Source: Hemiscyllium ocellatum (taxonomy: Eukaryota). From it: DNA of 64,000 bases. Positions 1 to 64,000 of this stretch are shown piece after piece. Below the pieces are notes generated by a model. The model was not told the origin of the DNA. It saw only the letters and a list, made by a program, of their open reading frames with translations, and did not search any database. The DNA is taken from the NCBI RefSeq assembly GCF_020745735.1, contig NW_026867509.1, positions 1,240,001 to 1,304,000 on the forward strand, in the 5' to 3' direction. A program made the position numbers and the translations under genes. Within the stretch, counting starts at the first letter, position 1. Every line of letters begins with the position of its first letter.

Positions 1-59
1 GCTTCAACAGGATCCCAGCGTAGCCTAACGAAGCTGAAATTCAGATTGGTATAGAGAAG

Positions 60-2400
60 CAGGAAGCAGTTAGACTGACAGAATCCCATGCTAGATAATG
101 TATTTGGTTGGTCATTGAGCCAGATTGTTCACATCGCCTCAGTATTTTTTATACCTCCTGAACAAATATACCACAAAGAACTGTATTATGTTAGCGAACT
201 ATGCCACTATAGTTAATTGACTAGCATTTCAAAGGAATATATTCTCCGTTCTCGATATAGTGAGCAACTTCTGGTCCGTACCTATGGAAAAGGAACCCCA
301 CAATAAGCTGGCATTCGCTGTTTGAGTATGCAATTCAGTGACCTGGTAATATCAGGAATTCCACAATAGTGTAGCCATACTTGATCGATGTATGGCTGAT
401 ATTGTTAATCCAGTTTACCTGACTGACACTGATTTTTTTTTTATCTTTCAGTATGCAGATGACATCCTGACAGACACAGTTGGTGAAAAATTCAGTACAG
501 TAACCAGTGAAGTCAGACAGGCAAGGCGTCAAATTACTCCATGCAAAGTACAATTGCGAATACAGGAAGTAACATATAGGTAGTTGGGACATCAATTTAG
601 TCAGGGGCAAAAATAATCCCAGCAGGGTGCAATACAAAAATTATTGTATACGCACTCTGTGAACGATGTAAGGCAAAATTTAGGATTGTTTATTTATTCT
701 AGGAATTTTGTGGAGAATTAATCAGAATCGACAGATCACTCATAAGCCCTGGTAAGGGATGGAAATGTTGGACTGTCAAGGTAAAGAGCAGAGTGTGACC
801 TTAAAAGGAGATAACCTTTGCTCGGTGACAGCAAGCCTTTGACCTAGAGTTAGTATTATCAGGTTGCCAAAAAGCTTTTTCAGATTTGTTTTTGTGATAA
901 TGAGAATGGAAACTAAACAGCAGTAAGTCAAGTGAGTGATGATATATGAGGTCGGTAGCATAGTATGCACACAATAGAGGAGTGATGTAGCCAGACTTTA
1001 CCGGTGTGCACAGGTCTGGATTGCGTTACATGAGCAATTTTAGGGTACTAACCCAATACTCTGATGAGACAAATGATGAAGCCTCATAATTATGTGATTA
1101 TATTTGAATCATGAAAAGTAAGGCAATGTCCCTGAAGATGAGCATATACAAATAGTCAATGATTTGTAAACTCAGTTCAGTAAATCCAGCAGCTTTCATG
1201 GTAGGGAATGAGATGGGAGGCCCGAGTTTGGGATAGGGCATGATAATATGTTGACCTGAGGTTGGAGAAGGTGCATCACCTCGTCTCATGGACAGCTCGA
1301 CGAACAGGTTGAAGAGTTGATGGAAGCAGCTAAATTGTTTAATAAACTAACTGGAATTAGGATTAGAGCTCAATGGAAGGTAGAAACACCGCAACAATGG
1401 GGTAATAAGTTTGCCAATAAGCCAGCTCAGACGTTTACAGAAACCGAACAGACATTTGTAAAACTGCCAGTCATAATTTTCACAAAAGCAAGAGAGGTAA
1501 GTTAAAAAAAAACTCTTCAAGAAACATCCACACAGAAAGAGAAAAATAAATGGGAAATAGCGTGGGGTAATGACACGGTAAGACAGAGTGTGTGTGATGA
1601 TGGATAAGGTAGTTTCACCACACTTTATATGAAATACGTTATTAAAACATGTCATTGCCTAGCCCACGTCGGGTTGGCTAAAATGCAATACTCGGTGACT
1701 CATTGTAGTTAATGGCCTGAAAGAGAGGAAGGAAAACATAACAATATTCCGTCAGAGATGCGCAGTCCACACTGCCTGAGCCAGATGGAACAATCAAAAT
1801 AAGATTGACCTACTAGCCAAGATCCATGGATGTACTGGAACAATAACACATGGATATTACGCGAACCATATCCCAATCTCAGAGAAGAAGGGCTTATACC
1901 CGAAACGTCGAATCTCCTGCTCCTTGAATGCTGCCTGACCTGATGCGCTATTCCAGCAACACATTTTCAGCTTAGTAAATTGTCACCAAGGAAATAATCA
2001 CTGATCAAGCTTTGAACACATGACCAGTCAAAATCTTTAATTTGTGTTTTGTGGCATGTGACAAGTGTATGTAACCTATTTCATCAATGAACAACCAGTC
2101 ATCCTTGCAGAAACCCCTGATTAGAACATTGTGCTGTTTCCTCAAATAAACTAGCTATACCCAGAAGGGTTCAAAGCAGGGCAAGTTAAACGGGCAGAAT
2201 ATTTCAAATTGCATCCCGGGGCAGAGCATTATTAATACTGTGCAGAGCTTATACAAACCGATGTGACAAGAATTGATGGATCTCACCATCCAGCGAACTG
2301 ACATGCACTTAGAAGTGTCAAAGTACTTGGCAATGGAAGTGCCATCAATTCCGCGTGTGACTACAGACAGGGGAAAGATTGGGAAAAGTGCTGAAGAAGT
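60..2400 (+). mobile_element. Decayed endogenous retrovirus pol (RT-tether-integrase), spuma/loki-like; 5' part lies outside the window
   Basis: Across frameshifts the sequence reads WLVIEPDCSHRL..(L)NKYT (~106-170), FSVLDIVSNFWSVP (242-283), QEFHNS, QYADDIL (449-469), VNPAAF (~1180), the integrase His motif CHCLAHVG (~1650), EIITDQ (~1990) and AE..IRTL (~2107-2131). Confidence 0.85.
1886..1972 (+). mobile_element. Penelope-type 3' repeat fragment inserted into the retroviral integrase
   Basis: GAAGGGCTTATACCCGAAACGTCGAATC...GCTGCCTGACCTG matches the tail of the Penelope element at 24220-24309; the hammerhead core is broken. Confidence 0.8.
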
Positions 2401-2729
2401 CATTCATCAATAGTCTGAACATACAAACGAGATTAAAACTCATACAGTTGACAGCGTGTTATAACAATCGAACTGGATCCGTCAGGTTTTGGTTTGGGGA
2501 ACTAAATACCTAAATACACCCGTGGATCCTGATCATATCTCATGCACAAGTAGTTGTCAAATTATTTGTATTGATTGCGTTAATAATACCAGTACAAGCA
2601 ATTATACTCCATATAAATAAACGATAACATGAGAAAATGAGAGAACTGAAGGATTCACCCATTACCCACGGCAGCAGGATAGTGTGTATATACTGCATAT
2701 TTTATAGGTTTGCTTGGTGTTTAAGTCAA

Positions 2730-3481
2730 CTGTCATGAGGATGGAGGGCGGGTTTTCGCAGCTCATAAATAAGTTGACAAGATAGTCGCTTCGGGCTTTT
2801 TCAGCTGACACTACCTGGCCAAAAGTTTTAACAGTTCAAACCAGCAAATGTTCAAAGCTGGACGTGTGGTCTTCATTTAGATATACAGGGTTTTATGCAC
2901 CAGGTCAGACCCCACTAAATCTTTCAATTAGATAGACCTGCCCCTAATTTTGCTGGTTGATTTAAGCAGGTATGAAGTGAGCATTCCAGGAGTGATGCAG
3001 CTGGCCCAACCACTTTGGTTTAAACAAAACAGATTTTTTTTTTACAAGATTACTGAATGTAACACAAACAAAAGAGAACAGAATGTGTAGAATATCTTAA
3101 CCTCTGTGAACACAACTTAATGATGCTGTGCCTATTACTTGCAACCATCCCCAGAAACATTCCTTGGAACAAAAGGTAAAATCAAATCCAGTTTCTTGCA
3201 GGACAGATGGCAAAGAAAGGGGAGATCAGCCTGAACCCGTTTATTTCAGTCCAGCAGCAACATATCAACTTACTGCTAAAAGCAAACCAGACGAGATTAT
3301 ATCTAAGCTGGGAGAACAGGCCACTCCACTTTATTTTCAACTGTTCTTTCTTGTAAAACTTAAAAGCCTTTTGTCTGAGGCACGATCCAATAGATATGAT
3401 CAAGTGGCCCTAAATCCCTTCAAACCTCGACCTCCAAAACTCTGTGTTTATGAACGTTCTGAAAACAAAACAAGCACAACA
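2730..3481. mobile_element. Solo-LTR-like interspersed repeat, copy 1
   Basis: Reverse-complement similarity to 15810-16358 (e.g. attccaggagtgatgcagctg vs cagctgcgtcactcctggaat); TG...CA-type ends; boundaries approximate. Confidence 0.55.
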
Positions 3482-6104
3482 TGACTTTCTGAAAAGAGCA
3501 GCATCATCACAAGTGTAAGATGACATTCTCCGCAGGAACAAACATGAGGGAAGTTAATCAGATTTTAGTAAGAAATACATTTCTAAATAGAAAAACACAC
3601 GAATAAATGCCATCTTGTAAGTCCTATTTTGGCTGCAGTCCCAAGTTTGTCATTCAGTGAAACGCGTACGTAAAGGTTTGATGCGACAATATTCTGAATT
3701 GTTTAGCCCAATCTAAAATTGCAAAGGCAAAGAACAACTCTCTATGAAAGGTTAGTTGCATTCTCTGACCAAATGTTCAGACACAATAAAGAGTCATTAT
3801 AGAAAAAGATAACGTTATTGACAGCGTAAACATGAAGCAACGAAAAGACCATTCTCCCAGGAGGGGGCAGAGTAGATTCATAAAAAGAAAGAAGATAAAT
3901 AAATTAAACTTATGCGTAGATGGAGCTAATTCGAACAAGTTATTTCATCCAAAGATCAAGGAAAACTGACAAAGACAGATTACAAACTATAGTGTGAAGA
4001 AACGGTTGTCCATGAGTTATTTGTGAAATTTCAGCACGTTTCATTTAATATCTTGATAACGTTATAAGTGGTAGAATTTCACTCTTATTAGAGGAATTTG
4101 AATATATATTTTTATTAAGAAAAGATAATTAGCAATCGGAAGTGTTTAAAGTGTAAATAGTAAAGAAGCATTTAAAATTACCATTTCGGTTAAAAATCGC
4201 ATTCAGCATCGAAACAAATTGGATCATAAACCACAATTGCAAGTCTGAGGTTGGAATCAGACAAAGGCGATTCTTAATTTGTCAGTCGTGTCACAATAAC
4301 TTCATATTAGAGTTGATTTTACTGAAGTTATAATTACTAATAAGAATAACATCCTTCCTAACCTGGTATTGTAAAACTTTTGCAGGAAGTGTAAGAGTTC
4401 TTACTGAAAATTTATGTTATCCATAAATATTGTGATACAGCTGGTAAATGTCTAAAGAGGAAGAAAACTTTCAGAAGATTTGTAGGATCCCATAGACAGA
4501 TGGTGGAGGTTTCTGGATGTGGCTAACAATGATATCGACTTTGCATGTAATTAAAATAATGCAAAGACTATAAAAACCATACATTTCTTTGGGCAACTCA
4601 GGGTGTCAAAGACCTTAGGATCTGAGCTATTTCTAAGCGGGTCTCACTGGAAAACCAGTTTAGGATTGATCTCTGGCCTCTCCCATGCATGTGGTAATGT
4701 AGCTCTGAATAAAAATTGTTTGTTCTACAGAACACATGATTTAAGATTGATCCTCGATATTACTGGATGTAATAGCAGAGATGGAAAATAGCAATTTTCC
4801 CTCGAAGAGAGATAATACATCAGGGCACACGATCAAAAAAGAATCCTTGCAGTTTTATATCACTTTACAGCACAAACTGAATCCAAAACTATTGACAGCT
4901 CATGGAGCACCTTTGAAACCGATTTGAACTAAAACAACCACAATTAGCAATATTTCTCACGACGCAGATTTACTTTGACCCACTGAGCTTTCCCAGCATT
5001 TTCTGTTTGTGAATCAGACTGAGAGATGTCTGGCCCGTTCTCCTCTCTCGGGGGCTGGGCATTGATTTCCAAAGTATAAATGTCAGAACGTTTGTGTTAC
5101 GCATGAGATTTCACAATTTGATCTCACGAGGAAACTCTTGTTTAAGTTATTCTCGATGAAATGACCAACTACCAGAAAATTCACTGGGGTCGTGTGGAGG
5201 CTGCCGACAAACCTCTCGGGGCAATGGTTAAAATTTCGAAATAAGAACCTTATTGCACATTGTAACGTTCGTGAGCGACAATTCCGATACTTCATGTGTA
5301 TTAAGAACTGCACTCAGTTTTCCTACGCATTAACACACCACAATTTAAAGTTCAAAATATTTTATTCAAAACTGACGCAATCCAATTGGCTCGTATCACT
5401 GCTCTTTGTATGGGGCAAGAACTCAATTTTTCACCCATCGAGGCTTTGGGAAATTCATATCCAGCTGAAAATGATCTGTTCTCTTCTGAATTATCCTCAA
5501 ATCAGTCGAGGTCCAGAGCATGTAATCACAGAGTAAGCGTTTTCTTTTAAGGCAAATTGTCAAGATCGATTTTTTCTCTTTCTTCAGGATCGTGTATCTG
5601 TAGTGACTTTATTGCAGTGAACTCTAAAAGTTGAGCAGTTAAATATATTCAAGGTAAAAGAGGATTAGTCAGTAAGGAAATACTAGGGTTATGGGGAAAG
5701 GCAGAAATGTTGAGTTGTGAATTATGAGATCATCCTGAATCTCATTGCATAGTGGAGTAGACTCGGTGGGCGAAGTGGCTTAACCTGTTTATGTCCTTTC
5801 TGTTCATTCACTGCAGGAAACATAGTCTCTGCCCTGCTCGTGGTGGAACCGTCCTTATGTAACTAATACAGTTCAGTTTTCAGTTAACTCTAATCCCAGG
5901 ATGTTGATATTGCTGAATCTGACGAGAACTTGTATTTTTTGCCAATTTATTGCTCTTGACACCATTTGACTCGGTTAGGAAATCCACTTCACTGTTCAGA
6001 GTTAATGAATTTGCTGAGACTTTGTAGCTCTCCTAGCCTGATCAGATATGAATAGCAAATTTCCTTTGTTACAGGCTAAGGAAACTATGTTTTTTATTTT
6101 TGAT

Positions 6105-6450
6105 TCATAGAATCATCGAATCCCTACAGCATGGAAACAAGCCTTTTTAACACAACAAGTTCACAAGCCTGAAGATCAACTAATCGAGATCCATTTCCCC
6201 TACCCTATATTTGCCCCTGAATAATGCACCTAACCTACACATCCATGAACCATCTGGCCAACTTAGCATAGACAATTCTCCTAACCTGCATTTCTTTCGA
6301 ACTGTGGGAGAAAATCAGTGCACCAGGAGGAAATTCAGGCAGACTCAGGGAGAATGTGAAAACTCTACACAGACAGTCGCCCGAGGTTAGAATCAATAAC
6401 GGAACCGGATCCTCCACTGAGGTAACAGTGCCATCATTGAACCATTGCTC
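6105..6450 (-). mobile_element. Degenerate HE1/V-SINE
   Basis: Reverse complement resembles the intact SINEs at 30397 and 54257. Confidence 0.75.
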
Positions 6451-6539
6451 TTGACAATTTTGTCTCAAACGCAAATGCTGGTCCTCACCTACCCTTCCAT
6501 AACATGTATAGTTAGTTCTGAATTCTAAAGCATTACATT

Positions 6540-9420
6540 GAACATGGAACATCGAACTTAGAAAATGGAATAGGACAGCACAGTAGAGGCCGTTCGGCCC
6601 TCGAGTTGTCCCTGACTTTAATCCTTATCTAAGATCAGCCTAACGTATTTTCCATGAGCCGATCCCAGAGTTGCTGAAATGCCCCTAACGTATCTGCCAC
6701 CACTACCACTGCTGACAGTGCATTCCATGCACCCAGCACTCTCTGTTTAAAGAACCTACATCTGACATGTCCCCTAAAAGTTCCACCAATCACTTTAAAA
6801 TTATGCTCGTTATAGCCAGAACCGACTGCGGAAAGGTCAACGCCCATCCACTCTATCTATGCCTCTCATCATCTTGTACACCTCATTCCAAGTCAGATCT
6901 CATGCTTCCTTGCTCAAATAAGAAAAGTCCCAGCTCCTTCAACGTTTCTTCGTAAGACACATCCTCCAGTGCACACAGAATTCTGGTATGTTTCCTCCGC
7001 ACACTCTCAAAAGTTTCTACATTATTCCTACAGTGAGGCGATCAGAACAGAACGCAATGTTCCAAGTGTGGTCTCGCTAGTGCTGTATTAGCTGCAGCAT
7101 AACCTCGTGGCTCTTAAACAGAATCCCCCGCTAATGAAAGCCAAACACACCATACTAGTTCTCGAAAACGCTATTAACCTGTGTGGAGAATTTGAAGAAT
7201 GTACGGACCTGGACCTCAACATCCCCCTTTACCTCTACACTGCCAAGGATCCAGCCTTAAAACTTGTATTTTTCATTCAAATTCGACCTTCCAAAGTGGA
7301 TCACTTCACACTTTTCCTGTCTGAATTACACTGCCAATTATCAGCCCAGTTCTGCATCCTGTCAATGTCGCGTTGCAAACTACAAACAGCTCTCCACATA
7401 TATACCACTGCACCAAACTTCGGGAAATCTGCAAACTTACTAGGACACGCTTCCACTTCCTTGGCCAAGTGATTGCAGGGGCGTTAATGACCTAGTGGTG
7501 TCATCTCAGTACTCTTAGTCCAGATACCCAGATAATGTTGTTGAGACCCACATTCAAATCTAGCCACAACACATGGTGAAATTTGATTTCAACAAACATC
7601 TGGAATTAACAGGCTGAGATGGTCAACAATACATTGTCGGTTGTTAGGAAAAAAACCCATCTGGTCCACTAATGCCATTCTGGGAAGGATATTACCTGCC
7701 ATCCTTACCTGGTTGACTCTTAACTGCCCGCTGGAATGGGCAATAAATGTCGGTTATCCAGTGACGTCCTCAGCCCATGAGTGAGTAAAGAAAGTATAAA
7801 GATAAGGTCGAGCAGAGATCCGAGAAACGATCCCTGCAGAACACCACAGGTCGCCAAAATTGAGCCTCGAAGCCTTCCATATACAACCAAAGTATGTCTT
7901 CTATGAGGCAGTCAATTCTGTATCCAGATTTCCCTGTACTCCCTTACTTTCTGAATGAGCCTACCATGGGAAGCATTATCAAACGCATTGCTCAATTACT
8001 TGTATATCACATCCAATGCTCTACCTTCATCAATATGCTTTGTTGCATGCTAAAAGAACTCAAGAATGTGTAGCATGACGTGCCCCACATAAGGCCATGA
8101 TGACTAACTTTACTCAAACTAGGGTTTTCCATGTAATGATGGATCCTTTCTCTCAATGCCTTCCCCGCCTCAGACGTGTGACTGACTGCTCCAGAATTCT
8201 CACGATTATCTCAATTCCATTTCTTTAAGAGAACAATATTTGCCACCCTCCAATCATCGAGAATTACTCCATTGTACCCTAAGATTGCAAAGATCATCAG
8301 CAAAGATACAGAAATCTTTTCCCTCGTGTCCTATAGAAACATAAAGTATATCCTTTCTGGCCCAGAGGAATTATCCATCCTCATGAATTCCAAAATCTTA
8401 TCACATCCTTTGTCTTAACACTAACATGTTCGCTCAAATCAGTTTGTTTCACGCCGTCCTCAGAAACGTCAACGTTCCTTCCAGCAGTGACTTTGAGGCA
8501 AAGTACACTTATAAAGTGCCTTCCCTACCTCCTCCGACTCCAGGCACAGTTCCCTAACCCTCATTATCCCTGATTGGCCCTACCCTCACACTGGTCATCA
8601 TCGTGTTCCTCGGAAAATTGTCAAATGCCTTTGTGTTTTCCTTCATCCTATCTGTGAAAGCTTTTCCATGCCCTTTTCTAGCTCTCCACAGTTCATTGTT
8701 TCAATTCCTTCCTGACTACCTTACAACCTTCTCGAGCCCTATCTGATTCTTGCCTCCTCAACAGTAAATTAGCTTTTTTCTTCTTCATGGCTAGATGTTG
8801 CACATTCTTTGTCACGCAAGGTTCTTCCAACTTGTCAATCCTTCCTTGCATGCTTGGGAGAAACCTATCAACAGCTATCAGCAATTGCGCCATAAACAAT
8901 CTCTCCATTTCTGTCATGCGTTTCTCTGAGAACATCTGTTCCCAATTTAGGCGACCTAGTTCCTGCTGAATAACATTCTAATCTCCCCTTCCCCAACTAA
9001 ATACTTTCCCGTACTTCTCGTCCCGTACATTTCCATGAACATTGAAAGGTGAGGGAGTTATGATTACTTTCGCTCAAACGCTCTGTCAGCTGGTATGATT
9101 CGTTGCCAAGCACAAGTCTGATATAAAACGGCATCCCCTCTGGTCAGTCTATCTATATGCTGAGGCAGGAACCTTTCTGAACACGGCTGATAAACGAAAA
9201 CTGCTTCACCCAAACTATTTGAATTAACTAATCAGCATTCGGTAAGTTAAAGTCATCCAGGGCAACAAGCCTGGTACTTCCACAACTTTCCAAAATCCGC
9301 CTCCTAATCTGCACCTCAGTGTCTCTGTAGCGATTGAATGGCCTATAGAAAACTCCCAATAAAGTGACTGCTCCTTTACTGTTCCTGACTTACTACTATG
9401 TTGAGGAGGCAAGGGTTAGT
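6540..9420 (-). mobile_element. Decayed CR1 LINE (endonuclease to 3' tail), interrupted by a SINE
   Basis: Minus-strand CR1 3' tail at ~6540-6620, RT remnants (RCRFFKQRVLGAWNAL) and an APE GDFN-type remnant at ~9250. Confidence 0.8.
7478..7790 (+). mobile_element. tRNA-derived SINE, DeuSINE/SacSINE1-like
   Basis: A-box-like (ctagtgg) and B-box-like (attcaaatc) head, and a central AAAAACCCATCTGGTCCACTAATG...GGGAAGGA...CTGCCATCCTTACCTGG block. Confidence 0.55.
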
Positions 9421-9883
9421 CTGCGACAATGGATTGCTAATTCAGTATGATGAAAGGCTCCCCCTAAATGTCGATGAAATGAAAGCAATAAAAACAAAGG
9501 GATTAAGCAAAGATAAATGAACTGCTCTGAACACATGAAGGCAGGAAATAATGGAGGACTTGTAATTTAGTTCAGTGCTTGCTATCAGCCGCTCTAATCG
9601 ATGTTGAAAACAAAAGGATTCGTTCGTGGATAAAGGGGGCATCATATAGTACAGAACCAGCTGTTCAACCACATGATTACTCGATTCGTCTAATTCGTTA
9701 ATATTACAAATAGAAATCAGGTAACTGTTACATCATCTGTTTCTTCAGTGAAGTGTGAGTAAGGTTCACGTTCTAATTTAGTCGTTCCTCTGGAGACTGT
9801 CAGCAGAAGCAAATGAGGAAAGCTTTGGAAGTGTGACAGAGCAAAGGCACAGAGCCTCAGGAATTCAATTATTTCCAAAAGAC

Positions 9884-12647
9884 AAGCACAGTGCAGCGAT
9901 TGGCCCAGTCTTTGCCATTTTGTATCCCATTCTCACTGTTATTGGTATACCTGGTGAGTCATGATATCATCAAGTTAATTACTGTTTTGAGATTCTCCAG
10001 TAATTTTGTCTCATCCTTTTCAGAATCTGACTCGTTTCCATTTTTGCTATTCAGTGCTGCTTAAATTTCACCTGACACAAACTATATTACACATAACGTG
10101 ATAATAAAACTTGCAAAGCATACAGTGGCAATTGTATTTGTGTTATGCGGCAAAATAATATATTATTCAAATTTGCTATACTCAACATTTAGAGAAACAC
10201 CTCTCATTTGATTTGTGAAATTCATGGCATTGCCTGAACATGAAAAATGGGCATTATCGAGCATTAGCATTTAATGAAATGCTATAAAATAAAATCTACC
10301 CTAATTAGTATTGTTCCAATTCGTAGTGTATTATAGTGCAATAAAGTATTGAGCACTAGCATTTAATAAAATGCTATAAAATAAAATCTACCTTAGTTAG
10401 TATTGTTCCAATTCGTAGTGTATTATAGTGTGATAAAGTATTGAGCACTTGCATTTAATAAAATGCTATAAAATAAAATCTACCTGAGTTAGCATTGTTC
10501 CATTTCGTAGTGTATTATAGTGTGATAAAGTGTGTCACCATCTTTGACAGCTGCATGTGAAAATGAATGACTACATTTATTTCATGAATTGTAACATGCA
10601 ATATTTTTGATTGGAAAATGATTTTCACACCTCTGGAATAATGCAATTCTTAGAGCATGTTATAGTATAGTGAACGCTGGTTGGGCATTCCCCCTCTTGT
10701 CGTGCTTTTAGGAATTACTTATGAAAACATGTGAAAGAGGCAAGTCAAGATGAACCATTTTGAACTTATTGTGTACTTTCTTTTGATTTGCTGGTAAGTA
10801 TTATACATTTGGTCTTTATTGTAGGAAAGCTACATGCATTTTAGTCTTTAGTAGAACAGGAATATCATTGTCACAGTGAACCTACCCTGTTTACCTAGAG
10901 AGTCCTGAAGCAGTAGCACATCAACTTCTGTTTCTGTCTTCACAGAAAACGTGGGTCCCCTAAGGTGTTCCAGCAGTTTCTGTTTGTATTAAAGTTCCTG
11001 TCTCTCATATTCGTCTCACAAATTGGAGTTGAGCTTCTGTCTTCAACCAGTCTCCTAAACTTAGTGATGCAACTTTACAGGAGATTGAACAAAAAATCCA
11101 AAACTAAATAACACAAGGAGGTATTATGGCAGATAATCAGAAAAATACACTCAAAGAGTTCATTTAGAAGGAACACTTTAAAGAAGGAATGGAAGACATG
11201 CACAGTGAAGGGGCAATGTTTGAACATTCACGCCATCACCATCTGAATTTACACTCGTACTGTTTGATTCATTGAGATTACTTATGTGCATCCAGTTCGG
11301 AATTGAGTTCAGATGCTCTCTCCGACATTAGTAGAATGCTACAGGATGAGAATGGTGAGATTATAGGAATACTTGAAAATTCGAAGAATAAACTCGAAAC
11401 AGCTGAGAGCTTTTCGGATAGAAATCCAAGGTAGGTCAGTGAGCATCAATTTGATAGGCTTGATATGAATAGGGGAAGGGGAGGAAATTTTACAGGTGAG
11501 TTGAATTGGATAGTTCGCCACGGGAGCTGACACGATACACAGAACACGGATCTGAATGGGTTAGTAGTGCTGATTGGAGTAAGTCTGTTCTCAACAAATA
11601 TTTACTGCAGAATTTGATCTCCTACAGCTCTCACTGATTGTGGGTAATCGGAGTATAGAGATGGCAAATTGATGGATCAGGATTGCACAAACAGCTGGAA
11701 GGGACTCCTTTTTGGCTGCAGTCAGTTACAGCTCCTTGTCTTTCTGTCTGTCACGGCCAGCTTAGTCATGATCACAATCCTATCCCGAGGTCAGTGCAAT
11801 CTCTCCTGATGCATTTACTTCTACCTGATGACAATCACGGTGTCTGATTTCCTTGTCACCCACACGGCCATCATCTTCTAACGCATTTTCAGCATTTATT
11901 TCCGATACAGTATCCTGTCTACCACCCCTGCCAGTGCGCTCAGTGCAGTGTTGATCTATGTAAGCCGGGATGGCTCAGTCTGCCTGATAGCAGCCTTCAC
12001 ATTCGACCGTTTAGTGGCTATCTGCTGGCAGAGCTTGAAGGCTAGATGCTGCATGGAGAAAACTGCATCGCTGGTCATAGGAACAGTATGTGTCATGAGC
12101 TGTATCAAACATTTTCTGTAATTTATTTGCCAACCATTATTCGTTGTGGATGGAGTCCCCTGGTTCTGTGACATTAAGTCCATCTATTACACCCTGCCTG
12201 CTTAGCAGGCCTACCACTGACTGGACCGCATTTTAACGCCCATTCTCCCATTCTTCCGCATTTACTTAACTCAATGTTTTGACTGAACGACACAGCTTAG
12301 CAGCCAGCAAAGCCCGCAGGAGGTTCCGCGGCACCACGTACAGTGGAGACAAGGAAATGGCCAACTGTAAGAGATCAATTATCCTGCTTTTCGCTATCCC
12401 TCTGAGTTTCCATCTCCTGTTGGTGACGTATGTGGAAAACTTCATCCATGTGCGGGTTATAGGTAAGGGCTTGAACTACAATTTAAATTTCAAAGATGCA
12501 TATTACATTCTCCAAGAGGTGAACATTGTGCTTACTTTATTCAGTTCCTCCATTTACGTGTTCACCTATGTCCTATCCCTGAACCAGTTTCGTGACGAAG
12601 TAAAGAAAATGTTTGTACGCCCTTTCGCTATCCTGATCTATCATTAA
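9884..12647 (+). pseudogene. GPR139/142-like class A GPCR pseudogene, two exons (9884-9953; ~11757-12647)
   Basis: Exon 1 is 70 nt, like the intact paralog, and reads (K)HSAAIGPVFAILYPILTVIGIP with a GTGAGT donor; the start codon position is AAG. The exon 2 acceptor is mutated (CGG). Exon 2 reads ASLVMITILSRGQCNLS*CIYFYL..FTFDRLVAIC..PWFC with several stops and a frameshift. Confidence 0.9.
10259..10533. repeat. Tandem repeat, 3 x 92 bp
   Basis: Unit starts GAGCA(T/C)TAGCATTTAAT recur at 10259, 10351 and 10443. Confidence 0.95.
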
Positions 12648-12814
12648 ACCATGAAATACAATAAAATCTTTCATATTCTCTCCCATCCCGAGTCTCTCAG
12701 TGTGTATAACTCTGTATCACAGGAACATAGCCATAACAGTCGGCCATTCATCATCCTGAGTATATCCCGTCATGCCTTACAAGGCTCTGGTCAGACTACA
12801 TTTGGGGTATTGTG

Positions 12815-13330
12815 CGCATTTTTCAGTCCTCTATCTCAGAAACGATATATACTGAACCTGGCGTATGTTCAGAGGAAATTTACGAGAATGGTGCCAGGAA
12901 TGTACGCCATAACATATGAAGAAATTTGAGGATTCTGCTTTTTTATTGGATGCAGGTTAGAAGAATGAATTCGGATCTAACTGAAACATAGACAATACTG
13001 TATGCCCTGGATAGACTGGATTTTGGGAAGATGCTTCCATTGGTGACAAACACTTGGACCCGAGGGCATGGACTTACAGCAAAGGGAAGAACTCTTTGAA
13101 CGGAGAGAAGAAGAACATCTCAGAGGGCCGTGAATTTGTTTCGTCGCGGAAGGCTGTGGATGCAGGTCTTTGAGTATATTTAAGATGGAGATACATGACC
13201 TCTTGAATATCAAAGGAATTAAGGGTTACAAGTAGACAGTGAGAGAAAGGGTTTGAGCAACTTAAGAACCATAATTGAATGTCAAAACAGATTCAATGGG
13301 TTGAATGGCCTCATTTATGCTCCTATGTCT
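12815..13330 (+). mobile_element. CR1/L2 3' fragment
   Basis: VQRKFTRMVPGM-type RT C-terminal remnant followed by a LINE-like 3' end. Confidence 0.7.
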
Positions 13331-13789
13331 TATGGTCTTATGGATACCGTGTCTGGTGGGTAGACCGATTCATGTTACCAGCTTTTGGATCATATCCTTT
13401 AAAATATTCACTGAAAAACAATTTATCTAACTCAAATTTAGCACTAACAACTGACCTGGAATCAACTACCATTTGCGAAGTATGTTTCAAAGCTTAACTA
13501 CCTGTTGTGCGTCTAAAAGATCCCTGACATCTCTCCTGAATGGTTTGACTCTCATTCCAATTGGTAGGAACACCAACCAGTTGGTGACCAACCTCAGGTC
13601 AACATCCACCAAAAGTAGTTTCATTGGTGTGCTTTGCGAATCATAAGTTGCACAGAATATGCAGCAAACTTTTCAATGAATGGTTTCACGAAGTCCACCA
13701 ATTCAGTGTCACATCAGTATTTTCAGAACTGACTGAAGGAGATGGATTCTGCTTTTAGTCTAATCCAGGTTTGACAGCCTGACAATATT

Positions 13790-14815
13790 AGGTTTCATTA
13801 GGTTTCCCAAGGTCGGCTACTGCACAAAATATGGAGGCATGTGAGTAGGGGTGAATTAGCAGTTTGGATCAGAAATTGGATAGCTGAAAGAAGACATTGG
13901 TTGGTGGTTCATGGGAAATATTCATCCTGGAGTCCAGTTACGAGTGGGGTCCACTGTTGTCATTTATATAAACGACTTGGATGAAGACATATAAGGATGG
14001 TTTAGTAAATTTGCGGATGACACTAATATCGGTGGAGTTGCAGATAGTGACGAAGAATATTGTAGGTTACAAAGAAGTGTGAGGTGTATCACTTTAGAAG
14101 GAGTGAAAGGAATGCATGAAATGGGCTAATGCTAAGATTCTTCGTGGTGTAGATGAGAACAGAGACATTGGTGTTCAAGTACCTAGATCCTTGAAAGTTT
14201 CCACTCAAGTTCATTGGGTTGTTAAGAAGGCGTACGGAGTGTTAGCTTTTTTTGGTGCAGGAATTGAGTTTCAGAAAAATGATATCATGTTGCCGCTGCA
14301 CAAAACTCTGTTGCAGCCACATTTAGAGTTTTCCTTACAGTTCGGGTCACCGCATATAGGAAGGATGTGAAAGCTTTGGAAAGGCATCAGACAGGATTGA
14401 CGAGGAAATTGCCTGTTATGGATGGAAAGGCTTGGGAGGAAACTGAGAGACTTGAGACTGTTTTCGTTCGGGTGAAGAAGTTTGAGAAGCGACTTAATGG
14501 AGGCTTATAAGATAATCACAGGATTATTTAATTTGTCAGTGAGATCCAATTTCCTCGACTGGCGATTGAATGTTGGTAGATTTAGATCAGATGTCAGAGA
14601 TATTTTCTTTACTCAGACAGTAGTCGGGACCGAGAACATACTGCCTGCAACACTAGTAGACTCATCAACTTTGAGGGTATTTAAATGGTCATTGGAAAGG
14701 CATATATACGAGAATGGAATAATGTAGGTTGGAAAGGCTTCAGATTGGTTCCACAGGTTGGCGCACTATCGAGGATAGGAAGGCCTGTACTGCACTGTAA
14801 TTTTCTATGATCTAT
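13790..14815 (+). mobile_element. Decayed CR1 3' fragment
   Basis: SKFADDT remnant (~14005), the KVSTQVHWVVKKAYGVL motif and a TTCTATG-type tail. Confidence 0.85.
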
Positions 14816-15026
14816 GTCGGTTTATTTCAGCAAGCCCATTCGAGTCTGGTAATCAATATTGTGGAAATTATCCAGATTCAGGTTTCCTTGACCTTTTTTT
14901 CGAAATGCTTCACTGATTTTTCTCCTTCATTCAAGAAATCGCAGCAAGACCTCCATTACAAAAAAAGTGTGCACCTCTTTTAAAGTAAATCCTCTGCGTG
15001 TATTTTGTCTGTGATCTTGTCTACAG

Positions 15027-15195
15027 TTCCCAGTACAATAGACAACATTTTATCAGAAGGGGATGGGGCGGCAGAAGTGCGTGCAGTTGGAACCCTGTTT
15101 TCTGCATTGTTGGATATTTCAAAACGTGAGGGGAATTTCACCATCGACGAGCTACGTCTGTCTGACAGCGCAGTGTATTACTGCGTGCTCAGAGA
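15027..15195 (+). other. 3' half of a TCR alpha/delta-type V segment (FR2 end to FR3), open frame, preceded by a splice acceptor
   Basis: TTTTGTCTGTGATCTTGTCTACAG acceptor, then (V)PSTIDNILSEGDGAAEVRAVGTLFSALLDISKREGNFTIDELRLSDSAVYYCVLRD. No C23 or W41 found upstream. Confidence 0.85.
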
Positions 15196-15234
15196 CACTG
15201 TGACAGAAACCAGAGGAAGTCTCGTACAAAAACA
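15196..15234 (+). other. 23-RSS of the half-V
   Basis: CACTGTG (15196-15202), exactly 23-nt spacer, ACAAAAACA (15226-15234). Confidence 0.95.
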
Positions 15235-15721
15235 CTCCTGTAATAGGGCAAGGTGAGTGAAATCGGGTAGATGGTAATTGTGTGCAAACTACTGAGGAGA
15301 ATAGGATTCCAAAATTATGTTTTAAAAAGCATTGATTTGAAATGTATATAAATATTTAACAATCGGAGAGTGACAGGAGCAGCATGGAGGAAGCTTCTTC
15401 TGCTCCAGTTATATCAAATACATACTGTACATGAGGCAAATTTGTTATTAAATGATTTTTAATAATTTACGAACAAAAACCTTTGTAACAAAACAACTTC
15501 CTGTCATATCTAAACTGACACTGTTTTCCAGTCGTTAATGAATATGTAACTGCAACACGATTGCACTGCAGTATGGGTTAACAAAATCTCAAAATAAATG
15601 TTTTTTTATTCACGTCCCGCTGAGTTCTCATTTCCAAAAGCACTTCTCATGTTTTAAAGCACGAATACTATTTTTCAGTTAGACTTTTACATTCAGTCAA
15701 TATTAAGAAAACAAGACAAAA

Positions 15722-15776
15722 ATGTGTTTTTCCTGTCGGATTATTACCTTTTGTGACGATGTTGCTCCTTTCTCAA
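15722..15776 (+). pseudogene. Orphan V-gene leader exon
   Basis: ATG..MCFPVGLLPFVTMLLLSQ+G, phase 1, GTTAGG donor; an LTR-like repeat begins shortly downstream and no V exon follows. Confidence 0.5.
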
Positions 15777-15809
15777 GGTTAGGCTGTCATTTCTTTTATT
15801 ATTACAGGG

Positions 15810-16358
15810 TTCAAAAAACGCTTAGATTCCGGTTTGTTTGGTTTGTATGGGATCTAGGGCCAATTTGATTATATCTAACAAATACTGACTGAGATAAAAG
15901 ACTTTCAAGTTTAATGAAAAGGATATAGCCACTTCTCTCACCTCGGCTTTACTGGTTTCAGCAGGCTGGCTGTTCAGAGCTGCTGGTCAGTTTAAGCCGG
16001 GGAATCTAAAGAAACAGCAACAATAGATCAAAGTTTCATGATAAATATCTGTGCGTTCTCCCTCTCTTGTAAGAATCTATGTCTTATTTTACGGTTTTGC
16101 CAAGAGCGTGTTTATGGCGACTGTATTTGTAACAGGATGATTAAGTTGGCATTGTCTGCTGAGGTTTTGGAGAGTTTAAATCATTCGGTTCTCTTTTCTT
16201 TGTGTTTCATAAATAAATTCTGTTCTGTTTAAAACCCCAGGGGTTTTGATCAGCTGCGTCACTCCTGGAATATCCATTGTACGTCTGCTCAAAATAACTA
16301 GAAAAGTTAGAATATGGGCTCCCTTGAAATGTTTTGAGGGATTTGGCCTGGGCCATTA
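15810..16358. mobile_element. Solo-LTR-like repeat, copy 2 (opposite orientation to copy 1)
   Basis: Similar to the reverse complement of 2900-3460; ends ...CCATTACA. A partial third copy lies at ~32520-32770. Confidence 0.55.
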
Positions 16359-16866
16359 CACATTAACGTCACGGTTAATTATATTCTTATAATATCCCGA
16401 ATATACCCCCCACCCCCTATTTACTTTGTTGTATTGTGGCTTCTTAGTTTTTAAAGTGTTAATGTTTAATGTAAGGAAGTGATCAATCAGGGTAATGTAA
16501 TTTTTAAGGATTTCTTGGGTTGCCCTCTGTACTGCCCGGAATTCAAATCGAAATATATTTGATATATTTATTGTCAACACAGTGTATATGGTCAGGATTA
16601 TTGTCATATCAGTTGCAGATTTTATTTAGTCAATGAACAGAAGTAGTTCATTCCCACAGAGTCCCAAATAACCAACAACAAATTCGGTACTCACACGGCC
16701 AGTATAAATACTTGAATCGGGATTTGTTGTGCAGCATGTTAAATGCTGTTTATGTGATTGTCCTCCAGAAGTTTCCCTTCATATCAATGTTCTGAAGTGC
16801 CAGTATCTAACACGTTCTTATGAATAGCTCTCAACAGGCAGCAGCTGTGACCCAGAAACCTGCAGC

Positions 16867-17184
16867 AGTTATTACACGTGGCTCTTGCTCAGACGCTTCA
16901 CTGTAAGACGCATTGCTCAGTAATTGACGGTAGTGTCAGATGCCAAAAGCTCAGAGAGAGTTAATTCGTACTACTAGTAAAACTGTTGGATAGCATCAGA
17001 AAACCAGATCTGAGCGAAACCCACCTTCACTTCAGCACGAATGGACAGAGAACTCCGGCAGTCTGACGGTACCAGAGTAAGTAATAACCATAGCCAGTGT
17101 GGTTGCAGCTTAAAGTGGCATTTCCTCCCTCTGTCTGTGCGAGTGAGGACACTCGCTGTATCACAGAAACTCCATTGCTGAAAT
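16867..17184 (-). pseudogene. Inverted TCR alpha/delta V pseudogene with degenerate 23-RSS
   Basis: Minus strand: tgtcag acceptor, then FSNGVSVIQRVSSLAQTEGGNATLSCNHTGYGYYLLWYRQTAG, a frameshift, and YELTLSELLASDTTVNY*AMRL. RSS is TACAGTG (16905-16899), 23 nt, GTAATAACT (16875-16867). Confidence 0.88.
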
Positions 17185-17519
17185 CTGACACACCAGGTTA
17201 GAGGAATGGAAATCACTAATTGAATGAACCTGTGGAAGCCATTTTCTTTACTATGGCTTCCCTCCAGGTGAAGGAACCATTTTGCTTAAGTGCCGCTCAC
17301 TCCAGCAGAACAATTTACTCGGCGTGTTAGCTGTAGTTGTCTTATAGCAGCATCGCATAAATGCAGCTTATCTGTTCAACGCGCCACAGTTTGTTTGCTC
17401 ACTGCTTCCCCCTGTGATGCATTGCTCGAACATGCAGCTTAATTGCTCAAGCGAGCTGAGCCCTGTCAATTAGTGTACGATATTTTGCCAGTGTAATGCT
17501 GTTCATCTAATTAAGGACA

Positions 17520-18760
17520 TTTGTTCTACATTTGCAGGCATCCCTGCAGTAAATGTAAAGTGATATCTTTCACTCCTGTTCACTCTGGAATGTGGAGCAT
17601 AAATTAGAGCTGAGCCCGAGAGCTGACCCCTGTTTTGATAGCTCTCGGGCCATCCTGATACTTTGCAATTAACAGTCAGCCTGTGTCTCAGCCCGTGCCT
17701 TTTTTTTATATAATGCTGTAAAGTTCGACTGTACTTCGGAGTTCTGCCGAGCCATACTTAGGACGGTGGTCTTCTCATGATGCGTAGTGAAACAAATTGT
17801 TTAATGCTCAAGATCTGCCTCTCAAGACTTTCTTCAACAGTTGGCGTAGTCAGAAGTTCCCTTTCATTACGGGGTACTGAGCGAACTTCAATTATTGTCT
17901 TCAATAATTTTAAATGTTGTATGAGCAAATGTCAGTGTTGAGTTAGGCTAATCTAAATTACTACAATTGGTTAAGTGCGTGATCTTGACCTGAGCAGGCA
18001 GACTGTTCCCCTGAGGCGAGAAGGAAGAATGGAAATATTGCTTCAAATTAGTACATTCACTAAAGTACTTAATCCAGACCTGATCCTACAAGCTGATCCC
18101 CGAGTCAAGACGGAAAATGGACAGATATAAATGTCCAAAATTTCAAACTTCGCTAACTGCTGGGCTTGGGAAGGAATTGACCCTGGCGCCAATGTTTGTC
18201 TTGTTGGTTTGTTTTGTTCTTTGTATTTGTTTGTGTCTTATTCATTTGCCTGGAGGTGACTGTTCTGAGTACGGGACCTGGGACGTGACGACGGGATGGA
18301 ATCATTTTACAAGTAACATTGAAGTGCCAGCCCTGGGGACAAGGCAATTTTGTCCTGCTGTGCAGGCTGTACCTGGTCCTGTTGTCCCCTCGGAGTGGAC
18401 GCTGAACCCCGACGGGAAACATACAAAATGCAGCAATTACGTTGGGAGATTCCATTACTGATTTTAAGAAAGAGGCTAAGAGCGATCAGCCCCCGACAGT
18501 TACAATCACAGTCAGTGCCATGTGACCACTTTCAAGAACCCTCTGACAGTTCGTATTTCGCTAAGTACCTCAAGTACTTGCCCCAAGTACCTTCCCATAC
18601 TGGATCACTACTGTTGTCACTTACCAAACGAGCAGGAAAGCTGACCAGGAGCAAAAAGCTGTCGGAAACATTAATTAGATCTCGCTACACTTGGCCACAA
18701 ATTACTAGTTCAAGTATTCAACAGGATCTGAGTGCCCAGACAAAGATTTTGATAAAATAA
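17520..18760 (+). mobile_element. Probable ERV relic: LTR 3' end, tRNA-Ser primer-binding site and T/G-rich leader
   Basis: ...TTCAACA (17839), 2-nt spacer, then TGGCGTAGTCAGAAG (17842-17856), which matches 13 of 16 nt of the complement of the vertebrate tRNA-Ser(AGA) 3' end (TGGCGTAGTCGGCAGG). LTR 5' boundary not determined. Confidence 0.45.
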
Positions 18761-21700
18761 TTTCACTGTTCACAGAAATTGGTAATAAAGAACTTGCTTT
18801 CCTCAGGATTATGTTCGGAGAAACCCCACGTGACAAGCATTGGACACACTTTGGGTTCCAAGCCATGCTTCTAGACACTCTGATCCACTCAAGTCACCAA
18901 TATTTTTAAAATTGCCAATTACAAATCTGCAGAAGTATTAGTTGCTTGCCTCAGGATGTCCAGTCTTTAATGAATTTAGCCTAGTAATACGTTGGGCGAC
19001 CATTAACGTCTCCATTATATTTTCCCCCTTGGTTATGGACTAAAGCAGAGGCACGGACAACTTAACTTGAGAATATTCTTCGAATTGGAACTCCCTAATT
19101 TCAACTGTTCTGGAATGTGAATATTTCATTACTCTTACAGTAATGGAATCAACAGAAAGCTAAAAAAAACAATAAATTGCGAGAGACAGAGAGAGGGATC
19201 GTCTCAGCCCTGAGTGACTGAAGCTTGTGGACTGGTTAACTCTTTGTAGTCTGGTTTGAATGCACGTTTGTTTGTTGGCGATTGAATGTTTGAGTTTTGT
19301 TCCCTGAAGCTCACATCGTGAAATGTTGGTCTCACAGACCTTGACAGCACTACTGTCAATTTCTGAAAAGTAAAATTTTTATGATTTCATGAAATTCTGA
19401 TCAGTGTAATATGGAGGACGGTAGTACAGTCTTCCAAATAAAGTCTTTTCCTGAGATTTTTTTCATCATTTGACACTAGTATAAATCTGCTGTCAACTCC
19501 CCCATAATTTTGTGTTACTTCTAAAGATAAATTTCACTCCTTTAATCTCCAGGTCGTGAACTAATCAAACGACTGACTAAAGGACGTAATTATTCAGGTG
19601 CAGAATAATGCTGTTCCTGAATGAAAAAAGGGCCTGCTCATTTCTTAAAAATAATCTAAACCTAACATTGAGGAAAATCACCTTATACTTGCGCATTTGC
19701 ACATTAAGTGGAGGAATTACAGTGAACTTTATATAATTTAATTATAAGTTGTAAATTTCAAGGATAAAAATAGATCTAAATTTAACCAAACCAACGATGT
19801 TGTCAACAGAAAATGATACCAGCAGAGTCCATTTGTATTGCAGACTTGTTTGGTTCACATAATTATGAGACTGTTGCACCTCATTTGTGAGTACGGAGTG
19901 CCATTGCTTTATCCTATATCAGTCATGTAAAAAACTTATGACACTATTGTTAATATCTGTGTCTTTGGATTATTTCATCGATTGTGCATAAGAAGTATTT
20001 TGTACCATGTGGGCAGAGAAGACCTTCTTCAGGTAGCTGCAGTCATTTCACTTCCTAAACATTATAAATGTGCAATGATTGATTGGAACCGCCTCAGGAA
20101 CAGATTCTCGGATTTAAATTGCGACACTATAACCAATTAATTTTACTGCATTTCAGGTTTGGAAACTCTTGATGTAATAAATTGAGATCCATATGTCACA
20201 ATTTCATGTCTGCAACACTCAGCAGATTTGAATCTGTTTTGTGAATTTAAAATGTGTTTGCTACTTTAATTAACAATGACATATCTTAGTCACTTGTTAA
20301 GGTTTTGTCTCCTGCTAACTGTATGGTTATATTAGTCAATATTTTTGAATCGATTTGTATTAGCCCTGAGGTTGATAATCTGTATTAATTAGCAAAATCG
20401 ATTGGTTTTCATACTTTCACACATTGTCAGTGATCTGTGTCATTGTCTCATGATTAGTGGGAAGATGGCTGGATTGATTCATGTTCATCTGGACCATACT
20501 TTAAAAGAAATTGAACATTGTACATACAATTAGCAATAGAAGTAGAATAGAATATAATGGAAAGTTTTTAAAAAAGGGAGAGTTGAAGAAAAATCGTTGT
20601 AAAAGAATCTAAATTCTTCTTGGAATCCTGAGCATTCGTCTGTCATACCAACACAATATAAGGATGGGAATGACACTGATAAGGACGTGGGATGTGGATT
20701 GCATTCCAGAATACCGCTGAGCCCGTAAAATCTCCTGATAGTCACCAGCACACCCGCAGATTATGAGCCTCGGCTCATTCAGAAGCGGAAGGCTACAGTT
20801 TAGGTAACCAGTTTCGTAGCCAGCATCATGGGGGTGAGCGGTCTGGGCCATCCTTAACCGTGACTGTCTCGGAATGTAAAGTAATGTTAATGAACTAATC
20901 CCCTTACCACAAGGAGAATCCAGCCCACTTTGCTTAATGCGTCTGCAGGGCAATGTAGATGTATAATGCCAATCCTCGGGTTTGTCCATCGTTACGAGGA
21001 CTTGATGGAAAGATTCCCCGACAATGAAGACTAAGCAGATCACTTCATCCAAGCTTTACAACAACCTTTAAGTGTTTGTGATGTACTGAAATGCAATTAC
21101 AAACCCTGTGAGTCAGAAAGTGATTATTGGGAGTGGCTTGTTGTCTGTTATGGAAAATTTGCAGGCGATCCTGTCTTCAATCGAGAAGCCTTTGTTTAAT
21201 TTTATGCTTTTGCTCTGTATTCCTTCTGATATCGTGACATGTTGAGGACAAACAATATGAATTCGCCTAAGAATTTCCGATCGCAAATGAGGCGAGCTGT
21301 GATCTTTTGCTCGGATGGCCAGAGCGAGACCCAAATTACAGGTAAAACCAAGTATATCTCGTGACCTTGCGATCCCTAAACACCATATGTCAAGTTCAAT
21401 GATATTGTTCAAAACCAGTCAACCCACTACGGTAGAACCTACCACAGATGCCCACCCAGCGACCACTGCTGAGCAACACTTCAGTTAGGGACTTTGGAAA
21501 GCAGACAGGCACACACTGGTGCTACAGCTTTGGTACTGGGAACAAGACAGCAAAGATCTCCCAGGGACTAAGGGCAGGCATTTACTTTAACAGTGGAAGT
21601 ATGGGCACTGAGGAGCAAAGTGCCCTTCTTGCTGCCTTGTAACTCATGCAAGGAGCAGCATGCTTGCATTATCCCTAAAGGAAAAGCTGAAAAAAGAAAC

Positions 21701-21869
21701 ACTCCTGTTGTGCTTTTGACGTGGCCCACTATTATGGAGCCGTGTGAGAACATGGAGGATTTAACCTCATAGCAACGCTGCTTTGTCCAACCAGTGTAGC
21801 AGTTATCAAATGTTCACTTCACGCTGATGCAAATGATACAGTCTCCGAAGGGAGTGAGTGGGTGCCAAG

Positions 21870-22000
21870 CAAGAGAAAACGAGGACGGCAGATGCTGGAG
21901 CACCAGAGTTGAAAAATGTGATGCTGGAAAAACTCAGCAGGTCAGGCAGCATCTGAGGAGCCGGAGAATCGACGTTTCGAACATAAGCCCTTCGTCTGAA
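21870..22000 (-). mobile_element. Penelope-type 3' repeat fragment
   Basis: Reverse complement of the 24220-24309 tail; hammerhead core mutated (CAGACGA). Confidence 0.8.
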
Positions 22001-23150
22001 TGGGGAGGTTCCTGTTGAGGTATGCACTGGATTGAATGCGTCCATTCAGGTTGACCTTTAGCCATGATGGCTGTACGGGTCACTACAACGATGAGGTATG
22101 GGTTTCCTCCCCAAGCAGGCAACCTTACACACCGAACATCTGGTCCCTTTGAGTTCTAGCAAAACTTGGTTGGAGACAATACAGGGACGGGTATGCCAGA
22201 TCTTGGTAACGTACAGAAATCACAGGTGAGTTCCCGACTGAAGAGCATAAAAAAATATAAATGGTGTGCTCCCTCGATAGTCAAACGAAGCTATGAGTGA
22301 CCCATGTGGGACAAGTTTATATTCCTTCTTTGGTCCTGCATATTTCAACGGATTAGTTGTGTAATTGTACATATTAGGGCAAATAGGGTTCCAGAAACAC
22401 CCCCTTGCTGGTGGGCCCTTTCAATTTGCTACAATTTAATTTCACAGAATTCACTCCAGTACAAGGTGATGAATATTGTCTAATAATGGTATACGCATTT
22501 AATAAATGAATGAGAACCATCCCAATGACTGAGACTAATGCCACAACAGTGCTAGACAAGATTGAAATATTTGCATAAGTAATCTAATACTCTTCAAAGT
22601 TTACTTTCACGGGGGACGCGGGGAAGGGAGGGAACCCATACCTCGTCCTTGTAGTGACCCGCACAGCCGTCATGGCAAAGGTCAACCTGAATGGACGCAT
22701 GCAATCCAGTGCATATCTCAAGAGGAACATTCACCACTGCATTCAGAAGCTAAGAGATTTCACAATCGGACAGACATCAGTAAAGTTATTCTATCATCTT
22801 CTCGTTATTGGAGAATGTTACCAACCCTACAAATGTTGACAGTTAAAATGTCTCAATTCTAGCATTATTTCTATAAATTGCCATCTCGTTTTGGTTTATG
22901 CCCCTTTATTGTTCATCAAAGGAAGTGGTGGTAAGTGTGCATGTTGGGACAGCCCAAGTCCAGAAGTGGCACAAGGTAGCTGCTTGTCAACGTTATTTGC
23001 ATAGATATGGCAGTAAAACAATCTTTTATCCATAGGGGCAGAAGTAACTTTCTAAGTTCAGAATTGAACAATTCCCTAAGTGAGGACAATGGTAGTTTTG
23101 AGGAAAATATTATTCCAGGGTAACAGAATGAACAAAGATTGTTTAAAAGT

Positions 23151-24309
23151 TGACTACACCTCCTCCCACCCTGCCCCCTGTAAAAACGCCATCCCACATT
23201 CCCAATTCCTTCGTCTCCGCCGCATCTGCTCCCAGGAGGACCAATTCCAACACCGCACAGCCCAGATGGCCTCCTTCTTCAAGGACCGCAGATTCCCCCC
23301 AGACGTGATCGACGATGCCCTCCACCGCATCTCCTCCACTTCCCGCTCCTCCGCCCTTGAGCCCCGCTCCTCCAACCGCCACCAAGACAGAACCCCACTG
23401 GTTCTCACCTACCACCCCACCAACCTGCGCATACAACGTATTATCCGCCGCCATTTCCGCCACCTCCAAACGGACCCCACCACCAAGGATATATTTCCCT
23501 CCCCTCCCCTATCAGCGTTCCGCAAGGACCACTCCCTTCGTGACTCCCTTGTCAGATCCACACCCCCCACCAACCCAACCTCCACCCCCGGCACCTTCCC
23601 CTGCAACCGCAGGAAATGTAAAACTTGCGCCCACACCTCCACACTCACTTCCCTCCAAGGCCCCAAGGGATCCTTCCATATCCGCCACAAGTTCACCTGT
23701 ACCTCCACACACATCATCTATTGCATCCGCTGCACCCGATGTGGCCTCCTCTATATTGGTGAGACAGGCCGCTTACTTGCGGAATGCTTCAGAGAACACC
23801 TCTGGGCCGCCCGAACCAACCAACCCAATCACCCCGTGGCTCAACACTTTAACTCCCCCTCCCACTCCACCGAGGACATGCAGGTCCTTGGACTCCTCCA
23901 CCGGCAGAACACAACTACACGACGGCTGGAGGAGGAGCGCCTCATCTTCCGCCTGGGAACCCTCCAACCACAAGGTATGAATTCAGATTTCTCCAGCTTC
24001 CTCATTTCCCCTCCCCCCACCTTGTCTCAGTCGGTTCCCTCAACTCAGCACCGCCCTCCTAACCTGCAATCCTCTTCCTGACCTCTCCGCCCCCACCCCA
24101 CTCCGGCCTAACACCCTCACCTTGACCTCCTTCCACCTATCCCACCTCCATCGCCCCTCCCCCTAGTCCCTCCTCCCTACCTTTTATCTCAGCCTGCTTG
24201 GCTCTCTCTCTCTTATTCCTGATGAAGGGCTTATGCTCGAAACGTCGAATTCTCTATTCCTGAGATGCTGCCTAACCTGCTGTGCTTTGACCAGCAACAC
24301 ATTTGCAGC
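23151..24309 (+). mobile_element. Young 5'-truncated Penelope-like element (RT C-terminus + GIY-YIG endonuclease + 3' repeat)
   Basis: Stop-free frame to 24081 with IIYCIRCTRCGLLYIGETGR..FREH (GIY-YIG with CxxC); flanked by a TAAAAGT duplication (23144-23150, 24310-24316). Confidence 0.95.
24215..24250 (+). ncRNA. Minimal type I hammerhead ribozyme in the Penelope 3' repeat
   Basis: Stem I ATTC/GAAT; core CTGATGA plus an extra A; stem II GGGC-TTAT-GCTC; GAAAC-GTC cleavage triplet with a loopless stem III. Confidence 0.75.
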
Positions 24310-27029
24310 TAAAAGTAAAATACAGAAAATTCTATATGCTGATATGTGTGAGTGGCAGCATGTTCGGAAATGTTTGGAACAAACAGTCCGAAGTCTGTAT
24401 TTTCGCCAGAATTTAAAAAACAACATGATCCTAAAACAGCGTGGAATCTTCAGGTTATCGAGAACGGATAAATTAAGAAAGGAATCTGCACTGAACGTTA
24501 AGAAATTTGGTTGCAAGTGTTTAAAACAGAGGGCTATAAACAGACTATATTCCCTCTGCAAGGGGGACTGCAAGACCAACGGGAATGCACATAACCCGTT
24601 AATGGTCACCAGCTGGAATTCGTGAAAATAAACAATTGCAGCTTCACAACGCAAATGGCCATTCTTAAGTCCAAGGATTAAGGTAGGAAGGGCAGAGATT
24701 TTAACACCTCAGGAATTCAGACAAGTCTCCAAAGGTGGTGACGTTATTGAGTATCTTTCTTGCTATGAATTTAAATAAATGTCATCTTTTTAAGGAAAAT
24801 GGTTAGTGTAGAAATAGTTAGATACGGTAAATTCCGTCGTTAAAACAATCGTCTATTTAAAATGCAGTTAAAGACAGTGTTTGAATCGAAATAGTTATAT
24901 TTGCAGCAACAAGTTAGAGATATAGTGTTTGTTTGATAGTACAAGTTGAGGTGGGGCAGAAAATGCTTATATCTCGTTGGCTAAAGCATTCCAAAATGAG
25001 GTGTCGCCATATAACTTAATAAATTTGTAGTTTTATTTTGTAACTGATATGATGAATGTTATAGCAATTATTACGAATTAACTGACTCTTCTAATGTCTC
25101 CTGTGACAAGGTCACTAGGAGATGTAAAATGAATAACAGAATTTGATAAGGAATGTAACCATCAGTATGGGAATATTAATTAATGGGATGGATTGTAAGA
25201 TCCCTAGGTCTCGTTGTAAATATGTGCAGCCAAGATAATGACATCATGGGAGACTCGAGGACTGTCAATAGCATGTCCATTTTTGATTGGAAGTCCAAAG
25301 ATTTGGATTCGTAGATCAGGGAAATAAATAAATGGCATCAATGTCCTTGTAAACATAAACGTCGTCATAATAAGAGAAAAGCTTAACACGATGTCAATTG
25401 TTAAGAGTAAATTACCCACTAAATCATTTTCAGATGCAGGGAAAGCTTGTGGTGATTTCCATTCTGCAAAAAAAACGTCTGTCCCATTTCAATTTATTTA
25501 TTTTATCCCAGTCGAATATTTCACAGCTCAGCATGTAACTAAGCAAAACCTTTAACACTGTTGTTAAACGCCATTTGACCTAAAATAAAACGGTGTGCAG
25601 AAACTCTTGATTACATTTTGATCTTTGATGATGTCTCACTAGGCCCTGGTTATTATTATACCGTCACATTGTTACTGAAGTTGTAATGATACTCAACAGT
25701 GCATTAGCGGTATTGGTGCAGATTGTCCAGGACTGGAAAATAAACCGCTCGGGAAGTATGTAGAGTCTGTAGTTGTTTTCTTTGATGGTGAGGAGCTTTA
25801 GGGGAGGCTTTCTTGACTTGTTCAAGATTCTCAGGAGCCTGGATAAAATGGGTTGAACGATGGATTTCCCTTGCTTAACACGTCAGTTACTGAATTTCAT
25901 AGGTTAATAGTTATTGGTAAAAAGTGTAGAGATGAACATTTTCTTTTTTTAAAAACCTGGACGTTGTGTATGGTCTGGAAAACTCGACCTGAAATGACAA
26001 AAGAGACAATAGCTGATAACCTGTTTAGCAAAGATGCTAACACCATAAATACTGAACCTCAAAGTTCATTGAACACATATTGTGAAATGGAATTTGATTT
26101 GATGGCTCTTTTCTCAGCCAGCATAGATCCGATGGTCAGAGGGGTTTACTTTTCCTGCTGTGAATGTTCCTATATTTTATTGCTGTTCTAAATATAAAAA
26201 AAAGGATAATATTCTATGTTGTAGGAAGAACACAGGGGAGTGACATAATATGGATTTTTGTGAGCCGAGATCAGTCTATCTCATTGGCAAAATCTTTTTG
26301 CTCTGTGCTATAATTTGCATTGTTATTACCTTGATGGTAATTAGCTTCTGCCTGCGTAAGTGCTTTGAGAAGTTTTATGACTATTGTGATACTCTCTTGC
26401 TCTTTGTCTCTTAATATTTCAACCCCGAATCATTATCACAACAGCATATGTGTCTTTAATAAGCACACCTACTTGGTCGGAGAGCACTACACACCTCAGG
26501 AACAGATAGGACTTGAAGCACATTCTCCAGACACAGAGCACTGACACTGCCACTCACAAAAGTGCCCTGGACACGTGCTATATTAAATAGTCTAATCAAT
26601 TATTATACTACATACTTTCTGTGACTGACTCTATTCATTCTTCAATCGATCATCCCTCTGTTTATGTAACTTGGGGCACATTTGTCGTCCTCCCTGAATG
26701 TTGACATGTTTTCCTTCCTCATACCAGGCGTTGTGCCGACCAGTGGTGGACGATGCAATGTTATTGCCGCTATTTCAAATGAATTTGCTTCGATTTATGT
26801 TACGGTCGACCTTATGCTTATTTGTATTACACTTGTTTCCTTTTCCATTTATATTGAATCGAATATGCTGGTGTTCGTACTCAGTTGGATTAATTCTCTT
26901 TTTGTATTAAATTAGAGCCGAATGTTTCCAATCTGTTTGGCGCATCACTCTGTTTTATGTTGACAATGCCTGTTTAATTAATAGTCTATTCTAATCAATA
27001 TTTGTAACTATTTTGATGTGTAGGTGCCA

Positions 27030-27455
27030 GTGTTGGACTGTGGTTGACAAAATTAAAAATCTCACAACACCAGTTTGTAGCTCAACAAACTTTCTGGATG
27101 TAAAAGCTTTCAGAGTGCTTCTACTTCATCAGTAACCTAGTGGGGATTGATCAGACATTGTCTGAGTTTAGATATCAACTATTTTAAATAAGCCTCTACA
27201 TTACCTCAGGAGTGTAACTTGAAAGAAATTTTGGGATTTACATACTGATGAATCGAAATCTGCAACATTCGAAGTGTCAAAGCAATCTAATTTTTTTTAT
27301 TCATTGCGTAAGGTGTATGACACATTTATCATAAATTCTGTCTCAGGATTCTGCCTCAATACGTGCCTGATGAAGGAGCAGCCCCCTGAAAGTTTGTAAT
27401 TCTAATTAAACCTGATGGATTATGACATGCTGGTGTTTGGTTTTTAACTTTACAA
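27030..27455. mobile_element. Degenerate Penelope-type relic with oppositely oriented CTGATGAAG..GAAAG terminal motifs
   Basis: Hammerhead-like remnants at 27103-27132 (-) and 27367-27395 (+). Confidence 0.55.
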
Positions 27456-28379
27456 TTAAGTGTTATGACCATCAAAGCATAATGCAATGGACCGCATGTC
27501 ATCTCTCATTGCACACCATCCCCCCACCTCCACTTCCTTTCTTCCGTTTAAGCTAAACGTAATTCTCCCAATTAATCATGTTGTCACTTTTCATATTATA
27601 TTCGGCTCATTCTTAATCAAGATCACCCAGAGCATGTAATATCAGATATTATATTCATCATGCCTCCATTGCCAGTGCTTTTGTTATGACAGATGTAAGC
27701 CATGGATCATGCATGATAACTCTCAATGATAACTCTCTCTGAATTGTATCATGCCATGTGGGAGCTTATAGTACATCCATTAACGAGGATCAACTATTTG
27801 GAGATCCTTCCTGGATGTACAGTTTAGCAGAAAACACGGAAGAGATCTACAGTTGCACATGGCACAGAATTTGCATGCGATGGTATTTACCTCCGATATA
27901 CTCTCATATAGTGCATGATTGTTCAAACAGATGTGCTATAAATGTATTTAAATACTGACATGACGTTAATGCTGAAACATTAAAATAATTTCCAATGAAC
28001 AAAAGTTTAATTTAATTTGGCAACGAAATGAAAAGAACAATTTAGAACATGGAAGAGACGTTTAAATTTAGAAATTCGATATCATCTCAGTACTTAAAAT
28101 AAGCAGTTCCATTCAATGCAGAGTTTGAAGATATCGATTATGGACAGAGGGTGGCCGTCAGCATTTTGCCTACAGATATAACAAAGTCTCACTTACAAAG
28201 TTAGAAATGCAAGACACAGAACTTTGACTTTATGCGTATTTGAAATAGATTGGAAGCAAACTTGAGGTTGAAGTGTTACTGTTGGCCTGCAGACTCACAG
28301 AAGGAATCAACGAGGGTCAACTGGGATATGTGATAAAGCTGAGTTACACCACATTGTGAAATATTCTCGTTTCTGAAAG

Positions 28380-28452
28380 ACGATCTATGGGCATACCGAT
28401 GATCCTTTCTCTGTTATCTTGTACCTGATTCTCCTAGTAATTGGTATTCCTG
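28380..28452 (+). pseudogene. Orphan exon 1 of a third GPR139/142-like paralog
   Basis: Reads ACG (dead ATG, same AAG-ATG context as the intact gene) ..FSVILYLILLVIGIP+G; donor mutated to GGGAGG; no exon 2 recognised downstream. Confidence 0.65.
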
Positions 28453-28984
28453 GGGAGGAATAGATCACAAATGAGTTATTTAAATTTACTTGAACCTCTG
28501 GATATGAGGCACCTCTCCTTTCAGAATTGGCATGATGTTTTTTCCAACATCTGGCACTATCTAAATGAAAGGGACTGTAGCCAATTTTCGTTATATGCCT
28601 GTACTTTGTGTGACATTATACTTTGCTGTGGTAAACTATAATGCATTGTCAGAGCTTACTTTATGGACTATTATAAAATTTAATTCAATTTATTACGAAT
28701 GTGTTAATGGACATACCATTTATAATATGGCTTAAATCTTGATCTTTGCATATGGCCTTGTAACATTAATCAACTGAATTTTTGGACATTAGGTCTTACT
28801 CGAATGTAGCAAACTCCGATTTTTTTCTGCTTAAGGAAGTACTTTTATGGCACAATGCAGTAGCATGCAGTTTGTACTGTGATCTTATTACAGCATAAGA
28901 AATGAACTATGAGAACTCAATCACGGTACGATCTTCATTGAAACATTTCGTTCCCATGCAATAATCCATAGCAAGATGTTTGAA

Positions 28985-29890
28985 ATGAAGTCTGAGTTGT
29001 TGCAAAATGAGTTTGAACTAGGTTTTCCTCACTATGCATTTAACCTGCAGAATTACGGATGTAAGCGAGAAATGGCAAATGAAGTTCATTATAGATAAGT
29101 ATGAGGTATTGCATTTTGGAAAGTCAAATCATGGTCGGACTTGCATGGAGAATATTAGGGCCTTTAGGAGAGTAGTGGAACAGAGGGATCTTGGAGTTTA
29201 GGATCACATTGCTGTGAAAGTGGCGTCACAGGTAGAAAGAGCAGTGACGAAGACTTTTGGCACACTGGACTGCATCAGCCAGGATATTGAGTATAGAAGT
29301 TGGGAAGTTACTTTTCAATTATACAGGATGTTGGTGAGGCCGCAGGCGGAGTATTGTGTTCAGTTTTTGTCACCTTGATATCTGAAGGATGTTATTAAAC
29401 TGGAAAGAGTGAAGAAGAAATTTACAAGAATTACCCCGGACTCAATCGTTTCTGTTATAGGGAGGGATTTGACAGGCTATGAGAGCTTTCCTTAGAGAAT
29501 AGGAGACTGGGGGAACCTTTTATATGTGCATGAAGTCAGAAGAAGCATGGACAGTGTTAATGCCCTCAGTATTTTTTGCTGGCTTGGGGAATAGAGGACT
29601 AGGAAGGTGTCTGCAGCGGGGAAAAAGAAAAGGGAACCTGAGGGCAATTTATTTTTTACACAGAGGCTATTACGCAGATGGAAAGTGCTACCAGCAGGAG
29701 TGTTTGAGGCAGGTACGTTAACAACATTTAAAAGGCATTTGGGCAAATATTTCGGTAGGAAATAATTAGAAGGATATGGGCCAAATGCAGGGAAATGGGG
29801 TTGGCGTCGACGGTTATTTTGATAAGCTTGGGACAATTTGGGCTAAAGGACATGCCTCCATGCTGTAGGACTTGATGACCCTATGATTCT
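28985..29890 (+). mobile_element. Decayed CR1 3' fragment
   Basis: KWQMKF..DKYEVLHFGKSN remnant and LINE 3' end. Confidence 0.8.
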
Positions 29891-30396
29891 GAAAACATTC
29901 TTTTGAAGAATTACGATTAAATGCCACGTACTGAACAAGGGAGAAAGTCATTGAGGATATAATCTCAAAAGAATAAGTCTTCCGCAGTTAAATGCACAAA
30001 AAAAATTGATAGACTTTGGATTGAAGTAATGCAGAAGAGAGCACAATTAGACGAGCACAGGTATGGAGGAATTTGTAGAAGGATACTGGGACGGCATTGG
30101 TGAGATGTTCACTCTGTCAAATTCACAAAATTCATTCTCAAACTCTCTCACTATCTCTCAGGCACACATTCTCTCTGTTACCATAAGCACATGGATGATG
30201 ATGCGATAGTGTAGGGGGACGGGCTGAGAATAGTTCACAGGTCGGCGCAACATCGAGGTCTTAAGGGTCTGTTCTGCCCTGTATTGTCCAATGTTCTATG
30301 TTCTCATCTCACTTGCACACACTCTCTCACTCATATTCAAACACCTAGTCAAACTCAGTCTAACACAAACTCTCACTTATACATATTCTATCTATT

Positions 30397-30706
30397 GGGC
30401 GGCACGGTGGCACAGTGGTTAGCACTGCTGCCTCACAGCGCCAGGGACCTGGGTTCAATTCCCGCCTCAGGCGACTGACTGTGTGGAGTTTGCACGTTCT
30501 CCCCGTGTCTGCGTGGGTTTCCTCCGGGTGCTCCGGTTTCCTCCCACAGTCCAAAGATGTGCGGGTCAGGTGAATTGGCCATGCTAAATTGCCCGTAGTG
30601 TTAAGTAAGGGGTATATGTAGGGGTATGGGTGGGTTGTGCTTCGGCGGGTCGGTGTGGACTTGTTGGGCCGAAGGGCCTGTTTCCACACTGTAAGTAATC
30701 TAATCT
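30397..30706 (+). mobile_element. HE1-type V-SINE, full length
   Basis: GGGCGGCACGGTGGCACAGTGGTTAGCACTGCTGCCTCACAGCGCC head with B box GGTTCAATTCC, V-domain core, CR1-like tail ending GTAAGTAATCTAATCT. Confidence 0.95.
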
Positions 30707-33102
30707 GTCATTTGCAATCACGCACTTTCCCACATTATCAATCACCTATTTTCAAACTCAATGGCAAATTCTCCCACACACACATATGATAGTGAGCTCG
30801 ATATTGACAAATAATAATCCAAAACTGAGTGGCGAAAAGATAAATATTCTTTGGGAAAAGTTAGAGGTTGCGGACGGCAAGGGGTGACATGTTCCTTCAC
30901 TCAGAGATCTACACACCATTCACACTTACTCACCACTGTTACACTCACACGTTCTGCCAGTCACACCCGCACACTAGCATAGTCTCATGCACATACGCAT
31001 GCATGTGCTATTGTTTTGCACCCTCTCTCATTTGCTAATGCACACTGTCAATCATGCATGCACATTCTTCGTCTGACCCTCAGACATAAACTTGCTTATT
31101 GTTATGATCATACGTGCGACTGTTTTGAAGAATAATCGTCATGTCCCACTTTCCAGAATAGCATGAAATTTTGCATGAAGATTCTTCGGAGTGGGCGTGG
31201 CATAAAGACAGCACTTATTTTAAAGAAATTCATTGTGATTTGCAATGAGCTGTTTGACAGAGAGCTGAGGCAGTTGTACTCTTATTTTCAACGGAGTCTT
31301 AGATGGGCTTGGAATGTGAACATTTGCAAGACATTGTGAGCCAAGCAGGAGAGTGGGATTTACGGCATGATTTCCTTCTCAAGCGGTGCATTTCTGATTC
31401 CAGAATTTCTTCTTCCTGTGACCAGAAGATACTGATGCGACTTGAGATCCCGGAAAACTGCATTTCATAGAAAGAAACATGATACCAATGATTAAATGAA
31501 GAAAATTGACGTCTGTGTGTGACTATCTGCATCTTTAAGTATTTGCAAATAGTTGTCAATCTGTGCTTAGCCCTCCATTTTTCCATCTGTGTTTAACCCT
31601 CACGATCTATCTCTTTTTGTATCTATCTGTGCGCATGTGTGCATGCGTCTGTGTTTCTCTCTATGTGTGTCTCTGTGCTTCTGTGTAACTTCAAAGAAAG
31701 ACATTTTGTCAATAGTTTCCATGAGTTAAAAGGTGTCAAACCTTCTTTTATCTTCAGCATGTTTGTAAAGAGATATAATGCCACCCCACTCCAGATGACT
31801 CGACACCGGAGCAAAAGTGGATTCAGACTGAAGGGAGACAAAAATACACAATATCATGCAAACTGACAGCCGCAAAATTTCCCATTGACGTTCAGTTTGG
31901 AGATATCTTTTGGTGACAAGAACTTCAAAATTTGTTAGTATGTCTGTCCCAGTTGGGTTTCAATGTACGTGTAAGATTCAGGGGAAATTGTGAAATTGAG
32001 CCATTCAGAGTTCCTGTGCAGTAATGGTTGCTCGAAATCCTGAAGCATTGTCGTTGGCTCATTGTTGGTGTCAGACCAAATATTACCCACTGATTGCCAG
32101 GAAATGTCCCCATGTCTGATGGTGAATGCCTGCGTGGGCGTTTACATGATGCCAAGGTAACCACCCACTCGTTCCATTTCATCACATGAAACGTCTCCAC
32201 AGTTCTGAAGAAGAGTCATATTTGATTGATAAACGTAACTGGTTCTCTCTCGACAGATACTGCCAGATCAACTGAGATGGTACTGTACTTCTTGCTTCTC
32301 CACGTTTTGCTTTTCTTGAAGTGCCTGCTGCGTTCGGGATTTTGCCTTTATCCTCACAATAACATACGGATAGTTGTGACGATACATCGCCTTTAACGAG
32401 GTTATGTTCTCCTTTTTCAAGAGGGATCAGAGAGGCAGTGGTGCTAATTTGTCTGAAAATGCTTAATTTGAACAATGGCAAAAGAAAAGCCAGATCTCCC
32501 TATTCAGTTATTTTTTTCTACTTCGTTTCTTTCGGTAAGCAGTCAGAAAACTGCTGTTAGCAGAGAAGAAGCTACAGTGAAAAGAGGTTCTATGCTACCA
32601 CAGAGGTGTCTTTCCTGACCTTTACATCTGAAACCTGTAAGGTCCTACGTAAGGACCAGCTGCATCACTCCTAGAATATCCACTCTACATCTGCTCAAGC
32701 AAAACTAATACGTTTCGGTCAGTGCTACATTACCTCCTTTTTCAAATGGTCTAAACCAAGATGAGTTCCGAGGTATTCGCTGAGGAAATATGGCACCATT
32801 CATGGGGATAAGCCTACAGATATCTCAGTTCACTGCTCTGCTAATTTGAACGAAACCAAGAAAACAGTTCCTTCAGAATTCAACAAAGCTTAGATCTCTG
32901 ACTTTGCAATGCATTACTGCTCGCTGAGATGAACATTAAAACAAGAATGCAGTTAATCCTGACAAAACATTCGTAAGGCATTCTCACCTTCTATCACCGA
33001 AAAAGATCAAGACCTGGATGGTAAATTGACAAAGAGCGGAGTCTCTTATTATTTTAGCTGAATGACGTTCTTGCTTACTGTGTTTGCTGGGTCATTTCAT
33101 GT

Positions 33103-35950
33103 GGACCCGGAAGCTGGTGTCGCGCTAGCTTACTTGGGAAGGTTTTTTTTTATAAAAGCGTGCAGCTCCAAGCCTTCGGCCTCACTCTCTCGGCGGAGAA
33201 GGTAACGGCTGTCTGGAGGTGTTTTTTTAAAGTTGCGGTATAGTCCAGTTATTGTTTTTTTTTAACGGCTAAAATTTTAATTTTTTTTAAGCGCCTAGCG
33301 GACCCAGAAGCTGGTGTCGCGCTAGCTTACCTGGGAAGGTTTTTCTTTTCATATGAAAGCGCGCAGGCTGAGGTTAGAGATAGGAAAGGTGAGGTCACCC
33401 TGTTTGGAGTTTTCTACAGGCCTCCTAATAGTCTGACAGAAGTAGAGGAAAGTATTGCGAGGATGATTCAGGGGAAGAGTGGAAGTAGCAGAGTGGTTGT
33501 TATGGGGGACTTTAACTTCCCAGATATTGACTGGGAAAGCTATAGCTCGAGTTCGTTAGATGGGTCGGTGTTTGTCCAATGTGTGCAGGAGGGTTTCCTG
33601 ACACAATATGTAGACAGGCCAACAAGAGGTGATGCTATACTGGATTTGGTTCTAGGTTATGAACCAGGTCAGGTGATAGACTTGGAGGTAGGTGAGCACT
33701 TCGGGGACAGTGACCACAACTCGGTGACTTTTACTCTAGTGATGGAGAGGGATAAATGTGCACTGCAGGGCAAGAGTTATAGCTGGGAGCAGGGAAATTA
33801 TGATGCGGTGAGGCATGGCTTAGGATGCGTGGATTGGAAAAATAGGCTTCAAGGGAAGAACACAAATGATACATGGAGATTGTTCAAGGAACAGCTACTA
33901 GGTGTCCTTGATAAGTATGTGCCAGTCAGGCAGGGAGTAAAGGGTCTTGTGAGGGAGCCGTGGTTTAATAAGGAATTGGAATCCTTTGTGAAAGGGAAGA
34001 TGGCGGCCTATGTAAAGATGAGGTGTGAAGGTTCAGTTGGGGCGATTGAGAGTTATAAGGTAGCCAGGAAGGATCTAAAGAGAGAGCTAAGAGCAGCGAG
34101 AAGGGGACATAAGTTGGTAGGATTAGGGAAAACCCAAAGGCTTTCTATAGGTATGTCAGGAATAAAAGGATGACTAGGGTAGGTATCGGTCTAGTCAAGG
34201 ATAGTAGTGGGAAGTTGTGCGTGGAGGCGGAGGAGATTGGAGAGACACTAAATCAATACTTTTCGTCAGTATTCACTCAGGAACAGGACACTGTTGCTGA
34301 TGTGAATATTGAGTCACAAGTGAAATTAGAATGGATGGCCTTGATTAGAATGGATGGCCTTGGGGTATGTAGGGAAGAGGTCTGGGGAATACTGGAAAGG
34401 ATGAAAATAGATAAGCCCCCTGGACCTGATGGCATTTATCCTAGGATCCTCTGGGAAGCTAGGGAGGAGACAGCGGAGCCATGGGCCTTGATTTTTATGT
34501 CGTCGATGTCTACGGGAATAGTGCCAGAAGACTGCAGGATAGCGAATGTGGTCCCCTTGTTCAAGAAGGGGAATAGGGATAGCCCTAGTAACCCTAGGCC
34601 AGTGAGTCTCACTTCTGTTGTGGGCAAAGTCTTAGACAGAATTGTAAGGGATAGGATTTATGAACATCTGGATAGGAATACTGTGATCAAGGATAGTCAG
34701 CATGGTTTTGTGAAGGGCAGGTCGTGCCTCACAAACCTTATTGAGTTCTTTGAGAAGGTGACCAAGGAAGTGGACCAAGGTAAAGCAGTTGTTGTGGTGT
34801 ATATGGATTTTAGCAAGGCATTCGATAAAGTATCCCATGACAGGCTGATGCAAAAACTACGGAGGTATGGCATTGAAGGTGCATTAGAGGTTTGGATTTG
34901 GAATTGGCTGGCTGGAAGGAGACAGAGGGTAGTAGTTGATGGTATAGGTTCATCTTGGAGTGCAGTTACTAGCGGTGTTCCACAAGGATCTGTTTTGGGA
35001 CCATTGCTGTTTGTCATTTTTATAAATGACCTAGAGGAGGGGCTTGAAGTCTGGGTGAGCAAGTTTGCGGATGACAAGAAAGTCGGTGGAGTTGTGGACA
35101 GCGAAGAAGGATGTGGCAGGTTACAGCGGGGTAGATAAGTTGCAGAGCTGTGCAGAAAGGTGGCAAATGGAGTTCAATGTAGGTAAGAGTGAAGTCATTC
35201 ACTTTGGTATGAGTAACAAGTAGATGGATTACTGGGCTAATGGTAGGCTACTTGGTAGTGTGGATGAGCAGAGGGATCTTGGTGTCCATGTACACAGATC
35301 TCTGAAAGTTGCCACCCAGGTAAATAGTGCTGTGAAGAAGGCATATGGTGTACTGGGCTTTATTGGTAGAGGAATTGAGTTCCGCAGTCCTGTGGTCATG
35401 TTGCAGTTGTATAAGACTCTGGTGCGGCCTCATCTGGAGTATTGTGTGCAGTTTTGGTCGCATTACCAAAGGAAGGATGTGGAGGCACTGGAACGGGTGC
35501 AGAGGAGGTTTACCAGGTTGTTGACTGGCATGGTAGGAAGATCGTATGAGGAAAAGCTGAGGCACTTGGGGCTGTTCTCATTGGAGAAAAGAAGGATTAG
35601 GGGAGATTTGATAGAGGTGTACAAGATGGTTAGGGGTTTAGATAGGGTTGACAGTGAGAACCTTTTTCCGCTAATGGAGCCAGCTGTTACTAGAGGACAC
35701 AGCTTTAAATTAAGGGGTGTTAGTTATAGGACAGATGTTAGCTGTAGATTCTTTACTCAGCGGGTTGTGAGTTCTTGGAATGCCCTGCCAGTAGCAGTGG
35801 TGGACTCTCCCTCTTTATGGTCATTTAAGCGGGCATTGGATAGGCATATGGAGGTTATTGGGCTAGTGTAAGTTAGGTAGGCTTCGGTCGGCGCAACATC
35901 AAGGGCCGAAGGGCCTGTACTGCGCTGTATTTTTCTATGTTCTATGTTCT
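33103..35950 (+). mobile_element. CR1 LINE, relatively young; duplicated 5'UTR motif joined directly to ORF2 (APE + RT), frameshifted
   Basis: ORFs 33463-34173 (GDFNFP, SDHN), 34170-35138 ([25 protein letters not shown]) and 35224-35871; (TTCTATG)n tail. Confidence 0.97.
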
Positions 35951-37369
35951 AGATATGTTATCTAATTATCCCCTGTGACTATCCTGATCACTGAATATAT
36001 ATTATGTACAATCTCTAGCAATGTCAATGAAACGACGTGAAATATTTATATGTCGTGCCTCCACCTCGAAGACAGAGCTTAGAAAAGGTGCAGCACTGAC
36101 TTCAGTCTATTTCTCACTTCCTATTGTTGTAGCTTTGCGATGTTATAGTAAAGACATTTCGAAAGAAAAGAAGTGTTTCCTTCCCAGTAAAATCCCATTT
36201 TCCTTTCACGTTGATGTTTCTAATCTAGCTTTTATAATGTGTCAAACACTAGAGGTCCTGTAGACTTTTACCTCCCTATCCCATTATGCTTCTACGGCGT
36301 TTTCTTTCCGTTTCATGGGTTTAATGATTGTTTAAAGTTCTATTCATCAGTTTACAGCTTTGTTTTACCATAATAGTAAGAGAGATATACCAGTATACAG
36401 TACCGAACGAAATGGCCCTTCGGTCGATTGAGTCTATGCTGGTTAAAAAAAAGAGTATTTTTTCCCATTTTCTAGCAATTAACTTATGTTCTTTTGTGCC
36501 TTGGCGTCACAACTGCACACTTAAAATTTTCCAGATGTTGTCAGGGTTTCCGAATCTGCCACCCTTTATAGTCAGTGAGTACCAGATTCCACCAACATCT
36601 GATTGAATACAATTACCTCACATCTATTCTAATCCTCCAAAACTTTACCTCAAATTTCTGCCCAATCATTGATCACTCCAGTGAGTGGATAAATTCTGAC
36701 CTGTCGAGCTCGTCTGTGAACCTCATAGTTTTAAACATTTCAATTGTTTCTCCTTCTCAGTCTCTCTATTTAAAAATAACAACCCCAGTCTGTCCATTTT
36801 ATCTTTATAATTAAACATCTCCACTTCACGAAACATCACAGGAAACCTCGCTCGCTCCCTCGTCTGGGCAAACAAAACCGTTGTACATGTGGGTGTCAGA
36901 ACCACGCATAATTCTGTAATTACTTTGCATGAAGTTCCAGTATTACCTCTCTGCTTTTAAGCTTTCTGCTTCAGAGTAGAAATGTCAGTATCCTATCTGC
37001 CTTCTTGACCACTTTGACGATCCAACACTCCTTCCAAGAAACAGTTATTTCTTTACTTCTAATATTATTTTCACAATTTCGTCTACGAAAGGATAAATCA
37101 TGACTTTTGATACCTGTAAATTTTCGATATTTAGAAACACGTTTAGCTCTCTGATTCAGCTTTCTGTGAATTATTTTCCATATATTTCAATGACATTATT
37201 TTCTTGGGCATATTTTTTCTTGTTTTCTTTTACTCCCATCCCTCTTCCTTACTGCTGACAATACAGGATTGTTTGGCTTTCCCTTCATTTTGAACTTCTG
37301 GCCAACGATATTGCTTCTTTCTTGTAAAGTCTTCTTTTCTCAGTAGAACTTACCGTCGTTCAGAATTAT

Positions 37370-39650
37370 GAATGGTACCAGATAATGAGCTCGGCCATGT
37401 AATAGATTTGGAGTTAGGTGCGTACTTTGGTGATAGTAACCACAATTTCATTATGTTTACTCTTGTGATGGAAAGGGATAGACGTATACTGCAGAGCAAG
37501 AGTTGAGCTGGGGAAAGGTAATTAAGATGCGATTAGGCAAGGTTCAGTAGGAATAGGATCGGGAAGGAAACTACAGTGAATGGACACAGTTGAAATTTGG
37601 AGTCGTTCAAGGAACTGGAACTTCATGTCCTCGATAAGCATGTATCTATCAGGCAGGGAGGAAGTGGTCCATCAAGGTCGCCATGATTTACTAAAGACGC
37701 TGAATCTCTTGTCAAGACAAAGCAAGCTTTTGTTAGGATTGGACGTGAAGGCTCAGTTAGAGCGCCCGAGTGTTACAGGTTAGTCAGGAATAACCCAAAG
37801 AGAGAACGAAGATGCGCTTGGTGGTGACATCTGAATTCGTTGGCAGATATGATCAATGAAAACCGTAAAACATCGAATGGTTTATCAGGAATGGAAGGAG
37901 GACAAGAGTAATATTAGGGCCAATCAAGGCTGGGAGAGGGGCGTTTTGCATGGGGTCCAAAGAGGTAGGGGAAGCGCTAAATGGATATTTTTCGTCAGTA
38001 TTCACGTTGGAAAACGACAACGTTGTCGAGTCGAATACTGAAATACAGACTACTAGACTAAATGGGATTGAAGATCAGAAAGAGGAGGTGTTAGCAATTC
38101 TGGAGAGGTCAAAAATAAATAAATTCCCTGGGCCAGATGGGATTTATCCCAGGATTCCCTGGATGGATATTTCAGAGCCTTTGGCTTTGGCCTTTAGGTT
38201 CTTATTATTTGCAGGAGTCGTGGCAGAAGACTGCAGGATAGCAAGTGTTGTCCCCTTGTTAAAGAATGAGAGAAGAGATAATTATAGACCAATGACCCCT
38301 CTTTATATTGTTGGTAAATTATTGGAATGGATTATAAAATATATCTTTACAGTCATCTTGAAAGGAAGAAGTTGCTAAGAGATAATCAACCCCGTCTTGA
38401 GAAGGATAGAACTTGACTCACAAAGCTTATTGAGTTCTTTGAGAAGGTGACCGAATAGGTGGATGAGAATAAAGTGCTTGATGTGTGGTATGTCAATTTC
38501 AGTAAGGCGTTTGATAAGGTTCCACGCGGTTGGCTCTTGCACAAAATCCGGAGGAATGGGATTCAGGTTCATTTAGCCGTTTGGTCAGAAATTGGCTAGC
38601 TGAAAGAAGACAGAGGGAGTTGATCGATGGGAAATGGTCATCTGGAGTACGGTTAACAGTCATGCAATGGAACTATTTGTCCTGGCCAACTGCTGTTTGT
38701 CAGTTTTAAAAATGACCTGGATGAGTGCATAGAAATATGTGTTAGTAAATTTGCAGATGACACGAACGTCGATGGGGTTGTGGATAGTGTTGAAGGATGT
38801 TGAAGGGTACAAAGAGACATAGATAAGCGGCAGAGCTGGACTGAGAGGTGGCTAATTGTGTTTAATGTGGAAAAGTGAGAATTGATTTATTTTAGAAGGA
38901 TCAACAGTCATAATGAGAACTGTGCTCACAGAAAGATAATTGGTAGTGTAGATGAGCAGAGAGATCTCGGTGTCTATGTGCATAGAACCCTGAAAGTTAC
39001 CACCAAAGTTGATAGGGTTGTTACAATATATGGTGTGGTGCTTTCATTGGCAGAGGGATTGAGCGTTCGAGTCATGAGGTCTTGCAGCAGCTGTGCAAAA
39101 CCCTGATGCGGCTGCACTTGGAGCATTGCGGATGATTCTGGTCACCACAGTTTCGGAAGGATGTGGATGCTTTAGAAGGGGTTCAGAGGAGATTAACTGA
39201 GATGTTGCCTGATATGGAGAAAAAGGCTGATTATAAAAGGCTGAGGGACTTGAGGTTCTTCTCCTTAAAGTGAAAAAGTTTGAGCGGTTATATAATCGAG
39301 TCCAAATCTGCGGGTGCAATACCGTGCACGATGAGAGCCTCTTTCCTCAGATGATGATGGCTACGACGGGGAACAGCTTTAAGTTGAGTGTTGGTAGGTA
39401 TAGGGAGATGTCGGAGGTAATTTCTTTATCCAGTGAGTAGTATTGTTGTAGAAAACTCTACCTGCAACGGTGATAGACTCGCCAAATTTAGGGGCATTCA
39501 AATAGCCATGGATAAACCTATGGATGAAAATGGAATAGCATATGTTAGGTGGGTTTCAGATAGTTTCCACAGCTTGGCTCAACATCGAGGGCCGAAGGGA
39601 CTGTACTGTGCTGCAACGATCTCTATTCTATGTTCTATGAAATATCCTTG
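37370..39650 (+). mobile_element. Decayed CR1 LINE (APE end to 3' tail)
   Basis: Collinear degenerate homology with 33700-35950. Confidence 0.9.
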
Positions 39651-39717
39651 AAACAACCTTCAAGAACTTATTCAAGGTCTGGGTATATAACTTATAGGTT
39701 AGCGAGTTTTGAGCATA

Positions 39718-39990
39718 TTTCTAGCTCAGGTTGAGGTTTGGATGTAGGATTGCTCCTAAGTTGGAACGTTCATTTCCAGACGTTTCGTCACCCTACTAGG
39801 TAAAATCTACAGTGGGTCTCAGACGAAGCACTGCTGATAAGTCCTGCATTTAGTTATTATATTTGGGTTTCTTTGGTTGGTGATGTCATTTCCTGCGGTG
39901 TTGTCATTTCCAGTGCTGATGTCACGTCCTGTTCTTTTTTCTAAGGGGGTGTTAGATGGGCATCTAACTCGATGTGTTTGGTGATAGATC
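39718..39990 (-). mobile_element. Penelope-type terminal repeat, second family
   Basis: Reverse-complement similarity to 49430-49625; degenerate hammerhead at ~39775-39815. Confidence 0.65.
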
Positions 39991-40237
39991 CCATAATACA
40001 TCGAGATGGAACTCACCTACCATTCCCTGAGAAAAAGAACAGGAAGTGACTTCACCTCAGGACATGGCATCACAACATTATCTCCATCTGAGGCAGCTGA
40101 ATAATCATCTGCACAAATAACATTTCATGCATGTAAATGATTGAAACAACTAATTAAGTCCCAAGAGCAAGATAGCAGCAATAAATACGCTTACATCTTC
40201 AATGAATTGTGGCGTGCACTCAGGAACTCTGAGAAAG

Positions 40238-43200
40238 ATGCACGGAATACCGAGAGGTGTGATCTTTGCAATTTACTATCCTGCCATTGCAATAATTGGG
40301 GTTCCAGGTAAAGTTTTGATTTCTCGTCAGTGACAGTGAAAGGATGATGCTATCTTTCTAAGTGAGGACAGTGCATAGCTTTGAGGTTAACATCAGGTGC
40401 TGGAATGTCCATGCATCTCTTTCCCCTTTGCCTCCTGATGGCTGTATTTGTGGGTTTGGAAGGTGTTATCCAAGGACTGCTGGTGAATTTCTGCAATGCC
40501 ATGTTTCGATGGTGCGAACTTTTGTCCATGAATTTCGACGGACTGTTTTCTCGAGGATATGATATTAAGAAAGCAATATGGTTCTTTCTGGGTGGTTTTG
40601 ACGTTAGATGTTTTTGTCAGATTTGTACTCATCCATTCTTGTGGTGAGTATCTTATCACATGCACGAATTAAGTATACGAGAAAGTGGACAACTTTTGGG
40701 GATCCGGCGGTGAATTACTCGCTGCAGTATTCTCAGTTGCTGATTAGCATTTGTAGCCATAGGCTTTATATGGTGAATTCAATTAATTTTCTGAAGGATG
40801 GTATTCGCGATAAAATTGATATTGCTGAATTTTAATGCCACGCAACATTCATCAGCAAGAGTTAAAGCTTCTGTTGATCGAGTTAGTCATTGTCTACCAG
40901 GCTTGTGAGGTGCGAATGCTGTTTGTGTTAGATTGAAACCAAAATATGCTTATTTGGTCTGCTTGAGCACGTGGTAAATTGCCAATTGAAAGGTAATGAG
41001 TAATTATAAGCAATTGTAACAATTCACACATTTCGATGAAGGGAATGCCATTTCTAAAGCCGCTAAACATGTTTGAACTCAGGATAATACGCAGACAAAC
41101 ATCTGTAGATAATTCCAGAGATCATGTGAATATCTTTTATCTTCCTTTGTGCGAATATGATTCCAACCAGGGTTGAGTTTTTTCTCAATGCATATTGATG
41201 CAAATGTGGCACAGTTCCACGCGGAAACATTTCGACCATTAAAAATTTAATGACAAGGGCCGTCATTCGCACCTCAACACTAGATCTTATTTTTTAACCA
41301 AGTGCTAAATAAGGCCAGGAGCTGGCTTGGGCCTGATGTAAATCAAACTGGGCATCAGAAGGATGGTTGGAACTAACAGATTCATTTTAATTGTGCTGTT
41401 GGTCACATTTTCTATAACTTATTGAGTGATTGAGACGAGATGGAGAAATTGTTCAGTTTGGATTTGTACTGCTTGTTGCGTACAGAACAGACCTGGGCAG
41501 CTTTCCTCATTCCGGGTTGCATGCCAGTGCTGTATTTCTGTTGGAATATCTTATCTTGTGGTGGCATTTTCTGGAATACAAATGTCCACGGGTATTGGAA
41601 TTTTGGCAGTCTCTGGTATCTTCTGTGGTTTCTGAAATCTCATTGACCAAATAGAATTCTGGGAACGTTCTAACTCGTCCTGCTTAAATCTGATCTATTG
41701 GTTGCGGGATCAATTATCTCTATCTGTCACTTCCTGCCTGTTTGGCACGTAGGTAGTTCCTTATTTGATTTTCAACTCCACAAGGACTGCCCTATGGTGT
41801 GCAAAACAGCAAAATGTCCTCTTCGACTGTTACCACTTGTTTGTTTTACCAAGTTACTGGCATTTTGATGTTCAACATTACATATCTTTATTAATTTTGC
41901 AGTTCTCTATATTTATAATGAAATGTCTTAGATTTGTCAATGCAATTTTGTTCATATACCATCATTGTTCCATTACATTTTTCACTCATGTTAACCCTTC
42001 ACGCCTGTAATGTTTTGCTAAAGCACGAAACATTTGATTTGAATTAGTTATGTATTTCTGCCAAGTTATGTCACCATCGCATTGCATCATTGTAGCACAA
42101 TGTCTTATTGACATTGCTAAAACTCGTTTAATTGTTAGACTAGCATTATATTGTGATAATACAGCCAGAGAATAGTTCAATGATGTTTCTCTCAAGTGGA
42201 CTGCGCGCAAATTAACAAAAAATATAATGGCAAAATTGTACTCTTATTGTGCATCAATAATGCACATATGTTAAATTGCCAAGCACCCATCATTTTGTTA
42301 ATGACTTTCTAATAAGTCACTCACTCTGATAACCGGCTTGTATTTTCAAATTTTGATCGCTGTGTATATGTAGAATTATTGTGAGAGTCGGCAGTGGAAT
42401 AACACTCAAAACATATTCAGGTATTGAAAAACTTCAGTCACTGATCAAACATGACTGATTATATTTGATTCATTTATTAAACTCTGAGTTTACTGTTAAC
42501 CACAGGTAATATTAAACACTGAGTTTTCGAAAATGCATCAGCATTTCTCAGCTGACAAAGAATGGATGCTTGCAGTATTTCCAAGTTGATAAGGCACAGT
42601 GTATTTTTCCCCTCTTTTCAATCACTCTATCTCCATTTCCACATCGACTGTTACTGATTCTTCAAAAATATGTCTGATTATCACCAGATATGCTGTTTCA
42701 AAAACTTGTTTATCCCATATCTACAACTCCTCCCATACCTACTATATCCTGTATCTTGCTGTTGTTACCAGAACAGCACACAGTACTCCAGCTATGACCC
42801 AACCAAAATTCAGGACAATGCCCTTATAATCTATGCCATGAGTAATAAAGTTCGATCTGTTCAGCACCTTTTTCTTCTAAATATATAATTTAGGGTAAGA
42901 CAGATCATTTGCCCAATGTCGCACTGAACCATGAAGGAGTTATTGCATTGGAGAAATGCATCCTCCAAATGTAACAACTCCATACGTTAATTCCAATAGT
43001 GTTGCAAAGCACCAAACAGTCTCGTTGATTACTAGTTGCTGATGTCGCATTTGCCACTGAGTTCCTTCCATGAAGTTGGAGAAAGACGATATTTCTCTCT
43101 TCTACGTCTCTCTTTGGGGATTTTGTTTTTCAGAAAAATGCAATTTGAAGCATTTCCATCTTCAGTCAGGGATACTGAGTTAGGGATAGGGATATCCATA

Positions 43201-44992
43201 ATCTGCTCCGACTGAGTTTTCTAAAATCACACAATAACCTTCTGGAAATTGAATTAAAGGAAGTTGTTCTTCTTGCCCTTTGTAAGCCTTTCTTCTCAAT
43301 TTAAGAAAACTCCCCCACCTTAATGATTTCTAAATTATTAAATGTTCTTTTGTTGTTCGGAATGTGTATCCAATTTTCTTTAGTAATTGTTTGAGCAATC
43401 CAGTTCTCTAGCAAAGTTATCTTCTTAATGCAGGTAATTATGATGAAGACTACTTTGCATAATCATTCAACAGTTGAAAATGTGTTGCTGGAAAAGCGCA
43501 GCAGGTCAGGCAGCATCCAAGGAACAGTAGAATCGACGTCAGGGGCATAAGCCCTTCTTCAGGAAAGGGCTAATGCCCGAAACGTCCGAAACGTCGATTC
43601 TCCTGTTCCTTGGATGCTGCCTGACCTGCTGGGCTTTTCCAGCAACATATTTTCAGCTCTGATCTCCAGCATCTGCAGACCTCACTTTCTTCTCGATAAT
43701 CATTCAACAACCTTTCTTTTACGAAGTCACAATTTACATCGAACAATGGTGCATTATATCTTTAAATCTAAAGGTGTTATGTTCAACGATATGCAAGTCA
43801 GGTGGGTTGACCACTCTCAATTACTCACAGTGTTGGTTAGGTGCATTAGCTTTGGGTAATACATGATTACAAGGAGAGGATACAAGAATGGTACTGGGTC
43901 AGGTGTTCTTTGGTGTTTCATTCTGGACCCATTGGGCCTGATGTCTGTTTGTAAGCTGTAGGGGTGCTTGATTTTAGTTTGATGTGTATAAATATGAAAC
44001 AAAATCCAGCAAAATTAAACGACTCTGTTCAGAATCACACCAGTATCATTTTAATCTTGTGATGTTCTCTGTCTATTACAGCTAACTTGGCAGTGATTGT
44101 GATCCTGTCTCGAAAAGGATGTGGTCTGTCCCGTTGCATAATATATTACCTGGTGTCCATGGCAGTAACCGATCTCCTCGTCATGATCACTGCAGTAATA
44201 TTAAACCGGATTGCTGGACTTTATTTCCCACTTAGTGTCCTGTCTATCACACCAGTGTGCAGTTTTCGCTCTGCCTTAAATTTTGCTGCCATTGACAGTT
44301 CTGCCTGGTTTACTGTTGCCTTCACATTTGATCGGTTTATAGCCATTTCTTGCCAGAAGTTGAAAGCAATTTATTGCACCGAAAAGGTGGCAGCAAGAGT
44401 CATAATAATCATCTCTACACTGACCTGTGTAAAAAATATCTTTATGTATTTTATGTTCGAACCTAAGTACATAATTGACAATATTCCCTGGTTTTGTGCC
44501 ATAAAAGAAATATATTATACATCACCTGCATGGACTGCATATGATTGGATTCGTTCTATTTTAACGCCTTTCCTTCCATTCATGTTCATTTTGCTCCTCA
44601 ACGCCCTTACTGTCAGGCACATCATAATAGCAAACAGAGCTCGCAAAAGACTCCGAGTTCAAGGCAATGAACAAAGTCAATGTGACCCAGAGATGAAAAA
44701 GCGAAGAAAGTCCATGGTATTACTCTTTGCCATTTCAGGCAGTTTTATCCTTTTATACTCGTTGTATTTTTCAACCATCCTCTATGTCCGAATTTCACAT
44801 GTAACGTACTCCTCTGGTTCTGATTTTATTAATTCCACGTTTATTCTTCAAGAAACTGGAATGATGCTTCAGTTATTCAGTTCATGCATCAATCCGTTCA
44901 TTTATACAGGAACGCAGGCTAAATTCAGAGCTGAGTTAAAGGATGGTCTGAAATATACAATCTATCCATTTGTTAAAAAATTTCAGCAGTGA
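40238..44992 (+). CDS. Intact two-exon class A GPCR, GPR139/142-like (exon 1 40238-40307, exon 2 44082-44992; 326 aa, or 338 aa from the in-frame ATG at 40202)
   Basis: Exon 1 MHGIPRGVIFAIYYPAIAIIGVP+G with GTAAAG donor splices in phase 1 to the TTACAG acceptor, giving ANLAVIVILSR. Seven hydrophobic helices, TM2 AVTD, TM3 FDRF, ECL2 PWFC, TM7 NPFIY; no stops. Confidence 0.92.
43473..43695. mobile_element. Head-to-head Penelope 3'-repeat insertion forming an inverted repeat, with 14-bp TSD
   Basis: Arms ~43473-43563 and ~43565-43660 are reverse complements; ATAATCATTCAACA at 43459-43472 and 43696-43709. Confidence 0.9.
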
Positions 44993-45869
44993 AAGGGCGA
45001 AAATACAATATGCAATAAATTTTGTTCCAACATTCCCTTTTCTTGTCTGTGTCAGAAGAAAATACTGTTGACCAGGTGTTCTCGGATTCAAATTTTAGCA
45101 CGTGAATGAAATTCTTATTTTAATGATTCTGTGATGGGGCGTTTGTGGTTTGGTCTGCTTTTGTTACTCGTGCTGGCATTGAAAATGTTATAGAGAACTA
45201 TCTTTCTGAATCTTTGCACTCTTTGCACAGTAGCTGCACGCGCTTTTTTTAGAGAGCGGTTTTGACTCAGCGACAATGAAGGAACACTGACCTACTTCTA
45301 AGTTCAGATAATGTATACTTTGGAAATCAAATTACATGTGGGACTACTGCTAAGTACATGCAGGTTTTGCTCTTCCATTTTGTAAGATCGAACGTTGCAC
45401 TCATTGCAGTTTTAATTATTGGTTGCAGTGCATCTTCAGGATATGTGCAATGATACTACTGTGTGTGCACCCAGTGAATTAAGTGAATATTGTGAATGTG
45501 TGTCCTGGTTGGAAGGTAACACAATAGGAAGAAGAGCAGACAATTCCACCATTGAGCCTGCCTGTCATTCATGATTATCATACTAAAGCGATGCCTTTAA
45601 TGAGCCAATTCCTCAATGCCATACATCACTGGTAATCAGAAATCGATCAGCATCAACATTGAACGTATTCAAACAGGAAGATGCGTCGTTCATCTCTGGT
45701 GCAATATTGCAAACTTTCAGAATCTTCTGAGTAAATTTTAATTCCCCTTCGATTCAAATTCTGCCACCTGGTTATAGATTCCAAAACCACAACATAAATA
45801 CATCAACTTTGTCCATTCCTTTAAATGAGATCTTGATGACTTTTCACTTTTCGAAACTGTAAAGAATAC

Positions 45870-47250
45870 GGGCCCAGATTTCACACTCACCCTTCAAAGT
45901 ACAGTTAGACATTTCCAGCAGCAAATTTGCTGAATGTTCCTTTTAAGTCCTCTATCGCAATAATATCTTTCTTAAGATCAGGAGACCAAAATTACGTATG
46001 GTATTCCTAATGCAGTTCAATCAAACTCGTGGACAATTGAAGCTAGAGTTCGTTATTTCTGCACTCAAATTATCTTGCACTCGAGGCTGAAATTCAACGA
46101 GACATCGTAATGGCATGCTGTGAATATAATATCCTCAAACGTCTAAGGGAAATAGGAGCAGGAGTCGGCTAATCGGCCCATGCAGTCTCGTCTGCCATTT
46201 ATTTTGATCACGTCTTATCATTCAATTCATCAGCCTATCCCTGTTTTATTCTCATGTTCTTTGGATATTTTCACCTTAAATGTGGTTTCCAACTCCTTCT
46301 TGAAATCATGCACCTTTTTGTACTTGACTACTTTCTGTGATAACAAATTCAATTTCTTGTGTGAAGACGTTTCTCCTTTTGTTAGTTCAGTTTGCCTGCA
46401 TTAAATGTTCTAAAGTCTTGCTGGTTTTTCGCTCAATAATGGTCTCTAACATTTCCCAATTTGCGAATGTTGACTTAAGGCCATGAGGAGTTTCAAACTC
46501 TCTGCTCTCTCTCGTCAGAAAAAAATCACTAAACTGCTACAGGTACTGTGTGCCAGAAACAATAACAGAAAATGCCGGATTTCTCAGTTGCTCGTAGAAT
46601 TATGGAGATGCACAGCGCAGAAACAGACCCTTAAGACCAATTTTCCACACCAACCAGATAACCTGAAGCCACCTCGCCCCATTTTTCAGCGCTTGTCCCA
46701 CATCTTTCTCAACTCTGTCTATTCATACACCCATCCAGATGCCTTTTAAAAGCAGTAATCGTACCATCCTACACCACTTCCTCTGGCACCTTATTCGATA
46801 CATGCACCACCTTCTGCGTGAAAACGTTGCCTGTTCGGTCCCTTTTAAATCTTCCCTTTTCAATCGAAACACATGCCGTCACTTTCTGGACTCACCCACT
46901 ACAGGGAAATGTCCTTGTCTATTTCCCTATTCATGTCTTTCATAATTTTATAAACTTATGTCAGTATACCCCTCAGACTTCGACTCTCCACAGGAAACAA
47001 TCCCAGCCTGTTCAGCCTTCGTCTTTCGCTCAAATGTTCCATTCCTGGAAAAATCTTCGTAAAAGGTTTCTGACCCCTCACAAGTTTCATAACATTCCAC
47101 CAATGGGAGGAGATCACAATTGCACAAAATATTTCACAAGCTGTCGAACTAATGTTCTGTACCCCCGCAACATGACCTCTGAACTCCTATATTCAATTTT
47201 CTGACCATCAAAAGAAAATACACTAAACACCTTTTTTACTGACCTATCTA
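45870..47250 (-). mobile_element. Several decayed CR1/L2 3' fragments
   Basis: Minus-strand LINE RT C-terminal and tail remnants (e.g. ~46600-47200). Confidence 0.65.
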
Positions 47251-48336
47251 CCTACTACTCCACATTCATGGAACTATGAATTTGCACTATAAGATCTCTT
47301 AATTCAGAAACACTCTCCAAGATCTTACCATTAAGTGTATACATCCTGCATTGATTTGCCTTTTCAAAATGAAATGTTTCATTTTCAACCTCAAATCAAA
47401 TAATTTCCCAGATTTTAAATGATTAAATTACTCGAGTGAACACAAGTTGCATACACTCCGAAAAGTTCTGTAAACAATGAGAGATTCCTTGTTTCCTACT
47501 GCACCAGAAATTGTGATTCTACATTCGTGAATTCAAGATTTTCAATAGCGGACTGGAAACATCAATTCTGTTTAACTCTCCGGAGAGGGGTGTATACCTA
47601 GTGAGTTTCACCAGCATTCTCTTTCCTTGCTTTTGTTTTAACGTTTAAACCACACATTGCATCGTTGTAATGGCGACTTCTAGATGAGGTCAGCGAATAT
47701 ACCAGGAGGTTGTCATTTCAAAAGAACAATTCAAACATCGAGCTCCGCATAGGAGAAATGTGGGAAACGTCACGTTTAAAGCATACGTTTTCTGACACCC
47801 TCACAAATTTCATAACATTCCACCAATGGGAGGAGATAACAATTGCACAAAATATATCAGAAGTGATCGAAATAATGTCCTGTACCCCCGCAACATGACC
47901 TCTCAACTCCTATATTCAATGTTCTGACCAGCAAAAGAAAATATACTAAACACTTTTTTTTACGGACCTATCTACCTAAGACTCCACATTCACGGAACTA
48001 TGAATCTGCACTCCAAGATCCCTAAATTCAGCAACACTCTCTAAGATCTAATCATTAAGTGTATACATCCTGCACTGATTTGCCTTTTCCAAATGAAATG
48101 TTTCATTTTCAACCTCAAATCAAATAATTTCCCAGATTTTCTCGTCAGTTTTGTTTTTATTTAAACGATTAAGTTACTCGAGTGAACACAAGTTGCATGC
48201 ATTCCGAAAAGTTCTGTAAACAATGAGAGATTCCTTGTTTCCTACTGATCCAGAAATTGTGATTCTACATTCGTGAAATCAAGATTTTCGAATTTCTGAA
48301 TTCTATTGGAAACGTCAATTCTGTTTAACTCTCCGG

Positions 48337-48426
48337 AGCTCGTTGGTCTAGCGGTATGATTCTCGCTTCGGGCCTCCTGAGACGTGGGCGTGTGAGAGAT
48401 CCCGGGTTCAAATCACGGACAAGCCC
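48337..48426 (+). pseudogene. tRNA-Pro(CGG)-derived copy 1 with 18-nt insert after position 37
   Basis: 72-nt tRNA-Pro body plus CCTCCTGAGACGTGGGCG after TTCGGG; G1>A and acceptor- and T-stem mismatches. Confidence 0.8.
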
Positions 48427-48445
48427 TAGCTTCTTACATTAATGT

Positions 48446-48535
48446 GGCTCGTTGGTATAGCGGTATGATTTTCGCTTCGGGCCTCCTGATGCGTGGGCGT
48501 GTGAGAGATCCCGGGTTCAAATCGCGGACAAGCCC
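48446..48535 (+). tRNA. tRNA-Pro(CGG) copy 2 with 18-nt insert at the intron position (probably a pseudogene)
   Basis: GGCTCGTTGGTATAGCGGTATGATTTTCGCTTCGGG-[CCTCCTGATGCGTGGGCG]-TGTGAGAGATCCCGGGTTCAAATCGCGGACAAGCCC; C5:A68 and T-stem mismatches; no TTTT terminator. Confidence 0.65.
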
Positions 48536-49429
48536 TAGTTTCTTACATTACCCAACCAGGAGAAGGGGATATATCTAGTGAGTTTCACCAGCATTCTCTT
48601 TTTTTGCTTTTGTTTTAATGTTTGAACCACAGATCCCATAGTTGTAATTGTGACTTCTGGAGGAGGTCAGCGAATATACCAGGACGTTTTCATTTCAATG
48701 GAACAAGTCAAACATTGAGCTCCACATAGGAGAAATTTGAGAAACGTCACATTTAAAGCGAACGTTTGGACGACAACATTCTGGAAATCAATGTCAACCC
48801 GACAAACAGAGAAAAGCCGACCAGATATCTGAAAGTCTAAATTCAAATCTATGCAAATAAAATGCTGGAAATGCACATATGGTCTGCGCATGTCTGCAGG
48901 GAGAGAAATATAGTCATTTGGAAGAGTTTGCATCCGATTTCACTTCAAACGGCAGGAACTGGCGGTGAAGCATTTTGAATTCAGATTGTGGTGAAAGGCA
49001 TTAGATAAATACAAAGGCATTTTCCTTTCTCGAGCCTGCACCTTGATTACGTACTTCTCTGTACACAGAAATGGATTCTTCCCATCTACTTTTTTCTCTC
49101 TCACACTACTTAATTACAGATCCCCTCAGTTTCTTCTTTTCTGGTCAATTGCAGGATGACAGGCAACGTTCGGGCGATGGTATGGACAGGACGAGCCGAA
49201 AAGAATCCTTGCCTGCATAAACATTGCCGAATTCGCAGCAATGTTGTTGTCATGGCCAATAGTTGCGGGTAATGGCAATGTTAAAAGAAAACACGGCTTC
49301 CTGCTCAGGTTTGAACGCTTCTGACTCCGTTTCCAAGAGTTATGGTTTTTACATGGATTAGTGCTGGTAAAATGACCACTGAAAACAAAACCGAAAATCC
49401 CTTTGAACGCACCCACGTTTTCTCAGAAA

Positions 49430-49625
49430 ACGAACAAGAAATGACATCACCAAAACCCCCAGGAACCCCATCCAGGACAACCATATAAATAGAAAGCAGG
49501 AGACAACAGCTTCGCTTCACTTGGAGGTCGCCACTGACGATGCTACCTAGCCAGGTAATGAAACGTCTGGATATCAAACCAACAGCTCAGCGAGCAAACC
49601 TACACCCTAAACCTCAACCTATGCT
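49430..49625 (+). mobile_element. Penelope-type terminal repeat with hammerhead motif (49531-49570)
   Basis: CCA-CTGACGA-T-GCTACCT-AGCC-AGGTAAT-GAAAC-GTC-TGG. Confidence 0.7.
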
Positions 49626-52600
49626 ACAAACCTTCACAAACTTTGTATGTTCATGTTGTACAAATGCAAGCCTATTTGTCGTTACATGCTTTCAAAAACA
49701 TTCCGCTGGCAACTGGCCGATCTGACACTCGTCAATGGAAACAGTTTTGAATCCACTGTTGCACGAAGCCATCCGCCCCACCGCTCCCAAACCCCTCATT
49801 GCAAACAACTCCAAGAAAACTTTGTTTCACCTTGCTCCAAAGAGAACAATGGTAGCATCGAGGATCTCTGCACAGATCTAAATTTCCTCATCCCAGGACA
49901 CATGCAGGTTTTGAAGGAGCAGAGGCAGTCATAGCACCTTCCCTTTCTGTAAGAGGCTTGGTCATTGACTCTGATGGCTTCAGCGACATGAACTGATCAG
50001 ATACATTAAAATGATCCGCGTTCCTATTCATCAGGATTTCAGATCTTATTTCAGCTTCGGGACAGTGCAAAAACTTGGCTGGAGCCTTGACATTGAAAGG
50101 TTTGAAGAGGAACGGTCCCAATTATTGGAGTGGTGGTTCCCGGTGACGTGAATGCGTCTGCATAGGTGGAATCAATCCATTGTCTCCACAACGAAGGGTC
50201 CATCTTTTATTTTTAAAACAGAAAAACAGACAGAAAACAGTTGCTCTTCCAGGAGGGGCAATCTGAAATTTTAATTCACTGATTGCTTTTGGGTGTCATG
50301 CAATATGTACTCATCTGAAGCACAACCAGATATTGCGATACAAACTGATCAGGTCTGAATGCATCTGCGGTGAGAAAGCAAATTTAACTTTTGAGTCCAA
50401 AGGCTTGTCATTAGCTTTTGAAATATCAGTGTCCGTGGCACATTCAGCCGTCCACTTGAATGTTGGTGTTTTTTGTGCATCGAGGGAACACCTTTCCTCT
50501 GCTTATTTGCATTCAGTTTTGATTGATCATCTCTAAAAGAAATTAAGGGAGTCTTAATTTTGGGATTGACTTTAATTCGGAATTCCCACAATCTGCAGTT
50601 TTCCTGTGGAGCATATTAAATTTGTTTCTGGCACCATCACAGTATCCAGCGTCAGTGTAACATTATTCCTCTGCATGTTATTTCTAACCGATTCGTTGCT
50701 GAAAATCCTTGGAGGTCTTGGACTTTAAATATTGTCATGCTTTATTCGAAGCAAGATCGCTTTAATATCTGCATACATGAATATTTCCTAGATCCTGGGG
50801 GAAACAATGAAAAAGAAAGTAGTTTAAAACACAGAAAAAAAATGAATATCAGAAACGTCGAAATATATCGGTACAACTGCTTCGAGTTGGGGCTTGTAGA
50901 CGTGGTCAAGTGGTTTAAGTAAGGCATAAGATCTCAAATACTGATGTGGGTAGATAGGATTGAACATTCCTCCTTGATGGTCATATGATTAACCAAATTA
51001 TATTACAATATGGTAAGGGTGAGAAGCTTTAGGAGGATTTGAACGGAAAGTATATCTCAGAAGGTGATGTGAATCTTGAACTCACTGTTTTAAATGTGGA
51101 AGATTACAACACCCTCATAATATTTAAGAAGTATTAAGATATAAAATTCTTGGAAGAAAAAAAGTGTCCGCACTCTTGGCAATTGTTGTGTTTGTTTGAT
51201 CATACAATGGGACTTCGAGTCAGTACAACTAGCAAGGTAATTGATTACGCCAAAATTATTGACAGGTTCATCAAAGTAATTAGTTTCGCACGAGCCTAGT
51301 ATTTATTGATACATTGCCATATTTTCCCAAATTAGGCCTGTTTTATCCAAAGCAACTTCCCAATGCTATTGCATTCATAATGACCATGTTTAGTTCAGCA
51401 CAATCCCACATGATGACATTCATGAAATCTGGTACAACGAATATGCACAATGTAATTGAGTCTACATTTGCCCAACATATACAAGATCAATTGCAGCAAG
51501 AGTTCACATTGTCTGCTGCACGGTGACTTCAGCTGGGCCTAAATCCAAAGTGGTCACATCCAAAGTGGTCCATTTTTTTTATGTCGGGCCAAGTGTTGGT
51601 CAAGAACTCCAACCCGTGAGAGAATTAAAATAGATTATCATGCTGATCAGGAATTGATTTAAACCCTTGTTGTAACTAGAAAATCTGAAGATAACATTTG
51701 TAAAGGTCAAAACGAGGATTAACCAATTGAACAATCTTACTCGATCAAAGTTGTGCGTTATTGTCTCAACGTTCTGGACAGCTCACCTCGGCCGATCGCA
51801 CTCAATAGCAGAAGACTGTGCACTTCCCTGTCGTGGATCATCACAAAGACATCATGCTGACTCAGAATTGACTGCAGCATGGCACATCATAATAACAACA
51901 TTCCATTTGACAGCATACCTGACATTGCATACAATTACGGACAGGTGAGAACCATGAGCTGGTTGATAATGTCTATGATGCACCTCACTTATCCTTCCCA
52001 GAAAGACATTTTCAGTCTCTGTACTATTTATCATTTATCCTGGCCCTCCTTCTGCAGCAATCTTCCTGGGAAGCTCCACGAACAGTCTCCGTCGGATTCA
52101 GATATGAGAAAAAAATCTGTCAATATTACTTTACTTGTGATAAGATCCATCCAACACATTGCAGGCCTTGGTCTTTCATGGCTGGAGTCGTCGTTGTGAA
52201 ACGACAATTCCATGGGACACTGAAAGAGAGACATTAACAATGCTGCACATTATTGAGAACTGCCCCGTCGTCAGCTTAACTAGGGGAATAGTTGTTATGT
52301 TCAGAAAACAAGTTCATCGATTTGCTTTTATAATCTTAGCATATAATACGCACATTAACAGAACTGACTGAAAGCTGATGGGCAGATCAGTCAATGGAGC
52401 TCGTAGCTAAGTGTACCCTCCTACATCCCATCTATTAGCTTTTTAAATTGAATGACCTGCAGTAGAACCGATGCTTTACGTTCGTAAAATGAACAATGAG
52501 GCCTCCGTTGCTACTTTGTTAGAAGCTTGGATTTTATTGTCGAGCTTTTTAGCATAATATCTGCATATTTACGAGCACAATTCTTTCGTCTTCGAATGTT

Positions 52601-53183
52601 GCTGGAATGTTGTCAGGATCCAAAATGCTTGTGCAGTTCATTCATACATAACATATGTGATGTGGAGTCGATCATATTGGCTGAAGCTCACTATTTCTGA
52701 TGATCAATTAAACTCTAATAAAGAACAACCATCAGCTGATCTGTACTTGCAGCCATTATCTGGAAGAAAAGCAATGCATTTGAATTGGATACTGATATAA
52801 GTAGATTTTATGACTTGTACGGTTGTGCAATTGTGGGGTTTGCACATATGTCAATTCCACCATTCAATAAGTACACGACTGCTATGGTTGTACATCAAAT
52901 CTGCGTCAAGTAGGATCTGTAAACCCTTTCGTTTGTGTTGCCAGATTACATTGGCAGATATTATGCTGAAACATTCGAGAATGAACTCGAGGTTTACTGC
53001 GAAGGAATAAATGTTTCATGCATAAATAAGGATGAAGTCATTCTGTCATTTTTGACAGAACTGACTTGTATTGTGGACACTGTGGTTTTGTGACGTTGCA
53101 GTAGTATGAGAACCCCATCTAGCGTACACTCCGAGAATTCATAAGCTAATTGTTTGGTCATGATCTTCTCTCTTTTTGCATCA

Positions 53184-53510
53184 GCGTGTGAGCTTCACGG
53201 CACAAACATATATGGCTATTTTTGTTTAAGAGCACGACGATTCTTAAAATAAACATTTTATTCCCAGTGTGAAATTAAAAAGACAATCTGTTTTGTGTTT
53301 CTGGAGGATTATAATTACCTTCCATGTATCTTCAGCAAATATCACAGGATTTCTGGGAGATACTGAATGTACCAAATTTGAGTTCCACTGGCATAGGTTT
53401 TCAAGTAACTGTGACAATAATTCAGGTGAATTGTGTGACACTGAAATATTGCCACTCCTTCCTCTGAGACAAGTGCAAAATGTTGCACTCGTCAGGGAAT
53501 AAAAGCATTC
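53184..53510 (-). pseudogene. Inverted, heavily decayed TCR alpha/delta V pseudogene
   Basis: Minus strand: ..SEEGVAI..NYCHSYLKTYASGTQIWYIQYLPEIL*YLLK, then NRLSF*FHTGNKMFILRIVVLL, a frameshift, and AIYVCAVK. W41 to C104 is ~170 nt; heptamer relic CACACGC. Confidence 0.65.
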
Positions 53511-54256
53511 TCTGAGAAGCACACGCAATTTTAAAAAGAAACAACGAATTCATCTGAAAGCTCACTATCATTGGCGAGGAATATAAAAAAGACATCCGCT
53601 TTATGTTTTGAAAGAAAATACGAAACGTGTTGACACTCTTATTCTGATATGAAAGTGTAACCAGAGTCAGTCTTCGCTTACTAAGGTGCTGAAGGCGTCA
53701 TCTAAATTCAGAACTGAATGTTTTGCCATAATAGATGACAGCTACGTGCGAAGAAGTGACACCACAGACAGTAACTTCTTCTGGTTCTTATCTGAGTTTA
53801 TCAGTGTCTCTTTGTTTCTGTCTTTTTGTATTGATCTCCAGCTCTCCCCGCTGAGATTACCTGTCATTGAAGCAGACATCCTCTCTGCCTAAAAAGCATT
53901 TCAGTGAATACCATCCAAATAATGAAATCATCTAATGTCCTTGAGGGAAGGAAACTAGTGAACTCATATTTGCAGGTCCATACATCACTCCCAACCCACA
54001 ACAATGTGGTTGACTGTTATCTGCGCTCCTGGCCTCAGGGAGAGACAACAAATATTTTCAAAGCCCCTGACGCCCAAATCCTTTAATAAACATACATCAG
54101 TCTTGGGAATGCATGCCGATTTTAATGGAGTGGACAAGTAAATCGCAAATCTGTTTGGCCAGCCGGTGACGTGAAGGCCGTAGGAGAATTTTCACTATGA
54201 CTGGACTGAACAGAGAATCACAAATTTTGTTTCCTTTATTCATATTCAATTAAACT

Positions 54257-54565
54257 GGCTGCACGGTGGCACAGTGGTTAGTACTGCTGCCTCACAGCGC
54301 CTGAGACCCGGGTTCAATTCCCGACTCAAGCGACAGACTGTGTGGAGTTTGCATGTTCTCCCCGTGTCTGTATGGGTTTCCTCCGGGTGCTCCTGTTTCC
54401 TCCCCCAGTCCAAAGATGAGCGGGTCAGATGGATTGGCCATGCTAAATTGCCCTTAGTGTTGGGTAAGGGGTAAATGTATGGGTGGGTTGCGCTTTGGCG
54501 GGTCGGTGTGGACTTGTTGGGCCGAAGGGCCTGTTTCCACACTGTAAGTAATCTAATCTAATCTA
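54257..54565 (+). mobile_element. HE1-type V-SINE, full length
   Basis: Near-identical to 30397-30706; (AATCT)n tail. Confidence 0.95.
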
Positions 54566-54670
54566 AACATTTAGTTGGATTCTGTAAATCTAAATGAGAA
54601 GTTATAGTTCAAAACATGACCAAGATCATGTCTCCATGTAAAAATCAAACCGCTAAAACATAGCGTGCTT

Positions 54671-54808
54671 NNNNNNNNNNNNNNNNNNNNNNNNNNNNNN
54701 NNNNNNNNNNNNNNNNNNNNNNNNNNNNNNNNNNNNNNNNNNNNNNNNNNNNNNNNNNNNNNNNNNNNNNNNNNNNNNNNNNNNNNNNNNNNNNNNNNNN
54801 NNNNNNNN
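54671..54808. other. Assembly gap (138 N)
   Basis: Run of N. Confidence 1.
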
Positions 54809-55066
54809 GGGGTTTGAAAAATCCTGTCGTTGGAGATAACAAATCCCTGTGTGTGATTTCGTGTCATGTCTGGTGTCAACACAGCATAATAATCGGGTTT
54901 GTTGGGAATGTGATCCTTCAGTCTCACTGAACTTAAACCTCTCCCCATTGCCATCACTGAGGTTTTTTTTTGTTGTTGACAGGATGTGCTCTCCTGAAAA
55001 GCTGAGCCTGATTGATACACCATTGTCAATCTTCATCGTCATGAGCAGGAAGACTTGCAATGCCCT

Positions 55067-55530
55067 ATGAACACTTCTTTTTCATTTGGAGTTTTGATGT
55101 TCTTGACACTGTGCAAGTTTATTTTACTAATAAGACACCTTGTTTTGCCCATCCCCCCATACCACGTAATGTTTGAGATGTGTTTCTTTTGTTACAGCGG
55201 GTCACTGTGAGGTGCAGAGCTCAAAGGCTAAACAGCTGCAATCTGTGGAAGGGGAACCGGTTATATTGGAATGTTGACTCGGCTTTGGTGCTGGTATAAA
55301 AAGGAGTCTGGTATCGGGAAACACTGATGGGCCTCCGACATTTACAGGCTACATACACCAGTCGAACATGATTTCTGGACACTGCCTAATCTCATTTGAG
55401 ACGGGAAAGAAGTCCAAAACATTTTCAATACACGGCAACGTGGTTGAGGAACACCATCGTATTGTACGATACAGGAACGATGAAACAAGCAGTGGATCTG
55501 GCCATATACTATCTTGTATTGTGATGTCTC
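55067..55530 (+). pseudogene. Leader + V pseudogene (antigen-receptor type)
   Basis: Leader MNTSFSFGVLMFLTL+T (55067-55112), GCAAGT donor, 85-nt intron, TTACAG acceptor. V reads GHCEVQSSKAKQLQSVEGEPVILEC*..VWYRET/DGPPTF..DLAIYY, with a stop, frameshifts and no RSS. Confidence 0.75.
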
Positions 55531-58500
55531 CCTGGCTCCCATTAAACTATCGCCAAAAGAAGAATGTTATAAATGCCAGTGTTTTCAGCAATCTTACTTT
55601 CCAAAACTTATACTTCCAGATGGATACATTTCTAAATTCGGATGACCATAATCAATTGTAGAGAATCACATTAAGTCAGTCTCTCTGCCTGTTCCACAGT
55701 AAAGTACATAATGAACAAAAGCGACATCTACTTTATAATGGAAAGATGATCGATAGATAGGAAAGTAGATAGATAGATAGACCTACTGAGCTTTTCTAGA
55801 AAAGTTTGTTTTCCTGAAATGCTTGTGAAATGCTCTCCAAACATGGAAGATATTACTTGCAAAAATTTGAAACTCTACAACTTTAGCAATAGCTCCAGAA
55901 TTGTTCAATCTTACCCAGCTCGAAGTTTAAGCAGGGAAAATAGCATTTCTGAATATCAGTTCAATTTCTACTGAACAGGTTTGAACAATGTTTCACGGTG
56001 CATCCAAGTCGGAGCAGCAAGTAGTATAATATTCAATGGAACTGCTGATGCACAGACAGACAACATCACTATTTACAATTTAGACTGCAATCGTAGATGG
56101 CGGTGTAATGGTAATAATGCTTCACTACCAATTCAGAATCACAGAAGAACTTTCTGTGGACAGATCGCCTGGTTGAACTTAAATTCATTTAATAATTTTG
56201 CTCGGCAGACAGTTCAAGGATTATTATGACAGAGCAAGAACGTGTTTTGCACAGCAAAACTCATCTCTCATGAAGCAATAGAATTTTAAAAACCGTCACA
56301 TAATGAAGTAATACATATTCTTATGACGATCAGCAATCAAGTAAACATTTCGAAATAAATCAACTGCAACTATTAATGGAACTGTGCCCACACAGCTCTA
56401 TATGACAAATTTCGAAAGTCTGGCAGATCTCTGAGAAAAGAAATTCTCAATCATCTCTCTGTTAAATTGGCAACCCTTTATTCTGCGGCTATTCACTCTT
56501 GTCCGAGAGTCTCCCATGTATGGACACTTTCTGTCAGCATTTACCCTTAAGACCTGTATATGTTTTAATAAGATCACTCTTATTCTTCTGAACTCCAGTG
56601 CTTAGAGTCTAAACCTCTTTAACCTTTTGGCCATGTTTATTAACAGCATAATTTATCCATTTTGGCAGCAACATTCGCTCAGAAGCAGCTGCACTTATTG
56701 CTTTCTTTCAATGAATTTATTTTATATAAAAGATCAAACATCGAATTATTTTATTCTGGAAGACGTACTAGCATGTATGAACGTGATCATTTTGCAGTGA
56801 GCATCAGGAGCTTCTGGATATAAATACATGAAATATAAAGGGTCTGATTTTTGCCATTTACTATCTGAACCTTGCAGCAATCAGCGTGTCCGGTGAGTAT
56901 AGAAGTTTAGGAGCAGCTGCATGGCTCATACGTCAACTGCATCAAATCTCCATTGTGTTGGTAACACATCTCCATGATATCAAACCTTGCTCCCTTTTAT
57001 CTACTGCGAATTGCACGTCACCAGTATACATTTTCCCCTTATCTGATAAAACTGAGAATTTTTTCAACACAGTCGTTCTTCTACTTTCGTCTTTTTATCT
57101 CCCCAGTTATCTCATTAACTGAAATTAGTTTTTTCGTTGGATCTTCAACCCCTCTCACTAAATGTGTCAATACAACAGTTTATCTGTTTAGTTTCTTCAA
57201 ACAACATCCCTGGTCTTCCACTTTAATGCTTGCATGTCTCAGTGTGGCCGGTGCAATTTCAACATTTTCAATAGCACTTTTCTCCGCTTAACACTAACAT
57301 CCTAAGATACAAATATGGATGTACGGATCCTTTTGCAGTCTTTGTCGGCGGTTTATGATTCTATTATTTGAATTGAATGTTTTGATATTGTACTTTTCAA
57401 AGCTTTCTAGGGCCAATTTCTTCTAAATTACAATGGTGGAAACTAAACTGTTCTTTGGCACTGCCACGTTTACTGTGGGTAAATGACTCGAATGTTATCA
57501 AAGTGATGATTTAGAGTGTTAGACTGGGTATACTATGTTAAAAATCGCACAACACCAGTTTTGATTGTAATCTGGTGTTGTATAATTTGTAACACTATCA
57601 AAGTGTAAATGGACCCGCAATGTCTTAATGGCATGCAACCGATGGTAAAATATAACTAGTTATATTGAGACCTTGCAATTAATGTTCAAATGGAGACCTG
57701 TTGTTTCAATTATGTTACAACACTAACAGAGTAATTTTCAAAATGCTTCATTGATTGAGAGAGGGAGCCTTTTAAATCATGCATACATAGAATGAGGATG
57801 GCGTTGGCTGGGCCAATATTTATTATTCTTTTCTATTTGCTCCTACGATCGCAGTGCTGAGCTGAATTCTTGAACTGCTGCTCTCATTTGTACTAAATTG
57901 ACACGCAATGTCATTAGTACGTGTTCCAGGATGGTTGTACTCTCATTTAAGTCATTGTTGGAGAACCTAAATGAAATGGCATCTTTGGATGAAAAAGGCA
58001 CATCACTGATCTCTGAAGAACACTTTGGTTTTTATAGTGACGAGAAATTGTTCCAACCAATGAACCACTCTTACCCTTTGTACAATTATAACTGGTATGT
58101 GTGTCAATCGCCGTTTTGTTACCATTTTGTGAATCAAACACTGACGAACTAAATCTCAGAAGTTGGGAAAATTGACCCAGTGACTGAGTTTAAAAGAAAG
58201 GACATTACTATTCAGCGACCTGTTTACAAATACAAATGTAATATATTGTTTCCCCGAATGCTGTTTCTCTGTCGGTTGTTTATTGTTGGTTCCTGTCTCA
58301 CAGCAGGCTTTCTGTTTCCAGCATTTTTTTTGAGAACAGGTCTGCCCTTACACATTCAAAGTTATTAAGTTATGTACAGTGACGTAGAATTATATCTCAC
58401 TCCAAAAAGCTTTCTTTATTTTGCATTCTTCCCATCTTCACCAATGTCTACACATTGCCTCAAAACTGATGGCATTTTTTGCGGAGACTCGCAAAATCAA

Positions 58501-58899
58501 ACAAGCATAAAGAAATTTGTGAACGGGTTCAGAGAATGTTTCCAGGATAGTGTCTGGACTGAATTATGAAGCTACATCTCGGTTGGATAAATTGCTAACT
58601 CCATAATCGAGGTGTCATAGAAATTATAATGTGATTGTGTTTGACCTTCAGTTTGTTTGCTCAAAGGAAAACAACACACTAAATCAGGCTTTTCATCCCA
58701 GGCAAATTCCTGGTGAATCTCCTTTATATCGTTTCCAATGTGTTTTGAGTCGTTGCCATAGTGTGGCAAACAGAACGACAATATTACTACATCTGTGGGC
58801 TAAGCATTCTTGTATAAAATTCTGAGAAGACTTCCTGGCTGTTGTTTCTACACGCTCAGTGAAATAAAACTTGCATATTGTTTTCTTTCTTCACTATGC

Positions 58900-60850
58900 T
58901 GCCTCCCCGTGTTGAATTCTTCAGTAATCTATGGACTTGTGGACCAACGTCTCTTTGTTCCTAAATACTCCCTCTGAACCTATCATCCATTGTGTCGATC
59001 CTTCCCTTATTCGACCTTCCGAAACCAATCATCTCGAACTTACCATGATTAAATTTGATATAGCGTTGTTCTGCCCAATTTATCAGTGTATCAATATCAA
59101 ACTGTAATTTAAGAGTACGATATCAATGAAAAAACTATCAATAGTATCACCAATTTTCGTTTCATCGGCTAATCCACTTATTATGCCTTCTACATTCAAA
59201 TACAGGTCGTTAATGTACAAACAAAGAGGAATGGTACCAGCACCGATCCCCGTGGTACGCCCTTGGTCACAAGCTTTCAGTCATAAAACAATGATTCACC
59301 TTTACCTTTAAACTTATTTTGCAACTCAATGGTAGATCTACTTTGACACCTCGCCTTGCATATCATGGATTCTTGTCTTTTATACGAACGTTTCGTGTGA
59401 GTATCTTGTCAATTGCCTTACTGAAGTCCATGGAAACCACATCGACTGCAGTAGCTTCCTCAATACATTTCGACAGCTTTTCAAAAAACAAATCTCAACT
59501 AAATTGATCGGACATAGTCTCTGCTAACAAATCAGTACAAATTACCCTGATCAAATCCTGCATTTCCAAATGGGATTAATATTCACCCTCAGAGGTTATT
59601 CAATATCTTTTCACCACTGTCGTCGGACGAACTGGCCTGTAATTTTCTGCTTAACTACGCCTCCTTTTATTTATCAAAGGAACCACATTATCTAGTATTC
59701 AATTTTCTGTTACTTCACCTGTGGCCAGGGAAATATTCAGTCCATCCGCCAGACTCCCCAGCAAACTCTTTCCTTGAGTCACGTGGCAGCCTGAGGTGAA
59801 AATGGTCAGGCCCTGGGAACCTGTGCACCTTTATGGTCGCTTATAAATTCGTACCCTTCTTATTCATAAACCACAACGTTTACTAGAAAGTCAGCATCAC
59901 TTCTGAAATTCCCAGCAACAATGTCTTCCTTCCCGTCAAGAGGGTTGAGAAGTAGTCGTTTAAGTCCTAACCCCGTCCACTGGTTCCACGGAGAGATTGT
60001 CCCATTATTTGTAGTAGGCACCGCTCATTCATTGGAATTCCTTTTACTCTTAATGGATGTGCAAAATGCCTTGGGATCTTCCATGATCTGAATTACGAAA
60101 GATATTTTGTCGACCCTGTTTGTCCTCGCAACTTCTTTTTTTTAGCAAGATACCTGTGACCAGACATGCACACAAATATGTATCTGAAGGGATTTTCATC
60201 AGTGTTTTTTTAAATGAAAATGAACTGATGTATACTTCCTTTTTCTGCTGTACAAGCAATTATATCTCTTGCAGCGTCAAGAGTTGGAGGAAGTCAATGC
60301 TTCGGGTATAACTTTTCTTCAGAATTCAACCCCGCTCCGAGTTCTAAAGAAGGGTTATACCCAGAAAGGTTTTCTTCTCCTCCTCTTGTCTTGCTGTGTT
60401 TTCCAGCCTCCTGCTTTTCTACTTTTGGATTACAGCACCTGCATGGTTTTTTTTTGTCTCTAGTGATTTCCCTTAGCATCCAGGGGTCCCTGAACATGTT
60501 ACCCTTACCCTCCACTCTTAGAGGAGCACAGTGTGCCAAAATTCTCATCAAACTACTTTTGAAAGATCTCCAAAATTTCAAATTCAGCCCTACCAGCAAG
60601 TGGTTGCTCCCAGTCTTGTTTGCCATTTCCAGTCTCATGATGTTGAGCTTAGCTCTCCTCCAGTTTCGATCTGCAACATCTGCACCATTCTTATCCTTTT
60701 CCATGACGACTATAAACTTTGCAACGTTGTGGGCACAATTCCCAAAACTATCACAAACCGACAGTTCAATCACTTGACTGAAATCATTCCCGCAAATCAG
60801 TCCAGCATTGTTGCTCAGATGAGCGTGAAGGACAGGTTTTCAACTTTCAG
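58900..60850 (-). mobile_element. Decayed CR1/L2 LINE
   Basis: Minus-strand RT and APE remnants (e.g. GTTGSVLVP-like stretch ~59230, DFSKA-like stretch ~59420). Confidence 0.75.
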
Positions 60851-62285
60851 ACGGATTACAAAACTAAGTGGGTAGAATAAATGGAAGTGGTTTAGACTTG
60901 CATTACCTCTCACTTTCTATGTGCACCACAGTCAGTACAGAAAGTCGCTTCAGAAAACATTTCCCAGGATACATGTCGTTTTTGCAAGTGATATTCATGT
61001 CCCATCTTCGACTATTTCCATTGGCTTTTTCACTACAAATTTTATTATGAGAAGCTAATTTTTCAAAGTGTGGATGGCTTTATGTAATAATGCTTCAATT
61101 CGAAAGATATAGTTCATTCATAACGGTTACAAAAATGTGATATAACTCACTTAATTTTGCAAAACATTGAAGGTGCAATAAAATGCAAGCTAGCTCCTCA
61201 AAAATGATCCATCTTATTCTCATTTATAAGATCACAGTAATCTAAAATTATTTGTCTGTGTTTGATTATGACCACATATCTAGCCCAGACCATTGTTGAT
61301 GGAATGTAAAGTGACACATGCTCTATTACAACAATTTCTGTGGCAGAAACAACTGCAATCAGAACAGCAGTTTGTGTTATGGAAAGAGAAATGATATTAC
61401 CATAGCGATTTAAATCGAGCCTATTGTAATATTAGGTCAAACATAATCAAATGCAATATTTGGCAACTAGTTTAATACAAACATGGACAAAGCATAATGC
61501 AGTGCCCATGTGACAAGGCCCAATGTTGTAATGTAACGAGCGGTATTGTCATGTAAAGTAATAATTTCTCAAAAGATGCCAACGTCTGCTTTAATGGAGG
61601 GAGAACAAAAGTTTGATTTAGGGTTCAATACTATAAAGCTGAGGCAAAGCTTAGTCCAACAAAGATAATGTAAAACAGCTACCCAAAATATTCGTGTCCT
61701 TCCAGTTTCCACTTTATGTTCTGTCACCGCAGCTGAAAAGTGCGTACGATGAGGAGGTCGAAATCAGTCAATACTCAGTGGAAACTGCGTGCCAAATGCC
61801 ATCTACATTAGAGAAGGATACAGGATAGGCTAACACGAAATGCACACACATTTTCTATGCATTTTGTCTCCATTTGCCAGTAGATTGACCAATCACAGAG
61901 CTGATGGGTCGACTTTCGGATCACACCCCACCCAATAACCGGATCAGAATTGTTCTCTGGCCTCGATCGTGTATTGGAAATTAAGGTGGCTGCATTCACC
62001 CATTCAGCAAGCCCCTCCCCAGTGCCTAACTTGGGAGAGATATTTTTAACGGTTTCACAGAATGCTGCATAATCCCTTTATAAACCTTTCAGTATTTACA
62101 CAATACATCATTTGACACTGATAACCACGCACCTCATCAATAATTTCACCAAAGGTTCCTGTGGAGAGCTATTCGAATCTTCTGTGCGTTTCAGCCCAAA
62201 TCCGAGATTTAGTCTCCCTGTATGGTTCTGGGCTGCAGAGTTCACCGACCCGTCATACAAACCAGCAGCTCGAGGCGGGTGAAAC

Positions 62286-62762
62286 ATGGAAATCTTTATT
62301 ATTTTCATCCTCTATATCTGGCTACCCTGTGAGTACTGATGAAATTAACTGACATTACTTTCAATCAATTAAATGTGGCCCATGACCATGCCTTTTGCTG
62401 ACATAGACGTAGGTTAAAAACGTTTGTTGCTTTTCTTTGTCGAATTATTTTCTAAGTTCCCCTTGATTAATTTCCAGGTGCTTTCAGTCCGTCCGTGACA
62501 CAAACCCCGCCAGTGGTGACCAGGAAGGAATGTCAGTCTCTCAGCATCACCTGTGTTTATTACGGTCACAACTGGGGTCATTATTTCCAAGATGGATATT
62601 TCCTCAAGCAAACCCATGGCAGATCAGAGCGGAGGCGGATATATAACGGAGGGAAATTTGTTGTACGGATGGTTAAAGAAGAAAATACTTTTTCACTGGA
62701 GATTCAGGACGTAAGAATTGAAGACGCTGGCACATATTACTGTAAAGCACATTACGAGAAAA
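62286..62762 (+). CDS. NAR-TCR variable segment, intact (leader 62286-62328; V exon 62478-62762)
   Basis: MEIFIIFILYIWLP+T|GTGAGT..TTCCAG|GT splices to CAFS-PSVTQTPPVVTRKECQSLSITCVYYGHNWGHYFQDGYFLKQTHGRSERRRIYNGGKFVVRMVKEENTFSLEIQDVRIEDAGTYYCKAHYEK. The C-strand F to the second Cys is 47 codons, the short CDR2-less VNAR spacing. Confidence 0.9.
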
Positions 62763-62801
62763 CACAGAGTGACGGCCGAATAAAAGTGCAATGCAAAAAC
62801 T
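62763..62801 (+). other. V 23-RSS
   Basis: CACAGAG + 23 nt + GCAAAAACT. Confidence 0.92.
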
Positions 62802-63127
62802 ACCCACAGAGATTTTCACAAAAACAGATGAAAAAGTACAGTTGTTCTGTTGATAACAAAACACTTTCTTCTACCCTGCACCATCTGCCCCATGTTCTAA
62901 TTTCTAATTCTACTGTTTTATTGCTAATAACGTCTGCAATTTGGAACAGCTGAGTTTTCACAGATGTTAATTTGTTTTATTGTGATTGGACTCAATGTGT
63001 GAATGTTGGGAAAGATGAACACAGTTTGGAGTCCAAAGCACAAATTAGGATTGAATGCTACGAACTGCAAAATTGAAAATCAGTCTCCACTTTTTAATTA
63101 TTTTCTCCATAAATCGAAAGTACCTGA

Positions 63128-64000: not shown

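What the first reader, a model, noticed from the sequence alone, without database searches (positions are those of the whole stretch)
9884..44992. A birth-and-death GPCR cluster interleaved with rearranging TCR V segments
Seen: three same-strand paralogous first exons (9884, 28380, 40238) with the same ~70-nt TM1-encoding structure. Two have lost the ATG (AAG, ACG); one gene is intact. V segments with RSSs lie between them and downstream. Known: non-immune gene families sit inside some antigen-receptor loci (trypsinogens in mammalian TRB, olfactory receptors at the 5' end of TRA/TRD). Inference: these receptors were co-duplicated with the V array. Deletional joining of a + strand V upstream, such as the one at 15027, would excise the intact GPCR in T cells, so receptor expression could depend on rearrangement state.
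Basis: partly seen in the sequence, partly recalled or inferred. Interest (0 to 1): 0.7.

Follow-up and report, generated by a model that had tools for sequence, protein, structure and literature searches.

The report
Orphan receptor genes inside shark TCR array
In this stretch of the epaulette shark's T-cell-receptor V-gene region, one working and three dead copies of a large shark-specific orphan receptor family sit between mostly dead V gene pieces, much as trypsinogen or smell-receptor genes sit in mammalian T-cell-receptor loci, and nothing found here links the receptors to T-cell function.

Summary
There are four same-strand first exons of a two-exon class-A GPCR family, not three. Gene C (40238-40307 + 44082-44992) is intact. 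Gene A (9884-9953 + 11761-12647) lacks its ATG and has at least 5 stops and a frameshift.

The GPCRs belong to a family of more than 1000 proteins in sharks, labelled "GPR139" by NCBI. The family is only distantly related to GPR139, which ties with TRHR in the structure search.

Co-duplication with V segments is not visible in this window. Excision by V(D)J deletion follows from the layout only if D-J-C lies downstream. No RNA data could be found, so any dependence of expression on rearrangement is untested.

This scan has already noted the same GPCR/TCR interleaving in 27 notes on other DNA of this genome. Verdict: real, a passive neighbourhood like trypsinogens in TRB, of moderate interest.

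The parts
9884..9953 (+). GPCR copy A, exon 1 (dead: AAG in place of ATG; GT donor kept)
   Evidence: (exon-1 HMM E 1.4e-7)
11761..12647 (+). GPCR copy A, exon 2 pseudogene: at least 5 in-frame stops, +1 frameshift near 12268, NPxxY and TM3 Cys lost
   Evidence: 39 of 59 conserved family positions kept
15027..15234 (+). Half V (CDR2-FR3 only, ...LSDSAVYYCVLRD) plus near-consensus 23-RSS (heptamer 15196-15202, nonamer 15226-15234); an old LINE tail lies upstream
   Evidence: (V-set E 0.0013)
16865..17177 (-). Dead conventional V segment (FR1-CDR1-FR2 readable, then frameshift; Cys codon now TGA; heptamer TACAGTG, nonamer decayed)
28380..28452 (+). GPCR copy B, orphan exon 1 relic (no in-frame ATG, donor lost, 73 nt); paralogue of A; no exon 2 found
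   Evidence: (z = 16)
32650..32970 (+). Dead V segment (FR3 ...ISDFAMHYCSLR with in-frame TAG; heptamer lost, nonamer-like ACAAAACAT); start approximate
40238..40307 (+). GPCR gene C, exon 1 (ATG, 23 codons + 1 nt, donor CCAG|GTAAAG)
   Evidence: (E 7.6e-12)
44082..44992 (+). GPCR gene C, exon 2 (TM1 end to stop; DRF, NPFIY; intact)
   Evidence: 7tm_1 6.9e-19; 78 of 82 conserved positions kept; no variants in 4 DNA runs
54671..54808 (.). Assembly gap (138 N) between gene C and copy D / the NAR-TcR cassette; not filled
56824..56892 (+). GPCR copy D, orphan exon 1 relic (ATG changed to ATA, 1-nt deletion, donor G|GTGAGT kept); paralogue of C; no exon 2 found before the window's end
   Evidence: E 1.1e-5; z = 14
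62286..63611 (+). Germline NAR-TcR cassette: leader 62286-62328, V exon 62478-62762, 23-RSS from 62763, 12-RSS/D (63156-63172)/12-RSS at 63128-63200, 23-RSS 63521-63559, J 63560-63611 with splice donor
   Evidence: (V-set 6.3e-9)

Best explanation
The window is an internal piece of the epaulette shark TRA/TRD-type V array. A large, cartilaginous-fish-expanded family of two-exon orphan class-A GPCRs (NCBI label 'probable GPR139') has members lodged in it. Four copies are present, all on the plus strand. One is an intact, constrained gene (C); the others are a full-length pseudogene (A) and two dead orphan first exons (B, D). They alternate with three dead conventional V segments and one intact-looking NAR-TcR V-D-J cassette. 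The most likely relation is passive. Both gene kinds live in a region prone to tandem duplication, transposon insertion and decay, so GPCR copies are born and die there alongside V segments. Trypsinogen genes in TRB and olfactory-receptor genes at TRA/TRD are in the same situation. Gene C is most likely a self-contained gene with its own promoter, expressed outside T cells. T cells that join a same-orientation upstream V to downstream D/J would lose it on that chromosome, without consequence. Shown: the gene structures, the dead or intact status of each copy, family membership and the interleaving. Inferred: passive hitch-hiking, expression outside T cells and the lack of consequence.
For: Anatomy and status of the four GPCR copies. 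The family is huge and dispersed: 1044 proteins at E below 1e-5, on many chromosome-size contigs in Heterodontus, Rhincodon, Stegostoma and Scyliorhinus. Gene C is constrained. It keeps 78 of 82 positions that are at least 95% conserved in the family. It differs by at least 26% from every database relative yet remains open; neutral substitution alone leaves it open in 1.5-10% of simulations. There are 0 variants in 981 coding nt against 14 SNVs in about 4.2 kb of intron and flank, across four DNA runs from three samples. V relics and the NAR-TcR cassette. Copies A, B, C and the three V relics lie on N-free sequence, and independent DNA contigs cover 40027-43498 and 43671-45290. Precedents: 5, 8 and 20 trypsinogen genes inside cattle, human and mouse TRB, duplicated there (PMC2685407); OR10G3 as the 5' border gene of TRA/TRD (PMC7824213). 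Unchecked scan notes report the same interleaving 308-508 kb before and 432-495 kb beyond this window on the same piece.
Against: There is no expression data for gene C in any tissue, so T-cell expression is not excluded. 27 of 66 scan notes on this GPCR family also mention TCR. If that held up in a proper count, the association would be stronger than chance, though it could still be purely genomic. Gene C has no exact or near-identical match in the protein collection (best 74%), so it appears unannotated, without a visible 1:1 orthologue, and its long-term retention is inferred rather than shown. Linkage to TRAC/TRDC was not verified.
Confidence: 0.72

Rival explanations
1. Block co-duplication: GPCR and V were copied together as [GPCR - V] units, so the GPCR copies here are by-products of V-array expansion.
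For: All four GPCR copies, two of three V relics and the NAR cassette are on the plus strand. A exon 1 to the half V is about 5.1 kb and B exon 1 to the dead V at 32.7-32.9 kb is about 4.3-4.5 kb, and A and B are DNA paralogues. Unchecked scan notes report block duplications carrying both gene kinds elsewhere in this genome.
Against: Self-blastn of the window shows only transposon families. A~B homology is about 280 bp and C~D about 100 bp, with no colinear flanks. The half V and the 32-kb dead V share only a 33-nt FR3 end, as any two V segments would (z 4.8; other V pairs z about 0). A and C are only 46% identical as protein, so any shared duplication is very old.
Confidence: 0.3
2. Functional coupling: the receptor is expressed in the T lineage, and V(D)J deletion or locus opening sets which cells can express it.
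For: The topology allows it. A plus-strand V with a 23-RSS (15196) or any same-orientation V further upstream, joined to downstream 12-RSS partners, would excise 15.2-63 kb including gene C. Gene C is intact and constrained.
Against: No RNA evidence of any kind. The named V is half a V. The position and orientation of D-J-C relative to this window are unknown, and a scan note describes minus-strand V segments 308 kb upstream, which would join by inversion and delete nothing. Most copies here are dead. The family is dispersed over many chromosomes. Mammalian precedents (trypsinogens, ORs) show no such coupling.
Confidence: 0.05
3. Assembly artefact or orphan V array: the GPCRs and V elements are not truly adjacent, or the array is not part of the functional TRA/TRD locus.
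For: A 138-N gap (54671-54808) separates gene C from copy D and the NAR-TcR cassette. All conventional V segments in the window are dead. Linkage to the constant regions was not checked. Scan notes place similar arrays on other pieces.
Against: Copies A, B, C and three V relics lie on one N-free stretch of 54.6 kb. Contigs from four DNA runs (three samples) reproduce 40.0-45.4 kb apart from a high-copy SINE. The NAR-TcR cassette looks intact. Scan notes place V and NAR-TcR elements from -734 kb to +647 kb on the same piece.
Confidence: 0.07

Closest known systems
Trypsinogen genes inside the mammalian TRB locus
   Same: A non-immune multigene family lies between V segments and the D-J-C clusters of a TCR locus. 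It is duplicated to different extents in different species (5 in cattle, 8 in human, 20 in mouse; PMC2685407) and is physically removed by deletional V(D)J joining in T cells, with no known consequence.
   Different: Here the family is a GPCR, the locus is TRA/TRD-type with NAR-TcR cassettes, and the copies are scattered deep among V segments rather than in two blocks. Most copies in this window are dead. Conservation across species was not testable.
Olfactory receptor genes at the 5' end of mammalian TRA/TRD (OR10G3 as the IMGT 5' borne)
   Same: Class-A GPCR genes of a large birth-and-death family lie next to the same TCR locus (PMC7824213). From memory, a few ORs also lie between the first human TRAV genes.
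   Different: OR10G3 lies outside the array (24-51 kb upstream of the first V), whereas these shark genes lie inside it. The shark family is not an OR family, and its best structural relatives by sequence are GPR139 and TRHR.
Human GPR139 (and GPR142)
   Same: Rhodopsin-class receptor with a very short N-terminus. GPR139 is the top hit of the family profile among solved structures (7.3e-15, 58.3 bits). NCBI names many members 'probable GPR139'.
   Different: TRHR scores practically the same (57.2 bits). The single sequence gives only E about 5e-5 to GPR139. The family has more than 1000 members in sharks against one or two genes in mammals. Ligand and tissue are unknown.
NAR-TcR doubly rearranging cassettes of sharks (Criscitiello et al. 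2006, from memory)
   Same: The cassette at 62286-63611 has leader, NAR-type V, D and J with 23 / 12-12 / 23 signals.
   Different: It is context for this finding, not its subject. It was followed up separately in this scan.

Membership tests
Class A (rhodopsin-like) GPCR, Pfam 7tm_1 | Match to PF00001 above the gathering score | tested here: met
   Exon 2 of gene C: 68.8 bits against a cut-off of 30.5, E 6.9e-19, covering profile positions 4-260 of 260
Class A (rhodopsin-like) GPCR, Pfam 7tm_1 | D/ERY-type motif after TM3, NPxxY in TM7, TM3/ECL2 cysteine pair | tested here: met
   Gene C has FDRF, NPFIY, and Cys in ...TPVCSF... and ...PWFCAI..., all in columns invariant across the family. Copy A has lost NPxxY and the TM3 Cys.
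Cartilaginous-fish expanded two-exon 'GPR139-like' family | Exon 1 of 23 codons + 1 nt (MHG.P.G..FAIYYP...IG.P), phase-1 intron, exon 2 starting (A)NLAVI... | tested here: met
   The predicted junction 40307^44082 reproduces the N-termini of full-length family proteins such as P0001, P0005 and P0008. The joined protein itself was not submitted to any tool.
Cartilaginous-fish expanded two-exon 'GPR139-like' family | High similarity to family members and retention of family-conserved residues | tested here: met
   63-74% identity to the 120 best shark proteins, E down to 1.8e-139. 78 of 82 positions conserved at 95% or more are kept.
GPR139 proper (orthologue of human GPR139) | GPR139 clearly closer than any other receptor | tested here: not met
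   Family profile: GPR139 58.3 bits, TRHR 57.2 bits, PrRP receptor 48 bits. Single sequence: TRHR 3.3e-5, GPR139 4.8e-5.
TRA/TRD V array | V segments followed by 23-RSS; delta-specific NAR-TcR V-D-J cassette | tested here: met
   23-RSS at 15196-15234 behind a V FR3. NAR cassette with V-23, 12-D-12 and 23-J. All three conventional V segments are non-functional.
TRA/TRD V array | Physical linkage, and known orientation, to D-J-C of TRD/TRA | not testable with these tools
   Only the 64-kb window is readable. Scan notes place V elements from -734 kb to +647 kb on the same piece, but none names the constant regions.
Non-immune gene family embedded in an antigen-receptor locus (trypsinogen/TRB type) | Non-immune genes lie between V elements on contiguous sequence | tested here: met
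   Order on N-free sequence: A, half V, dead V(-), B, dead V, C
Non-immune gene family embedded in an antigen-receptor locus (trypsinogen/TRB type) | Neighbourhood conserved in related species | not testable with these tools
The search with the NAR V gave one 90-aa fragment on an 824-bp contig. One unchecked scan note says whale and zebra sharks share such a neighbourhood.

The most novel reading that the evidence does not exclude
The shark-expanded orphan GPCRs inside the TRA/TRD V array are expressed in lymphocytes. Because deletional V(D)J joining removes every gene between the chosen V and D/J, each T-cell clone would keep a different subset of them, giving a receptor repertoire tied to V usage.
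Probability: 0.04. Interest if true: 0.85.

Novelty: new variant of a known kind. Interest (0 to 1): 0.35.

Why it matters
If the neighbourhood is passive, it is another example, in the oldest jawed-vertebrate lineage, of an antigen-receptor V array acting as a duplication-prone nursery for an unrelated gene family. The GPCR family itself is very large, and I found it described in no paper. That helps explain how the family grew, and it warns annotators that intact genes hide among V pseudogenes: gene C has no match above 74% in the protein collection. If the receptors turned out to be lymphocyte-expressed, somatic DNA deletion would become a new way of diversifying a non-antigen receptor. Nothing here supports that yet.

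Tried and rejected
- Chromosome-level linkage through proteins similar to the NAR-TcR V: one short ENA fragment only.
Laying them showed all four are DNA, with even depth across the intron and no 40307^44082 joint. Two possible RNA runs hold none of the words.
- Fused V-GPCR gene models in other sharks as a proxy for adjacency: the N-terminal extensions of the long models are transposon-like or unrelated, and none is V-like.
- An exon 2 for B or D: a family HMM against all six frames finds none.
- A first half for the half V, upstream or displaced by the LINE: none found. I considered and rejected the idea that the minus-strand V at 17 kb is its inverted first half, because that V has its own decayed CDR2-FR3 and RSS relic.
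- Literature: no paper links GPR139-like genes with sharks or describes GPCRs in shark TCR loci. The supplements of PMC12227049 are not held.
- Rfam and tRNA scans of the window: nothing.
Each exon was used by reference.
Full report
**What the window is.** The 64-kb window is 40% G+C with one 138-N gap at 54671-54808. It also places TCR V elements just before the window (14 kb) and just beyond it (2.8 kb), plus a separately followed-up NAR-TcR cassette at its 3' end.

**The receptor copies.**
- **Search method.** tblastn with the intact gene, then an HMM built from 71 full-length family proteins run against all six reading frames, finds four copies. All are on the plus strand.
- **Gene C is intact.** Exon 1 is 40238-40307 (ATG, 23 codons + 1 nt, donor CCAG|GTAAAG). 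Exon 2 is 44082-44992 (acceptor TTACAG|CT).
  - The junction reads ...IIGVP|ANLAVIVILS. Full-length shark proteins read the same across that point, so the 40307^44082 splice model is supported by homology.
  - I did not build or search the joined protein. Each exon was used by reference.
- **Copy A is dead.** Exon 1 is 9884-9953, with AAG where the ATG should be and the donor intact. Exon 2 is 11761-12647, with at least five in-frame stops and a +1 frameshift near 12268.
- **Copy B (28380-28452) is a dead orphan first exon.**
  - It is one codon longer than the family norm, has no in-frame ATG and has lost its GT donor.
  - As protein it is not significant (E 0.72).
  - Its DNA aligns to A over about 280 bp, from 180 bp upstream of the start into the intron (z = 16 against shuffles; blastn E 1.5e-11). 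It is therefore a genuine relic.
The exon-1 HMM gives E 1.1e-5. It is a DNA paralogue of C (z = 14), with ATG changed to ATA, a 1-nt deletion in codon 5 and the donor kept.
- **No exon 2 for B or D.** None is detectable for either in the window.
- **Two pairs, not a repeating block.** A pairs with B and C pairs with D. A and C are only 46% identical as protein. So each full-length copy has its own orphan first exon 17-18 kb downstream. This is not a duplicated two-gene block.

**What family the receptors belong to.**
- Exon 2 of C matches Pfam 7tm_1 at 6.9e-19.
- The word-based protein search returns 1044 proteins at E below 1e-5. The best 120 listed all come from shark species apart from one unnamed metagenome fragment.
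- Most carry the NCBI name "probable G-protein coupled receptor 139". They lie on many chromosome-size contigs, several of them in Heterodontus alone.
- The best match is 74% (Stegostoma). The best matches from the epaulette shark itself are 67-69%. The gene therefore appears to be absent from the public protein set.
- In a tree of the 120 best hits, C falls in a moderately supported clade (0.84) of 12 sequences counting C itself. The other 11 are carpet-shark and catshark paralogues, and there is no clear 1:1 partner.
- Against solved structures the single sequence gives TRHR 3.3e-5 and GPR139 4.8e-5. A 33-sequence family profile gives GPR139 58.3 bits and TRHR 57.2 bits.
- This is therefore a distinct, expanded class-A family that is only distantly akin to GPR139. 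I found no paper describing it.

**Whether gene C is functional.** Three lines of evidence point to purifying selection.
- It keeps 78 of the 82 covered positions (of 84 family columns conserved at 95% or more), and the four changes are conservative. Copy A keeps 39 of 59 and has lost NPxxY and the TM3 cysteine.
- Random substitution up to 13% or 26% amino-acid change leaves exon 2 open in 10% or 1.5% of simulations, ignoring indels.
- Four public runs from three samples hold the gene. In them, the 981 coding bases show no variant, against 14 SNVs and several indels in about 4.2 kb of intron and flanks. About 3.3 coding variants would be expected, so this point is weak on its own.

None of this says where the gene is expressed.

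**The V elements.**
- **Half V at 15027.**
  - The RSS scan and motif scans find a CDR2-FR3 piece (...LSDSAVYYCVLRD) at 15027-15195. It is followed by CACTGTG-23-ACAAAAACA (Pfam V-set E 0.0013).
  - Upstream of it lies an old LINE tail, and no FR1-FR2 can be found.
- **Dead V on the minus strand, 17177-16906 (not listed in the finding).**
  - FR1-CDR1-FR2 reads ...GGNATLSCNHTGYGYYLLWYRQ.
  - After that come a frameshift, the conserved Cys codon changed to TGA, and a decayed RSS.
- **Dead V on the plus strand, ending near 32929 (not listed in the finding).** It carries an in-frame TAG and has lost its heptamer.
- **NAR-TcR cassette at the 3' end.** It has leader, V, 23-RSS, a 17-nt D between two 12-RSSs, then a 23-RSS and a J reading GPGTVVTVTA with a splice donor.

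The order along the window is A, half V, dead V(-), B, dead V, C, [gap], D, NAR-TcR V-D-J. "Interleaved" is therefore correct. "Rearranging" applies only to the NAR cassette and, at most, to the RSS of the half V.

**Co-duplication.**
- Self-comparison of the window shows only LINE and SINE families (LINE endonuclease and RT domains confirmed).
- Sensitive pairwise blastn of 10-kb neighbourhoods finds A~B and C~D homology only around exon 1. The flanks are not colinear.
- The half V and the 32-kb dead V share a 33-nt FR3 end and nothing else.
- In favour of an ancient [GPCR-V] unit there is only the shared orientation and the similar A-to-V and B-to-V spacing.
- I rate block co-duplication in this window at about 0.3. 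Unchecked scan notes claim clearer cases elsewhere in the genome.

**Excision and expression.**
- A plus-strand V with a 23-RSS, joined to a downstream plus-strand 12-RSS partner, deletes what lies between them. That is standard 12/23 logic and would remove gene C.
- The argument has three weaknesses:
  - It needs D-J-C downstream of the window, which I could not establish.
  - The named V is non-functional.
  - A scan note describes minus-strand V segments 308 kb upstream. Those would join by inversion and keep the DNA.
- Use of the local NAR cassette would not touch gene C.
- The consequence matters only if the receptor is made in T cells.
Laying them showed even depth across the intron and no splice joint, so they are DNA.
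  - The two possible RNA runs hold none of the gene's words.
  - Expression is therefore untested.

**Comparison with what is known.**
- Trypsinogen genes lie inside TRB and have duplicated there to 5, 8 and 20 copies in cattle, human and mouse (PMC2685407).
- OR10G3 is the conserved 5' border gene of TRA/TRD (PMC7824213).
- The shark case is the same kind of arrangement with a different family, and the copies lie deeper inside the array.
- The Sci Adv 2025 paper on elasmobranch TCR alpha/delta linkage does not mention GPCRs in its main text.

**Relation to the rest of the scan.** The same interleaving has already been noted many times in this genome. 27 notes hold both "GPR139" and "TCR", among them four on the same piece at -508, -308, +432 and +495 kb. 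I treated these as leads only.

**Limits.**

**Verdict.** Co-duplication and rearrangement-dependent expression are not shown. This is a new variant of a known kind of arrangement, of moderate interest.

Noticed in passing
window 56824-56892: A fourth dead first exon of the GPCR family (copy D), paralogous to gene C and 5.4 kb upstream of the NAR-TcR leader. No exon 2 lies before the window's end.
   Followed up: yes
window 16865-17177 (minus strand) and about 32650-32970 (plus strand): Two dead conventional TCR V segments not listed in the finding. One has its Cys codon mutated to TGA plus a frameshift. The other has an in-frame TAG and a lost heptamer.
   Followed up: yes
window 9704-9883 vs 28201-28379: The A~B similarity extends about 180 bp upstream of the start codon, at about 60% identity. 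This may be a shared promoter or 5' UTR of this GPCR subfamily.
   Followed up: partly
window 33463-35871 and 37373-39637: Two copies of a LINE (apurinic-type endonuclease plus reverse transcriptase, Pfam confirmed), about 67% alike. They lie between copy B and gene C, and further fragments sit at 13792-14817 just upstream of the half V.
   Followed up: partly
window 23080-24081: A 333-aa ORF whose tail has a GIY-YIG-like motif (…IIYCIRCTRCGLLYIGETGR…), reminiscent of Penelope-like retroelements. Pfam gave no hit at 1e-3.
   Followed up: partly
window 43472-43690 (also 1884-1972, 21907-21996, 24216-24310): A very high-copy SINE-like repeat in the intron of gene C. Summed contig depth there is 10^5-10^6 in the DNA runs, against about 25 elsewhere.
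   Followed up: no
window 48338-48550 and 47067-48767: A 109-bp unit that resembles a tRNA (GGTTCAAATC… T-arm-like end), repeated twice, inside a larger repeat of about 720 bp at about 87% identity. ARAGORN and Rfam call nothing there.
   Followed up: partly
window 10255-10531: A 92-bp tandem repeat, three copies at 94% identity, in the intron of pseudogene A.
   Followed up: no
window 30377-30706 vs 54236-54559: A 330-bp repeat pair at 89% identity. The second copy ends about 110 bp before the assembly gap.
   Followed up: no
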